64,000 nucleotides of DNA. It comes from Nitrospirota bacterium. GTDB taxonomy: Bacteria > Nitrospirota > UBA9217. This document shows positions 1 to 64,000 of the stretch, one piece after another. How positions within the stretch are numbered: position 1 is the first letter of the stretch; every line of letters begins with the position of its first letter. The notes beneath the pieces were generated by a model. The model did no database searches, was not told the DNA's origin, and saw nothing but the letters and a program-made list of their open reading frames with translations. A program made the position numbers and the translations under genes. The stretch covers positions 79,819 through 143,818 of the forward strand of contig CAVVOB010000023.1 of assembly GCA_963749655.1 (NCBI GenBank). Reading direction: 5' to 3'.

Positions 1-41
1 ACGCCGAAGGGTTTGACCGCTTTGCCGATCGTTATCAGCAT
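1..41 (-). CDS. rimM: 16S rRNA processing protein RimM, N-terminus (runs off window)
   Basis: Minus strand reads MLITIGKAVKPFG(V), the RimM N-terminal motif; lies downstream of rpsP as in the ffh-rpsP-rimM operon. Confidence 0.8.
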   Translation of the reverse strand, partial: MLITIGKAVKPFG

Positions 42-94
42 ACCGCAGAGAAGCGGATAAGGGGTTCGCCCTTTTTCAGTTTGCGGTTTTCACT

Positions 95-122
95 CCGCAT
101 TCCGCATTCCGCATTCCGCATT
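95..122. repeat. Short tandem repeat (TTCCGCA)n in the rpsP-rimM spacer
   Basis: ctccgcat tccgcat tccgcat tccgcat seen directly. Confidence 0.8.
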
Positions 123-129
123 TTAACGG

Positions 130-393
130 CTACTTCGCTTCCGCGTACTGCTTCATGACTCCAACCTTGGAGAGCAGGGTCTTGACCGTATCGGACGGCA
201 CTGCGCCCTTCTTGAGCCAGCCGAGCGCCTTTTCCTGGTCGACCTTGATCTCCGCCGGCTTCTTGAGGGGGTCATACGTGCCGACCATCTCGATGAAGCG
301 GCCGTCGCGGGGCGACCGGGAGTCCGCCACTACCAACCGGTAGTAGGGCTTCTTGTGGGTCCCTATTCTCTTGAGTCTGATCCGTACTGACAT
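130..393 (-). CDS. rpsP: 30S ribosomal protein S16
   Basis: [35 protein letters not shown]; start at 393 after a GAGG RBS. Confidence 0.98.
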
Positions 394-492
394 TGTGTCA
401 CCTCTTTCGTTAGATACAATTTCCAAATTCGAATTTCTAAACTCTAAATAACTGCCTTTTAGGATTTAGATATTCGGATTTCGCGCTTGCCT

Positions 493-1828
493 TTAAAACG
501 GCATCCTTCCGCCGAACATCTTCGCCATATTTCCCATCTTGCCGCTCGTCATGGACTTCATCATCTTGCGCATGTCGGCGAACTGCTTCAGGAGCCGGTT
601 CACGTCCTGCACCTGGGTGCCGCTCCCCTTAGCGATGCGGGCCCTGCGGCTGCCGTTGATGACGGTGTAATCCGCCCGCTCCTTCTGGGTCATGGAGCTG
701 ATGATGGCGTCCACTTTCGTCAGTTCCTTTTCGTTCACCTGGGCATCAGGGAGCTTCATCTTCCCCATCCCCGGGATCATGCTCATGATGGATTCCAGCC
801 CGCCGAGCTTCTTCACCTGCTTGAGCTGGTTGCGGAAGTCGTCAAGATCAAAGGAGTTCTTCTTGAGCTTCTTCGCTAGCTTGAGCGCCTCTTCCTTGTC
901 GACGGACTCCTGCGCCTTCTCGATGAGCGACATGACGTCGCCCATGCCGAGGATGCGCGAGGCCATGCGGTCCGGATGGAACGCTTCCAGGGCGTCGAGT
1001 TTCTCGCCCATGCCGACGAACTTGAGCGGCTTGCCGGTCACCGACCGGACCGAGAGGGCCGCGCCGCCCCGGGCGTCGCCGTCGAGCTTGGTCAGCACAA
1101 CGCCGTCGAAGCCGAGATCGGCATTGAACTTGGCCGCGATGTTCACGGCCTCCTGGCCCGTCATGGCGTCGGCCACGAACAGGACCTCGCTCGGCTTGAC
1201 CGCAGCCTTGATCTGCTTGAGCTCCTCCATAAGGGGCTCGTCGATCTGGAGCCGGCCGGCAGTATCGAGGATAACGACTTCGAACAGCGATGCAGCCGCC
1301 TGTTTTACCGCGTTCCGGCAGATAGTCACCGGGTCCTGGTCTTCCGTTATGAAGGCGTCGACGCCGACCTGCTTTGCCAGCGTCTTGAGCTGCTGGACTG
1401 CTGCCGGCCTTCTCGTATCAGCAGGCGACCAGGAGGACCCTGCGGCCGTCCTTCTTGAAATTCTTCGCCAGCTTGCCGGCCGTCGTGGTCTTGCCGGACC
1501 CCTGCAGGCCCACCATCATGATGACCGTGGGCGGGTTCGGGGACAAAAACAGCTTGGCCTGGGTGCCGCCGAGCAATCCGACGAGCTCATCATGAACGAT
1601 CTTGATGACCTGCTGGCCCGGTGTGAGGCTGCTCAGGATCTCCTTGCCGACGGCGCGCTCCTGAACACGGCCGATAAAATCCTTGACGACTTTGAAATTG
1701 ACGTCCGCCTCGAGAAGCGCAAGCCGCACCTCGCGCATCGCTTCCTTGACATCGTCTTCCTTCAGGACGCCCCTGCCCCGGAGCTTCTTGAAAACAGACT
1801 CTAATTTCCCTGTAAGGACATCAAACAT
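493..1828 (-). CDS. ffh: Signal recognition particle protein Ffh (one-base frameshift near 1420, probably a sequencing error)
   Basis: GLQGSGKTT, DTAGR, TKLDGDARGG and Met-rich M domain; removing one base gives ...LLVA(A/C)DTRRPAAVQQLKTLA... and joins ORFs 1418-1828 and 493-1329. Confidence 0.95.
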
Positions 1829-1982
1829 GGCAAGTTCCCGATTGGCAAAGAATATAGAATATATAAAATAAGTCCAGCATTGTCAAGGATTTTCTCGATT
1901 ATTTTTATTATAAGGGGGTCGGCTGTTCCCTATTTTAACCCCAAAAGGAAAGGAATACCATTAGTTAAGTAGTTTACAAAAC

Positions 1983-2013
1983 AAAAGCCCCGGGCGGCCT
2001 CCCCGGGGCTTTT
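1983..2013 (-). terminator. Intrinsic terminator (bidirectional form)
   Basis: AAAAGCCCCGGG-loop-CCCGGGGCTTTT just after the DUF5666 gene stop. Confidence 0.8.
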
Positions 2014-2031
2014 CTGTTCATTCTACCGTCT

Positions 2032-3041
2032 CTATAACGATGTTTTGACCGTGACCTTGGAAGCCGTCAGGACGCCGCCTGCGTAGGTGCCCTCGACTTC
2101 CACGATGCTTCCGTTCCCGAACCCCTGGGGCAGGGTGATTGACGAGGCGTTGACCGAGATGCCGCTCACGGTGAACGTCTTTGCTCCTCCATTGAAATCA
2201 GCCACAATCCCCTCGATCTCGGTCTTGTCATTTTCTGAAGGAGACGACTCCACCTTGTACTCCACGTCGCTTGCAACGAGCGTATGGGTCCCCGCATTGT
2301 ACTGGCCGAGCGTGCTCTTGACTTCCACGAACAGTCCGTCGGCGATGCCTCCTGCCGGGAAATCCTTCAACTGGGCAGGACCGCTTCCGTAGTCAACGAT
2401 AAGTCCGCCGATCCTGAACGTCTTTGCCACGGTGTTCGTGCTTCCCGATGCAATGGTTCCCTTCAGCTCTATCTCATCGCCCGCGGAAGGCGAAGACTTC
2501 TTCAGCTCGATAAAGGTCGCATGGATCACGCCGGAGCTGTCGGTCATGCCGCTCACCTCCACGATCGGTGTCGTCGTGCGACAAGTGACGCAAGCGAGCT
2601 CACGGTCGTTCCAGTCGGAGACAAATGGGTGCTCACGTCCACCAGGACCGTCTGATCCAGGACCGTCAAGGTTGAGGTTGCACCTGACGCGACCGCGGTC
2701 AACGGTCCCTGCAGGTTGTCCTCATAATCGATTTCGGCGCCTTCTCCGTTCACGCCGTCATCGCTCATGCTGCCCTTAACGCTCACCACCATGCCGACCT
2801 GCAGTTCGCTTTCCCCATGGCCTGAAACGCCCTCCACCTTGATCGTCGAACCGGTTGTTTTATACTCAACGCCGTTCACGAAAATGCTTCCCTTCGCGGT
2901 TATGGCTCCTTTGCTGAAAGCCGGTGTACTGACGGTGCCGGTACCGCCGCCTCCGCCACTGCTACCGCAGGAAGCAACATAGACTGCGCTCAAACCCAAG
3001 GCTGCCAGAAAACTTATGATTGTGATTGCTCTTCTCTTCAT
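2032..3041 (-). CDS. DUF5666-domain lipoprotein (frameshift near 2560-2580)
   Basis: Lipobox VASC plus Gly linker; repeated OB-like units (G.I....F.V.G..V, LQVGMVVSVKG, VEVEG) split over ORFs 2553-3188 and 2032-2562. Confidence 0.75.
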
Positions 3042-3544
3042 GCTATGGTCCTCCTCTATCGTAGTTGTTGTATTGCATAAACGCATCCAATGGGATGCGG
3101 AGATCGCTTTTTCACTCCGGCTATGAAAAATACTACAGACGGGGACCCGCCCGTGCAAGAAATGGGATACCAAAGGTCCTCTTTCCAAAAAGCATAGGAC
3201 GTTTAACAGGCGATGTCAAGGGACAAAAAGAAAATCGTACATTAGTAGTAAACCACGTTGCCGACTGGTCCTCAAGCAGGCATTATGAACTCTTTTCAAG
3301 CGGTAAACACACCGCGGGGTCGAGATCGAATTTCGAGAATCCTTCCCTTAACTTATACAGGTTAATTAAAGTCCGGCTTGAGCACCGTCTTCCTTGGCCG
3401 ACACGCGGGACGGCCCGGCTTGCAGCCCGCCGGCGCCTGCTGCATATTGAAGCTATACGGCAAATGGTGAAGGTCCTCTCCCAGTATGGGGAAATCCGTG
3501 CTACGCCGGAGTCAATGCGCCTTCGTTAAAATTCACTGCAGGAC

Positions 3545-3604
3545 AAAAAACGGGCATTCTGGCTGCAGCTCTCGGGAGGGAGAGGAGCAGGAGCCAGAAT
3601 GCCC
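3545..3604 (-). terminator. Probable terminator hairpin
   Basis: GGGCATTCTGGCT...AGCCAGAATGCCC inverted repeat followed by a T-run on the minus strand. Confidence 0.55.
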
Positions 3605-3685
3605 TGCGAGAGGGGGGGGCCCTCTTTTCTGATAGAACTATGACGTACAGCTTCAAGCTGACAGCTGAACGCTGACGGCCGGTTT

Positions 3686-4552
3686 CTAATACTCCATCAC
3701 AACTTCATTGAACGGCTCTCGCTTGACCTCATTGCCCATCCTGTCGCGATAGATCAGCTCGTCGGTGTCGAGGTCATACTCCGGAATGTTCGGATCAAGC
3801 CAGCGGGTGACGAAATACTGGTAGAATAAGCTGAACAGATTGCCGCTCTTCCCGTGCTTGAATACATACTCCGGCATATCCCGCACGTTCGTACCCGCGG
3901 GATAATGCTGCATGCTGAGGTAATCGCCGAGAATGGCCAATTTGAGCAGGGGCACGTCCCGGTAGAGCTTCAGCCTCACGTTCTTCTGCAGGGCCTTGAG
4001 CCCCTTCAAAAAATCGATGCTCCTGATGATGTGGTCGCGAAAGCTTTCCGGCGTAATCTCCGGATCTGCGAGGCTCTTTGCGCGCGCGGTCACGCCGTCC
4101 TTCAGCGGATCGAGCAGCATGACCTTTGCCTCCCGGCAGTTTTTAAGGACCTGGTGCAGATCGCCGGCCGGATCGACAAAGGTCCGGTAGCCCGTTGAGC
4201 TGATGAGCATGACGTTCCGCCCGAAGCCCTGCTCTTCCTTGAGCTTCCTGACCTGCCTCCGTGCAAGAAAGGACTTCACGGGCGCGACATGATGAAGGCC
4301 CGCGGTCTTCGCCATCTGCGACTGTTTGCGCATGCGCCAGCTCCTGACCGCGGCGTTGATGCCCACGATCAGCAGGACGGCGGCGCCGATCTCGGTCACG
4401 ACGAGAATGAGCTCCTCGTTCTCCACGAGGGACCACGAGAGCAGCAGCTTCCTGCTCAGATATTTCACAATATCGGGAAGCGAGAGCGCCATGGCCGCGC
4501 TCAGTACGACGACGGAGATATGATACAGAATATGAACAGCGTTTTTCCTCAT
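3686..4552 (-). CDS. Hypothetical membrane protein (2 TM helices plus soluble C-terminal domain, possibly DUF5919/PLD-like)
   Basis: AAGGAGG RBS before MRKNAV; two hydrophobic segments, then VMLLDP...VRLKLY..P..KLAILGD pattern. Confidence 0.7.
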   Translation of the reverse strand: MRKNAVHILYHISVVVLSAAMALSLPDIVKYLSRKLLLSWSLVENEELILVVTEIGAAVLLIVGINAAVRSWRMRKQSQMAKTAGLHHVAPVKSFLARRQVRKLKEEQGFGRNVMLISSTGYRTFVDPAGDLHQVLKNCREAKVMLLDPLKDGVTARAKSLADPEITPESFRDHIIRSIDFLKGLKALQKNVRLKLYRDVPLLKLAILGDYLSMQHYPAGTNVRDMPEYVFKHGKSGNLFSLFYQYFVTRWLDPNIPEYDLDTDELIYRDRMGNEVKREPFNEVVMEY

Positions 4553-4652
4553 GTCCGCCTCCTTCATCTTTCCCGCGAGCTGTTCCCCCGGCATCCCGAG
4601 GATCGCGATATTTTGGAGAAGCTCCCGCCCGGGCAAAGTTGCTTTCGCGCCG

Positions 4653-5018
4653 TCATGAAAGCACGATCAGGGCGGCAGCGAGCAGGAACGCAAAGTCGGT
4701 GCCTGATGTGTTTCCTCCCCCGTCGATGCGGTCGCACAGTCTGACGATCAGTCGGAAGTCCCGGCTGTCCATAGACGCCAGCCTCTCTTTTGCGCGGGAG
4801 GGCAGCCGGCGGTTTCCGATCCTGCTCTCCAGCACGGATACGACCCTGTCGATATCACGGTCCGCCTCTGCGTCCTTCATGCGCAGCTGCCGCCCTGCTT
4901 CCCCGCTCACGGCAACGGCCCCTGCATGCTGCGGTGCGGCAAAAAGCGATTCAACCGCGACGGCACTCAGCAGGATTGCAACGAGCGGAACCAGCAGCGT
5001 CATAATGCCTCTGGCCAT
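4653..5018 (-). CDS. Hypothetical exported/membrane protein
   Basis: Signal-like N-terminus (MARGIMTLLVPLVAILLSAVA) and hydrophobic C-terminal tail. Confidence 0.6.
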   Translation of the reverse strand: MARGIMTLLVPLVAILLSAVAVESLFAAPQHAGAVAVSGEAGRQLRMKDAEADRDIDRVVSVLESRIGNRRLPSRAKERLASMDSRDFRLIVRLCDRIDGGGNTSGTDFAFLLAAALIVLS

Positions 5019-5101
5019 AGCTGTTCTCCCGTTGAAGTTGGCTGCGGAACCGGCAGCCGGATGGGGACCCGTTTCCGGCCTCTTCACGAATCGAAGCCCC
5101 A

Positions 5102-5347
5102 TCAGCAAACCCCGAGAAATTCCATGTCCGGCGAAGCGGTCCATTTGTTTTTGCCCGAGATCTTTGAAATGCCCTGCTGAACGCTGCATCTCATGCACTG
5201 GGACACCAGGGTGCTCTCATCGAATATCTTATACACGCAGCAGGTACACAAGCTCATCAGCACATCAAGCTTGCTGGATTCGATGCACTCTTCTACTTCC
5301 TTTACCATCTGTTCCCTGTTCGGGCAAAAATTGACCGGCATTTCCAT
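5102..5347 (-). CDS. Small Cys-rich hypothetical protein
   Basis: 81 aa with FCPN, CTCC and CMRC; first ORF after a sigma-54 promoter. Confidence 0.55.
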   Translation of the reverse strand: MEMPVNFCPNREQMVKEVEECIESSKLDVLMSLCTCCVYKIFDESTLVSQCMRCSVQQGISKISGKNKWTASPDMEFLGVC

Positions 5348-5427
5348 CTCTCTCTTTCTTTTTCATTCACGGACCCGTGAATCGGCGCTGCTGCCGTGGT
5401 TTCATTTCGTTTGACTGCTCTGTCTAA

Positions 5428-5443
5428 AGCAATTCGAATGCCA
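5428..5443 (-). promoter_or_regulatory. Sigma-54 (-24/-12) promoter
   Basis: Minus strand TGGCATTCGAATTGCT matches TGGCA-N6-TTGC(A/T) with correct GG/GC spacing. Confidence 0.8.
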
Positions 5444-5529
5444 GAAGCGCCGGAGACGCTGATCCTTTTGATTCTAAAAAGTAAATTGCTGCTTTCGGAC
5501 AGAGTTGGAGTTTCCGGACTGCGGGCTCC

Positions 5530-5628
5530 TGTATGGATTATCATGCAGCAGGGTGAGGAAAGCTTGCGGTGATATGATTTTTTGCAGGGATAATCAATTC
5601 CTTATGCCTCTGTATGAAATTGCATACA
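5530..5628. promoter_or_regulatory. Two candidate enhancer (UAS) sites for the adjacent bEBP
   Basis: 18-bp palindromes TGTATGGATTATCATGCA (5530-5547) and TGTATGAAATTGCATACA (5611-5628), about 90-185 bp upstream of the sigma-54 promoter. Confidence 0.6.
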
Positions 5629-5758
5629 GGAGCGATTATCACGATGCAGTGCTGTGGGCGGGAAAAAAAGACAACAAAAGGTCAGCATTGAGCTGTCAGC
5701 TTGAGACTTCAGGGGACGCAGGGACCGAAGAAGAACAGAGACGGGGTGCCCGCGCCTC

Positions 5759-7132
5759 TCAGTCGCTTTTCTTGAAATCAGCGGGATTGATCACGTATTT
5801 TTTCAGAAGATTATACAGGTCCGCCCGGTACTTTCCGGCCAGGTTTGCCGCGCTGGTCACGTTGCCGCGGGTCATTTCAAGGAGCCGGATCAGATAGCCC
5901 TTTTCAAAACTGTCCCTGGCCTCCTTCAGCGGCTTGATCGACTCTTCGGGCCCCGTCTTCATCGGCAGGATGAGGTCCTCTCCGATGACGTCCTGGCTGG
6001 TCATGGCTGCAGCATATTCGATCGTGTTCTCCAGCTCGCGGATGTTCCCGGGCCAGTCGTAAAACATGAGCCGCTGCATTGCATGGGCCGTGAGCCCCTT
6101 GATCTTCTTGTTCATCTGGTCGCCGTACTTCTTCAGGAAGTGATCGACCAGCACGGGGATGTCCTCTTTCCGCTCCCGCAGGGCCGGCAGGACGATGGGG
6201 ATCACGTGGATGCGGTAATACAGGTCCTCGCGGAACTGGCCCTGCTTGACGAGCTCGTCGATGTTCCTGTTCGTCGCCACGATGACACGAACGTCCACTT
6301 CGATCGGCCGCTCGCCGCCCACGGGATAGAACTGGCGCTCCTGGAGAACACGAAGCAGCTTTGCCTGCAGGGAAAGGGGCATGTCCCCGATCTCGTCCAG
6401 GAAGATGGTCCCCTCGTGGGCCTGGACAAAAAGCCCCTTCGAAGTTTTTATCGCGCCGGTGAACGCGCCTTTTTCGTGGCCGAACAGCTCGCTCTCGAGC
6501 AGCGTCTCGGGAAGGGCCGCGCAGTTGATGGCCACAAAGGGCTTGTCCTTCCGGTTGCTGTTCAGGTGGATCGCCCGGGCGATGAGCTCCTTGCCGGTGC
6601 CGCTCTCGCCCCGGACAAAGACCGTGGATTCCGTCACGGCGATGCGGGAAACGGCTTCAAGCACGCGCTGCATCATCTCGCTCCGGGCTACGATGTTCTT
6701 GAAATCGTAGCGGTCGGACAACAGGCCCTTCAGCCGGTCGACCTCGGTGGCGAGCCTCCGGCTCTCCAGGGCATGCTCTACATGCATGATCAGTTCGCGG
6801 GCGTCGAAGGGTTTGGTGAGATAGGTGAAGGCGCCGCGCTTCATCGCCTCGACGGCGCTCTCGATGCTGCCGTGGGCCGTCAGGATGATGACCGGCAGGC
6901 CCGGCACCATGCGGTGGATCTCCTCCATGAGCGAGATCCCGTCCTGGCCCACCAGCTGCAGATCGAGGATCGCCAGGTCGAAGACCTGAACGGCAACGGC
7001 CTCCCGGGCGACGTTCTCATCGGGCGCCGTGGTCACGGTATAGCCCGACGACTCCAGCCGCATTTTCATGAGCTCCAGGAGGTTGTAGTCGTCGTCCACG
7101 ATCAGCAGCGTTCCGGTCTTGTCCTTCTCCAT
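5759..7132 (-). CDS. Sigma-54-dependent response regulator (NtrC family, GlrR/QseF-like)
   Basis: REC domain, GESGTGKE, GAFTGA, FREDLYYR, WPGNIREL, Fis-type HTH. Confidence 0.95.
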   Translation of the reverse strand: MEKDKTGTLLIVDDDYNLLELMKMRLESSGYTVTTAPDENVAREAVAVQVFDLAILDLQLVGQDGISLMEEIHRMVPGLPVIILTAHGSIESAVEAMKRGAFTYLTKPFDARELIMHVEHALESRRLATEVDRLKGLLSDRYDFKNIVARSEMMQRVLEAVSRIAVTESTVFVRGESGTGKELIARAIHLNSNRKDKPFVAINCAALPETLLESELFGHEKGAFTGAIKTSKGLFVQAHEGTIFLDEIGDMPLSLQAKLLRVLQERQFYPVGGERPIEVDVRVIVATNRNIDELVKQGQFREDLYYRIHVIPIVLPALRERKEDIPVLVDHFLKKYGDQMNKKIKGLTAHAMQRLMFYDWPGNIRELENTIEYAAAMTSQDVIGEDLILPMKTGPEESIKPLKEARDSFEKGYLIRLLEMTRGNVTSAANLAGKYRADLYNLLKKYVINPADFKKSD

Positions 7133-7134
7133 GC

Positions 7135-7590
7135 CTATTTCCCCATCCCCTTCTTCAGCTTCTCGATTTCGATGTCCACCTGCTTCGCCTTCTCGAATGC
7201 CTGCAGCACGCTCGTCCATATTTTCGCCTCTTCAACCAGGGGGCTGTGCGGGAATTCCCGCTCCACCCGCATGAAATAGCCGAGTGCCTTCCGGTAGTCC
7301 TTCTTCGGATTCGCGTAATGGGCGCTGATGAGCCCCAGGTTCATGAGCGCCGTGTCTCCCGGCGGCGTATTCGGCGAACGGGCCAGCAGGTCCAGGCTCT
7401 CCTTGATCGCGCCGTCAAAGTCCCCCTGGCTCACCAGCCCGTTGACCCGCCTCAGGTGATTGCATTCCTCCACGCGCACCACGCGCGCGGGAGGCGCTTT
7501 GACGGGCACACAGGCGGACATGACGCCCAGCATCACACAGGCAGCTGAAACAAAAAGGTACTGCCGTTTCCCGGTTCGCTGAGTACCCAC
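7135..7590 (-). CDS. TPR-like lipoprotein (QseG/YfhG-like position)
   Basis: Lipobox MSAC and helical TPR-like segment; lies between the kinase and regulator genes. Confidence 0.7.
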   Translation of the reverse strand: MGTQRTGKRQYLFVSAACVMLGVMSACVPVKAPPARVVRVEECNHLRRVNGLVSQGDFDGAIKESLDLLARSPNTPPGDTALMNLGLISAHYANPKKDYRKALGYFMRVEREFPHSPLVEEAKIWTSVLQAFEKAKQVDIEIEKLKKGMGK

Positions 7591-8975
7591 ACTCTTCCTC
7601 CATGCGTTTGAATGATATGCTTCACGATCGCCAGGCCGAGACCCGTTCCATGGATCCTGCCCGCCCCGGGCACCTGGCGGAACTTGTCGAAGATCGCCTC
7701 GGCATGCTCCTGCGGAATGCCCGGACCGGTGTCGGAAACCGAGACGATGACGGTCGACTCATCGTGCCGTGCGGCAATGCGCACCGTGCCGCCGCGGGGC
7801 GTGAACTTCAGGGCGTTGCCGACCAGGTTGCGCAGCACCTGGAGAATCCGCTCGGAGTCCATGGAAACGTCCACCAGCCTTCCTACTTCGCTCACGAGCG
7901 AGATCTGCTTCGACTCGGCCAGCGGCCCCACTTCCTGCACGACCCGGGCGATGAGCGGCGAGAGATCGGCCCGGGCCAGCGTGAAGGTCAGCATCCCCGA
8001 TTCGAGCTTGGAAAGATCGAGAACGGAATTGACCAGCTCGATGAGCCGGTTGCTTTCCTCGGAGATGATCGTCAGCAGCCGCTTCTGCTTTTCCGTCACG
8101 TCGCCGCCCCGTCCCTCCAGGAACAGGTTGGTCCCCTCCTTGATGGAGGTGAGGGGGGTCCGAAGCTCATGGGACATGAGTGAAAAAAAGTCGGACTTCA
8201 TCCTGTCCACGACCTTGAGGTTGCGGCACATGGTGTTGAACGCCTGGGCCAGCTCGCCGATCTCGGGCGGCGAGGGCAGCTTCAGATCGGCCTCGAACAC
8301 GCCGTCGGCTATGTCTTTCGTCTTCTTCTGCATGATCCTAAGCGGTTTGGTGATGCTCCGGGTGATCAGGACCGCAAGGAGGAGGCCGAACACCAGGGAC
8401 AGAGTGCTCACGGTAATGGCAACGGTCCTCGCTTCCGTGCCCGCCTCGCTCAGCTTCCGCACCTTATCGACGATGGCCTGCTGACCCAGGGCCCGCACCT
8501 TGGACAGCTCATCGAGCGCGGCGCCGACCATCTGCTCCTTCTCGGCGTCGTAGAGTGCCTTCGCGTACGACTGCCCTTCCCGGAGATACTCCGCCTCCTG
8601 CGTGAACAGGTACACATAGGTCTGATGCAGGTCGGCGATGGACATCAGCGAAGCGCGGACCTCGCCGGACACGTCGAGGCGGATGGATTCGGCGAGCTTC
8701 TTCCCGAACTCTTCCTTGGACTTGAGGAATCCATCATAGAATGCCCGGTCTCGTACGATGAGATACTTCTTTTCGTACCTCGTTTCGGACAGGAGGTCGT
8801 CCGTCAGCTCCTTGTTGAGGCTGATGAGCGTGTTATCCGTCAGGATGATGGAGTGCGTGACGTCGTTGACCCGTCCGAGCTGCACGATCGCGTACACGCT
8901 CATGCCCGCCACCAGAACGAGCAGCACGGAATACCCCAGTATCAGTCTTGACAGGATGCTCAGTCTCACATACAC
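7533..8975 (-). CDS. HAMP-domain sensor histidine kinase (GlrK/QseE-like)
   Basis: 2 TM helices, HAMP, SHELRTPL H-box, NALKF, DTGPGI, GTGLGL. Confidence 0.95.
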   Translation of the reverse strand: MYVRLSILSRLILGYSVLLVLVAGMSVYAIVQLGRVNDVTHSIILTDNTLISLNKELTDDLLSETRYEKKYLIVRDRAFYDGFLKSKEEFGKKLAESIRLDVSGEVRASLMSIADLHQTYVYLFTQEAEYLREGQSYAKALYDAEKEQMVGAALDELSKVRALGQQAIVDKVRKLSEAGTEARTVAITVSTLSLVFGLLLAVLITRSITKPLRIMQKKTKDIADGVFEADLKLPSPPEIGELAQAFNTMCRNLKVVDRMKSDFFSLMSHELRTPLTSIKEGTNLFLEGRGGDVTEKQKRLLTIISEESNRLIELVNSVLDLSKLESGMLTFTLARADLSPLIARVVQEVGPLAESKQISLVSEVGRLVDVSMDSERILQVLRNLVGNALKFTPRGGTVRIAARHDESTVIVSVSDTGPGIPQEHAEAIFDKFRQVPGAGRIHGTGLGLAIVKHIIQTHGGRVWVLSEPGNGSTFLFQLPV

Positions 8976-9436
8976 CGCCCTCAGCGGCTTTACTCACCGG
9001 TCTCTGCAGGTGAAAAAGACAAAAATATATACGAATATATACGGCTGCTACTAAAGAAGGAGAACAGCGCGGCTTCTGGAGAGAGCATAATACACCAGAC
9101 CAATATTTTTTTTCCAGTTAAATGACGACCGCCTCATGAAAATCTTCAGTACAGCAGCACAATCCACCGGATTTTTCGTTCTTCTGTTGAAAATGTTGCT
9201 CCTCAATTAAAGATACCACCCTGCTCAACAAAAATTTTTCGCGGGGCACTCGAAGGAGGCCGGCGGTGCCGGTCAATAATCAACTATCAGCGGCAAGCTG
9301 TCCGCTACCACCGTTTTTCTCCCATGACGAGCGGCCCTCTCCCCGTTGCAGTCGTGAACGGACGTCTTGCTCCCGTGCCGCTGCAGCACCTCCTGAAAGG
9401 CTTTCGCTTTCAGAAGGCTTTCGGGTATAATAGCCT

Positions 9437-10423
9437 ATGCACATCCGCGATGTTCTCATACAGAACCCCCTCGTCCTCGCGCCCATGGCCGGGATAACCG
9501 ACTTTCCCTTCCGGAGGATCTGCAAGGAGATGGGCGCCGGTCTCGTCTATTCCGAGATGCTGAGCGTCGAAGCCCTGATCCGGGACCACAAGCGCACCAA
9601 GGGGATGCTCACGACCGACCCCGTCGAGCGACCCGTGGTGTTTCAGATCTTCGGCGGCAGGCCCGCATCGATGGCCGATGCCGCGCGCATTGTTTCCGAA
9701 AGCCCCGTGGATTTCATCGACATCAACATGGGCTGCCCGGTACCGAAGGTCCTGAAGAGCGGCGCCGGCTCGGCGCTGCTTCGCGACCTGCCCCTTGCCC
9801 GGGAGATCATGTCCGCCGTGGTCAAGGCATCGGTCGTTCCGGTTACGGTCAAGATACGCCTCGGATGGGACGCGAAGAGCTTTGTGGCCGTCGATTTTGC
9901 AAAGGCCGCGGAAGACGCCGGCATCGTGGCAGTGACGGTCCACGGCAGGACCAAGGTGCAGGGCTTCTCCGGCGATGCCGACTGGAGCATGATCAAGGCC
10001 GTGAAGGACGCGGTCAGGATCCCGGTCATCGGCAACGGCGACATCCGCTCGGCCCGCGACGCGAAGCTGATGATGGAGCAAACCGGCTGCGACGGCGTCA
10101 TGATCGGCCGCGCCATCCAGGGCAATCCCTGGATCTTCCGCGAAGCCCGGCACTATCTCGCGACCGGGGGCCTCCTGCCTCCGCCGTCGCCTGAAGAGCG
10201 GGAAGCAGTGATGCTCCGCCACCTGAACGACATGGTCAAAATGACCGGCGAACACATCGGGGTCCGGGAAATGCGCAAGCACCTTTGCTGGTACACGAAG
10301 GGGCTGCCCGGCGGCGCTGAATTCAGGGAGCGGATCAATCGCATGGATGAAGCGGAAGAGGTGAAGCAGGAGATCGGCGCATTTTTCGTAGGTCTGGAAA
10401 ACAGCGCCGTGGCGTCGCTTTAA
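9437..10423 (+). CDS. dusB: tRNA-dihydrouridine synthase DusB
   Basis: LAPMAGITD, DINMGCP, VHGRT, NGDI, MIGRA..GNPW. Confidence 0.95.
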   Translation: MHIRDVLIQNPLVLAPMAGITDFPFRRICKEMGAGLVYSEMLSVEALIRDHKRTKGMLTTDPVERPVVFQIFGGRPASMADAARIVSESPVDFIDINMGCPVPKVLKSGAGSALLRDLPLAREIMSAVVKASVVPVTVKIRLGWDAKSFVAVDFAKAAEDAGIVAVTVHGRTKVQGFSGDADWSMIKAVKDAVRIPVIGNGDIRSARDAKLMMEQTGCDGVMIGRAIQGNPWIFREARHYLATGGLLPPPSPEEREAVMLRHLNDMVKMTGEHIGVREMRKHLCWYTKGLPGGAEFRERINRMDEAEEVKQEIGAFFVGLENSAVASL

Positions 10424-10517
10424 AGCCGTTGGATCCCCCCTGCCTCAGTCATGGAGGGGCAGGCTTGCACGCCCGGTATGACTGCTGCCTTGAAAAAAGT
10501 CGCCGGAATAAAGCTCT

Positions 10518-10592
10518 CTGACAGGATAACAGGATAAAATCGGGATAAGATTCCGCTGAATTTCTAATCCTGTTCATCCTGTTATCCTGTCT
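10518..10592. repeat. Intergenic palindromic repeat (GACAGGATAACAGGAT...ATCCTGTTATCCTGTC)
   Basis: Inverted repeat seen directly. Confidence 0.7.
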
Positions 10593-10623
10593 ATGATTGG
10601 GTTCAATTTCTTCGAGCTCAACA

Positions 10624-10995
10624 ATGAAACCGGAAAAGGACAAACAGGACGAGATCATCGCCGAAGCCAGGCGACACCGCGAGCAGCGGGAGAAGGAATA
10701 CCGCGAGCGGGCGCTCAAGATGTATCCCCATCTCTGTGCGCGCTGCGGACGGGAATTCGCCGGGAAGAAGCTTCGCGAGCTGACGGTCCACCACAAGGAC
10801 CACAACCACGACAACAATCCGCCCGACGGCAGCAACTGGGAGCTGCTCTGCCTCTACTGCCACGACAACGAACATCAGGAGTATCTGGACACGGAGACCT
10901 TCGGCAAGGAGTCTCCCGCAGGACCAGGCGGCCGACCCTCCACCTACAAGCCCTTCGAGGCGCTTGCCGATCTCTTGAAAAACAAAAAACCATGA
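10624..10995 (+). CDS. yajD: YajD-family HNH protein
   Basis: CARCGREF...LTVHHKDHNHDNNPPDGSNWELLCLYCHDNEH. Confidence 0.85.
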   Translation: MKPEKDKQDEIIAEARRHREQREKEYRERALKMYPHLCARCGREFAGKKLRELTVHHKDHNHDNNPPDGSNWELLCLYCHDNEHQEYLDTETFGKESPAGPGGRPSTYKPFEALADLLKNKKP

Positions 10996-11331
10996 TCCGA
11001 GTGGAGCCCCCTCCGGCATCCCGACCTGTCGGGACTAAAATTGACGCGACCTCCCGCCTGCACCCGGCGTTTACGAGTGCGGATGCACGGAGTGCCAGGT
11101 GGAACTGCGAACTCGCGCATGCGTGACACGTTCGTGTCACGCGCGAGTGAGCGCTTTCCACCCCCGGCCGGAGCCGGGGGATGCCAAGGCGCGGGATAGC
11201 TCTGAACCGTTCCTGTTAGCCGCTGCCTTTCTTCAATTCCCGCATTGACATGCCCTGCCCCATTGATTAAACTTATTCGAGGACGTGAATGAAGAGAATC
11301 CCTTTTTTGAATTGAAAGGACGGACAGCTTC

Positions 11332-11892
11332 ATGAAGAACTTTATTCGGACCACAGCAGCAGTCGCGGCGTTCTGCTTTTTTGCCGGGCTGGCTATTGCC
11401 GAACCTCCCGCAACATCGCCCCGCGATCAGAAGGACGCCGCAGGCGCCCAGGATTCCTTTTCTCTTGTTCCTCCGAAAAAATGGTCCGTCAATATCAAAG
11501 ATGCCAACGCGAGAGGCATGTACGCCTACATGCTGATGGACGGCTACACCTATGAAACATCACCGGCACTCATCTACGTCAGGATAATGGACAAAATGGG
11601 CGTTGGCGTGGATGAACACCTGAAAGAGGACATGAAGGAGTCTCGCAAGGCAAGTCCCGACGTCACCTTTCAACCTTTCAAGGTCGACGGCCTGAAATAT
11701 TCCTACGCAGCCAAAAAATACACTTACGGCAAGACCTCGTGCGACTACCTCTGCTATGTCGATCCCGGAAAGGACGAGCAGACCTTCCTGATCTTTGTTC
11801 TGTCCTCGGACTATAAGAACTGCGGAAAATATTCGGAAGAATTCAGGACCGTGCTCAAATCCTTTGTTTGGGGCGGCACGTCAGGCCAATAA
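11332..11892 (+). CDS. Hypothetical exported protein
   Basis: Signal peptide (AIA cleavage), AAGGA RBS, 186 aa. Confidence 0.7.
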   Translation: MKNFIRTTAAVAAFCFFAGLAIAEPPATSPRDQKDAAGAQDSFSLVPPKKWSVNIKDANARGMYAYMLMDGYTYETSPALIYVRIMDKMGVGVDEHLKEDMKESRKASPDVTFQPFKVDGLKYSYAAKKYTYGKTSCDYLCYVDPGKDEQTFLIFVLSSDYKNCGKYSEEFRTVLKSFVWGGTSGQ

Positions 11893-11928
11893 AGACCAGC
11901 AGGCCGCCGGAAGAGGGGGGAGGGTTCA

Positions 11929-12384
11929 TCATGCCATTTTGTGATTCTTCATCTCCCGTTCTTGTTGTCTCTTGAATCTTCTCAACTCGCTGATCGTCAT
12001 GCACCGTGCCGAAGCCTCCCGCACGAAACTGATGTCTTCTTCAGCCTCGTCCATCCCGAGATCAGCGCAGATGGAAGCAAGGATTTCCTTTTGCAGGACA
12101 GGAAAGTCACGCGACCTTATCATCGAGAGAAGCGCCTTTCGCACGCCGGCTCTGGCCTCTTCCGACGGAAGCTTGTCGTAGTATTTTTTCCTGAAATTCA
12201 GAGGCGTACCGTTCGCGCCCATTCCGTTGAGACGAGTACCTGCTATCTCCATCCATAATTCTTTTCTCAGTCTCCTGGACGGATCTTTTTCCCGTTCTGC
12301 CGGACGGTAGAATCGAAAATAAAAAATCCAGTCCCTGATCACATCAAGGACCAACACTATGCCGGAACGGACGGGATTTTCCAT
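11929..12384 (-). CDS. Hypothetical protein
   Basis: AAGGAGGAG RBS; last gene of the NrtR operon. Confidence 0.65.
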   Translation of the reverse strand: MENPVRSGIVLVLDVIRDWIFYFRFYRPAEREKDPSRRLRKELWMEIAGTRLNGMGANGTPLNFRKKYYDKLPSEEARAGVRKALLSMIRSRDFPVLQKEILASICADLGMDEAEEDISFVREASARCMTISELRRFKRQQEREMKNHKMA

Positions 12385-12414
12385 GGCTCCTCCTTTTTTG
12401 TACCTGCTTGCGCG

Positions 12415-13350
12415 TTAGACCACAAGACGCCCCTTCTTCTCCGACACGCTCACTATCGCCTGTGTCCCGGAATTGAACTCCAGGTAGTCCGCCTCGATTC
12501 CATCACTGAAAATGACGCCGTTTTCGGGCATCTGGGAAACGAGACTCATCGGTTCTTTCGGAGTGACCTTGCCGAAGACCAGCGTCGCGGCCGATGCTTT
12601 GCTGGGGAACGGTTCCCGCACCGTGTAGTAAAGGTAATCCGATTCCCACTTGAAATTTTTCAGGACATCGGCATCAAAGGCCTTCCCGAATGTACTCCCG
12701 ATCCCCCGTGCGCCCGCCAGGATGCTCGTGAGCCATCCTGTCGAGCCGAGACCTGTTGAGACAATGATCCCGCTCGACGACTGCTGCTCATGCTTAGTTC
12801 CGATACCGAGCAGATACCGTGCCGAGACGTGCGACCGGGGACCGATAAAAAGATCGTTCACGCCGTAAAGGACCTGTCCGTTATTGAGCCCGACCTTGGC
12901 CATGGTGATCTCCCGTACCTGACGCCTGCGCGCAAAAACATCGGGCACGACCCCGGCCACGTCGCCTACGCCGAAGGGAAGCAGAACCCCGTCGTAACGC
13001 GCGGGATCGGGATTCACTGCGATGACCGGCTGGCCGTGAAGGTATTTGAGCGTATTCGCCACGAGGCCGTCCTGCCCAAGGACAACGATGGTGTCTTCAT
13101 CGCCGAACACGAAGTTCGTTAAAAATGCCCGGTCCAGTACCTGTACGCGCCCGAGGTCGCGCAGCTGGGCTTCCATTGTCTGCAGGGAACTCTTGTAGTT
13201 CCTGTGCTCGATCTCATAATCGGTAAAATCAGCGCCGAGGTGTTCTACATAGAATTTCGCCTGCCCGGGAGTATTGAACCGGACGATGAGCTCTTCCAAA
13301 CGCGTCGTCCTGGTGATCAGGATGATCTTATTTTCCGTCAGCCGTTTCAT
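12415..13350 (-). CDS. NAD kinase-like protein
   Basis: GQDG (cf. GGDG), ND motif, SSGIIVSTGLGSTGW. Confidence 0.85.
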   Translation of the reverse strand: MKRLTENKIILITRTTRLEELIVRFNTPGQAKFYVEHLGADFTDYEIEHRNYKSSLQTMEAQLRDLGRVQVLDRAFLTNFVFGDEDTIVVLGQDGLVANTLKYLHGQPVIAVNPDPARYDGVLLPFGVGDVAGVVPDVFARRRQVREITMAKVGLNNGQVLYGVNDLFIGPRSHVSARYLLGIGTKHEQQSSSGIIVSTGLGSTGWLTSILAGARGIGSTFGKAFDADVLKNFKWESDYLYYTVREPFPSKASAATLVFGKVTPKEPMSLVSQMPENGVIFSDGIEADYLEFNSGTQAIVSVSEKKGRLVV

Positions 13351-13354
13351 GCGC

Positions 13355-14371
13355 TTACCTGCTTTGTTTTGCCAGCTCCCGCAGAAGATCCGGCGAAATG
13401 TTCAATTCTCCGATCTTGGCTGCGCTCCCCGCCAGTTCGCGGAACGAAGCGGCGATCAGCTGGTTCGGCTGCATGCCCATGCTTGCCAGAGAATTGAGGA
13501 CCTTGGGATCGATCCTGGCGATCGCTTCCATGACCGCCGACATGCTGTAGGCCTTGGCGTCGGCCTCGACCCGGGCGTTTTCCGCGCTCAGCTGGACGAG
13601 TTCCTTGTTCTTCTCTTCAAGAGAGACCTTTCCGGCCATCTCTTCTTCCATGAGCAGCCGTTTCTTCTCCTGCACCGCCCGCTCGGCATCCATCTGGGTT
13701 TCCCGGATCTGGCGCTTCTTGTTCTCGACGGCGATGTCGGTATTGAGTTCATTTTCCTTGATCGCCCGCTCCTGCTCGATAGCCGAGTTTCTGCGGCCGT
13801 AAATGGCCTCGTCCGCTTCCATAAGAAGCTGTTCCCGAACTCCCGCCTCCAGCGCCCGCGCCGTCTCAGGGGTCGGTTTGATCGCGAGAATGGAAAGATC
13901 GAGAATTTCGATCCCCAGCGAGCTGAGAACTGTCGATTCCGACATGGCTGCCTTGACCTTTTTCACGAGCATGTCAAAGGAAATCAGCACATCGCGCAGC
14001 GGAAGCGCCTGGAGTTCGGCCCGGATGAGCACCTGCACCTGGTTGATGATCCGTGCCGGGAACTTTTCCGGATCGTCGGAGACGTATTTCCGGTTCATAG
14101 CATCCAGGGTGAAGTTCAGCATCTTCGCGAGCCGGCCCGGGTCCGCTACGCGGTAGACGACCTGGCCCTGGACCGTCACATCCTGAAAATCGGACGTCAC
14201 TTCCTTGAAGATAAAGGGGATGTCCGTACTGGCGATCGGCACGGCTACGAGTGAGGTCAGGGGTGCGAAGTAAAAGAAAGAGAGACCGGTTCCCTCCCGC
14301 ACCAGTCTGCCTTTGCGGTACTGCATGAGATACATCGTGGGGTCGACTTTAATGAATTGCATTCCGATCAT
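13355..14371 (-). CDS. SPFH/band 7 domain protein
   Basis: T.DFQDVTVQGQVVYRV SPFH core plus coiled-coil C-terminus. Confidence 0.85.
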   Translation of the reverse strand: MIGMQFIKVDPTMYLMQYRKGRLVREGTGLSFFYFAPLTSLVAVPIASTDIPFIFKEVTSDFQDVTVQGQVVYRVADPGRLAKMLNFTLDAMNRKYVSDDPEKFPARIINQVQVLIRAELQALPLRDVLISFDMLVKKVKAAMSESTVLSSLGIEILDLSILAIKPTPETARALEAGVREQLLMEADEAIYGRRNSAIEQERAIKENELNTDIAVENKKRQIRETQMDAERAVQEKKRLLMEEEMAGKVSLEEKNKELVQLSAENARVEADAKAYSMSAVMEAIARIDPKVLNSLASMGMQPNQLIAASFRELAGSAAKIGELNISPDLLRELAKQSR

Positions 14372-14392
14372 GGCGTCCTCCGTTTCGGTCCG

Positions 14393-15073
14393 TCAGATTT
14401 CAAAATCAAATCCCTTTTCCTTCAGCTGCCGGTACTTCTTCTCATCGAACTGGTACAGCCGCGCTGCGCGGTGCGCCACGTCCATCTGGACCTCGTCGAG
14501 CTCTTTCAGGAGCCCCATGCCCAGGATCTTCTTGCGAAAGTTCCGTTTATCAACATCCTGTTCCAGGACCTTTTCGTACAACCGCTGCAGCTCGGTGAGC
14601 GTGAACTTCGCCGGCAAAAGCTCGAACCCGACAGGTTCATAGCGGACTTTCCCCCGAAGCCGCCTCAGCGCAACGTCGAAGATCCGGTTGTGGTCGAAAG
14701 CCAGCTTCGGCACGTCGTCTATGGAAAACCAGGCTGCGTTACGCGCGTCCGTGGCGGCCTTGATCTTGTGGTCGCGGAGGTTGACCAGGGCGTAATAGGC
14801 GACGGAGATCACCCGATCGCGGGGATCGCGGCTGACGTCGCCGAAGGTATACAGCTGCTCCAGGAACACGTTATCGACCCCCGTTTCCTCCTTAAGCTCC
14901 CGCATGGCTGCGGCCTCCAGGGATTCGTCGATATGCACGAATCCTCCGGGCAGGGCCCATCGGCCCTTAAAGGGCTCGAGATCGCGCTCGATGAGAATGA
15001 TCTTGAGGTCCTTCTCGTCGAGGCCGAAAACCACGCAGTCTACGGTAACGCCGGGTTTCTTATAGGTTGTCAT
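14393..15073 (-). CDS. nrtR: NrtR-family NUDIX/wHTH transcriptional regulator
   Basis: [25 protein letters not shown] Nudix box; [11 protein letters not shown]...DKRNFRKK wHTH. Confidence 0.9.
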
Positions 15074-15087
15074 TATTGTTCCTCAAT

Positions 15088-15134
15088 GGTGTTTCTTTAA
15101 CACTAAGTATAGTGTATTAATTACACTTTGTCAA
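15088..15134 (-). promoter_or_regulatory. Sigma-70 promoter with two NrtR operators
   Basis: TTGACA(15134-15129)-N17-TATACT(15111-15106); palindromes GGTGT-TTCTTTA-ACACT (15088-15104) and AGTGT-ATTAATT-ACACT (15111-15127) carry the NrtR GT-N7-AC core. Confidence 0.85.
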
Positions 15135-15245
15135 GAAAAAATTTCTGACCGTCTGGGATATGATCGCGCACATCCCTTCTTGACAGCCTCCTGCGAAACC
15201 TCTACACTCTTATCCACAATAAGACGACAACAGCGGAGGGACGGC

Positions 15246-16457
15246 ATGAGCGTGTTCGCAAGGATCAGGGAGCGTTTCGCAAAGGTCAGGAGCAACCTCA
15301 CAAGCCTCGACAGCCAGCCCTTGAGCAAGGCGGCGCTGGTCATCATTCTTTTTCTTGACGTCTTTATCCTTACCTCGATCTTTCACGGCCTCGAGGAGCA
15401 CACCCGTCAGCTCAGCACCCCGGACGCCTACATCCCTCATTCCTGCAGAGACATGGTGATCAACAGGGACTGGAACCCCACGAACCGGATCGACAACCTC
15501 GCTTCCCTTGTGCCCTCCTACGGGGGAGGCTATTACCTGGCGCCTGGTAAAAAGCAGGACATCCATCCTCTCTGCGCGCCCTACGTCGACCTTCTGGACC
15601 GGATCAAAAGCGACAAGGAGCTCGTCGCCTCGTTCGAAGACCGGGGCAAGTTTTTGAATGAAACAAGGGAGCTCCAGCGCGAAATCGGGAGCACCAAGGG
15701 CGCCTACGACACGTCGCTCTTCGAAACCATCGCAAAACAGAAACAGGGCCAGGCCAATGTCGGCAAGATCAAGCAGGAGGTCCGAGACAAGACCAATGCC
15801 CTGAACACCTTAAAAGAACGGATCGCGGCCCTGGAGCTCACGATCAACGGGAACGCGCTCGTTCAGGCGCTCTGGGAAAAGCTGCAAACTCTCAGACCCG
15901 AGGACCGGGAGAAGTTGAGGGATGACCTGAGCAGGCTGTACTTCTGGTACCCGGTGAAGCGTCTGGCTATGCAGATGGTCTTCCTCCTGCCGATCTTCGT
16001 CGTCTTCTACATATGGAACAACGTGAGCATCAGGAAAAGTCGAGGCCTCCAGGTCCTCGTCTCGTCTCATCTCCTCGTGGTTTCGTTCATCCCGGTCTTC
16101 TTCAAGATCATCGAGACGGTCTACGACATCATTCCGAAAAAATTCCTCGTGAAGGTCATCGCCCTCCTGGAATCCCTCAAGCTCGTCGGCATCTGGTATT
16201 ATTTCGTCATTGCCCTTTCCGTGGCCGCGGCCCTATTCCTTATCTATATCTTCCAGAAGAAGCTCTTCTCGCGCGAGAAGATGATCGAGCGGAGGATCTC
16301 CAAAGGCCTGTGCCAGAACTGCGGCAAGCACCTGCCCCCGGGATCGCAGGCCTGCCCCTTCTGCGGGTTCGGGCAGTTCAAAAGCTGCCCGGCATGCACA
16401 AAGCAGACGCATGTGTACGGAAAGTACTGCAGGGAGTGCGGTAGATTGATGGAGTGA
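15246..16457 (+). CDS. Membrane protein with coiled coil and C-terminal double zinc ribbon
   Basis: N-terminal TM, periplasmic coiled coil, 3-4 TM, CQNC..CPFC..CPAC..CREC. Confidence 0.8.
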   Translation: MSVFARIRERFAKVRSNLTSLDSQPLSKAALVIILFLDVFILTSIFHGLEEHTRQLSTPDAYIPHSCRDMVINRDWNPTNRIDNLASLVPSYGGGYYLAPGKKQDIHPLCAPYVDLLDRIKSDKELVASFEDRGKFLNETRELQREIGSTKGAYDTSLFETIAKQKQGQANVGKIKQEVRDKTNALNTLKERIAALELTINGNALVQALWEKLQTLRPEDREKLRDDLSRLYFWYPVKRLAMQMVFLLPIFVVFYIWNNVSIRKSRGLQVLVSSHLLVVSFIPVFFKIIETVYDIIPKKFLVKVIALLESLKLVGIWYYFVIALSVAAALFLIYIFQKKLFSREKMIERRISKGLCQNCGKHLPPGSQACPFCGFGQFKSCPACTKQTHVYGKYCRECGRLME

Positions 16458-16549
16458 ATAAATCACGAAAGATCGTTTACCGCGAAGGCGCGAAGGACGC
16501 GAAGGAAACAATTCTTGGTTTGGGTTAAAAAAGCTTTTGATGGTTCCCA

Positions 16550-16720
16550 TGCGAAAATTTAGGCAGGCGACTGAGGACGAGGATTAAGCATTTCGGACTG
16601 TCTGAGCCCGAAGGGCGAGTTTCCGAAATGTACCGAGTACGACCGAGCCTGCCGTAAAGAATTTTCGCCGGGTGCCCTTCTTTGGGTCCCCTTTCTTGGG
16701 CACGCAAGAAAGGGGACGGG
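16550..16720 (+). repeat. ~170-bp palindromic repeat (copy 1)
   Basis: Reverse-complement match to 19510-19780. Confidence 0.8.
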
Positions 16721-16946
16721 AGCATGAGTCAATTAGAATCATCAAATAAGTATTGCTACTCACCTAAAAAAGAAAAAAACAATCCATCCTTTTATTCTTT
16801 ATCGGGTCTAAAATAATATATAGGCGTCTGCTACAAAGCGGTCGATTGCTTTCCCATGATACTTTTGCACCCACCTTCATGGAAGCAATGGACAAAGAAG
16901 GGCGCCCATCAGCGACTCCAGGTTGGAAAACGAAAGGAGCAGCGCT

Positions 16947-18207
16947 GTGAATAAGACCTTCATAAAGAGTTTTTTTCTTTCCCTTGTTGTGTCCCTTTCG
17001 ACGCTCCTGTCCGCTCAGGCTTGGGCGGAGGACGAAGAGCTGATTTACCCAATGCCGTTTACGGCAGAGGAGCTCGACAACCTCCTTGCTCCGATCGCTC
17101 TCTACCCCGATCCTCTGCTCGCCCAGATACTGCCAGCCTCGACATACCCAGATGACGTTGTTGAAGCTGATGCGTGGTTCACTAGCGGAGGGGATCCCTC
17201 GCGTATCGACGAGCAGAACTGGGCCGAGTCCGTCAGGGCGATTGCCCGCTATCCGGACATTCTGCAGATGATGGCCCGGAACATTGATTGGGCTGCCAAC
17301 GTGGGAGACGCTTTTCTGAACCAACCGGAAGAGGTGACCGATTCGATCCAGCGGCTCAGGTGGCAGGCCAGAGCTGCCGGCAATCTGGCCAGCAATGCCG
17401 AACAAAGCGTCATTGTCGAGGGAGACTATATCCAGATCATTCCGGCACAGCCTCAATATATATACCTCCCTCAGTATGACCCTGCAGTTGTATATGTCGA
17501 GGGGCCGCCTATGGGCGCTCCGCCTTTCATCACCTTCGGCGTGGTGCTGGTGATCGGCGACTGGCTCAGCATGGACTTTGACTGGCATCGCCGCCACGTT
17601 ATTTATCACGGTTGGAACCGGCCGGGCTGGGTCGATCACGCCAGGCCCTATGTGCACATCCGGAACGTTTACATCACCAGAAACAGGCCCCTTATAAATC
17701 AGACGTGGAGGCACGACAGATCGCGGAACGGCCCGGACAGGTATTTGACAAGACGTCCCAGTGGTCCGAACGCCGACCGGTACGAGCGCATGGGAGAAGC
17801 ACGGGGCAGCACAACGATACGGACCAGGCCGCATTACGGAACATTCAGCCCGGCGAAGCGATGCCCGTGCAATCAGTAATCGCGGCAAAGAAAGCCGCGG
17901 CATAGTGACACCCGTGCCGCCATTGCCGACTCAGGGAATTGTGCGGCAGCGTCCCGCTCCGCCTGCTCCCCAGGTCAGAAGCACTGTCAAACCGCCGGAG
18001 AGCGAACGCGTGCAGCCTGCCAGGATACCGTCGGTCACCTATGGCGGTTATAGGGGATCAGCCGAGGCAAGAGAGCAGAGTCTTCGCGGCCAGACCAGCC
18101 GGCAGAGCACTGTAGGTGGACGCCCGCCAGCCGCGCCTGCAGGCAAAGGCAGCAGCGCACCGGCGGGCCGGGATTCCTCCAGGGAAGATCAACGCAGGCA
18201 GCGATAA
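16947..18207 (+). CDS. DUF3300-domain protein (frameshift near 17860)
   Basis: ELDNLLAPIALYPDPLLAQIL.ASTYP signature; low-complexity tail continues in ORF 17761-18207. Confidence 0.85.
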
Positions 18208-18273
18208 GAGGAGTGCAAGCACTGCGTTTAAATACTGATGGTATCAAAAAAGTCGAAGATCACCCCAAGGACA

Positions 18274-18420
18274 GTCATTCCCCGCTCCTTGTGAAAAAGA
18301 TTGATGCGGGGCGGAGCCGGCCTGCCCCGACTAGTCGGGGCTTGTCCGGAATCGTATTTTATCAGCGCGTTATGCGGCACCATGATTCCCGACAAGCGGG
18401 AATGACGACTTTTTATGACA
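18274..18420. repeat. CGTC-type REP-like palindrome cluster
   Basis: GTCATTCCC.../ATTCCCGACAAGCGGGAATGACG; related copies at 24241-24330, 41855-41884 and 59748-59823. Confidence 0.75.
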
Positions 18421-18453
18421 TCATTAATACTTGATGACAGAAAGGAAAAAAAT

Positions 18454-19428
18454 ATGAAGACAGATCAGCAAAGAGCCCTGTCCCGCGCCAAAGGGGCCGT
18501 TGTTTTTATTACCGCACTCCTGCTAATTGCGACATTGATATCTGCCTGGAATAATCCGCTCATGGCAGCTTCATCACAAAAATTCTTCCCCTCTCCCGAA
18601 GAAGCCCTGAAAGGACTCGTCGACGCTGTCAAGGCCCAGGACAAGGCTGCGCTCGATCAGGTCTTCGGGCCCGCGGCAAAAGACCTCGGCTCGAAAGACG
18701 AGGTGCAGGCAGCTGCCGAGTCCAAGGAATTTGCAAAGCATGTTGCCGAAAAAACCAGCCTCGTGAAAGAGAACGATTCAAAGGTGATCATCCACCTGGG
18801 CAACGAGAACTGGCCGTTCCCTATTCCCCTCGTAAAAGCAGCGGATGGCCAGTGGTTCTTTGACACCGAAGCAGGCAAGGAAGAGGTCCTGAACCGCAGG
18901 ATCGGAGAAGACGAGCTCACCGCCATACTCGTCTGCCGCACCTACGTCAAGGCGCAGCGTGACTATGTTCTGAAGGACTGGGATGGAGACGGCATCGTCG
19001 CCTATGCGCAGAAGCTTCGAAGCGATCCTGAAAAAAAGAACGGTCTCTTCTGGCGCCATGCGCAGGGTGAACCAACGAGCCCCCTGGGCGAGCTCGTGGC
19101 GCAGGCAAGGATGGAAGGCTACAAAAAGGAAAAGTCTTTGTTCAAAGATCAGCCGGTACCCTTTCACGGATATTTTTTCAAGATCCTGACAAAGCAGGGA
19201 GAGCACGCAGCGGGCTGGAAATACGATTACATCATCAACGGCAATATGGTAGGCGGCTTCGCCCTCGTCGCCTTTCCCTCGGACTGGGGAAAGTCAGGGG
19301 TGATGACCTTCATCGTTAACCAGCTGGGCAAGGTTTATCAGAAGAACCTGGGACCGGATACGTCGAAGATCACCATGGATATGCAGTCGTATGATCCCGA
19401 TGAGACGTGGACTGCGGTTAAGGAATGA
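18454..19428 (+). CDS. DUF2950-domain protein
   Basis: WPFPIPLVK...W.FDTEAG.EE..NRRIG, PFHGYFFKIL, GVMTFIVN; usual partner of DUF3300. Confidence 0.9.
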   Translation: MKTDQQRALSRAKGAVVFITALLLIATLISAWNNPLMAASSQKFFPSPEEALKGLVDAVKAQDKAALDQVFGPAAKDLGSKDEVQAAAESKEFAKHVAEKTSLVKENDSKVIIHLGNENWPFPIPLVKAADGQWFFDTEAGKEEVLNRRIGEDELTAILVCRTYVKAQRDYVLKDWDGDGIVAYAQKLRSDPEKKNGLFWRHAQGEPTSPLGELVAQARMEGYKKEKSLFKDQPVPFHGYFFKILTKQGEHAAGWKYDYIINGNMVGGFALVAFPSDWGKSGVMTFIVNQLGKVYQKNLGPDTSKITMDMQSYDPDETWTAVKE

Positions 19429-19509
19429 CAAAGCAACAAATTACCGCGAAGGGGATGTGCAAAAAATGCAGATCACAAACTTTGGGCCTTGAATTCCGAA
19501 CTATTCTTG

Positions 19510-19780
19510 TCACCTTTCTTGCTTGCCCAAACAAGGTAACCGAAAGAAGGGCACCCGGCGGAAATTCTTTACGGCAGGCTCGGTCGTCCTCGGTACATTT
19601 CGGAAACTCGCCGATAGAATCATCTTTGTCCGACCGTCCCTCTCCCTCAGGGAGAGGGTCCGGATGAGGGTGGGTATCGGCCTCAGACACCGCGCACTCC
19701 GTGCATCCGCACTCGTAGACACCCCGTGCAGGCAGTCCGAAATGCTTAACCTTCGTCCTCGGTCGCCTGCCTAATTTCCC
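19510..19780 (-). repeat. ~170-bp repeat (copy 2, inverted) with a nested ~110-bp insertion
   Basis: Reverse complement of 16550-16720, interrupted by a CCCTCTCCC-GGGAGAGGG REP and a segment matching 11070-11097. Confidence 0.75.
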
Positions 19781-19944
19781 GCATGCGGTCCAGCGTCAAA
19801 AGCTTCAATCAAAACAAAAATGCTTAATTTTATGACTTTCTTTGCGGCTTTGCGTCTTTGCGCGAGAAATGATTTATTTCTTGACTGACCAGGGATTTTC
19901 AGCATATTGTGCTCTTTGCGTTCCAGCGGTGAAAGAGGGTTTTC

Positions 19945-20823
19945 ATGCCCGAATATGAAGGCATCGTCATACGTCCTCCGAGCGAGGCCGACAGCCTGAT
20001 CCTCCAGTACACGATCGGCTGCTCCCACAACCAGTGCATCTTCTGCCCTGCGTATAAGGAGAAGCGTTTCCGCATCCGGAGCCTCGCCGAGATGCAAAAG
20101 GACATCGCGGACTGCCTTCCGGCGTTCGCGGACACGCGCCGGATCTTCCTTGCCGACGGCGACGCGCTCGCAGCGCCTACAACCGATCTACTTGCCCTCT
20201 TCTCGCTCCTGCGGTCTCCCTTCCCCAAGCTTCATAGAATCGGCATGTATGCGAATGCAAGAAACATTCTGTGGAAATCAGTCGAGGAACTGAGGAATCT
20301 CAAGGAGGCGGGACTCGGCATTCTCTACCTCGGCATCGAGAGCGGTGATGATGAGCTGCTTCGGTGGATAAAGAAGGGCGCGACAGCAACGGACATGGCA
20401 GAGTCAGGCAGACGCGTCAAAGACGCAGGCATAAAACTCTCGGTCACGGTCCTGCTCGGGATCGGCGGAGTAGAAAGAAGCGCTGATCATGCCCTGTTGA
20501 CAGGAAAGCTTCTAACCGCAATCGACCCCGATTACGTGGGCGCGCTCACGACTATGGTGGTGAAGGGAACGCCGCTGTACAATCTGGAGCAACAGGGAAA
20601 ATTCAAACTGCCTTCCGCCTTCGCCATACTTTCGGAACTTGCAGAGATGCTTGAGCACACCACGATGACTCGCGGTCTGTTCTTCGCGAACCATGCGTCA
20701 AATTATCTGCCTGTCCGCGTCCGTATGCCTTCGGATCGCGACAGGACTGTTGATATGATCCGCGCGTTTGTGCGGCAGGGAGATGCAGCATCGCTGAAAC
20801 CGGAAGGGCTGAGGAGATTATAG
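19945..20823 (+). CDS. Radical SAM protein
   Basis: CSHNQCIFC (CxxxCxxC), RPPSEA, FLADGDAL, ANHASNY. Confidence 0.92.
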   Translation: MPEYEGIVIRPPSEADSLILQYTIGCSHNQCIFCPAYKEKRFRIRSLAEMQKDIADCLPAFADTRRIFLADGDALAAPTTDLLALFSLLRSPFPKLHRIGMYANARNILWKSVEELRNLKEAGLGILYLGIESGDDELLRWIKKGATATDMAESGRRVKDAGIKLSVTVLLGIGGVERSADHALLTGKLLTAIDPDYVGALTTMVVKGTPLYNLEQQGKFKLPSAFAILSELAEMLEHTTMTRGLFFANHASNYLPVRVRMPSDRDRTVDMIRAFVRQGDAASLKPEGLRRL

Positions 20824-20990
20824 ATTTCGTCTTTTTTCATTACTGTGGGGAGGAGAAAGAAATGGGTTGAGGAGTACTCTTACAAAGCTGCGCTATGGTG
20901 AGAATGTCAATTTTCAAGTCTGACCCGCTTCGGTCCCTTTCGCTTGACGGTGCCTTTTAATGGGTGACCCTCAACAGCCCCCATACCTAG

Positions 20991-21395
20991 TTACTGTGCT
21001 ATTTTCTTTTGTGCCCTACGGTAAAACAAAAAGAAAAGTCCGGCATCCAATACAGATAAAGCAATAATGAAACCGAACAATTGAAGGAGTTGAAATCCCT
21101 TTTCTATTGCAATGATCATAATAACAAGAGACGCTACTTCCACCACTGTAGTAAGAACAAAAATAAATCCTCCAACCATGGTCTTAAAATCGGTTAAATA
21201 CCAAGCTTCATACCAGGTGCCTGCTACTACATAAGCTGAGAAGAGAGGGTAGAAAAAATATATGTAGCTCTGCTCTCTTGCCAGACGAGGAGACCCTAAA
21301 AACATTAGCGCCGTCATCAAAATCCATAGCAAGCCCAAAAGTCTCCATTTCTGTTTTGTTGTTAGTTTTAAAAATTTGCTTTCATTCTTTTTCAT
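20991..21395 (-). CDS. AT-rich hypothetical membrane protein (about 4 TM)
   Basis: 134-aa hydrophobic ORF, visibly lower GC than its flanks. Confidence 0.6.
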   Translation of the reverse strand: MKKNESKFLKLTTKQKWRLLGLLWILMTALMFLGSPRLAREQSYIYFFYPLFSAYVVAGTWYEAWYLTDFKTMVGGFIFVLTTVVEVASLVIMIIAIEKGFQLLQLFGFIIALSVLDAGLFFLFYRRAQKKIAQ

Positions 21396-21462
21396 ACTTA
21401 TTTTTTACCGTGCTGTGTTACCCCAAAACACTCGATTCAAATAACCTAATTTCAACGAGTTA

Positions 21463-21840
21463 GTAGGTCAGGTAGAGCGCAGCGAAACCCGACAACTCTC
21501 ATCTATTCCCTGCTGATAAGAGCCTCGAAAACAATTTAACGCCCGTCGCCCCAATCTGCGTGATAAATCCCCTGCTTGACATAGCGATGAAAACTTGAAT
21601 ACGGCCCGGCAACAACACGAAAGTGTCTATGGTAAACGGGTGACGGGACCTGACCTTCCGGAGCGTAACGAAAAAACGCGACATTAGCATCGTAACACAG
21701 AAATTTTCTTCGCTTATCCCTTATACCGGTGAAGAAGAATGAAGCTTCTTTTGCAATTGATCGTTTGTATCGCATATAGCTCGAAATTTGGCCAATCATT
21801 GCGATTGCGTCAGGTTTCGCTGCGCTCTACCCGACTTCCC
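21463..21840 (-). pseudogene. Degenerate REP-associated tyrosine transposase (RAYT) between GTAG-type REPs
   Basis: Fragments MRYKR....ASFFFT and HPFTIDTFVLLP; flanked by GTAGGTCAGGTAGAGCGCAGCGAAACCCGAC and its inverted copy (about 21808-21836). Confidence 0.7.
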
Positions 21841-21857
21841 CGGCTTGTCAATTATGT

Positions 21858-22142
21858 TTATGCGGCTCTTTTGAGACTGATACGCATTCCAGCCTTCGTT
21901 GCGAGCGAGATAAGCATTTCCAAGCTGAATTTTTCCCACTTACCTCTTATGAGATCAGAGACGCGCGATTGACTGACGCCAAGAATCTCAGCCGCTTTTG
22001 CCTGCGTCAGCCTCTTGCTCTTGATGAACTTCCGTAGATCGGCCATGATCTCAGAACGCATCTGAAAAATTGCAGCTTCCTCCGGGGGGAAACCGAGATC
22101 AAGAAACACGTTGCTGGTAGATTTGATAACAGGTTCTTTCAT
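21858..22142 (-). CDS. XRE-family antitoxin (HigA-like, HTH_37)
   Basis: NVFLDLGF...LTQAKAAEILGVSQSRVSDLIRGK..KFSLE. Confidence 0.9.
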   Translation of the reverse strand: MKEPVIKSTSNVFLDLGFPPEEAAIFQMRSEIMADLRKFIKSKRLTQAKAAEILGVSQSRVSDLIRGKWEKFSLEMLISLATKAGMRISLKRAA

Positions 22143-22146
22143 AATG

Positions 22147-22460
22147 CTACCCTCCGATTTGTTTGAATCGCTTGCGAGCTAATTCAATATCGTGTTGATT
22201 CGTTTTTTGACTCTTCTTTTGAAATGCATGAAGTACATGCACGGCATCTTCAAATTTAGCTATGTAGATAATGCGCCATTCTCCCAATACGTGAATGCGG
22301 ATTTCCTTAACACCGCGTCCTATGGCGGACATAAGCTTCCAATCGGATGGTTCAAGTCCGCGCTGAATGGCATATAGTTCAAAGCCTGCTGCTTTTCGAG
22401 CTTCGTCCGGGAAGTTCCGAAGGTCATCCAAGCTTGAGCCTATGAAGTTTAGCGTTTCAT
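22147..22460 (-). CDS. RelE/HigB (Gp49-like) toxin (one A missing near the start)
   Basis: MKTLNFIGSSLDDLRNFP...GVKEIRI...VLHAFQKKSQKT once one A is restored in the ATGAAA run. Confidence 0.85.
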
Positions 22461-22551
22461 AGCAACAAGAGCATTATATAAGTTTTTATATAATATGCAA
22501 GGGGAATATCGGATTAGGTTTGCGGGGAGGCTTTTAGGGTACGCGCTACGC

Positions 22552-23001
22552 TCAGAGCTCGAACCAGGCAACCAATATGGAGAATTTCTGATGACTGTCC
22601 CAATAGGGAGGGCGGGGTCCGAAAGCTGTGTCGCAGGCTTTGCTGAGATCGGTCCCTTTCGGCAGACCGATTTTGGATGCTACGAACGATTGCGGAGTAT
22701 AGGGAACGAGCGGCAGGTTGCGCTGGCTCGCTAACAGGTTGAGTATGCCGAAGGGAAACTCAGAGGTAAACAACTGCTCTTTCCGCGGAGACAAAGCGAC
22801 GCGGTATGCAATCTTATCCGGCTGCAAGCGATTCAGCAGCTCATGAAATTGGCTCTCGTACCAGGCCATCAATTTCGGCACATCCGCAGGGTCCGTGGTG
22901 AGTAGACGGCCTTTTTCGACGAGAACAGGCGCCTCTTTAGCTCCGTCGAGAAGAGCATATCGAAACTGACCTTTTGCCAGGTGAATGCCCAGAACTTTCA
23001 T
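22552..23001 (-). CDS. Hypothetical protein, RNase H-like fold (DUF3010-like)
   Basis: MKVLGIHLAKG beta-strand start typical of RuvC/YqgF-like folds; AGGAG RBS. Confidence 0.55.
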   Translation of the reverse strand: MKVLGIHLAKGQFRYALLDGAKEAPVLVEKGRLLTTDPADVPKLMAWYESQFHELLNRLQPDKIAYRVALSPRKEQLFTSEFPFGILNLLASQRNLPLVPYTPQSFVASKIGLPKGTDLSKACDTAFGPRPPYWDSHQKFSILVAWFEL

Positions 23002-23027
23002 ACGCAGAACTCCTGTGCTGGACTGTT

Positions 23028-23372
23028 TTAATAGCCAAGCGGCTCCCACGACCTGAACATGTTGACCTCTTCTCCCGGATTCGGTAAGCCGGCTATCTTC
23101 CAGGCCTTGACCGGGTCCATGAACTTGTCCGTAACGCAGTTCTTCGGCTGGTGCACGTTCTTGCACACATACCGCACGATGGGGAAAAATTTGTGCTTCT
23201 GGTAATAGGTCCTCAGAAACTTCAGGATGTCGATCTGGTCCTCTAACAGGTAAGGGATGCCCTCCTTTTCAGCAAGGAGGCGCGCGATCGATTCATCCCA
23301 GTCTTCAAAGCTTACCAGGAACCCGTCTCCGTCGATAATTATTGTCTTTCCTTCATGCTCGAATATCGGCAT
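23028..23372 (-). CDS. TusE/DsrC/DsvC-family protein lacking the C-terminal cysteines
   Basis: DGDGFL...W...A..LAEKEGI...FLRTYY...AWKIAGLPNP, with no terminal Cys. Confidence 0.85.
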   Translation of the reverse strand: MPIFEHEGKTIIIDGDGFLVSFEDWDESIARLLAEKEGIPYLLEDQIDILKFLRTYYQKHKFFPIVRYVCKNVHQPKNCVTDKFMDPVKAWKIAGLPNPGEEVNMFRSWEPLGY

Positions 23373-23409
23373 AGGTTCCTTCTTTTTTAACAACGGGACA
23401 TGCCGAAGC

Positions 23410-24024
23410 TCATTTCGGTTTATTGTCCCCGTTAAACAACTGCGGGTAGAGCTTATGGGCGCAATCCGGGCAGATGCCGTGGGAAAATTCCGTACCCGAA
23501 TGGGCGCTGATATATACTTCCACCTGAGTCCAGTAGCCCTTGTCATCGCGGATCTTCTTGCAGTTTGCGCAGATGGGAAGGATCCCTCTCAATTGTTTTA
23601 TTTCCTTCATGGACCGCTCGAGCTGGCTCAGCAATTTTGTGCGCTCGATGGCATAGCGGATCGCGCGTCCCAGCGCCGGGCCGGTGACCAGACCTTTGAC
23701 CAGATAGTCCTGCGCGCCTTTGTGGACCGCTTCGACGGCAAGATCGTCGTCGTCGTGACCGGTCAGTACGATGATCGGGATGCCGGATGCCTGCGCATAT
23801 ACCGTTTCAAAGGTCTTGATGCCGACGGGACCGTCGGGGAGAGAGAGGTCCAGCAGAATGACGTCAAAAAGAACGCGCTTCAGGCTTTCCAGGCCACCGG
23901 CGAGCGTATCGAAATGGATCACATTGTACCTGATCTTTTTCGAAGCGTTCAGATATCTTGCGATCAGCGTCGCGTCGTCGGCGTTGTCTTCGATCAACAG
24001 CGTATTTATGCTTTTCGTGTCCAT
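23410..24024 (-). CDS. Response regulator with Cys-rich C-terminal domain
   Basis: REC domain (IEDN, LLDLSLPD, GAQDYLVK) plus LPICANCKKIRDDKGYW...SHGICPDC. Confidence 0.88.
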   Translation of the reverse strand: MDTKSINTLLIEDNADDATLIARYLNASKKIRYNVIHFDTLAGGLESLKRVLFDVILLDLSLPDGPVGIKTFETVYAQASGIPIIVLTGHDDDDLAVEAVHKGAQDYLVKGLVTGPALGRAIRYAIERTKLLSQLERSMKEIKQLRGILPICANCKKIRDDKGYWTQVEVYISAHSGTEFSHGICPDCAHKLYPQLFNGDNKPK

Positions 24025-24240
24025 GCGTTTAACTCTTCGCGCGGCATTGGGAACCCTGGGACCGGCGAAACCAGTGCTGGTCAGCCTTGACGTGTTGACC
24101 AGAGACTCACAGGGAACGTCGTTTTTATCTATAACTATCTTAACATATTCTCTGAGGTCAACCGTAGTTATGAGCGCTGATTTTTGAGAAGGAACAACAA
24201 AGGCCCGGGAAATTCCCGGGCCTGCTTGTTTGATGGTTTC

Positions 24241-24330
24241 GTAATAAGTCGTCATTCCCGCCTGTCGGGAATCGTTGTGCTTTACAACAAGTAGAAAAGA
24301 AACGACTCCGGACAAGCCGGAGTGACATCA
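24241..24330. repeat. CGTC-type REP doublet
   Basis: GTCATTCCCGCCTGTCGGGAATC...GACTCCGGACAAGCCGGAGTGAC. Confidence 0.75.
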
Positions 24331-24393
24331 AAAAAAGGCTTATCGCCTTTTTACGAGGCTATCTTATTTAAGACATGTTCACTACTCTGCTTT

Positions 24394-24927
24394 TTACCAC
24401 CTGCCGTCTACTGTCTCTCCGTTCGGCTTCGAGATCGGGTGCGGAGCAGCTTCCCGGTAATTGGAGATGCTTACTGATTCGAGAAAGCGCTGCATTGCTT
24501 CGGGATCCAGGTCCCCTGCCGGGACCATGACGTCGGGATGGCTGGCGGTAAGGATCGTCTGGACGAGGTTCCGTGCGCTGAAATCGAGTATCTCCTGGAC
24601 AGCCTCGGGAGATGCATCCTCGATCACAAGGTCATGTTCCTGGTACCAGCCATGCTCGTGCCCGTCTGTTGAGCCGGAGACATCGGCGTTCTTCGTCACG
24701 ATGCCCCGCTTGAGGGCAAAAAAGGAAACATCGGCCCGAAGCTGCTGCAGGCCTTTGAATGCGGCGTTTGAGCAGATGCCGGTCCGCCCCCAGATGATGG
24801 GGTTGAACCTGGGAAGGCTGAGGCCGCTGCTGAAGATGTAGCTGCCTGGGTGCTGCTCGGACTCACGAATGGCGATGGAGAAAAAATCGTTCCTGTACTC
24901 CTGTGAAGCGATGGCTGTCGTTTGCAT
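24394..24927 (-). CDS. Hypothetical protein
   Basis: AGGAGGG RBS, 177 aa. Confidence 0.7.
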   Translation of the reverse strand: MQTTAIASQEYRNDFFSIAIRESEQHPGSYIFSSGLSLPRFNPIIWGRTGICSNAAFKGLQQLRADVSFFALKRGIVTKNADVSGSTDGHEHGWYQEHDLVIEDASPEAVQEILDFSARNLVQTILTASHPDVMVPAGDLDPEAMQRFLESVSISNYREAAPHPISKPNGETVDGRW

Positions 24928-25201
24928 GGTAAGCTCCCTCCTTGATGACGATTAATATAATACCGTTTTCATCCTGGTTAGAAACAGTATAACCGAAGTC
25001 GGAGCCGACTACAAGTAAAAAAGAATGATTCCAATCTGTATTTCTAATTTGATATCTGTTAATAATGAGGGGCAGAAGCCAGAATTCAGCGGTCAGCTGG
25101 CAGTACAATGCCCGTTAAGGCCTCCGAGTGCCGTAAAAGAGATTGACCCGCGCTGTACATTCAATTAATATATGCATGTCAGCCACAAAGGGGGTGTTTC
25201 T

Positions 25202-25465
25202 GTGATATCAAAGCTTATCTTGCGGTTAAACGACTCGGTCATCAAGCAAGCGAGAAAGACCGCGCAGAACAAGGGCGTCAGCCTTTCGCGGATGGTCGAG
25301 GACTATTTCAAGTCAATCGCAGCCCAGAAAACGCGCGATGTATGGGAATCTCCAGTGCTGTATGAAGTGGCAGGAGTGCTGACAGGCAAACAGAACGCTG
25401 CAGGGCTTCGGGGCCGATACAGGAATCATGTCACTGAGAAGTACCGCCAGAAGGCCACTCAATGA
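25202..25465 (+). CDS. DUF6364-like RHH antitoxin (orphan)
   Basis: KLILRLNDSVIKQARKTAQNKGVSLSRMVEDYF; no downstream PIN toxin. Confidence 0.7.
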   Translation: MISKLILRLNDSVIKQARKTAQNKGVSLSRMVEDYFKSIAAQKTRDVWESPVLYEVAGVLTGKQNAAGLRGRYRNHVTEKYRQKATQ

Positions 25466-25515
25466 TGTTGTTGCACCCGTTGCATAGTGCTTGGGGAGCA
25501 GGCTAGTATCCCGTC

Positions 25516-26785
25516 TCAAAAAAACATCGAAGCACTCAACCCGAGTCCGTAGGCTACGCTCGTGAAGGCTTCCCGCTGCTGCATCTTCTCCTGACCGAAG
25601 CGCCGGACAAAGAGGTCCCTGACGATCGGGATATGGGAAGTGCCGCCGGTGGTAAAGATCACGTCGATGTCGCCGGGCCGGAGCCCCGCCTTCTGCACCG
25701 TATCATCGATGCACGCTGAAATCTTTCCAATATGACCGCTGATGGCTTCCTCGAATTCTTTCCGCCCGACCGCTTCTCTGATCTCAAGGCCCTGTTCGCG
25801 GAAAAATATCATGGACTTCTCGTAGGAAGACAATTCTATCTTTGCCTTTTCGAGAGCCTGGAAAAGCAGGAAACCGTTGTTGTCTTCGATCAGGTTCTGG
25901 AGGTTCGTGATGGCAGCGGGGTCGTCCGCCGTGATCCTTATGCCCTGGAGGGCCTCCCTGACGCTGTTCGTGCGGAGCTGCGGGACCAGGTGCCAGTTGA
26001 TCAGCTTGAAGGTAATGGAGCTCGGCATCTCGAGCGTCTGGCCTGTCATGCTTTTATACCGTACGTCTTTGCCGAAGTATTTGGCGACCTTCTCCCACAT
26101 GAGCCGGGAATCGAACGCATCGCCGGCTGATGGCGACGCCGCCCAGGGAGAGCACGTCCTTTGCCCTGTCCGCCTGGCCGGACTTGCCTCCCGTCAGCCT
26201 GATGACCGTAAAATCCGAGGTGCCTCCGCCGAAATCGCCGATCAGGACGATCTTTTCCTCGTCCTTTGCCAGGCTGTTCTCGAACGTCAGGGCGGCCGCG
26301 ACAGGCTCCAGCTGGAAAGCCACATGCTTGAACCCGGCGATCTCGGCCGCCCGCTTGAGCCGCCCCTCGGCAAGGATGTCCTTGTTCCGGTCCTCGGAAA
26401 AAACCACCGGCCTTCCCATGACCACATCAGTCACTTCGTGCCCTACAAACTCCTCTCCCCGCTTTTTGACGGTCAAAAGGACCAGCGCGATCAGATCTTC
26501 CAGCTCGTACCGCTTCCCGTTGACGTAGGTATATTCGAAGGCCGCGCTTGGCAGAAAGGATTTGATCGACTGCATGAACCTTCCGTGGCCGCGCTGCTCT
26601 ATATATTGCACGATCGCTTCCTGGCCCAGGTAGACGCCCTGCTCCTGGTCCATGAAGATCACGGACCGCATCGTCTTTTCCGTGGGATTGTGCGGATCGA
26701 TATCGATCACTTCCGTGCGGCCCTGCGCATTTACGGCAAGCGCCGAATTCGTGGTTCCAAAATCCAGTCCGAAAACAGTCTGCAT
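25516..26785 (-). CDS. Hsp70-family protein, YegD-like (frameshift near 26125)
   Basis: GLDFGTTNS, LEPVAAA, DFGGGTSDF, TGGTS. Confidence 0.88.
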
Positions 26786-26900
26786 GTGGTCATCCTTGTG
26801 ATGTCGTATGGGGAGCCGAAGTCACAAAATACTTGTTTCAAAAACTGCTGTCCAATCAAAAAATAGGCCCCCTCACGGGGTCCCCTTGATCGAGAAACAC

Positions 26901-26932
26901 AAAAGCCGGCTGGATAAATCCCGCCGGCTTTA
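26901..26932 (-). terminator. Intrinsic terminator after the candidate RNA
   Basis: AAAGCCGGC-gggatttatcca-GCCGGCTTTT on the minus strand. Confidence 0.75.
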
Positions 26933-26939
26933 AATCAAA

Positions 26940-27171
26940 AGGCGTTGCTTCTCGCGATCCAGACCGTTTCGTTGATTCTCGGGCATTGCCGATGGTTGCC
27001 GGTGCTCACGCTTCCGTGCTTTCGCAATTCCTGAAACGGCTCACTTCCATCGTTGTCCGACGCTCTTCGGAGCTATCAGCTTGCCGGCCGATCTTTCAGG
27101 TTGGCAATTCAAGCTCTCAACGAAATGCAGAATACGCGTAACACACTCTTCCGTGTGCTGTAGCAACGCCT
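26940..27171 (-). ncRNA. Candidate structured ncRNA or leader (232 nt), family unknown
   Basis: Nested long-range helices: AGGCGTTGCT/AGCAACGCCT (10 bp), TTTCGTTGA/TCAACGAAA (9 bp), ATTGCC/GGCAAT, CCTGAAA/TTTCAGG; GAAA and GTGA tetraloops; no long ORF; terminator follows. Confidence 0.6.
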
Positions 27172-27318
27172 ACTCATAGTATACCTCAGTATCGTCAAAA
27201 GTGGAGCCCTCAATTCCATCCGACGACATTAGTCTTACACTATAGTTTTTTGCTTCTTCGACGCTTCCTCGTCGATCGAGATGAACGCGCTTTTTGATCC
27301 CCGGAATCCCGGCTCCTT

Positions 27319-27630
27319 TCAATCCGATGAAGAGACGAGGACAGCCGCCTTTTCAGGGGGCTCCTCCAAGGCGACAGCCGATCGCTGACCGCTCACTGCT
27401 GCACCTTCATACCCGCCGGCCGATGCCTTTTTCATGCTGAGTACAGCCGCAATCATCCCGAAGATCATGGCAAATAAAAAGATGATGCCTCCGCAGACCC
27501 GCATGGCAATGGCGACACTCGACCGGACCTTTTCCAGTATCAAAGACGCCGCTCTTTTACCGGAGGTAGTTTGGTCTGAGCTGAAGGCTGACTGCTGATC
27601 GCTGACTGCTGCCTTTTCAACCCCATTCAT
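27319..27630 (-). CDS. Possible small membrane protein carrying embedded repeat sequence
   Basis: One TM segment; AVSDQQSAFS and AVSGQRSAV are translations of the CAGC/GCTG repeat family. Confidence 0.35.
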   Translation of the reverse strand: MNGVEKAAVSDQQSAFSSDQTTSGKRAASLILEKVRSSVAIAMRVCGGIIFLFAMIFGMIAAVLSMKKASAGGYEGAAVSGQRSAVALEEPPEKAAVLVSSSD

Positions 27631-27962
27631 AGTCTGCGTCCCCCTTACTATTACCAAAGTATCGCCATGTTTAATGGTAAGTGTGGAGCAATCGCCACAT
27701 GAGTCATTATCGCCACAAAGCAGCATTTGCCAGAACGCTGAAAAAACCGCACTATCGCTATCATAGCGTAGTTCACAGGCGATCTACCCTAATAAGGTGC
27801 ATATCATGTGCCGGGGAAGAAGCAGTACGAGTTTTTAGTTATGAGTGTTGAGTTTTGAGTTCAATCGGTATCAGGTCGGGTAGAACGCAGAGAGCCTAAC
27901 AGCTTTCAGTCGTTGCTTTAAAGGGTTCCTACACTGACGGCTGACAGCTGACTGCTGAAAAC

Positions 27963-28628
27963 TTACTCCTTGCGCGCCAGCATCGCGATATCGCGCACCT
28001 CGAGCACCCTTTTTTCCGGTCCCCTGCCCACGCTGTTTATCATGGCCAGCCCTATCTCTTTCAGGGTAAGGAAATACCCCGGGAAGAGCGCTTTCGAGAA
28101 CGGGAAGAGCGGCGTGAAGGCGTGATAGAACCAGTGTGTGTTCTTCAGGCCCCTCGTCGGCTGGATAAAAGCCGGCCGGAACATGTAGGCGCTCCGGAAG
28201 GGCAGCTGCATCAGATCGTTCTCGGTCCTGCCTTTTATCCTCGCCCACATGATGCGGCCCTTTTCACTGGAGTCCGTACCCATGCCGGACACGTAGCAGA
28301 TCGTCATGTCAGGGTTCAGTTTTGAAAGCATCCGGGCCAGGGCCATCGTAAGATCGTAGGTCAGGTGCTGGTAGGTTTTTTCCGACATGCCGACGGACGA
28401 CACACCCATGCAGAAAAATCCGGCATTATATCCGCTGAGTTCTTTTTCGATGCTGCTGAAATCGGAGAAATCCTGATGCACGATCTCTTTCAGCTTTCCA
28501 TGGCGCACCCCGCTGGGCCTCCTGGTGATCGCCAGAACGGACTCCACCTCGGGATGAAGGAGGCATTCGTGCAGCACCCCCTCTCCGACCATGCCGGTGA
28601 CGCCGGTTATAATGGCTTTTATTTTCAT
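27963..28628 (-). CDS. NAD(P)-binding epimerase/oxidoreductase (YraR-like)
   Basis: IITGVTGMVG Rossmann motif; WARIKGRTENDL; FRPAFI. Confidence 0.88.
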   Translation of the reverse strand: MKIKAIITGVTGMVGEGVLHECLLHPEVESVLAITRRPSGVRHGKLKEIVHQDFSDFSSIEKELSGYNAGFFCMGVSSVGMSEKTYQHLTYDLTMALARMLSKLNPDMTICYVSGMGTDSSEKGRIMWARIKGRTENDLMQLPFRSAYMFRPAFIQPTRGLKNTHWFYHAFTPLFPFSKALFPGYFLTLKEIGLAMINSVGRGPEKRVLEVRDIAMLARKE

Positions 28629-28693
28629 GGCATTGCTGCGTGTTTCGCTAAGATATCTGTTCTAAAGGTTGATACATTCGCAAAGTTTTTTTT

Positions 28694-28776
28694 AGCCACC
28701 GAGATCACAGAGAACTCAGAGAAAAGCATTGCCGCATTAAAGCATTACCTCTGTGCTCTCTGTGTTCTCTGCGGCA
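28694..28776. repeat. Intergenic palindromic repeat (GCCACCGAGATCACAGAG...CTCTGTGTTCTCTGCGGC)
   Basis: Inverted repeat seen directly. Confidence 0.7.
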
Positions 28777-28854
28777 AATCTTGACTTCATACGGGTTCAT
28801 CAAGATTATAGCTCAACTTACCAGAAGATCTCGCTGCAGTCGGGCTCTCAATAT

Positions 28855-30499
28855 CTATTTCCAATCAATGTACCGGATCTTTGTCTGGTCCGGGATAAGC
28901 CTGCCCAGGTCCCGGCCGTCTTTATTCATGAGCCGGGCATCGGTGTACCCTACGCTCTTGAGGTAGACGAGATACTGACCGGTGGGGTCGTATACCGGCA
29001 GCCAGTTGATCCAGGCGTCGGCCACGAGCGTGCGCTCCCCGCTCCCGTCGACGCGCGCCTCGACGATGTTCCATGGCGCAAAAAGGGCCGAAGGATCGGT
29101 GGAGTAATCCGTGCCCCTGGTGAACCGTTCGAAGACAGCGACCGTGCTCGTGGCAGCAGGGTCGTGGTCCGACGTGCCGGCCGTACCGGTCAGCTGCAGG
29201 AGATTTGCTCCGTCTTCGTTCATCACCGCGATGCGGACCTCCGCCGAACCTGCAGCGCCGAAGCGGTCGGTCTTGAATACGATCCTGCCATCCGGAAACC
29301 AGTCAGGATCGTTGTCGTTCGCGCCCGACGGGGTCAGGTCGGCGATCTCCGAACCGGTGGCGCTGCTCACGATGATCGATGCTTTTCCCGCCTCGCGGAA
29401 CGACGCATAGGCGATCTTGCTGTCGTCGGGCGACCACGCCGGATGGCCGTCCAGCAGCGAGTTGGTGGTGATGGATTTCAGGTTCGAGCCGTCGACGTTC
29501 ACGACATAGATCTCGTAGTTGGCGTAATCAGTGTTGGTCGGCGCTGCAAAAAATGCGATTCGCGTCCGGTCGTGGGACAAAGACGCGCCGTCTATGTAGA
29601 GCCCGGTGGTATGCGTCACGCGGGTAACGATCGAGGCTGCGGGATCGAAGGTATACAGCTCGCCCTGCGGATTTTCATGGTCGCTGATGAAAACAATCAG
29701 GCCGGTCAGGCCGGAAGGAATGTTCGGTTGATCGTAGGTTCCCGGCGTCGTGTAAGGCAGAAGCTCCCACGAGGAAGCATCGGTGCCTGCCGCGAGCGAG
29801 GAGCCGTTGTTCAAGTATCCGATGTTGCCGGCAGTACGACGGGGACGCTGAATCTGGACATGGTCATAGATCAGAACGTTGAACCGGGAGGCGGCGTCAG
29901 GACGCCATCCTGCCCCGCGGCTGTCCACGGTGATCGGTATCAGGAACTCAGCGCTGTATTTTCCCGAAGCATAGGTCATTTTCCCCCTGCCGTCGGCAAC
30001 AACATCATCGACCGCTTCCGTTCCCCGGACATGAAGGTCTCCGTACAGGGACCCGTAGTTCGTCATGATCAGGCGATGGGCGTCTTCGTTCTCATCCAGG
30101 ACGCCGTTTGCGTTGTTGTCGAAGAAGACGACGATGCCGTCAAAATCGTCCAGAAGAACCGTTCGGATCAAACGCGTTCTGCGTATCGTCGTCCCAGTCG
30201 AAGGCTATATAAAGATTGCGGTCGTCGTTCTGAGCGGCCCATCGGAGCGTGCAGGACTTGACCACGGTCCCGGTCCCAAAAGTGTCGAGGAGGTTGATGG
30301 TCTTTTGGTGAATCGTGCCGACAGCGGCAAGGTCTACGACGCCGTCAATTAGAAAGCGTTCGGCAATCGGAGTCAGGAGTTGAGGCGGGACGGGCGGGGG
30401 AGTCGTCGCAGTCGATCCGCCCTTGGAGCAGGCGCAGGAAAAAAGAAGGGAGAATGCGGCAACGGCAACTGCAGCCCGGGAAATATTATCTTGCATCAT
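28855..30499 (-). CDS. TolB-like/PD40 beta-propeller lipoprotein (frameshift near 30150)
   Basis: Lipobox CAC; PAWSPDDSKIAY, PDWFPDGRIVF and PVYDPTGQYLVY repeats. Confidence 0.8.
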
Positions 30500-30665
30500 C
30501 CCCCCTGAAGGTCGGCAATTAGTTGTTAGCTATCAGCGATCAGCTGTCCACGAGAAACAGAGGCTATTCCGATCAGCGCTTGACTAATCAAATGGTGACC
30601 GCGTCGAGTTTCACGTTTTGCTACCCGACTTACAAAAGCTGACAGCAGAAAGCTGATCGCAGCTT

Positions 30666-30986
30666 TCATTTCCGCTTACTCTCTCTCCTCTTCAGCTCTT
30701 TCCACTTTTCATATTCTTCCCGGGTTTTGAACCTGGACTCCTGCGGAGAATCGGGGCTGTCTGCATCGGTCTTCGCTTTATCCGCTCCCGGCTTCAGGTA
30801 TCGCATGTTTTTAATGTCGGAGACTTTTATGCGACTGGCTACTCCTCTGTCATTTTTCAAGTTCAGTAAAGTATTGCCATCAAGCCCGTGGTGAAAGCGG
30901 AAAACAAGATCGGATTCCTTTTTCTCATCACCTAATTCAAAGGTTATCACTTTATCGTTTTTTAGAAAGACCTTGATCATGACCAT
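30666..30986 (-). CDS. Hypothetical protein
   Basis: 106-aa ORF with AGGGGG RBS. Confidence 0.6.
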   Translation of the reverse strand: MVMIKVFLKNDKVITFELGDEKKESDLVFRFHHGLDGNTLLNLKNDRGVASRIKVSDIKNMRYLKPGADKAKTDADSPDSPQESRFKTREEYEKWKELKRRESKRK

Positions 30987-31063
30987 TCCCCCTGGGCGAA
31001 CTGTTTCCCTGTCTCAGTGTCTCACTATAATAATGCACCTTTCTGCAACATACAAGGAGTAAC

Positions 31064-32473
31064 TTATTTCCGCTCTTTGCTCCTGACGAGCGACGTGACT
31101 GCCGCTATCCCGGTCAGAACCGCCCCGGTCATGTACGCGTACTCCAGACCTTTCAAAAAAGCGTCTGATTCAGTGCTGTGAAGCGAAGGCTTTTGCAGAA
31201 CAGCGGGAGAAACGTAAAGGGACAACACCGCGCCTCCGGCGGCAATGCCCATCACCATACCGACGGTCCTGACCGTGGAGAGAATGCCGGAAGCTATTCC
31301 CAGGTGCTCCGTCGGCGCGCTCCCCATGGCAGCGCTGTTGTTGGGGGATTGAAAGATGCCGGTGCCGAACCCGAAGATGGCGACCCGCCAGACGACATCA
31401 GCCTGAAAAGCATGATCAGGCAATTGACTCATGAAGTAGAGCGACAGCGCGCAGAGGCCCGCGCCGATGAAGGCGAGCATGCTTGTCCCGATCCGGTCGG
31501 AAAGCGCTCCGCTGAAGGGCGCGACCGACATCACGGCGAGGGGGAACGCCGTCATGATAAGGCCTACATGGGCCGCCTCGAAGTGCAGCACCCGCTGGAG
31601 GTAGAAGGGCGTGAGAAAGACCATGATGTACTGCGCCATGAAATTGAAGAGCGAGCTGATGTTCGCCAGGGAAAATGTTGCGCTCCGGAAGAGTCCGAGG
31701 TAGAGCATGGGCTCGGCAACGCTGCTTTCGACCTTGATGAAAGCGATGACCGAGGCGATCGACGCAAAGAACAGAAGATAGGTCATTGGCTGCGAGCCGG
31801 GATCGTGAAGACGGTTCAGGAACAGAAGGACGAAGAGCAGGGAAAGGCTGCCGAGGACCACTCCGGGCATGTCGATCCTGGCCGGCCTTCGCTTGATGCT
31901 CGGGATGATGCGGCTTCCCCAGAACAGGGCCGCGATCCCGATCGGAACGTTGATCAGGAACACGAAGCGCCAGCCGAAAAAAGAGGTAAGAAACCCACCG
32001 AGCGAAGGTCCCAGGGCCAGACCGGCAGAGATGCTTATGGCGTTGATGCCCAGGGCTTTGCCCCGCTCCCGGGGCGGGAAAGCTGAAGTGATGATGGCGA
32101 AAGGCATGGACATCAGCATTCCGGCGGCAAGTCCCTGCAGGGCGCGGGATGCGATCAGCCAGTGGATGGATTGGGAAAGGCCGCAGAGCGCGGAAGTAAC
32201 GATGAAGCCGGCAAGGCCGATCAGGTAGATCTTCTTGTACCCGAAGATATCGCCCAGCCGGCCGTAGAACATGAGCAGGCTGCCGATGGTGAGGAGGTAG
32301 ATCATCGGCACCCACTGCGCCGCCGAAACCCCCACGCCGAAGTACTGCGCGATCGTCGGAAGGACCACGTTCACGATGCTGGCGTCGATGGGCCCCATGA
32401 TGTTGCCGACCATGACCGCGGCCAGGATGGCGTAGCGTTTGGAGAAGTCTATTTCAGTTGAAATGTCGTTCAT
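31064..32473 (-). CDS. MFS efflux transporter, DHA2 (EmrB/QacA) family
   Basis: D.SIVNV.LP, GRLGDIFGYKK, GP.LGG.L....GWRFVFLINVPIG; about 14 TM. Confidence 0.92.
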   Translation of the reverse strand: MNDISTEIDFSKRYAILAAVMVGNIMGPIDASIVNVVLPTIAQYFGVGVSAAQWVPMIYLLTIGSLLMFYGRLGDIFGYKKIYLIGLAGFIVTSALCGLSQSIHWLIASRALQGLAAGMLMSMPFAIITSAFPPRERGKALGINAISISAGLALGPSLGGFLTSFFGWRFVFLINVPIGIAALFWGSRIIPSIKRRPARIDMPGVVLGSLSLLFVLLFLNRLHDPGSQPMTYLLFFASIASVIAFIKVESSVAEPMLYLGLFRSATFSLANISSLFNFMAQYIMVFLTPFYLQRVLHFEAAHVGLIMTAFPLAVMSVAPFSGALSDRIGTSMLAFIGAGLCALSLYFMSQLPDHAFQADVVWRVAIFGFGTGIFQSPNNSAAMGSAPTEHLGIASGILSTVRTVGMVMGIAAGGAVLSLYVSPAVLQKPSLHSTESDAFLKGLEYAYMTGAVLTGIAAVTSLVRSKERK

Positions 32474-33184
32474 AGAGTTTTAGCGCTAAGATCGGGATGA
32501 ACTCCGGCAGGAATCCAGGGATTTATGAAGAGCTTTCAGATTTCCCAGTCCCGCACGTCCCCAGAAGCGGTCCTTCACCATTATGTTCGTCATCTTTCTT
32601 GACACGTATGAACGGTAAAAAAAGATAGCACAGTCGGATACAACAGTCTACACAAAATCCTAGCAACCCAAATTGTGGAATAAAAAAGACTTTCAGCTGA
32701 TCGCTGAGAGCTGACCGCTGACAGCTGAATTTAACGAATTCGGCAATGTACAAAGAGAAGCACAAAATGACAAGCTACTCTCCCCGTATTTGGAGGTTCT
32801 TTTAGCAAGACCGATTTTTTGTTAGTGTTATACTCTAATTATCGAACAATCCCGATAGCCTGATAGTTGATTCAGCAGATTGCCTTGGGTTTTGAGGCAG
32901 AGGAAACACATCATCATGCGGGATGCCGGACCCGGCCTCTTCAAAGCCCAAAGCAATTTTTGCCACGAATCAACACGGATTAACACGAATTAAAAAATCG
33001 AGAAGGTTTAGCTGCTCCCGGCGGCGCGTCTCTTTACGGTATCGACCTGCGGCAATTCCTCCCCGGCAGCATCAGCTGCCGCGTTTACCCGTCCAAGGAG
33101 GACGACGAGAGAGCCATTCTTCTTTCAGCAACCTGATGCGAAGCTCGAAAGCTGAAATGCCGGATGGCTTCGGAGTGTGTTGCC

Positions 33185-33805
33185 ATGAGACTTCTTCTCT
33201 TCATCGGCATCTCTGCGGCGTTGACGATGTTCACGGTGCAAGGCTGTTTCGAAGATCCCGGGCAGCAGGCGCTCAGGAACGAAGTCGACGGTCTGCGGAC
33301 GTACGTTGAGCGGCTCGAGAGCGAGAACGGAAGCACCTGGCAACAGATCCAGGGGCGCGCGGGGACCGGACCGTACCTCGTGATCGATACAGCTGCGAAC
33401 TGGCTGTATGTTCGCAAGGATGATGAGGTCCTGCTGAAGACTTTGATCTCCACCGGCAGCGGCAGAAAGCTGGAGGTGCAGGGAGGAAGAAAGTGGATCT
33501 TCGCGACGCCCAAGGGCGTGTTCACCATCCTCCGAAAGGAAGCGAACCCCATCTGGTACAAGCCTGACTGGGCGTTCGTGGAGGACAATCTGCCGGTCCC
33601 TCCGCCGGACTCGAGGACGCGGCTGGCCCGCGGCATGCTCGGCAAGTACGCCTTGAGCATCGGCGACAGCTACAAGATACACGGCACCCCGTTCCGGAAC
33701 CTGCTTGGCAGGTCCGTATCGCACGGATGCATCCGGGTCGGCGACGAAGACATGGAGCGGCTGTATGCCCTGGTCTCGGAAGGGACCACGGTCTACATCT
33801 ATTGA
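33185..33805 (+). CDS. L,D-transpeptidase (YkuD family) lipoprotein
   Basis: Lipobox VQGC; IHGT...GRSVSHGCIR. Confidence 0.9.
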   Translation: MRLLLFIGISAALTMFTVQGCFEDPGQQALRNEVDGLRTYVERLESENGSTWQQIQGRAGTGPYLVIDTAANWLYVRKDDEVLLKTLISTGSGRKLEVQGGRKWIFATPKGVFTILRKEANPIWYKPDWAFVEDNLPVPPPDSRTRLARGMLGKYALSIGDSYKIHGTPFRNLLGRSVSHGCIRVGDEDMERLYALVSEGTTVYIY

Positions 33806-34033
33806 ATGTGCAGTTCACGGCAGCGAGCGTCAAAGTCTTTTCAAAAGGAGCGGAATATTCCGCACAAAGCCGTACAGTGCGCTGAGAGCATCAACCTGAC
33901 CCGGATGAACCGGAAAAGCTGTCTCGCGCAAAGCCGCAAAGAACGCAAAAAACGATTACAGAAGAAATATCGCTTCTGATATTTTTTAAACGACTGGAGA
34001 CCAGGGCAACAGTCATCCTTGAAAGGTTTCATC

Positions 34034-34657
34034 ATGAACCTGCGGAATGCCGTCTGCTTGCTCTTCGTGATTGCCGCGGTCGCAGGATGCAACGGCCAGC
34101 GACGGGCAGCGGAGCTGGATAGCCTCCAAAAAGAGCGGCAGGCGCTCGTGCATCGCTTGAAGACAGCGGAGGAAGAGCAGCGGTTTCTTGCTTTCGTAAA
34201 GGGAATATATGCTGCCGACAAACGGTATCTCGTGCTCGACACGCAGCTGTCGCAGGGCTCTCTTAAAGTGGGGACCAGAGTGCTGCGCACCTTCCCCCTG
34301 GTCCTCAACGGGTGCAGGAAGCCGGCCTTCCTGACCGCGAAGAAGGCCGACGCATACGTTTTGCCGAAAGGCCGCATCCAGGTGATCGCCAAGATGAAAG
34401 ACCCCGCCTGGTACAAGCCTGACTGGTTGTTTGAAAATATGGCTCAGCCGCCGCCGAGCGACTCCCTGGAGCGGCTGATCCAGGGACCCTTGGGCGGGTA
34501 TGCGTTGTTCTTCGGCCATGGATTCGTTATTCACGGCAGGCCCATGGACGGCGCGCCGCCGATGGAGCTGGACCACGCCTGCATCGTTATCGAGGACGAC
34601 GATCTCAGGGTCCTGTTCCAGATGCTCGCTACAGGGTCCTTTGCATACATCCGATAG
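34034..34657 (+). CDS. L,D-transpeptidase (YkuD family) lipoprotein, paralog
   Basis: Lipobox VAGC; PAWYKPDW shared with its neighbour; IHG...DHACI. Confidence 0.85.
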   Translation: MNLRNAVCLLFVIAAVAGCNGQRRAAELDSLQKERQALVHRLKTAEEEQRFLAFVKGIYAADKRYLVLDTQLSQGSLKVGTRVLRTFPLVLNGCRKPAFLTAKKADAYVLPKGRIQVIAKMKDPAWYKPDWLFENMAQPPPSDSLERLIQGPLGGYALFFGHGFVIHGRPMDGAPPMELDHACIVIEDDDLRVLFQMLATGSFAYIR

Positions 34658-34666
34658 AGGTGCCTT

Positions 34667-35182
34667 ATGGAGACGATACAAACGTACGAGAACTTCCCGG
34701 CCAGACTGGTAGCTGCAGCAATCCTGGTCAATGCGGCCATCTACGCCCTGGGCGCATTCATCCTCGCCGGGTTCGGAAGCATGATGACGGCATTCTACCT
34801 CCTCTACTGTCTCGGCAACGAAGTCCATGTCATGAAAAAGAGCTGTACAGATTGTTATTACTTCGGCAAATGGTGCGCTTTCGGCAAAGGGAAGGCGGCG
34901 GCGCTGTTCTTCAAGCAGGGAGATCCCCAAAGCTTCCCCAAAAAATCCATGTCTCACAAAGATCTGATACCGGATATGCTGGTGGTGATGTTTCCGCTCG
35001 TGGGCGGGATCGCGCTTTTGATAAGGAATTTTTCCTGGAGCATCGTCATCGCGCTCGTCCCCTTCCTGGCATTCTCTTTCTACGGCACCTATCTGATCAG
35101 AAGCCGGGTCGCCTGCGCAGGCTGCAAACAGCGCGAGCTCGGCTGCCCGGCTGAGCGATTCTTCAGCAAAGGGGCGGCATGA
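34667..35182 (+). CDS. Hypothetical membrane protein with Cys motifs
   Basis: 4 TM; CTDCYYFGKWC and CAGCKQRELGCP. Confidence 0.75.
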   Translation: METIQTYENFPARLVAAAILVNAAIYALGAFILAGFGSMMTAFYLLYCLGNEVHVMKKSCTDCYYFGKWCAFGKGKAAALFFKQGDPQSFPKKSMSHKDLIPDMLVVMFPLVGGIALLIRNFSWSIVIALVPFLAFSFYGTYLIRSRVACAGCKQRELGCPAERFFSKGAA

Positions 35183-35288
35183 TGATACGGCACTAGTCCG
35201 GATCAGCAGGGTCGAGACCCACCTTCCCTGACAGGATTGTTTTCTGGAGTTGCCGGAGTAAACAAGCGCATCCTGCATAAAAACAAGA

Positions 35289-35320
35289 AAAGCAGCCGGA
35301 AAAATATCCGGCTGCCTTTT
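35289..35320. terminator. Bidirectional terminator between convergent genes
   Basis: AAAAGCAGCCGGA-loop-TCCGGCTGCCTTTT. Confidence 0.75.
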
Positions 35321-35393
35321 AATTTTTTCATGAAAGATTGAATTCCTGCTGTAGTTTATTTGGACCTGTCGGGACAGGAATGACGAATTCGGT

Positions 35394-37145
35394 TTAAATG
35401 GTCCCGTTGGATCCGTTCAACTGGTTGATCAGCGTCTGCATGTCCGTTGCCGTGAGTCCCGACTTGTTCGTTGCCGAACCCATAAAGGTCGTCATCGCTG
35501 TCGCTAGTCCGCTCGTTCCGGCAGTCGAGGACATCATGGTGCTGCCGCCTCCGCCCATCATACCGCCGCTCATCATGCCGCCCATGGTGATCGACGTGCC
35601 GCCCATCATGCCGTTCATGACTCCGTCGGATGCGTCCTCCATCATGTCGGTGATCAGCGCCGCGGGATCGGTCATGCCGATGGTCTGCGCGTACTGGGAC
35701 ATGGCGGCAATGGCAATGCCGTAGTTCTTCATGTCCGTCGTCGCCGTGCTGCCGGACCCCGCCGTTGCCGCGTTCATCGGCCCGGTATGGAGGATGTCGG
35801 AGACCATGAAGTAGGAGCCCACTGCCGTGTTCCCTGCCGTGATGTTGGAATCCGTCATCCCGCCGGACATTGCCTGGGTCCGCGCCTGCGCCATGGACGT
35901 AAGGGGTGTCATCTGAATGCCCGTTATGGTCGCTCCGCTCGTCATGGTCGGTATGATTGCCGTCATCTCATCAGCCGAAGACATGGTCATGGTCGCAGCC
36001 GTGGCCAGGTTCGCGTAGGAGCCGCCGGTCGTCCTGATCATGACGGGACCGGAATACGATCCGAGAGAAAGGCTGAAAATGCCCATGCTGTCCGTGGTCC
36101 CGCTGGCAATCTGCGCGCCCATGGTTCCGCTGCTCACGGAGTAGGCCATGACCGTGGCGGTCTTCATCATGCCGTTGTAGACCGTGCCGCTCATCATGCC
36201 GTTCATCGGCGTTCCGCCGCCGTTCTGAATCGTACCGGTCGCGGAACCTGTCAGATGGTCCATGAGCGTCTGCATATCGGTCGCGGTCAGGCCCGACTTG
36301 TTCATCGACGACGTCATGAAGGTCGCCATCTCCGTTGCGAGCCCCGTTGTTCCCATGGTTGAGGTCATCATGGAACTGGTCATCATGCCGCCCATCATGA
36401 CCGGCGTGCTGCCCATCATGCCGTTCATGACACCGTCAGCCGCATCGTTCATGAGAGCAGTGACCATGCTTGATGAAGAGGACATTCCCATGTCCTTTGC
36501 CGTCTGGGACATGGCGGCTATGGCCATGCCGTAGTTTTTCATGTCCTGGGTTGCCGTGCCGCCCGAGCCGGACGTTAGCGGGTTCATGGGCTGTGTATGG
36601 AGAATGTCGCTCACCATGAAGAAACTGCCCACGGATGTATTTGCCGCCGTGATGTTCGCAGCGGTCATGCCGCCAGCCATGTTGTTGGCCATAGCCTGGG
36701 CCATGGAGGTGAGGGGCGTAACCTGGATGTTCGTCATGGTTCCCCCGCTCATGACCGAAGGAGTGATCGCGGTCATCACATCGCCGGGAGCCATGGCCAC
36801 GGTGGTGCCGGTTGCTTCATCTATATACGTCCCGCCGCTCATCTGAAGCATGACGGAGCCTGCGTAATCGCCGATCGACAAGGAGTAATTCCCCGCGTTG
36901 TCCGTTGTGCCGCTGGCCAGTTGCGCGCCCATGGTGCCGTTGGTAACGGCGTACGCTGTTACGGTTCCGCCCATGATCGGCCCTTTGACAGCCGTGCCGC
37001 TGATCATGCCGCTTGTGCCGTTCGCGCCCGCTGTCCCCCGCGCAGTTGTTGCGCTGCTGCCTCCGCCGCCACAACCAAAGAGAGACAACGAACCGATCAA
37101 GAGGGTAAGGGTCACCATTACTTTGAACTTATTAAGCCTTTGCAT
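35394..37145 (-). CDS. Methionine-rich lipoprotein with two ~270-aa internal repeats
   Basis: Lipobox LFGC plus GGGG; duplicated units (TPLTSMAQA, FMVSDILHT.PMN, DMKNYG.AIAAMSQ, DGVMNGMMG, NKSGLTATDMQTL). Confidence 0.85.
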   Translation of the reverse strand: MQRLNKFKVMVTLTLLIGSLSLFGCGGGGSSATTARGTAGANGTSGMISGTAVKGPIMGGTVTAYAVTNGTMGAQLASGTTDNAGNYSLSIGDYAGSVMLQMSGGTYIDEATGTTVAMAPGDVMTAITPSVMSGGTMTNIQVTPLTSMAQAMANNMAGGMTAANITAANTSVGSFFMVSDILHTQPMNPLTSGSGGTATQDMKNYGMAIAAMSQTAKDMGMSSSSSMVTALMNDAADGVMNGMMGSTPVMMGGMMTSSMMTSTMGTTGLATEMATFMTSSMNKSGLTATDMQTLMDHLTGSATGTIQNGGGTPMNGMMSGTVYNGMMKTATVMAYSVSSGTMGAQIASGTTDSMGIFSLSLGSYSGPVMIRTTGGSYANLATAATMTMSSADEMTAIIPTMTSGATITGIQMTPLTSMAQARTQAMSGGMTDSNITAGNTAVGSYFMVSDILHTGPMNAATAGSGSTATTDMKNYGIAIAAMSQYAQTIGMTDPAALITDMMEDASDGVMNGMMGGTSITMGGMMSGGMMGGGGSTMMSSTAGTSGLATAMTTFMGSATNKSGLTATDMQTLINQLNGSNGTI

Positions 37146-37580
37146 TGAATGCATCCTCCATACCTTAAACTGATTTTGACAACAATTGAACATAAGACGA
37201 AACAGCGTCGAAAAGGTTACAAACAATTTGTCGACGGGCTGCTTCCATGAAATCGACGAGTGACCGGGGATTGGAATATACTCCAGGGAGAACAGCAGAG
37301 TGTGGCGCGGGAAGAACTCTACAACAGGCCGGTTCTGTGGCAATATTCAATCTTGCAGTAGCTGCAGCAGTGATTTTTCTGTCTATACTATTACTGGTCT
37401 TTTATTTCCTTTCAGTCTGATATCCGCGCATCGCAAAACAGTTGCCTCATGATGCAACTCTGCGCTGACCAAGTCAATCATTAAAGCGAAACGCTACTAT
37501 TATACACTGAGCGTTAAGTATGATAAAGGGGTCTGCGACCTTTGACTGTAACGACCTTGAGGTCATGTATGCCGCGTTTC

Positions 37581-39887
37581 TCATATTTTCGTCCTTTTCA
37601 GTCTTAAAGCGTTCCCGATCACTGACACGGAGCTGAAGCTCATCGCGGCTGCCGCGAAGATGGGGCTGAGAAGGATGCCGAAGAACGGGTAGAGCACTCC
37701 TGCCGCTACGGGGATGCCGAGAGAGTTGTACACAAACGCAAAGAACAGGTTCTGTTTGATGTTCTTCATCGTTGCCCGGGAAAGAAGCCGCGCACGAAGA
37801 ATTCCTCTGAGGTCGCCCTTTACCAGGGTGACACCCGCGCTCGCCATGGCTACGTCCGTTCCCGTGCCCATGGCGATACCGACCTGGGCCTGTGCCAGGG
37901 CGGGCGCGTCATTGATGCCGTCACCTGCCATTGCCACGAACCGGCCTTCTTTCTGAAGGCGCTTCACGACCTCCGCTTTCTGGTCCGGCAGCACTTCTGC
38001 AACTACGTCGTCGATGCCCAGCTTCGTCGCTACTGACTCGGCAGTGGTTTTGCCGTCCCCGGTAAGCATCACGATACGGATGCCGTCGTCATGAAGAAGC
38101 TTCACTGCCTCACGTGTCGTTTCCTTTATCGGATCCGCAACTCCCAGAAGTCCGGCCGATTTTCCGTCAACGGCGACAAACATCACGGTCTGGCCGTCCT
38201 TACGCAACGCCTCTGCCTTGACGGATAATTCTCCGGGAGCAATGTGCAGTTCATCGAGGAGCGCGCGATTACCGAGCGCAACAGCATGACCGGCCACGGC
38301 ACCCGTGACTCCTTTGCCTGTCCTGGACTGGAAGGACTCGGCATTCTTCGGGCTGATGCCCTTTTCACGGGCTCCCGTCACAATGGCCGCTGCAAGAGGG
38401 TGCTCGCTGCCCTGTTCGATGCTCGACGCGTACAGGAGAAGCGCCTTTTCGTCGTACCCGTTATTCGAGACCACAAAATTCAGTTTTGGTTTTCCGACCG
38501 TAAGCGTTCCGGTCTTATCCACCACGAGGGTGTCGACGTTTCGCATCAGCTCGATGGCTTCGGCATTCTTGAACAAGACCCCGGCAGCCGCTCCCTTGCC
38601 CATGGCGACCATGATGGACACCGGCGTGGCGAGCCCGAGCGCGCAGGGACAAGCGATGATCAGGACCGCCACGGCGTTGACGAGCGCATAGACCATCCGG
38701 GGATCAGGCCCGACCCAGGCCCATACGATGAAGGTCATGCTTGCGATCGCAACCACGATCTGAACGAAATACCCGGCAATGATGTCCGCCAGCTTCTGGA
38801 TCGGAGCGCGGCTCCGTTGGGCCTCGCCCACCATGCGCACGATCTGCGCAAGAAGGGTCTCGGAACCGACTTTTTCAGCCCGCATGATCAGCGAGCCCGT
38901 CCCGTTCACCGTGGCGCCGACGACACGATCGCCTGCGTGTTTTTCCACAGGGATCGGCTCGCCGGTGATCATGGATTCGTCCACGCTGCTGATTCCCTCC
39001 ACTACCGTGCCGTCCACGGGGACCTTTTCACCGGGCCTCACACGCAGCACATCACCCGCCTGCACCTGTTCGAGCGGAACATCCTCTTCCGTCCCGTCCT
39101 TTACCCGGCGAGCGGCTTTCGGTGCCAGCCCAAGCAGGGCTTTGATGGCTGCCCCGGTCTTGCTCCGAGCCCGCAGCTCCAGGACCTGCCCCAGAAGCAC
39201 GAGCGTCGTAATGACCGCGGCAGCCTCGAAATAGGTCCCCACTTCTCCGTGAGCGCCGCGGAATGCAGAAGGGAAAATGCCGGGAGCGAGGGCGGCTACG
39301 ATGCTGTACCCATAGGCCACACCCACGCCGAGGCCGATGAGGGTGAACATGTTGGGGTTCCAGGTGATGATTGACTTCCATCCGCGCACGAAGAACGGCC
39401 ACCCGGCCCAGAGAACAACCGGCGTCGCGAGAACCAGTTCCAGCCATTTCAGCATCTCCAGGGGAATAAACTTTTCCGGAGATATGGCGCGGATGTAGCC
39501 GCCCATTGCGATATAGACCAGAGGAATCGAGAGAAATGTGCTTATTTTGAACCGCCGGATCATGTCCGTGAGCTCCGGATTTTCCTCCTCCACAAGCGAG
39601 ATCGTCCTGGGTTCAAGCGCCATGCCGCAGATTGGACATGCGCCCGGCGCATCGCGCACTATCTCCGGATGCATGGGACAGGTCCATTCGGTTTTTGAGG
39701 AAGCAGCTTGCGGTTTGACCGGTTCCAGCGCCATGCCGCACTTGGGGCAGGCGCCGGGGCCGGGCTGACGCACCTCGGGGTGCATGGGGCAGGTCCATTC
39801 GGATTTCACGGCAAGGTCTCCCAGGGCATCTTCGTTCATTTTTTCATGAGCAGGGGAACCGTGTGTTTTCTCGTCCTGAACCTTCAT
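37581..39887 (-). CDS. copA: Copper-translocating P1B-type ATPase
   Basis: Two WTCPMHP...CP.CGM metal-binding domains, [25 protein letters not shown]. Confidence 0.95.
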
Positions 39888-40104
39888 TTTTTCTCCTCCT
39901 GACTGCACGAATGACAAACAATTCCTTATTTTATTGTAGCGCTTTCCCCGGCAGAACTTGAAAAGTGCAACTTTGGAAGTCGCTAAGCTTCGAGGTCACG
40001 GCGGCCAATAAAAAAGCATGCTGAACTCAGCCTGCTTTCTATTTCCTAAGTGATAACCAACCTGCCCCGCCTCGTCCGGGCCGACCGCCCGCTCACGAAC
40101 AGTA

Positions 40105-40455
40105 TCACGTGCACCCTGCCGGCTGCGGGACGCCGGCATATCTGCAGGCGCGACGCAGCGGATGATCGGGAAACAGCCCGTAGAGCAGCTTAACGGAGAA
40201 TTGCTGCTTGCCGGCGTTCTTGTTCAGCACCTTGATCAGCACCTTCGGCATGGGAACGCTGTCATAGCGGCCGAAATATTCGCGGATAAACCTGATAACC
40301 TGCCAATGACGGCCGTCCAGGGCTATCCCGTCGCTGTCCGCAAGAAGGCGGGCAAGCTCTTCAGACCAGTCGCCTGCATTTACCAGGTGGCCGTTTTCGT
40401 CCAGGGGAATATGCCGTCCCTCGAAAAGCAACAGATGGGAATCTCCGTCATGCAT
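40105..40455 (-). CDS. DsrC/TusE-family sulfur relay protein with C-X10-C terminus
   Basis: LDENGHL...W...FIREYF...LFP...ACRYAGVPQPAGCT. Confidence 0.88.
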   Translation of the reverse strand: MHDGDSHLLLFEGRHIPLDENGHLVNAGDWSEELARLLADSDGIALDGRHWQVIRFIREYFGRYDSVPMPKVLIKVLNKNAGKQQFSVKLLYGLFPDHPLRRACRYAGVPQPAGCT

Positions 40456-40624
40456 GCTGGCCCTTCATTGCCCCTTTGTCCGGTTGTTAATTCAGACAGC
40501 CACGGTCTCAATTATGACTCACCAGTCACAAAGAACCGCTCAAAACGAACCGGCAAGATGCACGCCTCTATTCAATTTTACATGCAGTCCCCCCATTTTT
40601 CCGGAATTGCGTCCATTTTTGGAA

Positions 40625-40640
40625 CGGCACGGGTCTTGCT
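40625..40640 (+). promoter_or_regulatory. Sigma-54 (-24/-12) promoter
   Basis: CGGCACGGGTCTTGCT matches the consensus, with correct spacing. Confidence 0.75.
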
Positions 40641-40739
40641 TAATACTAAGTAAAGAGCGGATGGGAATCATTGCTCACGAAAGTTTACTCTGCAGGAAAG
40701 AAATCGAGGGCAGCAAACGCCTGGAAAGGAGGAGCGAAC

Positions 40740-40910
40740 ATGTACGCGTGCATATGCGGCTTCGACGCTGAGTCGGAAGGCGATCTCATGTCCCATGTTC
40801 TCGAGCGCCACTGCAAGTCCTATGGACTCGAAACATGCTCGATCACGGGGTCGGATTGGTCTGCAGGAAGCACGGAGCCGGATTTTGGTCATCCAAGAGG
40901 CCAGACTTAA
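40740..40910 (+). CDS. Small zinc-finger-like protein (56 aa)
   Basis: AGGAGG RBS; MYACICGF...L.SH....H C2H2-like pattern. Confidence 0.6.
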   Translation: MYACICGFDAESEGDLMSHVLERHCKSYGLETCSITGSDWSAGSTEPDFGHPRGQT

Positions 40911-41102
40911 ATTGGCAAGCTAGTAAGCTTTGGAGACATGCCCGGCTGGGGTGGCCGGGCAGAGCGGTTAGTCGTCTGCGTTTTTGTCTTCACCGCGAAG
41001 GCGCAAGGGTCGCGAGGAAGGCAAATACATCGCAGTATCTCAGTTCAGATTTTCTTGCCGGCCCATCCAAAGTGCCGGGTGATCGAATCACAGCCACCGG
41101 AA

Positions 41103-41560
41103 TCAGTGGTTGTCAAAGTCATTGTATTTTGCCTTGGTCCGCATGGCGGCGCAGATTTCCAGAAGAGCCTGCCTGTTTGCATCAGCTTCGGCAATAAACC
41201 GGACATCCATTTCACGAATAGCAGCACGAGCCTTGGTAAACGCCTTGAAAAATTGCGGTTGGGTCAAAAGATCGTTGCGGGAGTCCGCCTCTTATAGGAG
41301 GCTTTCATTTTGCCTGTTTTGTGACGGGCAAGCAGGAAGGCGAACGTCGCCTGGTTATGATTTATTGCGGGTATGGTACTGAAGACGCTTGCGCAATTGT
41401 TCGTTCGTCCGACATAGAGATACTTCTGGTTCTGCGAGAACAGGTAGACTCCCTTCGCAGGCATTGCTTTCGGTAACGCACCTACTTTGTACGTGCGGAC
41501 GTTCAAGAGCGCTGAACATTTCTTTTCTACCGCTGCGATGGCTTTCGTAAAAGAATCCAT
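41103..41560 (-). CDS. GIY-YIG nuclease-family protein (frameshifted)
   Basis: KGVYLFSQNQKYLYVGRTN.LRKRL..H; continues in another frame to ...QALLEI..AMRTKAKYNDFDNH*; start abuts the hsdM stop. Confidence 0.75.
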
Positions 41561-43160
41561 TTATCCCCTCTCTGTGCCGCTGCGCGAGGACAGATCGGCA
41601 GTTATTTCCCTGAACTGCTCCAACGCCGCTTCCAGGTCTTCCACGATCTCCTGGGCGATCACGTCGGGATCGGGGAGGTTGTCGGAGGCTTCGAGGGATT
41701 CGTCCTTGAGCCAGAAGATGTCGAGGCTGGCCTTGTCGCGGCTTACGAGTTCATCATAGTTATATGACCGCCAGCGGCCTTCATTTTTAACTTCCTCTCC
41801 CCTCGTGGGAGAGGACTGAGGTGAGGGGGACTTTTGCTTCTTCTTTCCCTTCTCCGTCATTCCGGCCCCCGAGCCGGAATCCAGTTGCAACCTTCCAGGT
41901 AGCCTTACGATGATGCCGATTCTCGGGATTGTAGCATTTCACAAACTCGTCGAGGTCGGAGCGCTGGAGGGAGCTTCGTCTTGAGCGTGAAGTGCATGTT
42001 CGTGCGGAGGTCGTAGATCCAGAGCTTCTTGGTCCAGGGCGTTTCGCTTGCCGGCTTTTTGTCGAAGAACAGCACGTTCGCCTTCACACCCTGGGCGTAG
42101 AACAGGCCCGTGGGCAGGCGCAGGAGCGTATGCACGTCGCACTCGTGCAGGAGCTTTCGTCCTGACCGTCTCCCCTGCCCCGCCTTCGAACAGGACGTTA
42201 TCCGGCACGACAACTGCCGCGCGGCCGTTCTGTTTTAAAAGGGTCTTTACATGCTGGATGAAGTTGAGCTGTTTGTTCGATGTCGTGGCCCAGAAGTCCT
42301 CGCGCTCGATGATATCGGTCTCCCGTGATACCTTGCCGTTCTCGGCAACGATGGTGGTGCTGCTCTTCTTGCCGAAGGGAGGATTGGTCAGTACGATATC
42401 GAACCGGTCTCCCGGGTCGGCGGCAAGAGAGTCCGAAACGATGATAGGAAGGTCCTTGTCGGTCCCGATGCTGTGGAGCATCAGGTTCATGGCGCAGAGC
42501 CGGGCCGTGCTCTGGACCAGTTCCCAGCCCTTGAAGGTCGAGCCTTTGAGCTTGCGCTTCTCGTCGGCGCTCATGTTCGGATTGTGCTTTACCACGTAAT
42601 CGTGCGCGGCCAGGAGAAACCCGCCGGTCCCGCACGCAGGATCGCAGAGCGGTCTCTTTCGGCTTCGGCTGGATCACGTCAACCATGGCCTGGATCAAAG
42701 GACGGGGAGTGAAGTACTGGCCTGCGCCGGACTTGGTATCCTGTGCGTTCTTCTCCAGGAGGCCTTCGTATGCGTCCCCTTTTACATCAGCGCTCATCAC
42801 CGACCAGTTTTCCTTATCGATCAGGTCGACGACAAGACGTCGTAATTTCGAAGGGTCCTGGAACTTGTTCTGGGATTTGTTGAAGATCAGGCCGAGCAGA
42901 CCTTTTTCATTGCCCAGGCTTTCGAGCATGTGGCGGTAGTGGTCGAACAGATCGTCGCCGTCCTTCTTTAAGAGCGTGGGCCAGTTGTACTTCGCAGGCA
43001 CGGCACTCGGCTGATTGTACGGCGGCTTCGTGCGCTCGTCGGCCATCTTGAGGAACAGCAGGTACGTAAGCTGCTCCACGTAGTCGCCGTAGCTCATCCC
43101 ATCGTCCCGGAGGACGTTACAGTAGTTCCAGAGTTTTGAAACGATTGCGGCAGGTGTCAT
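41561..43160 (-). CDS. hsdM: Type I R-M DNA methyltransferase HsdM (several frameshifts; REP-derived insert near the C-terminus)
   Basis: GQYFTPR, DPACGTGGF (across a frameshift), NPPF, LRLPTGLFYAQGVKANVLFF, SLDIFWLKD. Confidence 0.9.
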
Positions 43161-43193
43161 TGATAATTCCTTTTCAGGGTCAAAGATACTCGA

Positions 43194-43517
43194 TCAAACA
43201 GCGTGTAATTCCTTGCCACGCAGGATCCTCTTGAGGAAGGCGATCCGTTTCTTCGCTTCAGACAGAAGGGTGCGGTACCGCGCCCGATCTTCCTTGAGGG
43301 CGTCATAATACTTGATATCTTTGCCGAACAGCTTGCCTTTGTACGCAAACTGCACCTTGCCCTTTTCCCGCGACATGAGGTAGCAATACTGGCGTCCCTT
43401 TACATACTTTTTTACCAGGACCCCGCGCGGAAGCGCTGCCAGGGCCTTCTCATATTCCCCCTGGGCAAGCATTGCCTTCTTGAGTTCTTCTTCCAGGACG
43501 TTCTTAATAATTTTCAT
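43194..43517 (-). CDS. Small basic protein (107 aa), DUF6788-like; candidate DNA-binding regulator
   Basis: LPRGVLVKKYVKGRQYCYLMSREKGKVQFAYKG beta-sheet pattern plus coiled coil; directly under IR-promoter module P1. Confidence 0.7.
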   Translation of the reverse strand: MKIIKNVLEEELKKAMLAQGEYEKALAALPRGVLVKKYVKGRQYCYLMSREKGKVQFAYKGKLFGKDIKYYDALKEDRARYRTLLSEAKKRIAFLKRILRGKELHAV

Positions 43518-43530
43518 AACAACCTATCCC

Positions 43531-43578
43531 GTTACCATACAGTGGCTCGATTATATGATGCTGTATGGTAACCGTCAA
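43531..43578 (-). promoter_or_regulatory. IR-promoter module P1
   Basis: GTTACCATACA-N20-TGTATGGTAAC (43531-43572); minus strand TTGACG-N17-TATAAT with the -10 box in the spacer. Confidence 0.85.
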
Positions 43579-43650
43579 GGGATCATTGAAACTCCGGCTT
43601 ACGGCAATTCAGACCGGAGCACCCGCGAATGGTTGTTCAGGATGAGTACT

Positions 43651-43998
43651 TTATCCCCAGTATATTCCGGTCGGATCGCGGTCAAGCTCTGCAAAGACAA
43701 GGTCAAGGTTCTTAACAGGCGACAGATTTTCGTCCTCATGCCATTTATTATTTCGATCACTCCAATAGAGCATCCAGGTTTGCGCTTTCGGATTATAACG
43801 GAGCTGTGCGACTGCGGATTTTGTCCATTCCGTCATAGCCGGCGTCCAGGGGACGCGATTTTCCCATATCGTCACCGAGTTGCCGCGGAACGTGTACGAA
43901 AGCCTGATCTTATCCGCGACCCGCGGCGGCACCCGCTTCGCGATAAAGGCATCCAGTTTCTTTGCGACCGAGTTTTTCGCTGCTGCGGGAAGAGGCAT
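43651..43998 (-). CDS. DUF3024-domain protein
   Basis: AQLRY......WMLYWSDRNNKWH...DPTGIYWG. Confidence 0.85.
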   Translation of the reverse strand: MPLPAAAKNSVAKKLDAFIAKRVPPRVADKIRLSYTFRGNSVTIWENRVPWTPAMTEWTKSAVAQLRYNPKAQTWMLYWSDRNNKWHEDENLSPVKNLDLVFAELDRDPTGIYWG

Positions 43999-44040
43999 CG
44001 ATACTCCTCGCTTCGTTTGCTCACCAAGTAAACCTTACCG

Positions 44041-44088
44041 GTTACCATACACGTGCGCTAATTATGTCTTCTGTATGGTAACGGGCAA
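44041..44088 (-). promoter_or_regulatory. IR-promoter module P2
   Basis: GTTACCATACA-N20-TGTATGGTAAC (44041-44082); TTGCCC-N16-CATAAT. Confidence 0.85.
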
Positions 44089-44221
44089 GAGGTGTCTGAT
44101 ACCGAGACTACGGGAGGACAGTTCATTTGCGCAACAGGTCGCCGCAGCCTGAATGATCGATGACACATGAGTCCTGAACCCCTTTGACCTCAATCTATTA
44201 TTCGCCAAGAGACCCTTACCG

Positions 44222-44269
44222 GTTACCATACACGCTCCCTAATTATGCCACCTGTATGGTAACGGCCAA
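44222..44269 (-). promoter_or_regulatory. IR-promoter module P3
   Basis: GTTACCATACA-N20-TGTATGGTAAC (44222-44263); TTGGCC-N16-CATAAT. Confidence 0.85.
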
Positions 44270-44319
44270 AGAAGTTCTGTGTTTCTGAATCTGGTGAAAC
44301 ATCCTGCAGGTTTTTGATA

Positions 44320-44602
44320 GCCCAGGCTTTCGAGCATGTGGCGGTAGTGGTCGAACAGATCGTCGCCGTCCTTCTTTAAGAGCGTCGGCCAGTTGTACTT
44401 CGCGGGCACGGCACTCGGCTGGTTGTACGGCGGCTTCGTGCGCTCGTCGGCCATCCCCCTTCTATCCCCTCTCCCTCTGGGAGAGGGCGAGGGTGAGGGT
44501 GAGGGCGGTCAGCTGCTCCACGTAGTCGCCGTAGCTCATCCCATCGTCCCGGAGGACGTTACAGTAGTTCCAGAGTTTTTGAACAATTGCGGCAGATGTC
44601 AT
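44320..44602 (-). pseudogene. hsdM: hsdM 5' fragment (allele 2) with REP insertion
   Basis: MTSAAIVQKLWNYCNVLRDDGMSYGDYVEQL-[REP]-MADERTKPP...HMLESLG; ATG overlaps the parE stop (ATGA). Confidence 0.9.
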
Positions 44603-44898
44603 GGTAGTTTCAGAAGCCTTTCACTTCGCCAGACTCGAACGATGCGCACCTTGTTTTTATCATGCCGATAAACGATGCGAAAAGGCGGGTAAATGATCTC
44701 TCGCAGATGTTCGACATTGAACTCAGGTACGACACGGCCGCTCAGCGGGTGTGCGCCCAGCCGCTCGATCTTGGCGACGATCTCTGCAATAATCCGCTTC
44801 CCCACATCAGGCACGCCTTCGCCCGAGTACCATGCCTGCATTTCTTCAAGGTCCTTGATCGCTGATGCAGCAAACGTTATCCGTGCTTGTTCAGCCAT
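44599..44898 (-). CDS. RelE/ParE-family toxin
   Basis: F..SAIKDLEE...P.SGRVVPEF....LREII..PFRIVY...VRIVRVW. Confidence 0.9.
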   Translation of the reverse strand: MAEQARITFAASAIKDLEEMQAWYSGEGVPDVGKRIIAEIVAKIERLGAHPLSGRVVPEFNVEHLREIIYPPFRIVYRHDKNKVRIVRVWRSERLLKLP

Positions 44899-44902
44899 GG
44901 GA

Positions 44903-45172
44903 TCACTTCAGACCAAGGCGTTTTTTCGCCTCGGAGAGCGAGATCTCGCGGCCTTCTTCCAGGTCCATCAGTCCCTTCACCACTCCCTGCATAAAAGCGC
45001 GCTCTTCGGTTTCTTCCTCGTAATCCTTGAGCGATCGGACCACGGCAACCCCGCGGCCCCTGCTCGTGAGCAAAATAGGCCGGTGCGTCTCTTGCGCATG
45101 GGAAACCACCTTGCCGGGGTTCACCTTCAGGTCGCTGAGAGGGACGATGTCTTCGGAAAACTTGGTACTCAT
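44903..45172 (-). CDS. Phd/YefM-family antitoxin
   Basis: DIVPLSDLK...RPILLTSRGRGVAVV.SL.DYE. Confidence 0.9.
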   Translation of the reverse strand: MSTKFSEDIVPLSDLKVNPGKVVSHAQETHRPILLTSRGRGVAVVRSLKDYEEETEERAFMQGVVKGLMDLEEGREISLSEAKKRLGLK

Positions 45173-45253
45173 AGTAGACCTCCTTAATGGTACTCTTAAC
45201 AGGTCTTATTATAGCACTTATAGACAGGTCTGTATATAGTAGCGCTCCCTTCG

Positions 45254-46188
45254 TAGGGTCAGGTCCATACTCTTTACCTTTTATAGTGACCGCACAGAAT
45301 TCTGCTTACATAGGTGGAATGCACACCGAGGTGATCCGCAATTGAACGCTGCGTGTATCCGTACTTCTCGACAGCCTCGGCGATTTTCTTGTCCCGCTTT
45401 CCCTTTGTCGTCCAGTATACTCTGACTGAATATTTTTTCAAGTGGCGGCCTGTTGGCGTAACGCTGGCTCTTGGGTATCTCGGGAATGTCTTTATGCCTT
45501 CTGAGATGATCGGCCAGGCTGTCGACAAAATCATCTTCGCCGAGAAGTGCCTGGCCTTTAACCTCGTTCCAGATGGTTTCCTTACCGATCCCCCATTTTA
45601 CAAATTGGCGATACTCTTTCTCTGCCTTGGCTCTTGTTCGGCTGAATTGTCCGAGTATCCAGTCCGTGGTAAGACACGGGTGAGCCGTATCCTTCCCCGC
45701 CCGTGGCCCGATAGCTTGACCATCTCCAGTCTTCGGGCTTTTCCACCATCCTGGCGCGGACCGGATTAAGGACCACATAGCGGCAGACTTCAAGCAGGTG
45801 TGTGTCCTTTTGAATGAGGATGGCCTTGTACCTGCCCTGAAAAAGGTGGCCGGTCTTGTTGTAGCGCTTGTTACGCGCCTGAGTATAAACACCGTTTAAC
45901 TGTCTCATGCCGAGGGAAAGGTTTCCATCCGGCGTTTCTATCATGAGGTGGTAATGATTGTCCATGAGGCAGTAGGCGTGACAGAGCCAGTGATAGCGTT
46001 TATTGACGAAGGCGAGGATCTTGAGAAATGTCTCCCGATCCTGGTCGTCTTTGAACACGGCTTTTTTATCGTTGCCGCGGTTGGTTATGTGATATACCGC
46101 ACCGGGGTATTCTATGCGGAGAGGGCGTGCCATGAAGGGAGTCTATCAGAAGTTAAAGCAAAAGTCCAACAGTATGGACCTGACCCTA
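45254..46188 (-). mobile_element. TIR-flanked HUH/Y1 transposase element no. 3 (CDS about 45274-46133, frameshifted)
   Basis: MARPLRIEYPGAVYHIT.RGN, CLMDNHYH, LNPVRA, WSSY; perfect 18-bp TIRs TAGGGTCAGGTCCATACT (45254-45271) and AGTATGGACCTGACCCTA (46171-46188). Confidence 0.88.
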
Positions 46189-46237
46189 AGATGTTCAAAA
46201 ACCTACAACTTGGTGATGCATCACAATCCCGCAAAGT

Positions 46238-47160
46238 GTCAGGTCTTTTATTTTGGCGTTACGCCTTTCCCCTCACCAGATTGCTGATTGTTGAATAATG
46301 CATATTCAGATGAGCGGCTATCTGCTGCTGAGTATAACCATATTTCTGCACGGCATCAATGATCTTCTTATCTCGTTTTTTCTTGTCCAGTATCACATTT
46401 TTCAGGAATATCTTGTCGAGAGACGGCCTATTCACATACCGATGACTCTTGGGTATTTCAGGAATGTCCTGATGTTTCCTGATATGGGAGATCAGCCCTT
46501 CCACAAAATCGTCTTCGCCCAGGATGGACTGTCCCTTCACCTCTCTCCAGATTGTCTCCTTGCCGATCCCCCATTCGACGAATTGCCGGTATTTCTGCTC
46601 TGCCGTGATCCTCTTCCGGCTGAATTGTCCGAGAATCCAATCCGTGGTCAGGCACAACGCCGGTGATTCGCGGCCTGCTGTCGCGAGGTAGCTGGACCAT
46701 TTCCAGGCTTCCGGTCGTTCTACCATGCGTGCCCGAACAGGGTTTAATACCACATACCGGCATACTTCGAGAAGATGGCTGTCTTTCTGAATAAGAATCG
46801 CTTTGTATCGGCCCTGGAACAGATGGCCAGTCCTTTGATGACGTTTATTGAAAAGCTGTGTATAGACCCCGTTCAACTGACGCATTCCGAGGGAGAGATT
46901 GCCGTCTGGCGTCTCGATCAGCAGATGATAGTGGTTGTCCATCATGCAGTAGACATGACAGACCCAATTGTATCGCTTATTAACGTGCAGGAGTGTGTTC
47001 AGGAAGTTGATGCGGTCCTGGTCGTCTTTGAAAACGGCCTTCTTTTCATTTCCGCGGGAGGTGATGTGATAGACGGCACCGGCGTATTCTATGCGGAGGG
47101 GGCGGGTCATGCGGCGACAGTATCACAGGAAGGAGAGAATGTCAAAATAAAAGACCTGAC
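46238..47160 (-). mobile_element. TIR-flanked HUH/Y1 transposase element no. 2 (intact CDS 46259-47110)
   Basis: 283-aa RAYT-like protein with C-terminal HTH; 18-bp TIRs GTCAGGTCTTTTATTTTG (46238-46255) and CAAAATAAAAGACCTGAC (47143-47160). Confidence 0.9.
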
Positions 47161-47304
47161 CCTATAGGTTCGATTGCGGCAGGGGGTAACAGTTTAGCCC
47201 TTTTTGACTTTTATTGAGATGCAGTCCGCAATTTATTTGACTTGCGGGCTTTTTTAGGGCAACATATATGAGTATTTATACTCATATATGCAGGAGGCAG
47301 ACTT

Positions 47305-47583
47305 ATGAAACGAATCGATCTCTTGAGGAAACAGCGGGTTCGGATCAGGGAAGACATTGGGGCAATGCTCGACAGTTTCCTGATTGGCACCGTCGCCAAA
47401 TCCCCTTCCATGTCCGGGCACAACCTGACTACCAAGGTGGAGGGAAAAACCGTTACGCTGTATGTCCGGAAGGACATCGCCCCCATGGCAACAGAGATGA
47501 GTTTGCGGTACACGAAGCTCTGGAACCTCATGCAGAAGCTTTCCAAGGTCAACTGGGAAATTCTGAGCATGGAGAACAAATAG
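47305..47583 (+). CDS. IS accessory protein (92 aa, DUF6788-like)
   Basis: AGGAGG RBS; HNLTTKVEGKTVTLYV pattern; stop 2 bp before the transposase start. Confidence 0.75.
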   Translation: MKRIDLLRKQRVRIREDIGAMLDSFLIGTVAKSPSMSGHNLTTKVEGKTVTLYVRKDIAPMATEMSLRYTKLWNLMQKLSKVNWEILSMENK

Positions 47584-47585
47584 GC

Positions 47586-49130
47586 ATGCCGCGATATCCG
47601 TGGCCGCCTCACGATTTTGCCTGCCTTTATGAGCACACTTGCCCGTATCTTGACGGGTTGTCCACGAAGTGGGTGTTGGGACAGTATCGAAGCCTGGATG
47701 ACGACCGGTTGGAGTATCTCCACCTCATCGATATCTACCGTAAGGAGGTGCGGGAGCGGGATGACCGGATACGGGTCCTGGAGCGGGAGCATGCGGAACT
47801 TCGAGCCAAATATCAGGCCTTGCACCGTAAGCAGTTCAAGCCGAACAGAAAACGGGATGAGAACAGCGGAGGGGAAGAGGGTTCATCGTCAGCCTGCGCG
47901 CAAAAGAAGAAACGCGGGGCGCCTGTGGGACATCCGGGGTGGACAAGGCCGGTCCCGTCGCGGATCGATCGGACTATTCCGGTGCCCGCCCCGGCTGTTT
48001 GTCCTCACTGCGGGTCGCATGACTTGACACTTGAGGGTTCAATACATGAGCACATTCAGGAGGACATCGTCGTAAAACCCACGACTACGGTTACGAAATA
48101 TGTGCATGAGGAGGCGTTCTGCCCGCGCTGCAACCGGGCGGTCGTGGGGGCCGGTCAGGACGAGATCCCCAACGCCGCCATCGGGCCGCTTGCCAAGTCC
48201 ACGGCCGGGTATCTGCGTTATGAAATCGGCATTTCCTACCGGAAGGTGCGGCAGATCCTCTCTGACTTGTTCGGGCTTTCCTGCGTGCCGGCCTCGCTCG
48301 TGGGTTTTGACAACAAGGCCGCCAAACGGGGGGCGGCCATTTACGAGGATGTCCGCGAAAAGATCAGGGCTTCGGACGTGGTGCATGCCGACGAGACCTC
48401 CTGGAGAAATGACGGTAAAGGGCATTTTGTATGGTTCGCGGGCAATAACGATCTTGCGTTCTTCCATATTGACAGGCATCGGTCACAGGATGCGGCGAAG
48501 ACCGTTTTCGGAAAGGCTTTTGACGGAGTTCTGATTCGCGACCGCTATGCGGCCTACAACGGCATTGGTCTCGACTGGCAGGCGTGTCTGGCGCACATCA
48601 TAACCAACGCCAAGGACATCCGCCGGGAGCATGCGCTCCTGCCGACGCGTGAGCAGGATAACGCCGTCACCCGTTTCTGCGACCAGGTCGCCAACTTCTG
48701 CGCGCGGGCATGTGAGGCAGGGCAGAAACTGAAATCCGGCGAGAGCCCCTGGGAGCATGCGGCGAACATCGAAAAGTGTTTCATCACCGAGCTGAAGGGA
48801 ATCTGCAAAAGGCCGCTCTCGTTCAAACCAGCCGAGACCCTGAGGAGTTTCCTCGTCGGCCCCGAGCAGGTACATCTCTTCACCTTCCTGCGTATCCCCG
48901 GCGTCCCGCCCACGAACAATCATGCGGAACAATCCCTGCGAAAGATGGTGATCATGAGGAAGGTCAGCTTCGGCACCCGTTCGGACAACGGACTCAAAAC
49001 CCACAGCGTCATCCCTACGCTTGTGCAGACCGCGAAAAGACAAGGCGTCCATCCACGTGAATTTCTGCACATTCTCCATACTGCCGATGCCGCGACGGCG
49101 CAAGCCGCGCTGTATAACAATTCAAGTTGA
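47586..49130 (+). CDS. IS66 transposase TnpC
   Basis: Coiled coil, KRGAP.GHPG, CPHCG zinc finger, HADET, DRYAAY, QACLAH, TNNHAEQSLR. Confidence 0.95.
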   Translation: MPRYPWPPHDFACLYEHTCPYLDGLSTKWVLGQYRSLDDDRLEYLHLIDIYRKEVRERDDRIRVLEREHAELRAKYQALHRKQFKPNRKRDENSGGEEGSSSACAQKKKRGAPVGHPGWTRPVPSRIDRTIPVPAPAVCPHCGSHDLTLEGSIHEHIQEDIVVKPTTTVTKYVHEEAFCPRCNRAVVGAGQDEIPNAAIGPLAKSTAGYLRYEIGISYRKVRQILSDLFGLSCVPASLVGFDNKAAKRGAAIYEDVREKIRASDVVHADETSWRNDGKGHFVWFAGNNDLAFFHIDRHRSQDAAKTVFGKAFDGVLIRDRYAAYNGIGLDWQACLAHIITNAKDIRREHALLPTREQDNAVTRFCDQVANFCARACEAGQKLKSGESPWEHAANIEKCFITELKGICKRPLSFKPAETLRSFLVGPEQVHLFTFLRIPGVPPTNNHAEQSLRKMVIMRKVSFGTRSDNGLKTHSVIPTLVQTAKRQGVHPREFLHILHTADAATAQAALYNNSS

Positions 49131-49385
49131 AAAGAAAACCATCGGAGCATACAATAGTGGCGTGAAGACTTCCAACCTTGGATAATCAGGTCAGAGAGGG
49201 ACGCTTTGTCCTTTCGGCAGGTCGACATCTTTTGGGAGTAAAAAGGGCTAAACTGTTACCGGCAGGGTAACAGTTTAGCCCTTTTTGACTTTTATTGAGA
49301 TGCAGTCCGCAATTTATTTGACTTGCGGGCTTTTTTAGGGCAACATATATGAGTATTTATACTCATATATGCAGGAGGCAGACTT

Positions 49386-49664
49386 ATGAAACGAATCGAT
49401 CTCTTGAGGAAACAGCGGGTTCGGATCAGGGAAGACATTGGGGCAATGCTCGACAGTTTCCTGATTGGCACCGTCGCCAAATCCCCTTCCATGTCCGGGC
49501 ACAACCTGACTACCAAGGTGGAGGGAAAAACCGTTACGCTGTATGTCCGGAAGGACATCGCCCCCATGGCAACAGAGATGAGTTTGCGGTACACGAAGCT
49601 CTGGAACCTCATGCAGAAGCTTTCCAAGGTCAACTGGGAAATTCTGAGCATGGAGAACAAATAG
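49386..49664 (+). CDS. IS accessory protein (copy 2)
   Basis: Identical translation to 47305-47583. Confidence 0.75.
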   Translation: MKRIDLLRKQRVRIREDIGAMLDSFLIGTVAKSPSMSGHNLTTKVEGKTVTLYVRKDIAPMATEMSLRYTKLWNLMQKLSKVNWEILSMENK

Positions 49665-49666
49665 GC

Positions 49667-51211
49667 ATGCCGCGATATCCGTGGCCGCCTCACGATTTTG
49701 CCTGCCTTTATGAGCACACTTGCCCGTATCTTGACGGGTTGTCCACGAAGTGGGTGTTGGGACAGTATCGAAGCCTGGATGACGACCGGTTGGAGTATCT
49801 CCACCTCATCGATATCTACCGTAAGGAGGTGCGGGAGCGGGATGACCGGATACGGGTCCTGGAGCGGGAGCATGCGGAACTTCGAGCCAAATATCAGGCC
49901 TTGCACCGTAAGCAGTTCAAGCCGAACAGAAAACGGGATGAGAACAGCGGAGGGGAAGAGGGTTCATCGTCAGCCTGCGCGCAAAAGAAGAAACGCGGGG
50001 CGCCTGTGGGACATCCGGGGTGGACAAGGCCGGTCCCGTCGCGGATCGATCGGACTATTCCGGTGCCCGCCCCGGCTGTTTGTCCTCACTGCGGGTCGCA
50101 TGACTTGACACTTGAGGGTTCAATACATGAGCACATTCAGGAGGACATCGTCGTAAAACCCACGACTACGGTTACGAAATATGTGCATGAGGAGGCGTTC
50201 TGCCCGCGCTGCAACCGGGCGGTCGTGGGGGCCGGTCAGGACGAGATCCCCAACGCCGCCATCGGGCCGCTTGCCAAGTCCACGGCCGGGTATCTGCGTT
50301 ATGAAATCGGCATTTCCTACCGGAAGGTGCGGCAGATCCTCTCTGACTTGTTCGGGCTTTCCTGCGTGCCGGCCTCGCTCGTGGGTTTTGACAACAAGGC
50401 CGCCAAACGGGGGGCGGCCATTTACGAGGATGTCCGCGAAAAGATCAGGGCTTCGGACGTGGTGCATGCCGACGAGACCTCCTGGAGAAATGACGGTAAA
50501 GGGCATTTTGTATGGTTCGCGGGCAATAACGATCTTGCGTTCTTCCATATTGACAGGCATCGGTCACAGGATGCGGCGAAGACCGTTTTCGGAAAGGCTT
50601 TTGACGGAGTTCTGATTCGCGACCGCTATGCGGCCTACAACGGCATTGGTCTCGACTGGCAGGCGTGTCTGGCGCACATCATAACCAACGCCAAGGACAT
50701 CCGCCGGGAGCATGCGCTCCTGCCGACGCGTGAGCAGGATAACGCCGTCACCCGTTTCTGCGACCAGGTCGCCAACTTCTGCGCGCGGGCATGTGAGGCA
50801 GGGCAGAAACTGAAATCCGGCGAGAGCCCCTGGGAGCATGCGGCGAACATCGAAAAGTGTTTCATCACCGAGCTGAAGGGAATCTGCAAAAGGCCGCTCT
50901 CGTTCAAACCAGCCGAGACCCTGAGGAGTTTCCTCGTCGGCCCCGAGCAGGTACATCTCTTCACCTTCCTGCGTATCCCCGGCGTCCCGCCCACGAACAA
51001 TCATGCGGAACAATCCCTGCGAAAGATGGTGATCATGAGGAAGGTCAGCTTCGGCACCCGTTCGGACAACGGACTCAAAACCCACAGCGTCATCCCTACG
51101 CTTGTGCAGACCGCGAAAAGACAAGGCGTCCATCCACGTGAATTTCTGCACATTCTCCATACTGCCGATGCCGCGACGGCGCAAGCCGCGCTGTATAACA
51201 ATTCAAGTTGA
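49667..51211 (+). CDS. IS66 transposase TnpC (copy 2)
   Basis: Identical translation to copy 1. Confidence 0.93.
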   Translation: MPRYPWPPHDFACLYEHTCPYLDGLSTKWVLGQYRSLDDDRLEYLHLIDIYRKEVRERDDRIRVLEREHAELRAKYQALHRKQFKPNRKRDENSGGEEGSSSACAQKKKRGAPVGHPGWTRPVPSRIDRTIPVPAPAVCPHCGSHDLTLEGSIHEHIQEDIVVKPTTTVTKYVHEEAFCPRCNRAVVGAGQDEIPNAAIGPLAKSTAGYLRYEIGISYRKVRQILSDLFGLSCVPASLVGFDNKAAKRGAAIYEDVREKIRASDVVHADETSWRNDGKGHFVWFAGNNDLAFFHIDRHRSQDAAKTVFGKAFDGVLIRDRYAAYNGIGLDWQACLAHIITNAKDIRREHALLPTREQDNAVTRFCDQVANFCARACEAGQKLKSGESPWEHAANIEKCFITELKGICKRPLSFKPAETLRSFLVGPEQVHLFTFLRIPGVPPTNNHAEQSLRKMVIMRKVSFGTRSDNGLKTHSVIPTLVQTAKRQGVHPREFLHILHTADAATAQAALYNNSS

Positions 51212-51379
51212 AAAGAAAACCATCGGAGCATACAATAGTGGCGTGAAGACTTCCAACCTTGGATAATCAGGTCAGAGAGGGACGCTTTGTCCTTTCGGCA
51301 GGTCGACATCTTTTGGGAGTAAAAAGGGCTAAACTGTTACCGGCAGGGGTCATAAACTGATGATGCCTTTCTTTTAACC

Positions 51380-51498
51380 TTGAACTTCATTATTCACTGC
51401 TGTATATTATTTCCAAGCCGCAAGGCTGGTGGTCCATTACCTATGGTTCAGGACCGTGGCAGCGCCTCAGTCGCCGTTAAGACTGGGGCTTTTTTTAT
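51380..51498 (+). ncRNA. Candidate ~85-nt small RNA with its own promoter and terminator
   Basis: TTGAAC-N17-TATATT, then AGCC-GCAA-GGCT and GGTCC...GGACC hairpins, then the terminator GCCTCAGTC..GACTGGGGC-TTTTTTT. Confidence 0.5.
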
Positions 51499-51557
51499 TG
51501 ATTCTTTCCCCAAAGGGAGAGGGCTGGTGTAGGGAAAGAAAGTCGGAGAGGGTATTC

Positions 51558-51752
51558 TTACTTTTGTTTCTCTTCAACAACAATATCTTCCGGCTTAATC
51601 AAGACAACCTTGCCGTCACGCCACGCCGCAACGGGATTCCCGGCTTTTTTGTGCTGCAAAAGAGCCTGCTGTACGGCCTTTTTTAAAGCCTTATCGATTT
51701 CCTTGCCCTCATGGAAAAGTTCATCAATTGTTTTCTTTTCTGCAACGCTCAT
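51558..51752 (-). CDS. Small protein (64 aa), partner of the zeta-like kinase
   Basis: AVQQALLQHKKAGNPVAAWRDGKVVLI. Confidence 0.8.
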   Translation of the reverse strand: MSVAEKKTIDELFHEGKEIDKALKKAVQQALLQHKKAGNPVAAWRDGKVVLIKPEDIVVEEKQK

Positions 51753-52335
51753 ATTCTTCCACCTCTAATCAAACTCCACGTTTTTGGATCGTAAATAGTT
51801 TCGTTTGCATCTCCCCTTCCGTCGGCAACGATGCGTGGCCAGGACGGTCCGAATTATCGTATATTCGCCATGTGTCCGTCAGTGGCCGGTAGAGCCGGAA
51901 GAAGTTCTCGATACCCTTATTATACCGCCTCCGAATGGTTTCCTCAGCCACGTCATGCCCGCCCATGCGGACTCGTTCGGCCACGCGGGCAACGGCAAAA
52001 CCCGCGCTCGGAAGCCACAGGAACACCAGGTGGAAAGTATACCCGCTTTGCTTCAGTTTTGCAATCCAGGGCGCAAAGGACCTGCTCGCCAGCGTTGTCT
52101 CAAATGCGAAATCCACGCGCTCGTTGGCAAGATAATGCAGCCGCTCCAGCATGACCCGGCCTGCATGGAACGCCGCGCTCTCTGGCTGGAACGCGGAGAG
52201 CCCCAGGGCGATGACGTCGGCATTCACGAACTCCGTTACTCCCAGCGTCCCCTTGAGCAGCATCGGCGCTGTCGTCGATTTCCCGGCCCCGTTTGGTCCG
52301 GCTATGACAATGACGTGCGGATTCTTTTCTGACAT
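51749..52335 (-). CDS. Zeta-toxin/AAA_33-family P-loop protein (probable C-terminal frameshift)
   Basis: IAGPNGAGKST, FVNAD.IA, FAFETTLA, RVAERVRMGGHD; the corrected frame ends in an ATGA overlap with the next gene. Confidence 0.88.
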
Positions 52336-52402
52336 CAGTTCAACCTCTCGAAGTAAACAACATGAACAAATTCAAATCGCCCCGAACTGCCTTTACTCAT
52401 CA

Positions 52403-52450
52403 GTTACCATACAATGTCTCATATTCTGATCCCTGTATGGTAACGGCCAA
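52403..52450 (-). promoter_or_regulatory. IR-promoter module P4
   Basis: GTTACCATACA-N20-TGTATGGTAAC (52403-52444); TTGGCC-N16-CAGAAT. Confidence 0.85.
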
Positions 52451-52477
52451 GGGATGTTTGAGCGTTTTGATCTGTTT

Positions 52478-52821
52478 AGGCCGAGCAGCCTTTTTTCCAA
52501 TGACAACGTCTTTCTCCATAGCTCCTCGCCCTCGGAGGGAGAGGAATTCAAAGGTGAGGGTGAAAAGTCTTTGCCCAGGCTTTCGAGCATGTGGCGGTAG
52601 TGGTCGAAAAGATCATCGCCGTCCTTCTTTAAGAGCGTGGGCCAGTTGTACTTCGCAGGCACTGCACTCGGTTGGTTGTAAGGCGGCTTCGTACGCTCGT
52701 CTGCCATCTTGAGGAATAGTAAATAGGTCAACTGCTCCACGTAATCGCCGTAGCTCATCCCGTCGTCCCGGAGGACGTTACAGTAGTTCCAGAGTTTTGA
52801 TACGATTGCCGCTGGTGTCAT
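52478..52821 (-). pseudogene. hsdM: hsdM 5' fragment (allele 3) with REP insertion after LESLG
   Basis: Protein identical to the hsdM N-terminus up to HMLESLG but with many synonymous changes; residual EK.LLGL after the insert. Confidence 0.9.
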
Positions 52822-52853
52822 TGATAATTCCTTTAAAAGGCCAAAGATACTCG

Positions 52854-53002
52854 ATCAAACAGCGTGTAATTCCTTGCCACGCAGGATCTTCTTGAGGAAC
52901 GCGATCCGTTTCTTCGCCTCAGACAGAAGGGTGCGGTACCGCGCCCGATCTTCCTTGAGGGCGTCATAATACTTGATATCTTTGCCGAACAGCTTGCCTT
53001 TG
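52854..53002 (-). pseudogene. 3' remnant of the 107-aa gene (copy of about 43194-43342)
   Basis: Near-identical DNA; truncated ~13 bp from the TIR of the adjacent HUH element. Confidence 0.85.
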
Positions 53003-53015
53003 AACCTGCCTAAGT

Positions 53016-53937
53016 GTCAGGTCTTTTATTTTGGTGTTACGCCTTCCCTCTCACCAGATTGCTGATCGTTGAATAATGCATATTCAGATGAGCGGCTATC
53101 TGCTGCTGAGTATAACCATATTTCTGCACGGCATCAATGATCTTCTTATCTCGTTTTCTCTTGTCCAGTATCACATTTTTCGGAATATCTTGTCGAGAGA
53201 CGGTCTGTTCACATACCGATGACTCTTGGGTATTTCAGGAATGTCCTGATGTTTCCTGATATGGGAGATGAGCCCCTCCACAAAATCGTCTTCACCCAGA
53301 ATAGACTGTCCCTTTACCTCTCTCCAGATAGTCTCCTTGCCGATTCCCCATTCGACGAATTGCCGGTATTCTTGCTCGGCCTTTGCCCTCTTTCTACTGA
53401 ATTGTCCAAGGATCCAGTCCGTGGTCAGACACGGTGCTGGTGATTCCCGCCCCGCTGTGGCACGGTAGCTGGACCATTTCCAGACTTCCGGTCGTTCAAC
53501 CATCCGTGCCCGGACAGGATTTAATACCACGTACCGGCAAACTTCGAGAAGATGACTGTCTTTCTGAATAAGAATCGATTTGTATCGGCCCTGGAACAGA
53601 TGGCCAGTCCTTTGATGACGTTTATTAAAAAGCTGTGTATAGACCCCGTTCAACTGCCGCATTCCAAGTGAAAGATTGCCGTCAGGCGTCTCGATCAAGA
53701 GGTGATAATGGTTGTCCATCATGCAGTAGGCATGGCAGAGCCAGTTATACCGCTTATTGACATGCTGGAGCGTGTTCAGGAAGTTGATGCGGTCCTGGTC
53801 GTCTTTGAAGACGGCCTTCTTTTCATTGCCGCGGGAGGTGATGTGATAGACGGCACCGGCGTATTCTATGCGGAGGGGACGGGTCATGGGGGGAATTTAG
53901 CAAAGAACAGGAAGAATGTCAAATTAAAAGACCTGAC
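53016..53937 (-). mobile_element. TIR-flanked HUH/Y1 transposase element no. 1 (CDS 53037-53887, frameshift near 53180)
   Basis: Close paralog of 46259-47110; TIRs GTCAGGTCTTTTATTTTG (53016-53033) and CAAATTAAAAGACCTGAC (53920-53937). Confidence 0.9.
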
Positions 53938-54040
53938 CCTATAGACTCCCGGCGTTATTATCATAACAACTGTCGTTAATCGCCCAAGAGTTCATAAATG
54001 TTCAACCCTTTCAAAAAAGTGCGACGTTTAGCTAAATATA

Positions 54041-56038
54041 TTAGCTGCCAATCCCAAGTTTTTCAAAGAATGCCTTATGTCGTTGTTTAGCGTCCAGGAC
54101 AATCTTGTCAAACGCGATTATTTCAATATGCGCATTATGGTTACGGTTGTAATTGTAATAGCCTAATTCACCTTGAAGCTTGGCATAGTTACCATTCTCT
54201 GCAAACTCAGTAATTTGGGAGGTTATATCGCAAATGGCGTAACAGTAAAAACGGGTTGTATCGTCTACCGTGACAGGTCGACCATTAGTTTGCCATATAC
54301 CACTCTTACGAATATCCCGAACATATCTAAATAACTGTTTCGTCGGGTCCTCGTCAAATTTCTTTCTTTGTGGCTTCTTAAATTCAAGCAAAGAAACAAC
54401 TCGTGCTCGTCGGTCGTCACCCACTTCTGAGTAGATCAATATGTCGGGGCGATCTTTGCTGTTAGATGTTGTGACATCGCATAGGCGTTTGTCCGAAGCA
54501 GCACACGCATGGAACGCCAGAAGTTCGTCAACAAGCCACAGGTTGTGATTCTCATATGAAATAATATCGGTATCAGCTTTGCGGGGAAAGACGATATCAT
54601 GAACAATATCTTCCTTGCTATATTTTTTATCTTTATTAAGTTCAAGTTTTTTATCAAGCAGATCGATTATCAATTTTCGGAAAAGCACATACCCTGCCAG
54701 TTGATCTTTCTGAAAGTCTTCCAACTTACCTGTAAGTTCATCGTACTGGGATTTTATTTCATCAACACTTGTTGCTTGCGTCCTAAGAAGTTTCTCACTA
54801 TTCTTCTTTATCTCATATTCTGCTTTTCCCTTGTAGGAATATAGAACTTGAGTCATCTTTTCATCAGAGGTATTCAGTTCAATGTCTTTAAGTGCCTCCG
54901 GACAGTACTTCACAACGGCACGCAACATCGGCGATTCATTCTGGGTATACTTTGCGATTCTCTCAGCTTTCTGTGTTTCAACGAAAGTGATAACCTTCGC
55001 AAGATGATTCTTTGCGCGGCTCACAACTTCCTGCTGAATTTCATTCATTGTAATTTCTTTATTGCTGTTTGTGAGTAGATTTGGCTCAGATGGAATAGTG
55101 AACTCTTGTCGATACTCATCGACATTTTCATCTAAGAATGGTGAGGTAATGTAAGCTGAGTAGAAATATTTATCGCCGTCGTCATCAAACTGAATTGAGG
55201 TACCAAGTAAGCTGCCAATCGATATTCTTTTTACATCCCTTCCATGTGCACAATAAACAAGCTGATGTGTTTGTGCGCGAGTTCCGTAAAGACGAATATG
55301 ATGAACTGAAAATGGCTTAGATTGTATCTCAATGTGTTCGGTCGTAATGTTGCCTTTGATATCGTTGAATAAATCATGAAGGTTTATTGCGCGATCAGCG
55401 GAATCATCAATAATTTGGATTGTAGGCGCCAAATCGCTTATAAATCTTGCAAGGCAATGCTCGAATACACGCTGTGCAATTTTTGTGGATGTCTTGTACG
55501 CACTTGGCTGTTTTCTGTAATCTTCATTGAATCCAATAAGACGAACTACAGTTTGTCTCTTTTTCGCTTTTGAGATTTCAACAGGCTGCTCTTGGACGCC
55601 TTTATCAATTGAAAAAATAATATTTCTATCAGCCAGTGCACTCTCTTGGTGTTGAAAGGTGCTTGCAATTTCGACGAGATCAAATGCTTTAAGCCACAGG
55701 AACCTCCCAATGCCTTTTCCACCCTTAACAAGTTTGTATGTTGAATCTGCGGTTTGGAAGGAATCAAAATTTTCATTAGTAAAGCCGATACCATTGTCCT
55801 CGATGTCGAATCCAGTTATATTAGGTAGCGTATCATCACCCTCTAATCCAAGCGAGGTTTGGTTTAAGTCCCGCTTAACTCGAATCGTTATCAATCCCTT
55901 TGATAAGTCACCAGCCTCCTCTATTGCCTGGATAGAATTTATAACTGCTTCGAATACTGGTAGTAGTGCCTCTGATTTAAAATGTCGAAGGTTTCGAATT
56001 TTCCCTTGGAGACTGGCTTTAAGCATTACATCCGACAT
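54041..56038 (-). CDS. GHKL (HATPase_c/MORC-like) ATPase with C-terminal PD-(D/E)xK-like domain
   Basis: EAVINSIQA, IEDNGIGF, GGKGIGRF; C-terminal RPDILIY...LLEFKKP; AT-rich. Confidence 0.8.
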   Translation of the reverse strand: MSDVMLKASLQGKIRNLRHFKSEALLPVFEAVINSIQAIEEAGDLSKGLITIRVKRDLNQTSLGLEGDDTLPNITGFDIEDNGIGFTNENFDSFQTADSTYKLVKGGKGIGRFLWLKAFDLVEIASTFQHQESALADRNIIFSIDKGVQEQPVEISKAKKRQTVVRLIGFNEDYRKQPSAYKTSTKIAQRVFEHCLARFISDLAPTIQIIDDSADRAINLHDLFNDIKGNITTEHIEIQSKPFSVHHIRLYGTRAQTHQLVYCAHGRDVKRISIGSLLGTSIQFDDDGDKYFYSAYITSPFLDENVDEYRQEFTIPSEPNLLTNSNKEITMNEIQQEVVSRAKNHLAKVITFVETQKAERIAKYTQNESPMLRAVVKYCPEALKDIELNTSDEKMTQVLYSYKGKAEYEIKKNSEKLLRTQATSVDEIKSQYDELTGKLEDFQKDQLAGYVLFRKLIIDLLDKKLELNKDKKYSKEDIVHDIVFPRKADTDIISYENHNLWLVDELLAFHACAASDKRLCDVTTSNSKDRPDILIYSEVGDDRRARVVSLLEFKKPQRKKFDEDPTKQLFRYVRDIRKSGIWQTNGRPVTVDDTTRFYCYAICDITSQITEFAENGNYAKLQGELGYYNYNRNHNAHIEIIAFDKIVLDAKQRHKAFFEKLGIGS

Positions 56039-56065
56039 GATTTGACCCCCATCGATTGATTCACA

Positions 56066-57340
56066 TTAATTGCTCTGGGATAGACCACCAGAAAATGCTT
56101 TTGCTAGGATAGTCTGCCGCAGCCGCTCGGCACGTTGAACATTGACCTCAGATGTTGCTTCTACCTCCTCAGTTACACTCAAGCGTTGTTCTACCTCAGC
56201 AACGATGCGCACTTGTTCAGCAAGCGGAGGGATAGGAATAATTAATTCACGAAAACGCTTTTGCGTGAGATTCAAGCCGCTATCACTGATACCTGTCTTC
56301 AATTCATCGAGTTCGTCGACAATGTGCGGCGCATTGAGCACAAGTTCTAAGTAAGATGGGATAGCTATATCGCTTTTAGCTCGAAGTCTATAAACCTTGT
56401 CACAATTTATTAAGCGAGACCGCGTAGTCTTTACAAGACATGCGACACCGACACGTGTTCGCGGCCCAGCTCGTGTTATCAGCAAATCACCAGCGGACAG
56501 CTCAAGATGTGGACGCGGTTTCAACTTCGCGGGGAGCCGCTTATTTTCAATTTCGAGGAAGCGAAGTGACTGAACTGCCGTTGTTTTAATTACACCCCAT
56601 ACTGCGGGACTGTCGGACGGTTCATTCTCGCATCGTGGGCTCCATCCTTGATCTAGCGATTCAATAGCTACATCAATTGGCTGGTGTTTCCAGCTTTTAT
56701 AACTCTTGAGCCCATTAACGGCGGTGAGTGTGCCCTCGACTGCGGCTTTGAGAACAGCGGCTTTGTAGCGTTTAAGGTTCGCCTTGACGCGCTTGAGATT
56801 GGCGACGGCTTCGTCCAGACGGGAGAATTGCTTTTCGATCTCGGCGACGATGCTTCGTTGCTGCTCAAGAGGTGCGAGCGGTATTTGCAGCTGTGCAAGC
56901 TTCGTCCCGTTAACATTTGGTTGCCCAATACCAGCTTGGCTTTCACTAATTTGCTTCCAGTACTGAGAGGACTTGAAGAAGTAATCTATATAGCGTGATT
57001 CAATCTCAGGCTTCAATCGCACCCTGATTAAATAGGAAGCAAAGACAGACTCCGGAATCTTTTCTTTAATCAGAAAGCTTTTACCGACGGTCGCGCCAGT
57101 TCGCGCAAAAACGATGTCACCCTGTTTAAGCAAGTATTTGGATTTATCTTTAGCTTCAACCTTACAGAAAGGCACCGCATTCCAGTCAACGTTGTTGTCT
57201 TGAATATCAGTTATTCGCAGAAAACGCGGTCCGACTGGTTTCTCCGCAGCGCTCGTCGTGTAACCATATTGAATCGCAGTGGCTATATCCGCCAGTTTTA
57301 CGACGGACCATGAATTTGGCATGTTGATACTTTTGTTCAC
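56066..57340 (-). CDS. hsdS: Type I R-M specificity subunit HsdS
   Basis: Two TRDs with IPLAPLEQQRSIV / IPIPPLAEQVRIV and LKAAVEG / ILAKAFSG conserved regions. Confidence 0.95.
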   Translation of the reverse strand: MNKSINMPNSWSVVKLADIATAIQYGYTTSAAEKPVGPRFLRITDIQDNNVDWNAVPFCKVEAKDKSKYLLKQGDIVFARTGATVGKSFLIKEKIPESVFASYLIRVRLKPEIESRYIDYFFKSSQYWKQISESQAGIGQPNVNGTKLAQLQIPLAPLEQQRSIVAEIEKQFSRLDEAVANLKRVKANLKRYKAAVLKAAVEGTLTAVNGLKSYKSWKHQPIDVAIESLDQGWSPRCENEPSDSPAVWGVIKTTAVQSLRFLEIENKRLPAKLKPRPHLELSAGDLLITRAGPRTRVGVACLVKTTRSRLINCDKVYRLRAKSDIAIPSYLELVLNAPHIVDELDELKTGISDSGLNLTQKRFRELIIPIPPLAEQVRIVAEVEQRLSVTEEVEATSEVNVQRAERLRQTILAKAFSGGLSQSN

Positions 57341-60258
57341 GCTGCCAATACTCCATTCAATTCTTCGAGAATCGTATCCAGGCTATCCCCAAAGACTTGG
57401 TGAACCTTTCCAAGACCACCCTCCTGCGCAAATGGAGCAAGATCAAAGTCATCTGCTTCAATGCTCAGGTTCGCTGCGACATGGTCCCGGATCATTTCGA
57501 GCCAGCGCCGCTGCTCGGGTGTGAATTTATCTTTGTGTCCTGCCATCCATTTCTCAAAATTTGCATTCACCCGCTCAGGGAACGGGACAAGTTCATCGTC
57601 CCTGTGCATGGCAAAACGGACGAGAGACACAAGGTCCGTGAGGATATGCGGGGCGCTGGCGCCTTTGACCTTTGATTTCTCCAATGCTGCATAGGCATTC
57701 CAGAGATTATCCACTCTCCATTGATGCGGCGGCTTCTCAATACGGCTTGCAAGGTCTTTGATATCTTCGTACCGCAATCGCTGCTTATAGGGCTTGCTAT
57801 AGAGCACCTGGAGCGCGGTGATCTCGTCCTTATGGTCTTTTATGAACTGCTCGAATGACTGCACCAGGCCTTTTGCCTTTTCCAAAGCCTGCGCGCTGAA
57901 GCCTGCCTCTATAACCCGGTCTTTGCTCACAACATCGATCGTCTGCTCGCTCTTCTTCTTGAGTTCAACAAGCAGCTTACGAAGCTCAGGATTGTGCAAC
58001 GGCTTTACTGCTTCTTGGATCAGCTTGGCAGCAGCATTTTGAATCTGTGCCTCACTCGGTTCCGACACTCCCGGGTTATCCAGCTTCGCCCGTTCAACCT
58101 GCCGGTCCGGATCGATGGCAGTGATGAGACCTGCGCACAGGATTTTCAGACTCTTGTCCGCAAGCTTCCTGATCTCTGCCTGGTCATCAGCGCTGATCGC
58201 GTGCTCCATGCGCGCCATGCGCACGGCTATGGAGGAGATCACCTCGGGCTCGATATTTCCGAGCGAGACGGATTGGAGCAGCTTTTCGAAGGACACATTG
58301 CGCTTCTTCTCCATGGGCCGCGAATCGGTTTTGTCCTGCTCGCACACGCCCACGGCATCGACGATGATGAAATGGTCCTTGGCCCTGGCATCGGGAGTGA
58401 CTGCCTTCAGGTCGTCGTCATTGATCACGCGCACGCCGCGGCCCTTCATCTGCTCGAAGAAGCTCCGGGACTTTACCGAGCGCATGAAGAGCACAACTTC
58501 GAGGGGCTTGATATCCGTGCCGGTGGCGATCATGTCGACAGTGACGGCGATGCGCGGCATGGGGCTGGTGCGGAATTCGGCGATCAGGTCCTCCGGCTTT
58601 CTGCCGGTGGTCTTGTAGGTTATCTTCTGGCAGAAGTCATTGCCTTTGGCGAACTCCTCGCGCACGATCTTGACGATATCCTCGGCATGGGAGTCGTCCT
58701 TGGCAAAGATAAGCGTCTTGGGTACCCAGGTCCTTCCCGGGAAGATCTCGGTCAATACCTTGTCCTTGTAGGTCCGGACCACGGTGCGTATCTGGTCAGG
58801 CGTGACAACGGCCCGGTCGAGCTGGTCAGGATCGTAGGCCAGGTCCTCGTCGAGCCGCTCCCACCGTATCTGTCGTGTTTCGCGGTCGCGCTTGTCCACG
58901 TAAAAGCCGGCCTCGACCTTCCCCCCGCCTTCGGTGATCGCGGTCTTGATGCGGTAAACATCGTAGTTCACGTTCACGCCGTCGGCTACTGCCTGCTCGT
59001 GGCCGTACTCCATCACGAGATTCTGATGGAAGAACCCGAAGGTCTGCTTGTTCGGCGTGGCGGTCAGGCCGATGATGGATGCGTCGAAGTATTCGAGCAC
59101 CTGGCGCCAGAGGTTGTAGATGGAGCGGTGACATTCGTCGGTCACGATGATGTCGAAGGTCTCGATGGGGATTGCGGGGTTGTATTCCAGGGGTGGGACT
59201 TCCTTGTAAACCTTTTCCAGCCCCTGCGCGGACTCCTCGTCCGCTTCTTCGGGCAATGCCTCGCCTTTGAGCATGGAGTAGAGTCTCTGTATTGTGCAGA
59301 TGCAGACCCGGGCGGTGGTATCGAGCGTATTCGACGTGAGGCGCTGGGCTATGTATTCTTCGGTGAACTTGAAGTTGTTGTAGGGCGAGAGGTACTGCTG
59401 AAATTCCTTCAAGGCCTGTCTGCCGAGATTGCCCCGGTCAACCAGGAACAGGACCCGCTTTGCCCCGCCGAACTTGATCAACCGGTACAGGAAGGTGATG
59501 GCAGTGAAGGTCTTGCCGCTTCCCGTCGCCATCTGGATGAGAGCGCGGGGGCGGTTTTCGGAAAGCGACTTTTCGAGGTTCTTGATCGCGACTATCTGTG
59601 CGGGCCAGAGGCCGTCTTCGATCAGGGGCGGCATGTTACGAACCCGTGAAAGAAACGTTTCGAGTTTGTACATCGTTTCGGGTTTGTGATAAATAGCGGC
59701 TGCTTCTGCAGCCATCCCGCCCAGATCGTCCTTCCCTGCCCTACGTACGTCATCCCCGCGAAGGCGGGGATCCAGTGTCTTTCCTGAAGAGTCCCTGGAT
59801 TCCCGATCAGGTCGGGAATGACGGCTAAGGGAGTCATATGTCAACCAATCCGCAAATGTCTCCGGCTTATGAAAGAAAAATACCTGGCGGGAACAAGGCT
59901 CGGGATCGAAGCCGTTGGTGAACCGGGTCTCCATGCCTGTAGATTGATAACAGAACGGCAGCGGACGGGTCCACGCGGGAAGACCGTCAGGCAAGCCCTT
60001 GCTGTATTTAGCTGACTGGATCTCAACGCCCGTGAGCGTGGAACCGGCTTTCTTTGCCTCGATCACCCCGGCAGCACGGCCATCGACATAGAGCAAATAA
60101 TCCGCAGTTCCGTGACCGGACTTTAGCTCGAACTCGCGGATCGCCACGCCCTGCTTCGCATAGAGGTTCACCGCCTTCGCATCCTGAACAGCCCAACCAG
60201 ACAGTTCGAGCATCTGGTCTATCTTTTCACGGGCTATGTCTTCGGGTCCGATTGGCAT
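57337..60258 (-). CDS. hsdR: Type I R-M endonuclease HsdR (EcoEI-type C-terminus) with in-frame REP insert
   Basis: ADYLL...IEAK, MATGSGKT, DECHRS, LTATP, TGTD, QMKGRG.R. Confidence 0.96.
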   Translation of the reverse strand: MPIGPEDIAREKIDQMLELSGWAVQDAKAVNLYAKQGVAIREFELKSGHGTADYLLYVDGRAAGVIEAKKAGSTLTGVEIQSAKYSKGLPDGLPAWTRPLPFCYQSTGMETRFTNGFDPEPCSRQVFFFHKPETFADWLTYDSLSRHSRPDRESRDSSGKTLDPRLRGDDVRRAGKDDLGGMAAEAAAIYHKPETMYKLETFLSRVRNMPPLIEDGLWPAQIVAIKNLEKSLSENRPRALIQMATGSGKTFTAITFLYRLIKFGGAKRVLFLVDRGNLGRQALKEFQQYLSPYNNFKFTEEYIAQRLTSNTLDTTARVCICTIQRLYSMLKGEALPEEADEESAQGLEKVYKEVPPLEYNPAIPIETFDIIVTDECHRSIYNLWRQVLEYFDASIIGLTATPNKQTFGFFHQNLVMEYGHEQAVADGVNVNYDVYRIKTAITEGGGKVEAGFYVDKRDRETRQIRWERLDEDLAYDPDQLDRAVVTPDQIRTVVRTYKDKVLTEIFPGRTWVPKTLIFAKDDSHAEDIVKIVREEFAKGNDFCQKITYKTTGRKPEDLIAEFRTSPMPRIAVTVDMIATGTDIKPLEVVLFMRSVKSRSFFEQMKGRGVRVINDDDLKAVTPDARAKDHFIIVDAVGVCEQDKTDSRPMEKKRNVSFEKLLQSVSLGNIEPEVISSIAVRMARMEHAISADDQAEIRKLADKSLKILCAGLITAIDPDRQVERAKLDNPGVSEPSEAQIQNAAAKLIQEAVKPLHNPELRKLLVELKKKSEQTIDVVSKDRVIEAGFSAQALEKAKGLVQSFEQFIKDHKDEITALQVLYSKPYKQRLRYEDIKDLASRIEKPPHQWRVDNLWNAYAALEKSKVKGASAPHILTDLVSLVRFAMHRDDELVPFPERVNANFEKWMAGHKDKFTPEQRRWLEMIRDHVAANLSIEADDFDLAPFAQEGGLGKVHQVFGDSLDTILEELNGVLAA
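59748..59823. repeat. CGTC-type REP doublet inside hsdR
   Basis: CGTCATCCCCGCGAAGGCGGGGATCCAG...CTGGATTCCCGATCAGGTCGGGAATGACG. Confidence 0.85.
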
Positions 60259-60418
60259 TGTTAAAAGAATAGACAATAATCGAGGGAGCACGCGTTGATG
60301 ACAGGATGAGAATAGTACAGAGAAACTTAAATTGCAAGGACTTAGATGGGGTATTTTTGGGGGAGGCTTTTTAAATTGTGGATAGCGAAATTTTGATAAA
60401 GAATTCCGGAGTGGGTGC

Positions 60419-60453
60419 CAAAAAACAGGGGCTGCGGTTGACCCGCAGCCCCC
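60419..60453 (-). terminator. Intrinsic terminator of uup
   Basis: GGGGCTGCGG-loop-CCGCAGCCCC followed by TGTTTTTTT on the minus strand. Confidence 0.8.
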
Positions 60454-60495
60454 GGTGACTTCTTTTGCTGCTTTCCCGTTGACTCCCGGACTACC

Positions 60496-62391
60496 TCACC
60501 CTTTCAGCGCCTCCAGCTCCTCCCACCGCTTGTAGACAGCAGCAAGCTCCTTTTCCACGACCCCGAGCCGCGCCCTGGTTTCCGCAACCTTGCTCCCGCT
60601 CTCGCGGTAGAAGGCCGGATCGGCCATGGTCGCGATGATCCGCTGCTGCTCTGCGTCGAGCTCTTCGATCTTCTGCGGCAGGGTTTCAAGCTCCTTCTGT
60701 TCCTTGAACGTCAGCTTGCGGGGCTTCTCTTTTGGGGAAGCTGGGACAGTTTTTTTCTCTTCAGTCCTGAACGGCGCAGAAAGCGCCTCGCTCTTTTGCC
60801 GGCTCTGACGCAGCCAGTCGTCATAGCCGCCCACGTATTCACTCACCCTGCCCTTGCCTTCGAGCACCAGCGTGCTGGTGACGACATTGTTGATGAACGC
60901 GCGGTCGTGGCTCACGAGCAGCACCGTGCCGGGGTAGTCCATCAAAAGCTCTTCCAGAAGGTCGAGCGTCTCGATGTCCAGGTCGTTCGTGGGCTCATCG
61001 AGGACCAGCACGTTCGACGGCTTGGTAAAAAGCTTCGCGAGCAAAAGGCGGTTCCGCTCACCACCGGACAGCACCTTCACGGGGCTTCGCGCGCGGGCCG
61101 GGGCGAACAGGAAGTCCTGCAGATAGCCGATCACGTGCCTGCGGTTCCCATTCACGGTCACGTGATCGCTGCCGTACGCCACGTTGTCCTGCACCGTCTT
61201 CTCATCGTCGAGCTGGGCGCGGTGCTGGTCCAGGTAAGCGACCTCGAGGTTCGTGCCGAGGCGGAGCGATCCCTGCTGCGGCTTGAGGCTCCCCAAAAGG
61301 AGCTTCAAGAGCGTGGTCTTGCCTGATCCGTTCGGCCCGATAATGCCGATCTTGTCGCCGCGGATGATCGTTGTCGAGAAGTCGCTGATCACGGGCTTGT
61401 TGTCGTAGGCGTAGGTGATCTTCGTCGCCTCGATCACGAGCTTGCCGGTCCGTTCCGCCTCCTGCATCTGGATGACGGCGGTGCCGATCTTCTCGCGCCG
61501 TTCGCTCCGTATGCGCCGCAATTCTTTAAGAGCCCGCACGCGGCCTTCGTTTCGCGTCCTCCGGGCCTTGACGCCCTGTCTGATCCAGACTTCTTCGGCA
61601 GCGAGCTTCTTGTCGAACTTCGCGTTCTCCACGGACTCGGCGTCGAGCGCTGCCTGCTTCAAATCGAGATAAGCCTGGTAGCTGCCCGGCCAGCTCGTGA
61701 GCCTGCCGCGGTCAAGGTCGATGATGCGCGTGGCGAGTTTCTGGAGCAGCGCCCGGTCATGGGTGACGAAGAGCAGCGTTCCTCCGAAGGTAAGGAGGAA
61801 TTCCTCAAGCCACGAGATGGCGTCGATATCGAGGTGGTTCGTGGGCTCATCGAGGAGCAGAAGGTCGGGCGCTCCTGCCAGCGCCTTCGCGAGCAGGACC
61901 CTGCGCTTCAGCCCTCCGGAGAGCGCGGAGAACTCGGCGTCCTCGGGCAGCTGGAGGCGGGTGAGGATCTCCTCCACCTTTTGCTGCATCTGCCATCCCC
62001 CGGCAGACTCGAACTTGTGCTGAATGTCCTCGAGCTCGGCCATGAGCTTTTCGCTGTGCTCATGGGCAAGCCTTGCGCTCACATGGTGGTAGGCGGCAAG
62101 GAGCTTGCCCTGCTCGCCGAAAGCGCTCGAGACAACATCGAACACGCTGCCGGTGATGTCGTGGGGCACTTCCTGGGTAAGGAGCGTGATGCGCACCCCC
62201 TGCTGGTATACGATCCTGCCGCCGTCGGGCTTCACCTCTCCCGTAAGGAGCCGCAGGATCGTGGACTTGCCCGTGCCGTTCCGGCCCACGAGGCAGACCC
62301 GCTCCCCGCGGTCAATGGAGAGATCGACGCCCTCGAGCAGAAGCGGCCCGCCGAACCCCACGTTGACGCTCTGTAAACTTACCAATGCCAT
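60496..62391 (-). CDS. uup: ABC-F ATPase Uup
   Basis: Two ABC domains (GRNGTGKST, LSGG, DEPTN), GVKARRTRNEGRVRAL, C-terminal KLTFKEQKELE coiled coil. Confidence 0.93.
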   Translation of the reverse strand: MALVSLQSVNVGFGGPLLLEGVDLSIDRGERVCLVGRNGTGKSTILRLLTGEVKPDGGRIVYQQGVRITLLTQEVPHDITGSVFDVVSSAFGEQGKLLAAYHHVSARLAHEHSEKLMAELEDIQHKFESAGGWQMQQKVEEILTRLQLPEDAEFSALSGGLKRRVLLAKALAGAPDLLLLDEPTNHLDIDAISWLEEFLLTFGGTLLFVTHDRALLQKLATRIIDLDRGRLTSWPGSYQAYLDLKQAALDAESVENAKFDKKLAAEEVWIRQGVKARRTRNEGRVRALKELRRIRSERREKIGTAVIQMQEAERTGKLVIEATKITYAYDNKPVISDFSTTIIRGDKIGIIGPNGSGKTTLLKLLLGSLKPQQGSLRLGTNLEVAYLDQHRAQLDDEKTVQDNVAYGSDHVTVNGNRRHVIGYLQDFLFAPARARSPVKVLSGGERNRLLLAKLFTKPSNVLVLDEPTNDLDIETLDLLEELLMDYPGTVLLVSHDRAFINNVVTSTLVLEGKGRVSEYVGGYDDWLRQSRQKSEALSAPFRTEEKKTVPASPKEKPRKLTFKEQKELETLPQKIEELDAEQQRIIATMADPAFYRESGSKVAETRARLGVVEKELAAVYKRWEELEALKG

Positions 62392-62620
62392 AGACTGTTC
62401 CGCCTTATACCCTGTTGACGCCCGCACAATGTACCGTGAGCCACGATGAATTGCAACCGAAATCATAAAGCCCCTCGTTCACGGACGAATCGTGACGCGA
62501 AGCGATGGCCTGAATCGCGCGAGTATGTTATAGTATCAGGCAGCAGGGTTCCGCGGCACACCGCGGGCCGGCAGGCAGCCGCAATTCAGGGCACGGACGC
62601 GTTATGAGGAAAAACGGCAC

Positions 62621-63496
62621 ATGCAGGAAATAGTCAGCTGGCTGATCTCGATGGAACAGATGTCAGGCGATCTCTACCGGAATGCCGGGCGCTTCCTGAA
62701 GGACGATCCCGTCCTGGCCTCCCGCCTGGAGCACCTGGCGAACGACGAAGCGAGGCACGAGGAGATCATGAAAAAGGCCGCGGACCATCTCAAGCGGCAT
62801 CCCCTGCCGGCCCCGAAGATCACGCTCGACAACGCAAGCAGGGACAAGTGCGAACTTCCCTTTCACGAAAACAGAAAAAGGATCGCTGCCGGCACCCTCA
62901 CCCGGGAGTCTATGCTCGACTGCATTGTCGCAACCGAATCGTCGGAGTGGAACGATTTTTTCCAGTATGTCATCAACGCGATGAAAGGCGAAGGCCGCGA
63001 ATTCGAGTCCGCCGCCTCGGAAATCGAGCAGCACAGAAAATTCATAGAGGCAAGTATTCGGACTTTTTCGCAGGACCCCGATCGCCTGGACAGGCTGCGT
63101 CAGCTGCCGAAAATATGGGACCAGCGCATTCTGATCGTCGACGATTACGAGCCGATGCAGAGACTGATCGCCGACATGCTCTCTCCCGAGGGTTTCGTGG
63201 ATGTGGCGAGCACCGGCAAAGAAGCCCTTGAGAAATTGACCGCTCATCATTACGACCTGGTTCTTACCGATGACTTCATGCCCGGAATGAACGGCATCGA
63301 GTTATACAAGCAGTCTGCGCTTCGCGATCCTCTCGTGAAGGAACGCTTCCTGTTCCTGCTGGATGACATTCAGCCCCTGCACCGGGCCTTTATCAGGGAG
63401 AAGGGACTCAATTCCCTGGCCAAGCCCTTTTCGGTCAAGGAATTCCGCGAAGCCGTCGCCGCAATCCTGGCCAGCACATCGCAGAAACACCGGTAA
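62621..63496 (+). CDS. Ferritin/rubrerythrin-like domain fused to a receiver domain
   Basis: E...Y...LANDEARH...E...EIEQH di-iron pattern, then ILIVDD...DLVLTD..MPGMNG...KPF. Confidence 0.8.
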   Translation: MQEIVSWLISMEQMSGDLYRNAGRFLKDDPVLASRLEHLANDEARHEEIMKKAADHLKRHPLPAPKITLDNASRDKCELPFHENRKRIAAGTLTRESMLDCIVATESSEWNDFFQYVINAMKGEGREFESAASEIEQHRKFIEASIRTFSQDPDRLDRLRQLPKIWDQRILIVDDYEPMQRLIADMLSPEGFVDVASTGKEALEKLTAHHYDLVLTDDFMPGMNGIELYKQSALRDPLVKERFLFLLDDIQPLHRAFIREKGLNSLAKPFSVKEFREAVAAILASTSQKHR

Positions 63497-63574
63497 GCCG
63501 CCGGATTCAGAAACCGGACCCCGTTCCGCAATCGATGGTCCGGCCGGGAGAAAATCCGCTTGATTAAATCGGGA

Positions 63575-64000
63575 ATGTTCAATAAGCCGCCTCAGCACTT
63601 CATGGCAAGCGCGGTGTCACAAGCGGCAGTCGTCATCCTGCTGACCGGCGCCCTCCTCGTTCCAGCCGGCGGCTGCAGCCGCCGCGATACACCCCCCGAG
63701 AACGCGCTCACCTCCGGCGATATCGCCTTCCTCGGCATGCAGCTGCGGCGTGACAGGGGAGACGGCTCGTACCAGGCGGTCGGACGACTGAGCAACAGAT
63801 CGCGGAAGCATGCTCTCCGCGAGGTGGTGCTCACCTTCACCATGGAAGACGTCGCGCCTGCCGGCGATTCCACCATCATAGCCTCAACGACCCTCCCGAT
63901 GCGCTACGAGGTCCCTCCGGGGCAATCCGCGCATTTTCGTGAAAGGATCTCCTTCGGCAGCCTGCCGAAACCCAAGGGCAGGTATGAATGGAATTATTCG
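63575..64000 (+). CDS. Hypothetical lipoprotein (runs off window)
   Basis: Open frame with hydrophobic leader and AGGC lipobox, no stop before 64000. Confidence 0.6.
   Translation, partial: MFNKPPQHFMASAVSQAAVVILLTGALLVPAGGCSRRDTPPENALTSGDIAFLGMQLRRDRGDGSYQAVGRLSNRSRKHALREVVLTFTMEDVAPAGDSTIIASTTLPMRYEVPPGQSAHFRERISFGSLPKPKGRYEWNYS

Follow-up and report, generated by a model that had tools for sequence, protein, structure and literature searches.

A probable stand-alone gene for an uncatalogued structured RNA in one family of uncultivated Nitrospirota

Complex pseudoknotted RNAs that have their own genes are rare, and those that have been solved are usually ribozymes, ligand sensors or the cores of ribonucleoproteins. 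The raiA motif RNA, OLE, ROOL and GOLLD are orphan, ‘ornate’ structured bacterial RNAs whose function is unknown. GOLLD and related RNAs are named in the abstract of bioRxiv 10.1101/2024.12.08.627333. The locus described here, positions 26901–27171 of a 64,000-nucleotide stretch of Nitrospirota DNA (the window), had been flagged in a sequence-only reading as a multi-helix RNA of no recognised kind, and the sequence found at these positions matches that description. The locus has a gene-like frame, conserved relatives, base-pair support, an assigned strand and independence from its neighbours, and it is very probably an independent RNA gene. The full reading that we favour, of a stand-alone, uncatalogued, family-confined structured RNA gene on the minus strand whose product acts in trans as a folded molecule, is likely as a whole; the chance that the product works as a folded protein-binding, ligand-binding or catalytic RNA is about even. 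The host lineage is known almost only from metagenomes, and no regulatory RNA was found described for it in the literature searched: full-text searching brought up no paper dealing with a structured RNA from this Nitrospirota lineage, and term searches in the main text of PMC11109978 and of PMC8632094 gave no occurrence of ‘Nitrospir’ or ‘Thermodesulfovibrio’.

Read along the minus strand, the locus consists of a −10-like hexamer, a helix-rich core, a spacer, a terminator hairpin and a U-run. The hexamer was read from the sequence at 27183–27178 and ends 7 nt before the predicted first base. The whole putative transcription unit spans 27172–26895 (about 278 nt), both of its ends being placed from sequence, fold and relatives; within it, the multi-helix core (27170–26941) is about 230–235 nt long. 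The intrinsic terminator (26930–26895) appears in the single-sequence fold as a hairpin of 9+3 bp (26930–26903) with a U-run (26904–26895), so that the terminator noted earlier before the Hsp70-like gene is borne out by the fold, although simple consensus scans had neither it nor the promoter at 27183–27178 among their predictions. The −35 region of the window is a poor match. Judged by eye in 24 full-length loci of the family, a −10-like hexamer stands 6–8 nt before the outer helix in 22–23, a consensus −35 is also present in 11, and a GC-rich hairpin followed by a T-run lies within 80 nt downstream in about 18–19. A sigma-70-type promoter would start transcription near 27171, and the intrinsic terminator would end the transcript near 26895. 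Most gap runs in alignment A6 (1019 of 1147) have lengths that three does not divide, which argues against a coding region.

The relatives fall into two size classes: short forms of about 230–240 nt (13 sequences, including that of the window) and long or intermediate forms of about 290–316 nt (32 sequences), the extra 60–70 nt or so of the long form sitting in the arm that follows P4/P5. The conserved region around the long form runs from about −105 to about +100. The conserved upstream flank was found in 7 of 64 family genomes, at known RNA loci in every case, and since it occurs only beside copies of the RNA it is read as a regulatory region rather than a dispersed element. The idea that the RNA is a cassette within a repeated target was rejected, the flank never having been found without the RNA. 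A short repeat or palindrome is visible near −95 in this flank. Two further candidates around the long form were also discarded: a convergent small ORF behind the terminator, where frames of 45–47 amino acids end in two loci and the frame is not kept, and a hammerhead core on the opposite strand of the downstream flank, which no Rfam hammerhead model matches.

The helices were derived by hand from alignments of 45 distinct full-length sequences, left after removal of duplicates (13 short and 32 long or intermediate), and were then counted by computation against slid and shuffled controls. The sequence-only reading had proposed that homologues be collected and covariation checked; in the full set, over 60 shared core and long-arm pairs, 93.3% of cells are paired compared with 35–42% when the strands are slid, and 26 pairs have changed on both sides compared with 9–14, the fold having been drawn from the same sequences that served for the counting. 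For the 13 short forms (70 pairs) the corresponding values are 89.5% versus 33–39%, with 12 pairs changed on both sides versus 4–5, and for the 32 long forms (76 pairs) they are 92.2% versus 35–43%, with 25 pairs versus 12–16. None of 500 shuffles matched the short forms in percentage paired or in covariation score, and none matched the 45 sequences or the long forms on any of five measures, although these shuffle controls are inflated by relatedness because all of the sequences come from one bacterial family. A naive covariation scan over all column pairs was swamped by invariant columns, and a filtered scan lost the helices that bear insertions and deletions.

Folding energy does not discriminate between the strands. 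The minus strand of 26890–27180 folds at −106.8 kcal/mol (z −3.28, 1 of 200 shuffles as good) and the plus strand at −106.3 kcal/mol (z −4.94, 0 of 200 as good); as both fold better than shuffles, energy alone does not give the strand. In the alignments, G-U cells outnumber A-C cells by 227 to 61, and this excess, together with the promoter and the terminator, places the RNA on the minus strand of the window, in agreement with the strand first proposed.

P1, the outer clamp helix, pairs 27170–27162 with 26949–26941. It is the outermost helix of the sequence-only reading (26940–49/27162–71) and is confirmed, with 9 of 9 cells paired in the window and 107 of 108 in the 12 other short forms of alignment A5, which supply the relatives' counts for all of the previously described helices. 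Over the 45 sequences 98.9% of its cells pair, five of eight pairs never vary and none has changed on both sides; being nearly invariant, P1 adds no covariation evidence. Inside it lies the P2 hairpin (27159–27140), with 94.4% of its short-form cells paired and three pairs changed on both sides. This is the first hairpin of the earlier description and it holds in the relatives as well (window 7 of 7, other short forms 77 of 84). P3 joins 27136–27130 to 26960–26955, the window being one partner base short of its relatives; every lettered cell is paired in the short forms (100%), among which there is a single G-C to C-G swap along with many G-U wobbles. P4 (27127–27117 with 26975–26965) takes in the helix described before as 26967–75/27117–25, and it too stands, at 10 of 11 cells in the window and 120 of 132 in the other short forms. 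In the 45 sequences 92% of P4 cells pair and four pairs have changed on both sides. Examples of pair-keeping changes in P4, taken from the short forms, are U-A to C-G and A-U to G-C. The invariance of P1 and of the P4 core suggests that the sequence itself is read by something.

A variable arm follows at 27116–27070, in which P5 (27116–27112 with 27074–27070) encloses P6 and P7 (27109–27078). P5 is well kept, with 94–95% of cells paired, a U-A to A-U change at its base and also an A-U to G-C change; for P6/P7 only 76.9% of cells pair in the short forms. In the long form a larger three-helix arm replaces the variable arm, and 91–96% of the cells in its helices are paired. P8 is a short hairpin of two pairs (27069–27058), one of which occurs as U-A, G-C, A-U and G-U. 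In the 3′ domain, P9 pairs 27052–27047 with 26995–26990 and P11 pairs 27036–27027 with 26986–26977, the 3′ strand of P4 following directly. P11 cells are paired at 85.8% in the short forms and at 88–98% in the 45 sequences, and a double change from C-G to U-A is specific to the window. Inside P11 sits a small apical hairpin with a four-base loop (27026–27017), also known from the first description and retained: 3 of 3 cells pair in the window, 29 of 36 in the other short forms and 88.9% overall in the short forms, while in the long forms the hairpin is longer and 85.4% of its cells pair. Beyond the apical hairpin, two further small hairpins were considered and rejected, as the middle pair of each fails (11 of 45 sequences for one candidate, 2 of 32 long forms for the other).

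The first description of the locus thus stands for its sequence, its strand and its outer helices, but two inner helices and several side hairpins proved to be specific to the window. The inner helix 27108–27103/26990–26985 pairs fully in the window (6 of 6) but in only 33 of 72 cells of the 12 other short forms, and the inner helix 27100–27094/27036–27030 likewise (7 of 7, against 54 of 84, or 64%). The single-sequence minimum-energy fold includes both. The hairpin 27073–27062 pairs in 4 of 4 window cells but 31 of 48 elsewhere, and the pairing 27092–27087/27080–27075 in 6 of 6 but 43 of 72.

P9 (27052–27047/26995–26990) and P11 (27036–27027/26986–26977) interleave, each of the two crossing helices holding at about 88–97% of cells, and together they would form a pseudoknot, as judged from the alignments of one bacterial family. 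The equivalent of P9 in the long forms has 92.5% of its cells paired, compared with 19–45% when slid, and both-sided changes in three pairs; it scores 0.321 for covariation, where controls reach at most 0.143. Short-form P9 is weaker (69–85% of cells) because the alignment register shifts between subgroups. A local hairpin competes for the 5′ strand of P9 and pairs in 84.5% of long-form cells, a value reached by 321 of 500 shuffles. As the competing hairpin does no better than shuffles, the pseudoknot is preferred, with the hairpin retained as a possible second state. Because the P9 5′ strand of the long forms can form this hairpin instead, a conformational switch is possible.

The MAG to which the window belongs (4.27 Mb, completeness rated at 86.6%) has a single copy of the RNA. 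Searching 60 relatives at the BLAST level brought up two matches, partial but clear, in the same frame of −10, outer helix and terminator. A covariance model of the 3′ half of the RNA, run over 64 genomes of the window's family, gave 25 matches, which lie in 19 of these genomes and in 9 of the 19 genera; these counts are lower bounds because the model covers the 3′ half only, and many of the 64 genomes are incomplete MAGs. In a sample of the phylum, 6 of 27 genomes of the same family match the model, and none of 123 genomes from 21 other Nitrospirota families does. A pattern scan of species-representative genomes returned 12 matches, of which 11 pass the model: ten come from records titled Nitrospirota or Nitrospirae and one from a MAG with Betaproteobacteria in its title. 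The remaining match arose by chance within coding sequence of a Bdellovibrio. A scan of metagenome contigs gave 75 matches, 25 passing the model and 50 due to chance, with a pattern that fits 12 of 24 known sequences and so recovers part of the family. As far as searched, the RNA is confined to one family of uncultivated Nitrospirota.

Sequencing runs labelled as RNA offer a weak hint that relatives of the RNA are transcribed as a discrete unit. Three such runs of two studies each gave one short contig lying wholly inside the RNA body: 208 nt on 26944–27154, 201 nt on 26955–27147 and 164 nt on 26985–27146, at 90–95% identity to the window and a depth of 2–3. One run is a metatranscriptome; the other two carry a transcriptomic label but also the mark ‘probably DNA’, and no run contained more than 9% of the sampled words. 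As the contigs cannot give transcript ends or strand, they amount to a weak hint of expression.

In the reading that we favour, the invariant P1 would clamp both ends of the RNA and a stalk of P3 and P4 would lead to a multi-helix junction. The junction would carry the variable arm, enlarged in the long form, and also a 3′ domain with the crossing helices P9 and P11. We infer that the folded RNA acts in trans through the conserved junction and pseudoknot by binding a protein or a small ligand, catalysis being a possible alternative to binding. The RNA probably does not act by long antisense pairing or by control of an adjoining gene. A more specific proposal is put forward tentatively and is doubtful as it stands: that the RNA represents a new class of pseudoknotted RNA, about 235–300 nt long, in one apparently anaerobic Nitrospirota family, serving either as a trans-acting sensor in which a ligand or protein triggers exchange between the P9 pseudoknot and the local hairpin, or as a small ribozyme, with the long form placed under an upstream operator-like repeat.

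The alternative that survives best, although it is unlikely, is a base-pairing regulatory sRNA, for example an Hfq-dependent one, in which a structured scaffold would present a short accessible seed to distant mRNAs. The locus would suit such an RNA in having a gene of its own, a terminator hairpin with a U-tail and no fixed neighbours, and the lineage-restricted, patchy distribution is typical of sRNAs. However, most of the conserved positions lie in the helices and junctions of a fold with at least 12 helices, crossing ones among them, which is far more structure than is usual in such sRNAs, and no conserved unpaired pyrimidine-rich seed is evident by eye in the alignments.

It is very unlikely that the locus encodes a mobile-element or defence RNA of the kind that serves a transposon nuclease, recombinase or reverse transcriptase as guide, bridge or template, examples being IscB/TnpB guide RNAs, IS110 bridge RNA and retron msr-msd. 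This would account for the variable context and for the one or two copies per genome. Two copies were found in at least seven genomes (in two cases 3–8 kb apart, and with one second copy detected by pattern scan alone), and there is an IS110-type transposase domain 525 nt upstream at one of 25 loci and an IS605 OrfB-type helix-turn-helix 400 nt downstream at one of 25. Against it, genes of this kind lie near only 2 of the 25 loci within flanks of 0.5–1.5 kb, and a reverse transcriptase is found in these flanks at none of the 25. No match to a 501-nt long-form query turned up among 50,697 phage and 72,556 plasmid records. The RNA is not a many-copy repeat, being present once in the window genome and once or twice in relatives; with the conserved flank lying only beside RNA copies, the dispersed DNA repeat that had been raised as a way for the original proposal to fail was not encountered.

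A cis-acting leader, riboswitch or attenuator governing read-through into the Hsp70-like gene is highly improbable. This gene is on the minus strand, its two halves being the ORFs 26785–26054 and 26100–25516, both of which match PF00012, and the flagged stretch is therefore upstream of it. The order in the window, of a promoter, a structured RNA, a terminator and, 110 nt beyond the terminator, a co-directional gene, is what such a leader would show, and an attenuating leader had been among the first suggestions. The closing P1, multi-way junction and pseudoknot, the terminator directly behind and a possible alternative pairing also recall riboswitch and attenuator leaders. At the level of the family, however, the suggestion is contradicted. 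No locus but the window's has the Hsp70-like gene beside the RNA: when the four ORFs that flank the RNA there (both Hsp70 halves, a 135-aa ORF and an epimerase-like ORF) served as tblastn queries, nothing was found beside any other copy. Pfam searches of 59 flanking ORFs from 25 loci gave no recurrent neighbour, the neighbours including prismane, radical SAM, GGDEF/EAL/PAS, NmrA-like and DUF72 types. A crude ORF survey gave a mixed orientation for the downstream gene, and in at least 6 of the 24 full-length family loci the gene immediately downstream is convergent, with Pfam support. A spacer of 10–25 nt separates the terminator from the 3′ strand of P1; by eye the two show no conserved complementarity, and no overlap of the P1 3′ strand with the terminator that would allow an antiterminator was evident by eye. 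Aptamer models do not match, and a simple consensus scan places a promoter-like site (26854–26826) between the RNA terminator and the gene.

That the RNA is a divergent copy of a known one, namely a second 6S RNA, a CsrA sponge or a Ro-associated Y RNA, is extremely improbable. With Rfam 15 (4227 models), the check proposed at the outset, no family reaches its gathering score anywhere in the 64-kb window. With E values up to 10 on 26700–27400, the only matches are a 13-bit eukaryotic lncRNA model and the RcsR1 sRNA (RF02552). RcsR1, the sole sub-threshold match on this strand, reaches 21.7 bits where 60 is the gathering score, and aligns to 26899–26972 only, the last stretch of the RNA with its terminator; the terminator hairpin aligns with that of RcsR1. 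Rfam searches of twenty related loci gave a single match, a c-di-GMP riboswitch elsewhere in one of the loci, and the long form gave only weak terminator-type matches. ARAGORN reports 0 genes in 26500–27600, in keeping with the original remark that tRNA and tmRNA signatures are lacking. The same remark holds for RNase P and SRP, for which Rfam finds no match at the locus, the genome's own RNase P, SRP and 6S RNAs being on other contigs. The novelty claimed for the RNA is supported by the absence of Rfam matches together with conserved homologues, base-pair changes and a promoter and terminator in register.

The paired 5′ and 3′ ends of this small RNA gene and its own strong promoter do recall 6S RNA, and with it Y RNAs, and there are several purine-rich motifs, as in sponges. 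A 6S RNA is, however, a long, irregular rod whose large central bubble mimics an open promoter, whereas the RNA described here would be a stalk with a branched junction and crossing helices. The earlier suggestion of a divergent 6S RNA is further countered by a normal 6S RNA (RF00013, 100.6 bits) on another contig of the genome, and RF00013 has no match at the flagged locus. The proposed CsrA-type sponge resembles CsrB and RsmZ in being a stand-alone small RNA with several purine-rich motifs, some of them conserved by eye in the alignments; by eye, though, several of the motifs lie inside conserved helices and not in hairpin loops. CsrA (PF02599) was found in one of the 64 family genomes, which lacks the RNA, and is absent from the window genome, in a search that was positive in E. 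coli, B. subtilis and T. maritima; as CsrA is missing from all RNA-bearing family genomes, the sponge reading falls. The Ro-type TROVE domain (PF05731), whose Ro60 protein is usually encoded next to YrlA-type Y RNAs, likewise occurs in one of the 64, on a contig other than that of the RNA, and is absent from the window genome; since the domain is almost absent, the Y-RNA reading falls.

A functionless, chance-structured intergenic stretch kept by shared ancestry only is scarcely credible, for although the homologues all come from one family and both strands out-fold shuffles, the unit persists where the sequence around it has been replaced, 26 pairs have changed on both sides against 9–14 in slid controls, and promoter and terminator are in register.

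We therefore return to the stand-alone structured RNA gene as the preferred reading. Its practical weight is limited for now by uncultivated hosts and a narrow family. With 45 distinct sequences in two size classes, and a fold open to testing, there is nevertheless enough for an Rfam-type family, for in vitro probing and for a search for partners. Among described systems, the comparison is with the raiA motif RNA, OLE, ROOL and GOLLD. The Rfam models of these RNAs do not match the RNA described here, which is shorter than OLE, ROOL and GOLLD and has its host in the Nitrospirota, not in Firmicutes or phages. Like them, it has no known function, and it shares with them a restriction to particular lineages and the lack of a fixed gene partner, and, in its architecture, a stand-alone gene with many helices, a junction and a pseudoknot.

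The loci that carry the long form of the RNA (approximately 300 nt, with an enlarged arm) share conserved sequence on both sides of the RNA itself. Upstream, a conserved block extends from about -105 to -36 relative to the RNA (positions 1844-1913 in locus L017, for example); within it, near -95, lies a short repeat or palindrome, which precedes a near-consensus -35 element and an extended -10 element. The upstream block looks like an operator for some regulator. A second conserved block, about 40-60 nt in length, is located 3' of the terminator.

Among the relatives, both truncated and paired copies of the RNA are seen. In genome G066, locus L029 (about 1400-1643) retains only the 3' part of the RNA, corresponding to model positions 56-141, and this fragment immediately follows a DUF72 gene that is itself shortened. 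Since L031, from the same genus, features a full DUF72 gene followed by a full RNA copy, the arrangement in L029 looks like the product of a deletion. Two diverged copies (L013 and L032), of which one is an intermediate form and one a long form, lie only about 3 kb apart on a single contig of genome G008, and two further diverged copies (L040 and L047) are separated by only about 8 kb on a single contig of a Nitrospirota MAG record.

Some RNA copies have neighbours related to c-di-GMP. A c-di-GMP-I-GGC riboswitch (L018, 617-696, minus strand; 67 bits, with the gathering threshold at 59) is positioned approximately 800 nt downstream of the copy in genome G010, and GGDEF/EAL/PAS genes adjoin four other copies. 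The richness of the genomes in genes of this type may be a simple account of such neighbours.

In the window, short tandem arrays of a 7-nt unit (27363-27393, 27587-27611, 27934-27958, 30638-30668 and 32694-32728), with 3.6-5 copies each and 75-88% matches, are found close to gene boundaries at several sites. Two of them fall within a 135-aa ORF (27319-27726), which matches no Pfam family and is perhaps not a gene at all. The profile match of an epimerase-like ORF (27963-28628) is limited to the first 108 of 240 positions.

The minus-strand Hsp70-like gene beside the window RNA (25516-26785) consists of two ORFs, 243 and 194 aa long, that overlap one another. The break between them lies next to a short run of A residues around 26055-26060; the gene is either a frameshifted pseudogene or carries an assembly indel. 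In helix P3 of the window's RNA (27130-27136 with 26955-26960), the 3' strand is one base short, leaving a bulged U without its partner. This base, present in all 12 other short forms, could have been lost through a real deletion or through another single-base assembly error. Shortly beyond the 3' end of the Hsp70-like gene, a 97-aa ORF on the other strand (25172-25465, plus strand) has a DUF6364 match (E 7e-15). The Hsp70-like product comprises the nucleotide-binding domain only, and its closest relatives of solved structure are DnaK chains.

Follow-up and report, generated by a model that had tools for sequence, protein, structure and literature searches.

The locus studied here appears to be a decaying type I restriction-modification (R-M) locus that has grown by at least three successive cargo imports directly upstream of hsdM, anchored by homology and without an integrase, and we favour this reading with moderate confidence. 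Each import would be a block made up of a promoter, cargo and the 5' end of an hsdM allele. On one side the block would enter by homologous recombination within the highly conserved hsdM, and on the other by an illegitimate join that falls within the 5' end of the resident hsdM or a little upstream of it; with one side of each kind, each event would leave one hsdM 5' end behind as a stub. We infer that the pathway was homology-facilitated illegitimate recombination, to which integration of a circularised fragment by a single crossover would be equivalent, and a dedicated integrase would be unnecessary for the stacking. That units of promoter, cargo and hsdM 5' end had been stacked was also part of the original prediction, and this part is borne out by the same units occurring elsewhere with different neighbours and by stubs at no fewer than 13 of the 40 related loci.

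The window, the whole stretch of 64,000 nucleotides analysed, comes from a metagenome-assembled genome (MAG) of 4.27 Mb (86.6% complete, 5.84% contamination), which we label G000; other G numbers denote comparison genomes. On the minus strand the order is hsdR (60291-57337), hsdS (57340-56066), cargo, and hsdM from 43160. The predicted cargo interval of about 13 kb was right in length (12.9 kb, 56066 to 43160) but not in being wholly co-oriented, because the IS66 transposase ORFs lie on the plus strand. The flanking genes are as follows.
57337 to 60291, minus strand: hsdR, intact, 984 aa (Pfam EcoEI_R_C, ResIII and HSDR_N; NCBIfam type I endonuclease).
56066 to 57340, minus strand: hsdS, intact, 424 aa (Pfam Methylase_S in two stretches; PRK09737).
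41561 to 43160, minus strand: hsdM copy A, full length yet a pseudogene.
41103 to 41560, minus strand: two ORF fragments 3' of hsdM, with a frameshift read in the sequence.

The hsdS gene overlaps the hsdR stop by 4 nt. The type I set is incomplete, with hsdR and hsdS intact and hsdM carrying three frameshifts and an insertion. Copy A, previously taken for the full gene, is a pseudogene because it has three 1-nt insertions (+1 frameshifts at 42650, 42160 and 41976) that three of three intact homologues lack, and metagenome contigs from four of four runs have one base fewer at each of these places. A REP-like hairpin is also inserted around 41794-41814, and 117 nt at 41776-41894 are missing from the metagenome contigs of two runs. 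The two fragments beyond hsdM, earlier called GIY-YIG, gave no family match in Pfam, NCBIfam or PADLOC. The window was said to hold no integrase, and PF00589 (tyrosine recombinase) had no match on the whole contig, C23, with 15 matches on other contigs; PF00239 (serine recombinase) had none anywhere in the assembly, whose completeness is 86.6%.

Repeat comparison revealed three long copies of the hsdM 5' end, and a fourth short start was also observed. The truncated starts are thus real, and the locus has four hsdM starts against three in the earlier count. Besides copy A these are:
52569 to 52821, minus strand: hsdM stub C, hsdM nt 1 to ~253 (Pfam HsdM_N).
52497 to 52568, minus strand: 72-nt REP-like hairpin element inside stub C, from direct sequence reading.
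51353 to 51341, minus strand: hsdM stub x, ATGACCCCTGCCG, the first 13 nt of hsdM.
44320 to 44602, minus strand: hsdM stub B, hsdM nt 1 to ~249.

Copies A and C match over 435 nt at 93.6% identity (42907-43341 and 52568-53002), and copies A and B over 145 nt at 96.6% and a further 95 nt at 94.7%. In stub C homology is lost at 52569, and the hairpin is followed by hsdM nt ~255-272 (52479-52496) and a 34-nt leader (52445-52478) before the first 42-bp inverted repeat module, P4, which begins 124 nt beyond the loss of homology. This hairpin insertion and junction recur in G172 and G006. In stub B a REP-like hairpin stands in place of ~18 nt at 44459-44506 (hairpin-pattern match at 44468-44486), and module P3 comes 56 nt after the end of the stub at ~44320. 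In both stub B and stub C the inverted repeat follows closely, as claimed. Stub x is split by the IS66 pair and resumes as CAATCG at 47176-47171, until a RAYT inverted repeat breaks it off. Private insertions are present in each stub of the locus, and the intragenomic hsdM copies differ by 3-9%, about the same as copies between genomes.

The inverted repeat, GTTACCATACA-N20-TGTATGGTAAC, has four copies in the 4.27-Mb assembly, all within the locus, and a reversed-sequence control gave no matches in the assembly. The modules, and the gene behind the last of them, are:
52403 to 52444, minus strand: module P4, before the zeta-like gene (-35 TTGGCC, -10 GAATAT).
44222 to 44263, minus strand: module P3, followed by no intact gene (promoter scan).
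44041 to 44082, minus strand: module P2, in front of the DUF3024 gene.
43531 to 43572, minus strand: module P1, the putative p107 promoter-operator (-35 TTGACG, 17 nt, -10 TATAAT).
43194 to 43517, minus strand: p107, 107 aa, presumed from module-gene linkage to be a repressor binding the module arms.

The arms are perfect 11-mers starting GTTACCA, with the -35 element directly against the left arm and the -10 element in the centre, in a fixed register. The P1 promoter has 11 of 12 consensus positions; that of P4 has 8 of 12 by direct reading and is absent from the promoter-scan listing. The flank of P3 is 82% like that of P2, and from this likeness the two would be local duplicates. The idea that the repeat drives the next cargo fits P4 with the zeta-like gene and P2 with DUF3024, each having its own -35 and -10; P3 heads no intact gene.

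A survey of genome_contigs gave 110 stretches with the module, from which 80 loci in many phyla were fetched. In 66 of these 80 the p107 gene starts 7-82 nt (median 21) past a module; the spacing is at most 60 nt in 64 of the 66, and 48 of the 66 have two modules. Five co-oriented modules are arrayed in G003:C78 and in L055. Outside the studied lineage we found no linkage of modules to hsdM. Within the related set, the stub-bearing loci of G032, G310, G255, G235, G219, G133 and G356 have no modules. Modules occur in G006, G008 and G014, but p107 was not found there with the query used (assemblies 86-97% complete). The sequence context points to the inverted repeat being the operator-promoter of p107 and not a recombination site, a role that would account for its conservation.

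The remaining cargo genes are:
54041 to 56038, minus strand: cargo gene whose 665-aa product is probably an ATP-binding protein of GHKL type.
52822 to 53001, minus strand: what is left of a second p107 gene, its 3' part coding for aa 58-107, within the 435-nt, 93.6% repeat and paired with 43161-43341.
51769 to 52335, minus strand: zeta-toxin-like kinase, 188 aa (Pfam Zeta_toxin and AAA_33).
51558 to 51752, minus strand: p64, 64-aa partner gene of the zeta-like kinase, from co-occurrence with that gene.
44599 to 45172, minus strand: phd-parE toxin-antitoxin pair (Pfam), with its own promoter at 45236-45208 by promoter scan.
43651 to 43998, minus strand: DUF3024 cargo gene (Pfam; PADLOC candidate PDC-S43).

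The GHKL label that had been given to the 665-aa protein draws on one source, look-alike clusters in the Atlas named 'ATP-binding protein'; in some of these clusters 15-23% of the members carry HATPase_c_3. Pfam and NCBIfam gave no match. The p107 remnant, seen by tblastn at 94% over aa 58-107, precedes stub C in the order predicted, and belongs to an older p107 gene truncated by the insertion of RAYT copy 1. Homologues of the zeta-like kinase, 93-95% identical, adjoin hsdM in G006, G014 and G019. In all three they are accompanied by p64, of which a fragment is also present in G003; p64 has no family match in Pfam, NCBIfam or PADLOC. The parE stop overlaps the start of stub B, and the phd-parE unit is found again in G022, G251 and G012. 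The DUF3024 gene has a module in front also in G006, G014:C5 and G021.

Several mobile elements lie among these genes:
53002 to 53953, minus strand: RAYT-type Y1 transposase element copy 1 (ORF 53171-53887; Y1_Tnp), with flanking inverted repeats (I5).
46217 to 47171, minus strand: RAYT element copy 2 (ORF 46259-47110).
45244 to 46216, minus strand: RAYT element copy 3, frameshifted (ORFs 45582-46133 and 45281-45892; inverted repeat I2).
47185 to 51340, plus strand: two tandem IS66-family copies (47185-49259 and 49268-51340; DDE_Tnp_IS66, Pfam E = 1.7e-29).

Genes first described as 'TIR-HUH' are reassigned here as REP-associated tyrosine transposases (RAYT) of the Y1 HUH type, with NF047646 scores (90.1 and 86.4 bits) that exceed the cut-off of 80; both the RAYT and the IS66 elements belong to their families by the family criteria. 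The RAYT elements are flanked by inverted repeats I2, I4 and I5, copies 1 and 2 are 91% identical, and RAYT-free joints were seen in metagenome contigs. The IS66 copies share 2091 nt at 99.9% identity; their ends, read directly, are GTAACAGTTTAGCCC, and the 8-bp target duplication CCCTGCCG is present three times (47177, 49260 and 51341). Later decay of the locus would comprise two IS66 insertions, three RAYT elements, REP-like hairpins and frameshifts, with hsdM now dead.

Searching 401 genomes gave 139 with any match and 40 loci with HsdM N-termini at least 80% identical. At least 13 of the 40, including those of the one-contig genomes G356 and G202, carry one or two co-oriented hsdM 5' stubs on the contig of the full gene, 0.46-3.0 kb upstream of it, and a 45-nt stub found by blastn in G014:C20 makes a fourteenth case; for 27 of the 40 there was no stub among the matches listed. 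Comparison of homologous loci, the check proposed with the original prediction, showed that hsdR and hsdM are conserved, that hsdM 5' stubs recur and that the cargo varies (DarTG, DUF6883/DUF4926, Fic, DUF3800, AbiEii-WYL, YhcG, RhuM, VapBC, Phd-PIN, zeta-p64 and phd-parE). The phd-parE-hsdM' unit is common to G000, G022, G251 and G159, and the unit of zeta, p64 and an hsdM start to G000, G014, G019 and G003, in both cases with differing neighbours; such shared units span different genera and families. Unit junctions are also common to other genomes, B with G022 and C with G172. This bears on whether the locus is an assembly artefact, a chimeric strain join at the repeated hsdM 5' ends of a MAG with 5.84% contamination. 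The MAG source, repeats of 250-435 nt, the near-identical IS66 pair and the fact that no public run contains more than 0.19 of the stretch's words would be compatible with an artefact, but with like architecture in at least 13 other independently assembled genomes, one-contig ones included, with these common junctions and with private insertions in every stub we consider it highly implausible.

The stubs do not generally match the hsdM beside them. The locus's own full hsdM was the best match for just 3 of 13 stubs, and for 10 of 13 a full gene elsewhere was as close or closer, as in G132 (89.2% to its own gene and 94.2% to another), G219 (85.7% and 91.0%) and G310_s2 (77% and 90.6%). Only in G019 was the own gene clearly closest, where stub and full gene have a 24-nt insertion in common and reach 95.7% identity, while no other genome comes above 88.4%; stub B of G000 is marginally closest to copy A (96.2% against 96.1%). 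Purely local rearrangement, through tandem duplication, unequal crossing-over, replication slippage or shuffling by IS or RAYT elements with no foreign blocks, could explain G019 by duplication or gene conversion, and stub B, the many mobile elements in the interval and the P3-P2 pair are in keeping with it. We nevertheless judge it unlikely, as it conflicts with the 10 mismatched stubs, with the occurrence of the same cargo-plus-stub units in different genera and families among other neighbours, and with intragenomic copies as far apart as intergenomic ones.

The spread of the stub ends also counts for the import reading. The stubs end at hsdM nt 79, 81-95, 83, 117, 126-142 (nine cases), 156, 181-185, 243-253, 267, 272 and 330. 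The cluster of nine and the several junctions near nt 249-272 count against chance joins. A breakpoint directly after GCCTGGGC is followed by different sequences in stub B, G122, G132 and one metagenome contig (joint at 42912), and in stub C, G172 and G006 a REP-like hairpin is inserted 4 nt from it. Common descent plus deletion, with G122 derived from the C/G172 type, explains part of the shared nt 249-272 breakpoint but leaves a remainder. Among the genomes compared we found no before/after pair displaying one event and its microhomology. The only three full-length RAYT copies of the genome all lie within the hsdS-hsdM interval, and their closest relatives (at least 95% identical) adjoin hsdM fragments in G231, G172, G014 and G153, a placement that leaves room for a hairpin- or HUH-assisted process.

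It is possible to read these observations as integron-like, site-specific capture, in which a recombinase acting in trans would use an hsdM site near nt 250 and/or the 42-bp repeat or REP-like hairpin to insert cassettes of module, cargo and hsdM' serially. The exact breakpoint with at least three different partners plus the metagenome joint, the nearby hairpin in three genomes, the RAYT placement and the five-module arrays would all fit, and integron-integrase-like genes (TIGR02249-like) exist elsewhere in the assembly, on C29 (317.9 bits, above the cut-off, one stop) and split on C38. We consider such capture distinctly unlikely, and the integron-like platform originally proposed is not upheld, because stub ends are scattered from nt 79 to 330, module conservation is accounted for by the role as p107 operator-promoter (66 of 80 loci; a constant register of -35 and -10), C29 and C38 carry no modules, and the link to hsdM is confined to the studied lineage. 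RAYT is moreover a multicopy family at many unrelated sites (45 of 64 genomes, up to 25 matches per genome), which weakens a site-specific role, and at the seven module-free stub loci no Y1_Tnp or integrase was among the proteins scanned. The attC sites of integrons are imperfect palindromes with GTTRRRY/RYYYAAC cores, placed 3' of mostly promoterless cargo. The array here resembles integron arrays in its small, co-oriented, toxin-antitoxin-rich cargo units with a recurring, imperfectly conserved palindromic element, but it has no adjacent intI and its anchor-gene junctions fall at no single position. As an attC site the module was rejected: it lies 5' of genes, has its own -35 and -10 and the p107 linkage, and its arms are perfect and conserved in sequence, reading GTTACCA in place of the GTTRRRY core.

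Direct repeats of a target-gene end also pile up in tandem accretion at one att site, for instance at the ends of tRNA or protein genes, where each element brings a replacement target-gene end. Those elements encode or borrow an integrase and have exact att cores, whereas in our locus the repeats end at varying positions and the searches found no integrase. In homology-facilitated illegitimate recombination a homologous anchor and a microhomology join insert foreign DNA beside the anchor, which predicts short anchor-gene stubs and stub/resident allele mismatch, as observed here. Single events have reportedly been demonstrated by experiment in Acinetobacter and pneumococcus, by de Vries and Wackernagel in 2002 and by Prudhomme in 2002; we know of no defence locus in which the process builds ordered arrays of cargo.

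Insertion with long target duplication was reportedly described by Nobusato in 2000. Around R-M genes it leaves direct repeats of 46-423 bp, according to a later account by Furuta, Abe and Kobayashi in 2010 (PMC2853133). Our locus has likewise long direct repeats (250-435 bp) of a sequence found just once in loci that are not interrupted, an R-M-linked setting and no transposase or integrase to explain the insert. Target repeats exceeding 30 bp, which mark such insertions, are found here as the hsdM 5' repeats flanking cargo, with 27 of 40 loci lacking a stub among the matches listed. The inserts described there contain R and M genes, whereas ours are toxin-antitoxin and defence genes and the hsdM 5' end is the duplicated target; here the process is also serial, leaving as many as three stubs at a locus, and recurs in roughly one third of an hsdM clade. 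Type I R-M loci that house defence cargo are known, as are insertions with long target duplication, and this locus is a variation on both.

This locus and its relatives keep a readable record of defence-island assembly, in which each stub is a dated scar of one addition. The scars suggest a simple route free of any integrase, a conserved anchor gene and one illegitimate join, and this route could serve many islands flanked by conserved genes. A more speculative view, which we put forward tentatively and hold to be rather improbable, is that the hsdR-hsdS-[ ]-hsdM loci of this lineage are a recombinase-free analogue of integrons, with the hsdM 5' end as universal homology arm and the p107 operator-promoter as portable plug-in. 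If true, blocks would move between genomes and stack, and each captured toxin-antitoxin or defence gene would fall under one repressor. In a bolder version, soft hot spots in hsdM (nt ~130 and ~250) would reflect hairpin- or HUH (RAYT)-assisted single-strand joining.

In enteropathogenic E. coli a small repressor encoded before hsdM, RptR, controls a type I island that bears DarTG2 (PMC12255303); RptR is a dimer built entirely of helices, and it binds TAGCTA, which one promoter carries as three direct repeats. Both islands have a small regulator as the first ORF before hsdM, toxin-antitoxin cargo in a type I R-M locus and a promoter with repeated operator sites, and putative island-wide control by p107 would parallel RptR. 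They differ in that p107 is predicted to fold as a helix, three strands and a helix, that its operator is GTTACCATACA-N20-TGTATGGTAAC, and that the operator-promoter is copied before several cargo genes. The three-strand sheet that the p107 model places between two long helices, and the different operator, speak against an RptR-type identity, and a sequence search of the PDB gave nothing under E = 0.23.

The p107 family is unstudied and very widespread, with at least 1248 proteins at E up to 1e-5. We presume p107 to be a DUF6788-like protein, predicted to be a repressor that binds the module arms. PF20586 (DUF6788) is assigned to 118 of the 120 best p107 homologues in a precomputed table, and hmmscan of the family gave matches in 3 of 42 members at E up to 1 (best 0.13). 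Foldseek with the AlphaFold2 model (pLDDT 88) found no solved DNA-binding relative, the best E-value being 0.13, to prefoldin-like chains. From phylum to phylum the 42-bp operator hardly varies, and this opens a putative regulator function of p107 to direct testing. In the studied lineage, probably Nitrospirota, p107 lies before hsdM and copies of its promoter head neighbouring cargo (the zeta-like kinase and DUF3024), so that one repressor would co-regulate the island; the operator seems to have been copied there as a mobile promoter for cargo genes. In most phyla p107 lies behind one or two operators, and a nucleotidyltransferase gene (NTP_transf_8) often shares a small operon with it. NTP_transf_8 was identified in 12 of 22 downstream proteins scanned, among them each of the eight that were scanned out of 38 overlapping ORFs of ~225 aa.

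On the minus strand, the type I restriction-modification locus runs from hsdR and hsdS to hsdM. Between hsdS and hsdM lie the genes we call cargo, together with extra hsdM 5′ ends (stubs) and a 42-bp inverted repeat (the module, copies P1 to P4); the gene behind P1 encodes a 107-aa protein, p107.

Features of the locus in transcription order, in window coordinates. RAYT, REP-associated tyrosine transposase.
Upstream of hsdR in the minus-strand reading, minus strand: Uup, 656 aa, open reading frame
60291-57337, minus strand: hsdR, 984 aa, open reading frame
57340-56066, minus strand: hsdS, 4-nt overlap with hsdR
hsdS to hsdM, minus-strand reading: cargo interval, 12.9 kb
First in the interval, minus strand: 665-aa protein, no Pfam or NCBIfam match
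53953-53002, after the 665-aa gene: RAYT-type Y1 transposase element
53001-52569, minus strand: 3′ end of a p107 gene and hsdM stub C
Behind stub C: 72-nt REP-like hairpin (52497-52568), 18 nt of further hsdM, 34-nt leader
Behind the 34-nt leader, before the zeta-like kinase: module P4
Behind P4: zeta-like kinase and 64-aa partner
Next: 13-nt hsdM start, interrupted by a tandem pair of IS66 copies
45244-47171, between the IS66 pair and phd-parE: two further RAYT elements
Directly before stub B in transcription order: phd-parE
44602-44320, minus strand: hsdM stub B
Behind stub B, minus strand: P3, P2, DUF3024, P1, p107, hsdM copy A, in this order
Start 43160, minus strand: hsdM copy A
Behind copy A: two ORF fragments, then DsrC

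The original prediction had read the genes of the interval essentially correctly. Its three hsdM starts stand, and we add a fourth, the 13-nt start split by the IS66 pair; the cargo is not all co-oriented as it had supposed, since the IS66 genes lie on the opposite strand. The 665-aa protein falls among Atlas clusters named 'ATP-binding protein', some with HATPase_c_3. An order in which hsdM comes last is unusual among type I systems. Within the clade of hsdM genes of at least 80% identity hsdR-hsdS-cargo-hsdM is the norm, and a 50% identical system in genome G024 is arranged hsdR-hsdM-hsdS without gaps.

Using the first 170 HsdM residues as query against 401 genomes of the phylum, we obtained N-terminal matches in 139. 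Co-oriented N-terminal stubs, one or two per locus, share a contig with the downstream hsdM, 0.46-3.0 kb away, in at least 13 of the 40 loci at 80% identity or more: G000 (the genome of the window), G243, G096, G111, G132, G019, G032, G219, G356, G133, G235, and G310 and G255 with two stubs each. This count is a lower bound, with 70 matches outside those listed, and blastn revealed an additional 45-nt stub in G014:C20. Stubs are a general feature of this hsdM clade. The cargo between them differs from genome to genome, as had been anticipated for homologous loci, and includes DarT-DarG, Fic, DUF3800, AbiEii-WYL, YhcG, RhuM, VapBC, Phd-PIN, DUF433/DUF5615, a Schlafen-like ATPase and DUF6883/DUF4926, the last repeated in G310. 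Junctions were expected to recur at both hsdM 5′ ends and modules; the former do, whereas modules are absent from the stub loci of another family. Fragments of the hsdM 3′ end were found downstream of cargo that trails the full hsdM in three genomes (L044, G012:C431, 338-463; L018, G006:C101, 5300-5362; L162, G096:C28, 9734-9826), and cargo therefore accretes on the 3′ side too, leaving the same type of scar. We also considered stubs as selected small ORFs and rejected this reading, as a stop within the hairpin insert interrupts stub B. Literature searched on truncated or partial hsdM, judged by titles and the opening of abstracts, contained nothing on stub arrays, and serial arrays of this kind seem undescribed there.

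A chimeric assembly could in principle generate such an array. This is unlikely because genomes assembled independently, including two that are single contigs, show the architecture again, and other genomes share the junctions. Among public runs the highest share of sampled words was 0.19, and the four metagenome runs compared gave only short contigs of relatives. Copy A had been described as the full hsdM gene; we find it to be dead, with single-base insertions at 42650, 42160 and 41976 relative to all three intact homologues, in addition to its hairpin region. The base is missing at these three positions in contigs of all four metagenome runs, and contigs of two runs lack 117 nt at 41776-41894, the site of a REP-like hairpin. 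We infer that the general assembly error rate is unlikely to have produced three indels in 1.6 kb, because hsdR, Uup and a 778-aa ATPase gene are open on the same contig.

Where did the stubs originate? For 13 stubs the full hsdM of the same genome was fetched, and this was the best match in only three cases (stub B of G000 with a lead of 0.1 point, G133 across just 52 nt, and G019 by a clear margin). Each of the other ten had an equally close or closer full hsdM in another genome. Cargo and stub also recur as units, with phd-parE followed by an hsdM start among differing neighbours in G000, G022, G251 and G159, and the zeta gene and its 64-aa partner followed by an hsdM start, again with differing neighbours, in G000, G014, G019 and G003. 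This fits blocks that would have arrived with their own hsdM 5′ end. In such an event the incoming promoter-cargo-hsdM 5′ fragment would pair with the resident hsdM, while its other end would become attached by an illegitimate join, inside the resident 5′ end or ahead of it, giving ...hsdM′(1..k)-cargo-hsdM; single-crossover integration of a circularised fragment would be an equivalent route to the same product. We take the proposed anchored join to be homology-facilitated illegitimate recombination. Alternatively the reverse may have occurred, with the anchor in hsdR or hsdS and the broken end in the donor hsdM, in which case the units would rank the other way round in age. The proposal that promoter-cargo-hsdM 5′ units have been stacked is supported by the recurring cargo-plus-stub units and the recurrence of stubs. 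The closest printed description is the 'insertion with long target duplication' around restriction-modification genes (PMC2853133).

Stub ends fall at hsdM nt 79, 81-95, 83, 117, 126-142 (nine cases), 156, 181, 184, 185, 243-253, 267, 272 and 330, a spread that argues against a single crossover site. Even so the ends cluster. Different sequences follow the breakpoint ...GCCTGGGC| (window 42912) in stub B, G122 and G132, and a metagenome contig connects 42912 with the region upstream of phd. Shared descent explains part of the clustering. Stub C and G172 have an identical hairpin insertion and an identical junction at nt 272, the hairpin also occupying the identical hsdM position in G006, and G122 resembles the C/G172 form after a probable deletion between two similar short motifs. 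The leaders upstream of modules are mosaics of two types. We regard the clusters of stub ends as soft hot spots, as yet unexplained.

The REP-like hairpin (CCTCTCCC-N3-6-GGGAGAGG) has 17 sites in the genome, against none in the control, and is present in all three long hsdM copies (41794-41814, 44468-44486 and 52497-52568). Joining assisted by hairpins or HUH enzymes is a minor rival to the homology-anchored route: all three full-length RAYT copies of the 4.27-Mb assembly sit inside the 13-kb interval (45244-47171, 53002-53953), and in four other genomes (G231:C8, G172:C199, G014:C20 and G153:C145) the RAYT elements most similar to them, at 95% identity or more, have hsdM fragments as neighbours. 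However, 45 of 64 genomes contain this RAYT family, in multiple copies at scattered sites, and the stub-bearing loci of the other family lack modules and gave no Y1_Tnp match among the proteins scanned. We rejected IS110 as the driving element, since the G014 and G003 loci contain it but no ORF scanned in the G000 interval matched it. Several stubs carry a GC-rich insert of 24-96 nt, of the CCCTTCG...CAGGACAGGC type, at hsdM nt 81 (L042 in G019:C15, L162 in G096:C28, L160, L165 and L166). The full-length hsdM of G019 has it at nt 81 too, at 24 nt and in frame. The insert has the look of a further small repeat element that targets one fixed site.

All four module copies of G000 lie within the hsdM locus, with none in the reversed control. 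In each, on the minus strand, a -35 hexamer abuts the left arm and a -10 hexamer is central. P1 (TTGACG-17-TATAAT) agrees with 11 of 12 consensus positions, P2 and P3 with 9, and P4 with 8 by our own reading, P4 being absent from the promoter-scan list. Scanning 185,579 species genomes for exact arms gave 110 stretches, from which 80 loci were fetched (L049-L128) in Elusimicrobia, Planctomycetota, Omnitrophota, Nitrospirota, Desulfobacterota, Clostridia and other groups. The start of a p107 homologue follows the module at a distance of 7-82 nt (median 21) in 66 of the 80, and at no more than 60 nt in 64 of these; 48 of the 66 have a tandem module pair. The remaining 14 are without p107, and in several of them the module borders the end of the sequence retrieved. 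In 38 of the 66 loci p107 is followed by a gene for 177-232 aa that overlaps its stop codon. An NTP_transf_8 (PF12281) nucleotidyltransferase was identified in all eight of these that were scanned, and in 12 of 22 downstream proteins scanned overall. From these results we read the module as the promoter-operator heading a small operon that commonly pairs p107 with the nucleotidyltransferase. A MITE or an IS end was considered for the module and rejected, because its register is fixed to the -35, the -10 and the p107 start. hsdM adjoins the module in only 2 of the 80 loci, both from MAGs of named Nitrospirota type, and module-hsdM linkage is confined to the G000 lineage.

Among G000 and its relatives, 7 of 41 genomes contain the module. 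A single copy heads DUF3024 in G006, G014:C5 and G021 and DUF6933 in G003, and G132 has the order stub, module, p107, module, Fic, hsdM. Arrays of five co-oriented modules, spaced 159-1848 nt apart with small ORFs, lie upstream of the p107 gene in G003:C78 (L012, 3675-6338) and L055 (2256-6117), with no hsdM inside the fetched stretch. Modules are present in G006, G008 and G014, assemblies 86-97% complete, where the G000 query found no p107; if p107 is truly absent there, the module promoters would be unrepressed orphans. This arrangement, a putative p107 operator-promoter spread onto cargo genes, also seems undescribed in the searched literature.

In the p107 model (pLDDT 88) a long helix leads into a three-strand sheet, and another long helix closes the chain. 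p107 with its nearly unvarying 42-bp operator is present in many phyla, and at least 1248 similar proteins were found at E up to 1e-5. A precomputed match to DUF6788 (PF20586) is attached to its homologues, and our own scan matched only 3 of 42 members, weakly. For p107 itself there was no significant match in Pfam, NCBIfam or PADLOC, no PLSDB match by tblastn, and no solved relative (PDB sequence search, best E = 0.23; Foldseek against PDB, best E = 0.13, prefoldin-like chains). A homodimer prediction gave scores of 0.01 and 0.00, the mark being 0.42; run without controls, it counts neither for nor against a dimer. The NTP_transf_8 partner is without a PADLOC family, and no paper in the searched literature names NTP_transf_8/PF12281 or DUF6788/PF20586. 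The linkage of module and gene suggests that p107 may bind the module arms. The position of p107 immediately ahead of hsdM, and the copying of its operator onto promoters of cargo, parallel RptR, a small repressor whose gene precedes hsdM in a DarTG2-carrying island of E. coli (PMC12255303); the p107 fold and operator are unlike those of RptR.

The varied stub ends and the module's apparent role as operator-promoter speak against the integron-like mechanism first suggested, and the likeness is in appearance only. The window indeed has no integrase, with no tyrosine recombinase on its contig and no serine recombinase found in the assembly. Two integron-integrase-like genes lie elsewhere, on contigs with no modules: G000:C29:9153-9992, over the TIGR02249 cut-off with one internal stop, and G000:C38:149610-150547, split in two frames. 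Only three IMG/VR contigs carry the module. The IS66-family pair (47177-51348) is a direct tandem of 99.9% identity, with three copies of the 8-bp target duplication CCCTGCCG flanking and between the elements, and could reflect a second strike at the target, unequal crossing-over or duplication by the assembler.

Follow-up and report, generated by a model that had tools for sequence, protein, structure and literature searches.

Comparison of related loci points to a basic 107-aa protein, encoded just upstream of hsdM in a Nitrospirota bacterium, as the leading candidate for binding the arms of a promoter-embedded inverted repeat and repressing both its own promoter, P1, and the promoters of nearby cargo genes. 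The gene lies in a 64,000-nucleotide stretch of contig CAVVOB010000023.1, the whole of which was analyzed and is called the window here (Table 1). In the reading we favor, which we hold to be probable while well short of secure, the protein would bind the arms of the modules, repress P1 and hsdM as well as look-alike modules in trans, and belong to a family ancestrally linked to NTP_transf_8 nucleotidyltransferases.

Table 1. Features of the window around the 107-aa gene, the promoter-operator modules and the type I restriction-modification (R-M) locus; positions are those of the window.
Feature	Positions	Strand	Remarks
hsdM, with three frameshifting 1-nt insertions in the assembly	41561-43160	-	Pfam HsdM_N, N6_Mtase
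107-aa basic DUF6788-like ORF, candidate autorepressor, subfamily 1	43194-43517	-	ORF listing
Module P1: -35 TTGACG (43573-43578) and 42-bp inverted repeat (43531-43572)	43531-43578	-	TATAAT in repeat spacer
DUF3024 gene, cargo behind P2; PADLOC defence candidate PDC-S43	43651-43998	-	Pfam E 4.5e-31; PADLOC E 2.3e-21
Module P2, TTGCCC-16-CATAAT, ahead of DUF3024 gene	44041-44088	-	
Module P3, TTGGCC-16-CATAAT	44222-44269	-	followed by 139 bp without convincing ORF, then P2
hsdM 5' remnant B, runs into P3, with GC-rich palindromic insert	44311-44602	-	82.5% identical to 42903-43160
64-aa ORF after zeta-toxin-like gene	51558-51752		ORF listing
Zeta-toxin/AAA_33-like kinase gene, cargo behind P4	51769-52335	-	Pfam Zeta_toxin E 1.3e-11
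Module P4, TTGGCC, weak -10, ahead of zeta-toxin-like gene	52403-52450	-	
hsdM 5' remnant C, runs into P4	52568-52821	-	93% identical to 42907-43160 and beyond
Remnant of second 107-aa gene copy, residues 58-107	52858-53007	-	94% identical, no stops
hsdS	56066-57340	-	Pfam Methylase_S; no module
hsdR	57337-60291	-	Pfam ResIII, EcoEI_R_C, HSDR_N; no module

Four promoter-operator modules were found in the window, all pointing to the minus strand. Their 42-bp repeat follows the formula GTTACCATACA-N20-TGTATGGTAAC, and in P1 the arms form a perfect 12-bp pair, GTTACCATACAG and CTGTATGGTAAC. Read along the minus strand, P1 consists of TTGACG, arm 1, six bases, TATAAT, eight bases and arm 2, so that arm 1 occupies the -35/-10 spacer and arm 2 falls at about the expected transcription start; the arms are 31 bp apart, centre to centre. 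The P1 promoter, TTGACG-17-TATAAT, agrees with the consensus at 11 of 12 positions and was the top of three minus-strand sites in 42900-44700, where four promoter-like sites in total were found against a shuffle mean of 1.0. The arm 12-mer occurred eight times in the window (four arm pairs) versus 0.04 expected in shuffles, and the full module was present at only four sites (43531, 44041, 44222 and 52403) in the 4.27-Mb genome, which is 87% complete. Among 37 collected modules, each of the 22 arm positions was kept in 31 to 37, a degree of conservation partly built in and inflated because the modules were gathered by arm similarity. The TTG of the -35 element was kept in 28 to 31 of the 37, and the spacer varied except in its A/T-rich -10 zone. 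The strongest module promoters precede the putative repressor gene, with TTGACG and either TATAAT or TATGAT in the window, G230, G197 and the G115:C54 locus.

The small gene is separated from the hsdM start at 43160 by 33 bp, and no terminator-like sites were found on the minus strand in 42900-44700; hsdM would therefore be co-repressed with it. Its 12.5-kDa product contains 28 K+R versus 12 D+E residues and has a pI of 10.03, a basic charge that speaks for the repressor reading. Two of the points against it concern the protein itself: no recognised DNA-binding fold is apparent in the predicted structure, and an arm spacing of 31 bp is unusually far for a 12.5-kDa protein. The remnant of a second gene copy sits just ahead of a second hsdM start, at 52821. 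Thus, the original prediction was sound in placing a basic 107-aa protein between hsdM and the best consensus promoter, and nearly exact in placing the remnant of the same gene, before another hsdM start, at 52854-53002. On the upstream side of this remnant there is a Y1-transposase (RAYT-like) gene.

Searches for relatives of the gene and for the module were performed in 401 sampled genomes of the phylum. When the single protein was used as query, relatives were detected in 14 genomes, seven of which (the window's included) carried copies of its own subfamily, subfamily 1; a single-protein locus search of genome contigs gave one locus, and a family profile (A1) found members in 51 of the 401. 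The module pattern was present in 15 genomes, compared to one for a reversed control pattern, and occurred in all seven genomes with a subfamily-1 protein. A promoter-embedded inverted repeat was situated directly upstream of the gene at each of the 32 loci examined (8/8, 17/17 and 7/7 for subfamilies 1, 2 and 3), although related genomes are non-independent samples. The eight subfamily-1 loci (window, G230, G197, G115:C54, G115:C4, G279, G220 and G111) have the module itself in this position. Most of them hold two to five modules in the same orientation, with the gene usually the last unit of the array.

The repeat sequence differed by protein subfamily, giving three repeats for three subfamilies within one architecture. 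Subfamily 2 (30-35% identical, about 110-120 aa) carries TTTTCCACCAC-N24-GTGGTGGAAAA, placed in the promoter just as in subfamily 1, at 17 of 17 loci. Here a -35 of the TTG type sits immediately next to arm 1, the spacer contains (G/C)ATAAT, and there is overlap between arm 2 and codons 3-6. In subfamily 3, where the domain is fused to about 210 further residues, the repeat is TAACTACA...TGTAGTTA with a second right-hand copy in all seven loci, and TTGACA lies in the spacer. A repressor and its operator would be expected to covary in this way, and these sequence comparisons are the main support for the binding idea. The original prediction that the protein may bind the arms and autoregulate hsdM and the cargo promoters is upheld in this respect by comparison, with binding presumed; its accompanying claim of a dedicated type I role is not.

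The usual partner of the family is an NTP_transf_8 nucleotidyltransferase, adjacent or fused. An NTP_transf_8 gene lies directly downstream in 13 of 17 subfamily-2 loci (12 plus one degraded; L015, L016, L045 and L053 lack it), and Pfam confirmed the assignment in all three partners tested from this subfamily. The domain occupies residues 104-283 of the subfamily-3 fusion and is fused in 7/7 loci. In subfamily 1, NTP_transf_8 (PF12281) was found at two of eight loci, G279 and G220, with stop/start overlap between it and the small gene; the G220 copy is split into two pieces. No NTP_transf_8 gene, downstream or fused, was found in the window. Partnership with nucleotidyltransferases, together with absence of the upstream repeat, had been named beforehand as a sign that the regulatory idea was wrong; the partnership is real, whereas the repeat is there at every locus examined. 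The repeat persists both without the nucleotidyltransferase (6/8 subfamily-1 loci) and where that enzyme is fused; its one constant companion at these loci is the small protein or domain.

These associations could instead mean that the protein is an orphan antitoxin, which neutralises NTP_transf_8 by protein contact and shows plain autoregulation, the window copy being a leftover that has lost its toxin and has no meaningful role toward the cargo or toward hsdM, here taken as a pseudogene. The downstream position of NTP_transf_8 in subfamilies 1 and 2, including the gene overlaps in G279 and G220, would suit such a function, as would the three frameshifts in the window hsdM. However, two to five modules per locus ahead of unrelated cargo with no nucleotidyltransferase are hard to account for without a trans-acting factor. 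The stand-alone gene has been kept at 72-80% identity in four genomes, with no stops, and covalent fusion to the enzyme throughout subfamily 3 would be unusual for a labile antitoxin. To our knowledge, NTP_transf_8 has no known toxicity; none was found in the literature searched, and PADLOC gave no match. We consider this explanation possible but unlikely.

The family and its predicted structure were also characterized. The 107-aa protein had no match in Pfam even at E<=10, HTH families included, and none in NCBIfam, PADLOC or PHROGs; a sequence profile search of the PDB returned nothing below E 0.29. It has 162 homologs in a set of 5.8 billion proteins, mostly 107-108 aa long and unnamed, and it matched 223 cluster representatives at E<=0.001 in a set of 1.84 billion. 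DUF6788 was weakly matched by eight of 81 aligned representatives (alignment A1; best E 3.7e-4). It was also carried by 59-69% of the members of the top three clusters, scoring 0.96-0.97, in an ESM Atlas feature search, which gives neither alignment nor E-value. The uncharacterised Pfam family DUF6788 (PF20586), of about 100 aa, resembles the 107-aa protein in size and predicted architecture, whereas its gathering threshold is not reached by the protein. The earlier description 'DUF6788-like' is a fair one with regard to the clusters and relatives and a weak one with regard to the protein's own lack of a Pfam match. A literature search found no paper on DUF6788, NTP_transf_8, PF12281 or PF20586.

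The AlphaFold2 model (pLDDT 93.4) contains a helix (residues 2-28), three strands (33-39, 42-51 and 54-61) and a second helix (65-99); the two helices make a long hairpin, with the three-stranded sheet as its cap. It includes no helix-turn-helix and, with the Pfam result, agrees with the original view of a non-HTH protein. Conserved residues in alignment A1 gather in the sheet (P30, G32, Y44, Y46, R50, Y59 and G61). With the whole model, Foldseek found nothing in the PDB at E<=0.001 (best, prefoldin beta, E 0.15) and VIA-align (wide) only helical hairpins, with Z of about 9. The sheet residues 25-81, modelled alone, reached a pLDDT of 71, a best VIA Z of 4.8 and a best Foldseek E of 0.34; the arm domain of HPI integrase, 3jtz, came up only at E 1.1, a result that speaks neither for nor against the idea of an AP2/integrase-arm-like sheet. 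Neither the whole model nor the sheet domain has a convincing match among solved structures. A homodimer prediction (score 0.00, mark 0.42) points neither way. No relation was shown between the protein and the small ORF at 47305-47580, the first in the IS66-family element of the window (hhalign probability 0.1%).

The same results raise the question of whether another host factor binds the repeats, or whether the repeats act as RNA or DNA hairpins, with the 107-aa protein doing something other than DNA binding, for example as a prefoldin-like coiled-coil adaptor. Apart from the unrecognised fold and the prefoldin beta row, modules in genomes where the protein was not found would be consistent with this. 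The single-protein query left the subfamily-1 protein undetected in eight of the 15 module genomes, which have one or two modules each. No family members were found by hmmsearch (E<=0.001) in 11 fetched stretches, nine from these genomes and two from extra-module contigs of G111. Many of the protein-less sites are on contigs of 1.6-8 kb in incomplete assemblies, and those in G221 and G173 lack promoter features; here the repressor gene may lie elsewhere or be missing from the assembly, the cassettes may go unrepressed, or some other factor may occupy the arms. That three subfamilies pair with three repeats, equally placed in the promoter at all 32 loci, is not what a common host factor would predict, however, and the arm pair cannot fold in a module's own transcript because arm 1 lies upstream of the expected start. 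We regard both versions as improbable.

The modules stand ahead of varied cargo. Apart from the genes behind P2 and P4, arrays in G230, G197 and G115 carry VapBC, a DUF1841-like gene, DUF6933 (a PDC-S63 match, with or without SEC-C) and a 174-aa protein of no known type, and modules elsewhere precede Fic (G115:C4), RhuM (G161) and an MNT-HEPN pair (G011). The pairing of module and DUF3024 was seen in three genomes, those of the window, G063 and G111. Arrays are flanked by defence islands, with GmrSD, DUF4917 and DUF488 in G230, Wadjet JetABCD at G115:C54, and HNH, NUDIX, a ResIII-PLD helicase, Phd-PIN and hsdM at G115:C4. The papers listed by a literature search for DUF3024, DUF6933, PDC-S43 and PDC-S63 each made one passing mention in work on another subject.

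The make-up of these arrays also invites the proposal that the modules are recombination sites of integron-like cassettes, the protein serving as an architectural or directionality factor rather than, or besides, a repressor. When paralogous modules are compared, or the window with G161, homology ends 0-2 bp from the end of arm 2, beyond which the cargo differs (zeta toxin in the window, RhuM in G161). Cassette order and content vary among the G230, G197 and G115 arrays, and the recurrent module-DUF3024 unit would likewise fit. On the other hand, no site-specific recombinase adjoins any array; a scan of the flanks (71 ORFs of 16 loci) and of the window ORFs found no integrase beside them, and only IS110, DDE and Y1 transposases at some loci. 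The conserved -10 in the 20-bp spacer and the -35 abutting arm 1 fit a promoter, and plain homologous recombination between repeats of about 113 bp could yield the same breakpoints. Integron attC core sites are RYYYAAC and GTTRRRY, and the arm end GTTACCA misses the latter at two R positions. This proposal is thus quite improbable. A combined version, in which each unit of about 113 bp (about 70 bp plus the 42-bp repeat) bounds a mobile defence or toxin-antitoxin cassette and the protein both silences the array and helps exchange cassettes where arm 2 ends, we regard as speculative and doubtful. If it were true, the arrays would form an integron-like capture platform with a regulated promoter for each cassette and no integron integrase, and the first 255-330 nt of hsdM would be a repeated target.

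The R-M locus itself was compared with related sequences. The window hsdM is 95% identical in DNA to an intact hsdM in G115, relative to which it has an extra GC-rich insert of about 97 nt near its 3' end. Its three extra bases were absent from relatives' contigs (92-99% identical) in four public sequencing runs, and RNA contigs from public runs matched hsdM relatives only. None of the public runs held the window's strain (best word share 0.39, about 94% identity over the gene), and real decay and assembly error are therefore indistinguishable here. As hsdM is frameshifted in this assembly, a functional methylase to control may be missing. Remnants B and C both end at hsdM nt 254-258 by BLAST. 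Similar junctions of hsdM remnant and module occur in G115:C4 (homologous to B/P3), G161 (the same as C/P4) and G103, while in G063 the junction lies further into hsdM.

In the window, the order is hsdR, hsdS, an unnamed 665-aa ORF, about 10 kb of insertions, and then P1, the 107-aa gene and hsdM. The insertions comprise Y1-transposase genes, two identical IS66-family copies, Phd-ParE and the cassettes; hsdR and hsdS are more than 10 kb upstream of the small gene, with hsdR more than 13 kb away. The G115:C4 locus runs hsdM remnant, two modules, homolog, module, Fic and intact hsdM, and modules thus recur in type I loci. Other subfamily-1 homologs have different surroundings: Pfam gave no match for the ORF that follows downstream in G230, the neighbours in G197 are ORFs of the opposite strand, and at G115:C54 the homolog is followed by an unnamed 743-aa ORF and a DUF3857/transglutaminase-like ORF. 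That the protein is a dedicated controller of type I R-M, an analogue of the C proteins as originally predicted, is highly improbable: the gene does have a strong promoter on one side and hsdM on the other, its second copy stood before another hsdM start and the G115:C4 array is likewise ahead of hsdM, but hsdM adjoins the gene in only two of eight subfamily-1 loci, the homologs in G230, G197 and G115:C54 have other neighbours, a nucleotidyltransferase is the partner in most of the family, modules are absent from hsdR and hsdS, and the window hsdM has three insertions. The label 'type I controller' is too narrow.

We return to the reading of the protein as a repressor acting on all modules of an array. 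In this model, the small basic protein would bind both 11-12-bp arms of the 42-bp module, with the conserved Tyr/Arg sheet reading one arm. Two copies, joined through their helical hairpins, would sit on the two arms along a single face of the DNA, as the centre-to-centre distance of 31 bp corresponds to about three helical turns. RNA polymerase would be excluded by the bound protein, since arm 1 lies in the -35/-10 spacer and arm 2 on the expected start. Repression would thereby reach P1, the protein's own promoter, with hsdM as a further gene on that transcript, and would extend in trans to P2 (DUF3024/PDC-S43), P3 (no ORF) and P4 (the zeta-toxin-like kinase). DNA binding, repression, oligomeric state, co-transcription of hsdM and a derepression signal are parts of this model that we infer. 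Ancestrally, the family would have been an upstream partner, or a fused N-terminal domain, of NTP_transf_8 with its own covarying operator. In the Nitrospirota clade, the nucleotidyltransferase would have been lost and the module copied before toxin-antitoxin and defence cargo, giving arrays in defence islands; the type I R-M locus around the window array would be one in decay.

The silencing and induction of toxin-antitoxin clusters and defence islands are poorly understood, and we know of few regulators with this role: C proteins, BrxR/CapW, CapH and RptR. The present analysis adds as a candidate regulator an unstudied, DUF6788-like family with no recognised DNA-binding fold, and may offer a first functional lead for DUF6788-like proteins and NTP_transf_8 nucleotidyltransferases. 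A portable module of this kind would put DUF3024/PDC-S43, DUF6933/PDC-S63, VapBC, Fic, zeta toxin, RhuM and MNT-HEPN under one repressor. The three natural pairs of protein and putative operator could serve as mutual controls of specificity.

Type II C proteins such as C.PvuII are Xre/lambda-cI-like HTH dimers that are co-transcribed upstream of the endonuclease gene and that act as activators at low dose but as repressors at high dose. The 107-aa protein would resemble them as a small autoregulator with a palindromic operator over its own promoter and, presumably, co-transcription with an R-M gene. It differs in having no HTH and in being encoded upstream of the methylase rather than the endonuclease gene, and would act through repression only; the sequence and spacing of the P1 repeat are presumably unlike C-boxes. 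AbiEi of the AbiEi/AbiEii system is a larger, winged-helix autoregulating antitoxin, and AbiEii belongs to a different Pfam family than NTP_transf_8. Here the likeness is an upstream gene paired with a Pol-beta-type nucleotidyltransferase and inverted repeats in the promoter. Unlike AbiEi, the 107-aa type stands alone in six of eight subfamily-1 loci, and in subfamily 3 the domain is fused to the enzyme.

The closest parallel in gene position, and a precedent for the reading favored here, is RptR, a repressor of 9 kDa whose gene immediately precedes hsdM; it was described in 2025 (Zhang et al., Nucleic Acids Res, PMC12255303), so that a small repressor at this position is already published. 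The name stands for RMS-proximal transcriptional regulator, and the RRDM defence island of EPEC, to which it belongs, contains rptR, hsdM, hsdS, darT, darG, hsdR and an M48 peptidase gene (PMC12255303). It is a four-helix, all-alpha homodimer from Gammaproteobacteria with alpha-4 as recognition helix, and keeps the island promoter repressed by binding three TAGCTA palindromes of 6 bp that lie over the -10 box (PMC12255303). In light of RptR, the premise of the original prediction that controllers are typical of type II and not of type I systems is out of date (PMC12255303). As described there, RptR shares with the 107-aa protein a small single-domain form, a place as first gene upstream of hsdM in a type I locus with toxin-antitoxin cargo, sites overlapping the core promoter, and joint conservation of protein and site (PMC12255303). 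The two differ as follows: the 107-aa protein is 12.5 kDa with a three-stranded sheet in its model, while RptR is all-alpha; its repeat has 11-12-bp arms 20 bp apart, while RptR uses 6-bp TAGCTA sites, of which none occurs in 43518-43600; and its family is mostly linked to a nucleotidyltransferase, not to R-M, with binding that we propose where that of RptR was shown (PMC12255303). Judged from the predicted structure and from that of RptR, the two proteins are analogous in position and appear structurally unrelated (PMC12255303).

The module, a 42-bp inverted repeat embedded in a promoter, was found joined to 5' fragments of hsdM (the first 255-330 nt) in five genomes. Junctions fell at at least three different positions in HsdM, at about residues 85, 94 and 110. 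Such structures look like the outcome of Campbell-type insertion of circles bearing an hsdM 5' piece; alternatively, they look like the result of repeated targeting of the hsdM 5' stretch.

The hsdM gene of the window (41561-43160) was compared with that of L026, a locus fetched from a related genome (11371-12867). DNA identity was 95%, the first 170 HsdM residues were 98.8% identical, and the two hosts belong to different genera (g1 and g5). This degree of identity suggests that the R-M locus was transferred recently. Neither the 98-aa nor the 665-aa ORF located near the window's R-M genes was assigned to a Pfam family. The 665-aa ORF, for which PADLOC returned a weak match to HEPN_IX (E 0.0018), is possibly an embedded gene of the type I operon.

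Coordinates of features in the window and in loci from related genomes (L-numbers)
Feature	Location	Strand	Context
hsdM fragment-module junctions	window 44311-44602; 52445-52821
hsdM fragment-module junctions, relatives	L026 9390-9811; L064 2336-2779; L063 near 1600-1745; L059 near 2085-2180
98-aa ORF	window 41264-41560	-	directly 3' of hsdM
665-aa ORF	window 54041-56038	-	between hsdS and insertions
IS66-family copies (two)	window 47268-49130; 49349-51211		identical, in tandem
Y1-transposase genes (three)	window 45582-46133; 46259-47110; 53171-53887		IS200-like, RAYT-type
GC-rich palindromic, REP-like inserts	window near 44455-44500; 52500-52567; 41783-41893
'Empty' units	window 44083-44221; L068 544-639; L023 4102-4218
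Cargo modules with extra pieces	L024 9089-9136; L023 4800-4830; L025 10750-10788; 11770-11808

The IS66-family copies repeat with a period of 2081 bp, and in each of them a 620-aa ORF carrying DDE_Tnp_IS66 is overlapped by an ORF of 92 aa. No similarity was detected by hhalign between the 92-aa ORF and the 107-aa family of small DUF6788-like proteins (probability 0.1%). The second copy of the 107-aa gene is cut off where one Y1-transposase gene sits, and REP-like inserts lie within the hsdM remnants and within the 3' part of hsdM.

Fusions of 313 aa, joining a DUF6788-like domain to the nucleotidyltransferase NTP_transf_8, are encoded at L037, L038, L040, L041, L042, L050 and L052. Each fusion locus carries three half-sites, one to the left and two to the right of a TTGACA.

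In 'empty' units, two modules are separated by 96-139 bp in which there is no convincing ORF. As these units recur in three genomes, they may encode a small RNA or peptide. Some modules preceding cargo (toxin-antitoxin or defence genes) share two extra conserved pieces. Located 3' of arm 2 is a CGCGAAGGTTGTTTCTTCAGGTCTGAGGAGTGAAG-like leader terminating in a ribosome-binding site, and 5' of the -35 lies a segment of ~70 nt; this segment and the 42-bp repeat make up a recurring unit about 113 bp long.

Follow-up and report, generated by a model that had tools for sequence, protein, structure and literature searches.

Within a restriction-modification (R-M) island of a Nitrospirota bacterium, the same two 11-bp arms, arranged as GTTACCATACA-N20-TGTATGGTAAC, recur in front of different genes, raising the question of what these modules do and which factor, if any, reads them. 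We searched the window (the whole stretch of DNA that was analysed, 64,000 nucleotides) for this pattern, allowing 3 mismatches, and found four copies, all with 0 mismatches and with spacers of exactly 20 bp that are unlike in sequence; module matches arose in 0/100 dinucleotide shuffles of the window. The original prediction of four modules with identical arms and variable 20-bp spacers is thereby borne out. Half-sites with at most one mismatch were seen 8 times against 0.28 expected, and all 8 lie within the four modules. Its further remark, that none was seen outside the R-M island, agrees with a genome scan in which the whole assembly (4,272,696 bases, 39 contigs, 86.6% complete) holds only the same four modules, the reversed-pattern control over the assembly giving 0 matches. 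One more exact 11-mer lies on another contig, within a coding sequence and without a partner arm. Two half-site matches on contig C14, likewise in coding sequence with no partner arms, were taken as chance.

All four modules read on the minus strand. In this orientation, a TTGNCN hexamer adjoins arm 1, a -10-like hexamer lies in the spacer 16-17 bp downstream, and arm 2 falls at approximately +1, as follows:

43531..43572, minus strand: module 1, putative p107 promoter-operator; -35 TTGACG (43573-43578), 17 bp, -10 TATAAT (43550-43555)
43531-43541, minus strand: arm 2 of module 1, just before the predicted start site
44041..44082, minus strand: module 2; -35 TTGCCC (44083-44088), 16 bp, -10 CATAAT (44061-44066)
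44222..44263, minus strand: module 3; -35 TTGGCC (44264-44269), 16 bp, -10 CATAAT (44242-44247)
52403..52444, minus strand: module 4; -35 TTGGCC (52445-52450), 16 bp, -10 CAGAAT (52423-52428)

The -35-like and -10-like hexamers that had been named for every copy are thus present on the minus-strand reading, and in the window modules they lie 16-17 bp apart, within the 16-18 bp expected of a sigma-70 promoter upstream of a same-strand gene. Both hexamers of modules 2-4 are weak. The register recurs beyond the window. Within the window's family, TTG adjoins arm 1 in 28/35 modules and is followed by a -10-like hexamer after 16-17 bp, and the layout of module 1 also precedes p107 homologues in 4 other genomes. 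Among gene-proximal modules of other phyla, TANNNT begins at module position 15 in 71/83 and TTGRC begins 9 nt before arm 1 in 52/83, fixed positions that again give a 17-bp spacing. The distal copy of tandem modules (n=55) has no -10, suggesting that it serves as operator only. Module 1 has the further property that its inverted repeat spans the core promoter and predicted start site with a putative regulator gene, p107, directly downstream. As to expression, a search of sequencing runs gave small shares only. Contigs of four metatranscriptome runs matching 42900-44600 fall on two parts alone, the REP-like insert and the conserved 5' segment of hsdM, and none reaches the modules or p107. Many of these contigs continue into unlike sequence.

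The genes and gene fragments around the modules are the following:

43194..43517, minus strand: p107, a 107-aa basic protein, candidate repressor on the basis of its linkage to the module and of arm/subfamily co-variation
42651..43160, minus strand: hsdM copy A, codons 1-170, 33 bp behind p107
42658-41588: rest of hsdM copy A, in a different frame
43651..43998, minus strand: module 2 cargo, a 115-aa DUF3024 protein (PF11225, 4.5e-31; PADLOC PDC-S43, 2.3e-21)
44311..44602, minus strand: 5' fragment of hsdM copy B (codons 1-30 and 39-86), ending 47 bp upstream of module 3
approximately 44455-44512: REP-like insert in hsdM copy B
45582-46133: Y1 gene with its own 32-nt inverted repeats (45251-45282 and 46160-46191) and a GTAG motif, unlike the modules
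51769..52335, minus strand: module 4 cargo, a 188-aa zeta-toxin-like P-loop protein (PF06414, 1.3e-11)
52567..52821, minus strand: 5' fragment of hsdM copy C (codons 1-85, a REP-like insert, then several further codons), lying upstream of module 4
52858..53007, minus strand: 3' half (residues 58-107) of a second p107 copy, 94% identity, cut by a Y1-transposase element

With its stop at 43194 and the hsdM start at 43160, p107 is a small first ORF before hsdM, and copy A is probably co-transcribed with it from module 1. The cassette behind module 2 also occurs with a module in related loci L032 and L005, and zeta-toxin-like cargo stands behind a module in L032, L233 and L208. PDC-S43 is a candidate defence family of PADLOC. 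Module 3 has no credible cargo; downstream of it lies only a 139-bp remnant of a DUF3024-type leader, which runs into module 2.

Across genomes, the exact motif is found in 109 genome stretches from more than ten phyla and in 2 viral stretches. In 86 of the 111 motif-found loci, a p107 homologue begins 8-113 bp (median 24) behind the module and usually overlaps an NTP_transf_8 nucleotidyltransferase gene; the partner genes tested, encoding 202-229 aa, matched PF12281 NTP_transf_8 in 8/8. The other 25 loci have no p107 homologue beside the module, which in 19 of them is at least 400 bp from the contig or locus edge. Among the modules listed upstream of 85 homologues, the spacer is 20 in all but 3. 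Modules occur in 12/64 genomes of the window's order, where p107 lies behind a module in 5/5 genomes with at least three modules (full-length in four, the first 57 residues only in G001) and is found in 0/52 module-less genomes; the other 7/12 module-bearing genomes have one or two modules and no canonical p107. The modules of those seven genomes lie mostly on short contigs of fragmented assemblies.

The module also heads cargo of other kinds. On 52 metagenome contigs, 103 modules head 35 cargo clusters, of which p107 is the commonest (19), and the cargo behind modules includes DUF3024/PDC-S43, zeta-toxin-like, Fic, VapBC and other genes. On contig L208, the canonical operon of tandem modules, p107-like gene and nucleotidyltransferase is itself one cassette, next to zeta-toxin and Phd/RelE-like cassettes with the same module. 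The regulator mostly stands alone in the window's own family, and the arrays are punctuated by duplicated hsdM 5' fragments. The motif had been described as tied to R-M and toxin-antitoxin (TA) cargo, which holds in the window's clade only; elsewhere, its home is the operon of the small protein and NTP_transf_8.

As a reciprocal test, we searched 401 genomes from the phylum with a protein profile, independently of the motif, and obtained three subfamilies. Canonical members have two tandem modules in 2/2 new loci, and one canonical locus has an additional module at +1005. Subfamily 2 has TTTTCCACCAC-N24-GTGGTGGAAAA at -29..+16 in 15/15 loci, with a second copy of its inverted repeat at the operon 3' end in 11/15, and subfamily 3, in which a p107-like domain is fused to the nucleotidyltransferase, has TTAACTACA-N20-TGTAGTTAA at -51..-14 in 7/7 loci. 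The 11-bp arms of subfamilies 2 and 3, which are paralogous, differ from the canonical ones while the architecture is the same. Taken together, the linkage to p107 and the change of arms with protein subfamily point, on comparative sequence evidence, to the arms being most likely the operator of the p107 family.

The AF2 model of p107 (pLDDT 86) comprises a helix, three strands and a long helix. We found 162 homologues of p107, and the family extends to 1124 clusters at 50% identity (E up to 0.001). Searches of p107 against Pfam, NCBIfam, PADLOC and PHROGs gave no match and no recognised DNA-binding family, and PDB sequence searches with the family profile and the partner nucleotidyltransferase gave no meaningful match. 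Foldseek of the model against the PDB returned none at E up to 0.001 (best, prefoldin beta, E 0.034), and a wide VIA-align search returned only coiled-coil hairpins, with Z up to 9.7, a range common for long helices; these results thus speak neither for nor against DNA binding. The prediction of a two-copy complex (score 0.01, controls not included) speaks neither for nor against pairing. The nearest Atlas clusters are automatically named DUF6788, a domain carried by 64-89% of their members. By hmmscan, DUF6788 (PF20586) gave weak matches in 3/37 p107-family members (best E 0.13) and none in the window's genome, and hhalign of the p107 family with 8 true DUF6788 members gave a probability of 17% (E 0.0014, 62 columns). 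Literature searches, with supplementary files outside their scope, found both 11-mers only in papers unrelated by title and no mention of NTP_transf_8/PF12281 or DUF6788/PF20586.

Could the arms be read by something other than p107? Candidates would be the NTP_transf_8 enzyme, a host factor, or a dedicated sigma or activator, and such a reading draws on the fact that p107 has no DNA-binding fold family recognisable by sequence and that modules are kept in genomes in which no p107 was found. However, the enzyme was not found in the window's assembly and is absent from 23/24 array-type loci with p107, where the arms are still invariant, and a host factor can explain neither identical arms in more than ten phyla nor the differences in arms between p107 subfamilies of a single phylum. 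We consider a different binder unlikely. A role in site-specific recombination, with the modules as attC-like sites or an integrase core for cassette capture and the promoter as a passenger, would fit their position at the 5' edge of cassettes whose order and combination differ between genomes of the clade, the truncated hsdM copies that stop shortly upstream of them, the 3'-end repeat copies of subfamily 2 and the additional canonical module. However, the Pfam scan of 28 window ORFs and 56 related-locus ORFs found no tyrosine or serine recombinase and, as transposases, only Y1, IS66 and IS110. The junctions between hsdM and the cassettes lie 32-50 bp upstream of arm 1, outside the module, and the hsdM codon at which they occur varies (44-47, 82-94, 141, 183 and 208), and a variable 20-bp spacer with an in-register -10 is unlike a crossover region. 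Moreover, the 86 loci with a p107 homologue have the module at a fixed distance before one gene family and no cassette arrays, and we regard recombination as very unlikely to be its function.

Pairing of the arms would form an 11-12-bp stem (-7.0 to -9.4 kcal/mol as ssDNA), and three Y1_Tnp genes lie in the island, as might be expected of an element that acts as a nucleic-acid structure, either an ssDNA hairpin for Y1 (HUH) transposases or, in read-through transcripts, a stem-loop of RNA. However, a 20-nt loop makes the hairpin weak, and its stability simply follows from the arms being a palindrome; within a subfamily the arms show no co-variation and hence carry no structural signal. The modules flank none of the Y1 genes, one of which has the unrelated flanking repeats and GTAG motif listed above, and the Pfam scan found no Y1 gene in the module-holding loci L021, L022 and L024. 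A transcript from the module's own promoter would contain arm 2 only, and no Rfam family reaches its gathering score in 40000-57000. A structural role is thus hardly plausible. Between the two alternatives put forward originally, the recombination or HUH-hairpin site is not supported, given the separate repeats of the Y1 genes, the lack of a recombinase with the modules and the position of the junctions, and the operator of a repressor governing a cassette regulon, with p107 as candidate binder, is well supported by comparative genomics.

We propose that each module combines, in one element, a sigma-70-type promoter and a bipartite operator. The 11-bp arms, 31 bp or three helical turns from centre to centre, would present themselves on the same DNA face, with arm 1 filling the -35/-10 spacer and arm 2 lying over the start site, so that a protein on both arms would exclude RNA polymerase. 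The binder would most likely be p107, encoded behind module 1, one of an uncharacterised family of proteins of about 105 aa whose own promoters almost always include this module. Ancestrally, a p107-type gene may have overlapped the NTP_transf_8 nucleotidyltransferase gene, the two making up a toxin-antitoxin/Abi-like pair. Most regulators in the window's clade would since have lost the nucleotidyltransferase, and the promoter-operator would have been copied before unrelated accessory and defence-candidate cassettes embedded in the hsdM 5' end. p107 would keep its own gene, hsdM and the cassettes silent as a group, and its loss or inactivation would release them all together. The sequences themselves show the motif, its promoter register, its link to the protein family across phyla, the change of arms with subfamily and the spread to other cargo. 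That p107 binds DNA and represses, where transcripts start and what signal might induce them belong to the inferred part of the model.

Judged from sequence, it is quite likely that the modules represent one promoter with a built-in two-armed operator preceding a small protein in many phyla, and that p107 acts as both self-repressor and cassette repressor; it probably represses its own gene and, in this genome, several accessory cassettes in the restriction-modification locus. Some of the sameness of the arms in the clade may come from recent copying and not from selection, but the invariance across phyla is harder to explain in this way. As for the kind of system, we rate it as a probable form of autoregulated TA/Abi-type operator with putative RptR-like control of a type I R-M island. 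A more far-reaching proposal, which we put forward only tentatively, is that the p107 family is a new DNA-binding class and, freed from its nucleotidyltransferase partner in the Nitrospirota-like clade, the master switch of a recombinase-free integron-like platform there. A long helical hairpin would carry at its tip the three-stranded sheet that reads the 11-bp half-site, and the hairpins would act as a ruler that places two heads exactly three helical turns apart. On such a platform, cassettes would be captured at the hsdM 5' end, each capture duplicating the hsdM start, and every captured cassette would be wired to the same operator-promoter.

To our knowledge, few dedicated regulators have been described for the on/off control of defence islands (C proteins, BrxR/CapW and RptR). 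The p107 family offers a testable case, an unannotated small-protein family with an operator that is letter-identical across more than ten phyla, in which natural specificity variants of the arms allow swap experiments. It also provides a clade where embedded cassettes of many kinds, with defence candidates and toxins, stand behind copies of one operator-promoter. It further points to an AbiE-like pairing of a small-protein gene with NTP_transf_8 that has not been described before, and shows a recurrent route to cassette arrays through repeated duplication of the hsdM 5' end. If p107 is indeed a master switch, its loss, e.g., upon phage attack, would fire the whole arsenal together with the methylase.

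C proteins with their C-boxes in type II R-M systems and BrxR/CapW in BREX/CBASS are likewise small regulators, each dedicated to a defence operon that it heads and each with a palindromic operator. We know of no case in which they control arrays of independently promoted cassettes. They are helix-turn-helix proteins (Xre-like or WYL), whereas p107 has no Pfam HTH match. C proteins and BrxR/CapW are both named in the introduction of PMC12255303. RptR, described in PMC12255303, is a small repressor whose gene is the first ORF ahead of hsdM. It governs a type I R-M island in which DarTG2 is embedded and represses its own promoter at sites overlapping the -10; p107 likewise lies 33 bp upstream of hsdM, behind module 1. 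However, RptR forms an all-alpha homodimer and recognises TAGCTA palindromes of 6 bp, present as three direct repeats (PMC12255303), whereas the p107 model is a helical hairpin with a three-stranded sheet, its sites are 11-bp arms 20 bp apart, and TAGCTA is absent from the four modules. The distinction is drawn from the model and the operator, and in the window each cassette has its own copy of the operator-promoter.

According to PMC7319586, inverted repeats that overlap the promoter are the sites through which AbiEi and Rv2827c repress operons with a nucleotidyltransferase toxin. AbiE-type operons begin with a small gene, followed by the nucleotidyltransferase, and some of their promoters have two tandem repeat pairs. 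Canonical p107 relatives share this gene order, the overlapping genes and one or two tandem palindromic sites, and by analogy they may form a toxin-antitoxin/Abi-like pair with NTP_transf_8. In contrast to AbiEi, p107 is without the winged-helix domain (PF13338 and related) by Pfam, and AbiEi is absent among the 25 of 52 matched families listed for 37 p107-family members scanned at E up to 10. The partner is NTP_transf_8 (PF12281) rather than the DUF1814 of AbiE, and a constant gap of 20 bp separates its 11-bp arms, compared with 23-bp repeats 3 or 13 bp apart. In the window, moreover, no such enzyme is present, while other genes have come to carry the operator. This spread resembles an integron in that small accessory cassettes, shuffled but all in the same orientation, form arrays in which a palindromic element bounds each cassette. 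It differs from an integron in that no integrase was found with the modules, that the module is of fixed length with invariant arms and stands at the 5' end as a promoter, and that the repeated scar is not a palindrome but a duplicated hsdM 5' fragment.

The window contains four copies of the pattern GTTACCATACA-N20-TGTATGGTAAC (43531, 44041, 44222 and 52403), each with 0 mismatches in a search allowing 3, and none of 100 shuffled sequences contains any match, so that the original prediction of four perfect modules holds as written. Half-sites with up to 1 mismatch number 8 against an expected 0.28, all 8 within the four modules; the occurrence of the module is real and far beyond chance. It had also been claimed that none lies outside the restriction-modification (R-M) island, and a scan of the whole assembly (4.27 Mb in 39 contigs, 86.6% complete) at up to 2 mismatches returns these four and no fifth, with 0 matches for a reversed-pattern control. 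A script scan of the assembly finds one lone exact 11-mer on another contig, within coding sequence and with no partner arm. The genes around the modules are all on the minus strand, and, read on that strand, all four modules have the anticipated promoter-like layout: a -35-like TTGNCN hexamer abuts arm 1 and a -10-like hexamer lies 16-17 bp downstream in the spacer, followed by 8-9 bases and arm 2.

Modules of the window, their promoter-like hexamers and the genes that follow
43531-43572, minus strand: module 1, -35 TTGACG, gap 17 bp, -10 TATAAT; 13 nt, then the gene of the 107-aa protein p107 (43517-43194), with hsdM 33 bp beyond
44041-44082, minus strand: module 2, -35 TTGCCC, gap 16 bp, -10 CATAAT; then a DUF3024 gene (43998-43651)
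44222-44263, minus strand: module 3, -35 TTGGCC, gap 16 bp, -10 CATAAT; then nothing but a 139-bp stretch similar to a DUF3024-type leader, which continues into module 2
52403-52444, minus strand: module 4, -35 TTGGCC, gap 16 bp, -10 CAGAAT; then a zeta-toxin-like P-loop gene (52335-51769)

The modules are surrounded by a type I R-M locus with hsdR (60291-57337) and hsdS (57340-56066), which also carries three Y1_Tnp genes, two identical tandem IS66-family copies and one Phd/ParE pair. The tandem transposase genes (47184-51345) encode 620 aa each, are 100% identical and lie 2081 bp apart. The Y1_Tnp (IS200/RAYT-like) genes lie at 45582-46133, 46259-47110 and 53171-53887; one is flanked by 32-nt inverted repeats with GTAG (45251-45282 and 46160-46191), and a Y1 element has cut a second p107 copy, of which residues 58-107 remain at 52858-53007. 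Between hsdS and a Y1 element, a 665-aa ORF (54041-56038, minus strand) occupies a low-GC segment (39.8% versus about 55%); it has no family match, only a weak PADLOC match to HEPN_IX (E 0.0018), and may be an embedded defence gene.

Within the order to which the window belongs, 12 of 64 genomes, its own included, carry the module at up to 2 mismatches (reversed control 0 in all), and in four of them the copies cluster (5, 5, 5 and 8). Because TTG abuts one arm in 28 of the 35 modules collected from these loci, a direction could be assigned to every module, and the ORF after each directed module lies on the same strand as the module promoter. As the tabulated neighbours show, the cargo is diverse, comprising VapB/VapC, DUF1841, DUF6933, a 174-aa unknown, Fic, RhuM, DUF3800, DUF3024 and zeta-toxin-like genes, on islands that also carry GmrSD, Wadjet and type I R-M genes. 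Two cargo families match PADLOC candidate defence families (DUF3024 as PDC-S43, DUF6933 as PDC-S63/S12), and such embedded cargo fits, in outline, the guilt-by-embedding idea of a preprint (10.1101/2024.01.29.577857). The sole recurrent cargo among these genomes is p107, which follows the best promoter (TTGACG with TATAAT or TATGAT) and closes the array on its downstream side in G000, G015, G020 (twice) and G035; a further genome, G001, has a partial copy. It is present in all five genomes with at least 3 modules (the partial copy counted) and in none of the 52 module-less genomes of the order; it was not found in the seven genomes with one or two modules.

The exact motif also reaches far beyond this order. 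A scan of one genome per species, with taxa taken from record titles, places it in 109 stretches of Elusimicrobia, Planctomycetota, Omnitrophota, Desulfobacterota, Verrucomicrobiota, Clostridia, Fibrobacter, Caldisericum, Lentisphaerae, Aminicenantes, Nitrospirota and further taxa; viral contigs add 2 more stretches. The arrangement usual there has two modules in tandem, their starts 53-59 bp apart, with TTGACA between the two copies, 3 nt before the proximal arm 1, and TATAAT 3 nt after the arm, the gap again being 17 bp. The gene that follows starts M-(G/A/K)-(V/I)-IKGVLKEEL and is a p107 homologue; with the p107-family profile, such a gene is found 8-113 bp (median 24) behind the module in 86 of the 111 loci. 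In the remainder the module lies less than 400 bp from an edge (5 loci) or does not (19), and in one the gene is 220 bp away. The homologue usually shares 19 or 28 nt with an overlapping gene whose product, of about 227 aa, belongs to Pfam NTP_transf_8 (PF12281) in all eight examples tested (202-229 aa), and a profile of this partner matches 62 of the 111 motif loci. The linkage points to an ancestral unit of operator(s), small protein and nucleotidyltransferase. In an actinobacterial record (L061, 30-71), a far longer perfect palindrome at the end of the contig has an exact module at its centre, and no p107 homologue accompanies it; the context there is probably different or artefactual.

The strongest evidence on what binds the arms comes from a search that does not use the motif, in which the p107-family profile was run over 401 genomes of the phylum and matched in 45. 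Three subfamilies can be told apart among these matches, and each has an inverted repeat of its own, set in a shared architecture.

Subfamilies of the p107 family and their upstream repeats
Canonical: two tandem modules upstream (GTTACCTTACA ... TGTATGGTAAC), in 2 of 2 new loci
Subfamily 2: 108-120 aa, then a nucleotidyltransferase; TTTTCCACCAC-N24-GTGGTGGAAAA at -29..+16, in 15 of 15 loci
Subfamily 3: p107-like domain fused to the nucleotidyltransferase, about 311 aa; TTAACTACA-N20-TGTAGTTAA at -51..-14 plus a third half-site, in 7 of 7 loci

In subfamily 2 the -10 lies in the spacer and the second arm coincides with codons 3-6 of the gene itself, while the natural fusions with NTP_transf_8 (~311 aa; L161, L162, L168, L172, L173, L177 and L182) each have their own operator variant. 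A protein-DNA recognition code would predict just this: arms that are letter-perfect across phyla within a subfamily but that, inside a single phylum, change with the subfamily. This co-variation argues against a host factor as their binder. Since neither the window's assembly nor 23 of the 24 array-type loci with p107 have the nucleotidyltransferase, the small protein is left as the candidate. The original prediction of a repressor operator that forms a cassette regulon, with the 107-aa protein as candidate binder, thus gains comparative support from the 86 of 111 loci and from the co-variation of arms and subfamilies; the operator reading is well supported by these comparisons and p107 is likely its repressor. 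On sequence comparison, we regard the explanation as a whole, a promoter-operator with p107 as candidate repressor, as probable. A second copy of the subfamily 2 repeat spans the nucleotidyltransferase stop codon (+993..+1038) in 11 of 15 loci (among them L163, L165, L166, L169, L170, L174, L175, L178, L181 and L183), and one canonical locus (L087) has a module at +1005; operators at both operon ends could serve looping, act as a roadblock or mark a cassette boundary.

The AF2 model of p107 (pLDDT 86) places helices at 2-28 and 65-100 around three strands at 33-61, a predicted helical hairpin with a small basic sheet at its tip. The sheet would read a half-site, and two hairpins would set the 31-bp distance. 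p107 has no match in Pfam, NCBIfam, PADLOC or PHROGs; a word-index search returns 162 homologues, of which just one bears a functional name (translation initiation factor 1, as given by its source), and an exhaustive profile search of the family gives 1124 clusters at E <=0.001 and 366 at <=1e-10. The ESM Atlas auto-label of the nearest clusters is DUF6788, which hmmscan finds in only 3 of 37 family members (best E 0.13) and whose model matches nothing in the window's genome; hhalign of the family against eight true DUF6788 members gives 17% probability. None of these three tests confirms the label, though a distant link may exist. Literature searches yielded no mention of PF12281 or DUF6788 and, judged by title, nothing concerning bacteria for the 11-mers.

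The module's spread in the window's clade shows in metagenomes, where a scan with its TTGGCC variant finds 103 modules on 52 contigs; for 92 of them an ORF (45 aa or longer) lies no more than 300 bp away, and these ORFs form 35 clusters.

Cargo clusters on the metagenome contigs
p107: 19
174-aa family: 10
Fic: 6
DUF6933: 5
Cys-rich family, about 140 aa: 5
DUF3024: 4 + 2
RhuM: 3
Zeta-toxin-like: 3

On one contig (L208) the order is an hsdM fragment; two tandem modules with a p107-like gene and a 227-aa nucleotidyltransferase; an hsdM fragment with a 196-aa ORF; an hsdM fragment, module and zeta-toxin-like gene; an hsdM fragment, module and Phd/RelE-like pair; and hsdM. By this order, the canonical operon forms a single cassette alongside others that have taken on its promoter-operator; the window has lost the nucleotidyltransferase gene and p107 directly precedes hsdM. 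A 217-aa Fic-domain cargo follows p107 behind its own module in L023 (8922-9575), L216, L202 and L207, and weakly matches the NTP_transf_8-partner profile (31-42 bits).

The first hsdM codons are themselves present three times in the window (copies A, 42651-43160; B, 44311-44602; C, 52567-52821), B ending 47 bp upstream of module 3 and C about 40-120 bp upstream of module 4. The same arrangement is seen in L023, L030, L031, L032 and 26 of the 52 metagenome contigs, with up to five 5' copies on one contig (loci include L199 and L208). The copies look as though the start of hsdM had been duplicated again and again to build up an array of cassettes. The original prediction had offered, as an alternative to an operator, a recombination or hairpin site. 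Both are unlikely. The fragments in metagenome contigs stop variably, at codons 44-47, 82-94, 141, 183 or 208; the hsdM/cassette junctions lie outside the module, 32-50 bp upstream of arm 1, where a semi-conserved stretch starts (…CCCGCAG…CAGACACCTC-TTGGCC); and no recombinase was found among the scanned ORFs of the window and related loci, all of which speak against the module as a crossover site. Exactly such a pattern would be expected from homologous exchange, Campbell-type or unequal, by way of the repeated hsdM 5' end. The window's hsdM (41588-43160, minus strand) shifts to another frame close to 42655: its codons 1-170 share 98.8% identity with HsdM of another genus's genome and codons 168-491, in a different frame, 66.7%, a split which suggests that the cassettes carry the 5' segment along with them. 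The frame change itself may reflect a joint left by recombination, a pseudogene or a fault in the assembly. G+C-rich short palindromic inserts (…CCCTCTCCC…GGGAGAGGG… type) that look like REP/MITE-type elements interrupt fragments B (~44455-44512) and C (52510-52566), and a similar element sits between modules in L021.

The promoter-operator reading matches, in concept, two known kinds of control. In AbiE-type toxin-antitoxin (TA)/abortive-infection (Abi) operons, as outlined in PMC7319586, the product of the first gene acts as repressor at inverted repeats that overlap the promoter, and the ancestral p107-like/NTP_transf_8 unit would follow the same logic of operator, small protein and nucleotidyltransferase. 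RptR, in the outline of PMC12255303, is a small repressor whose gene is the first ORF ahead of hsdM; it controls a type I R-M island in which a TA system is embedded, and the p107 gene likewise directly precedes hsdM in a type I R-M locus. However, p107 has no AbiEi or HTH signature and by its model is not all-alpha, the operator has 11-bp arms separated by exactly 20 bp and lacks TAGCTA, and the partner enzyme is of another family than that of AbiE. The main difference from both AbiEi and RptR is that the operator-promoter is multiplied before many independent cassettes.
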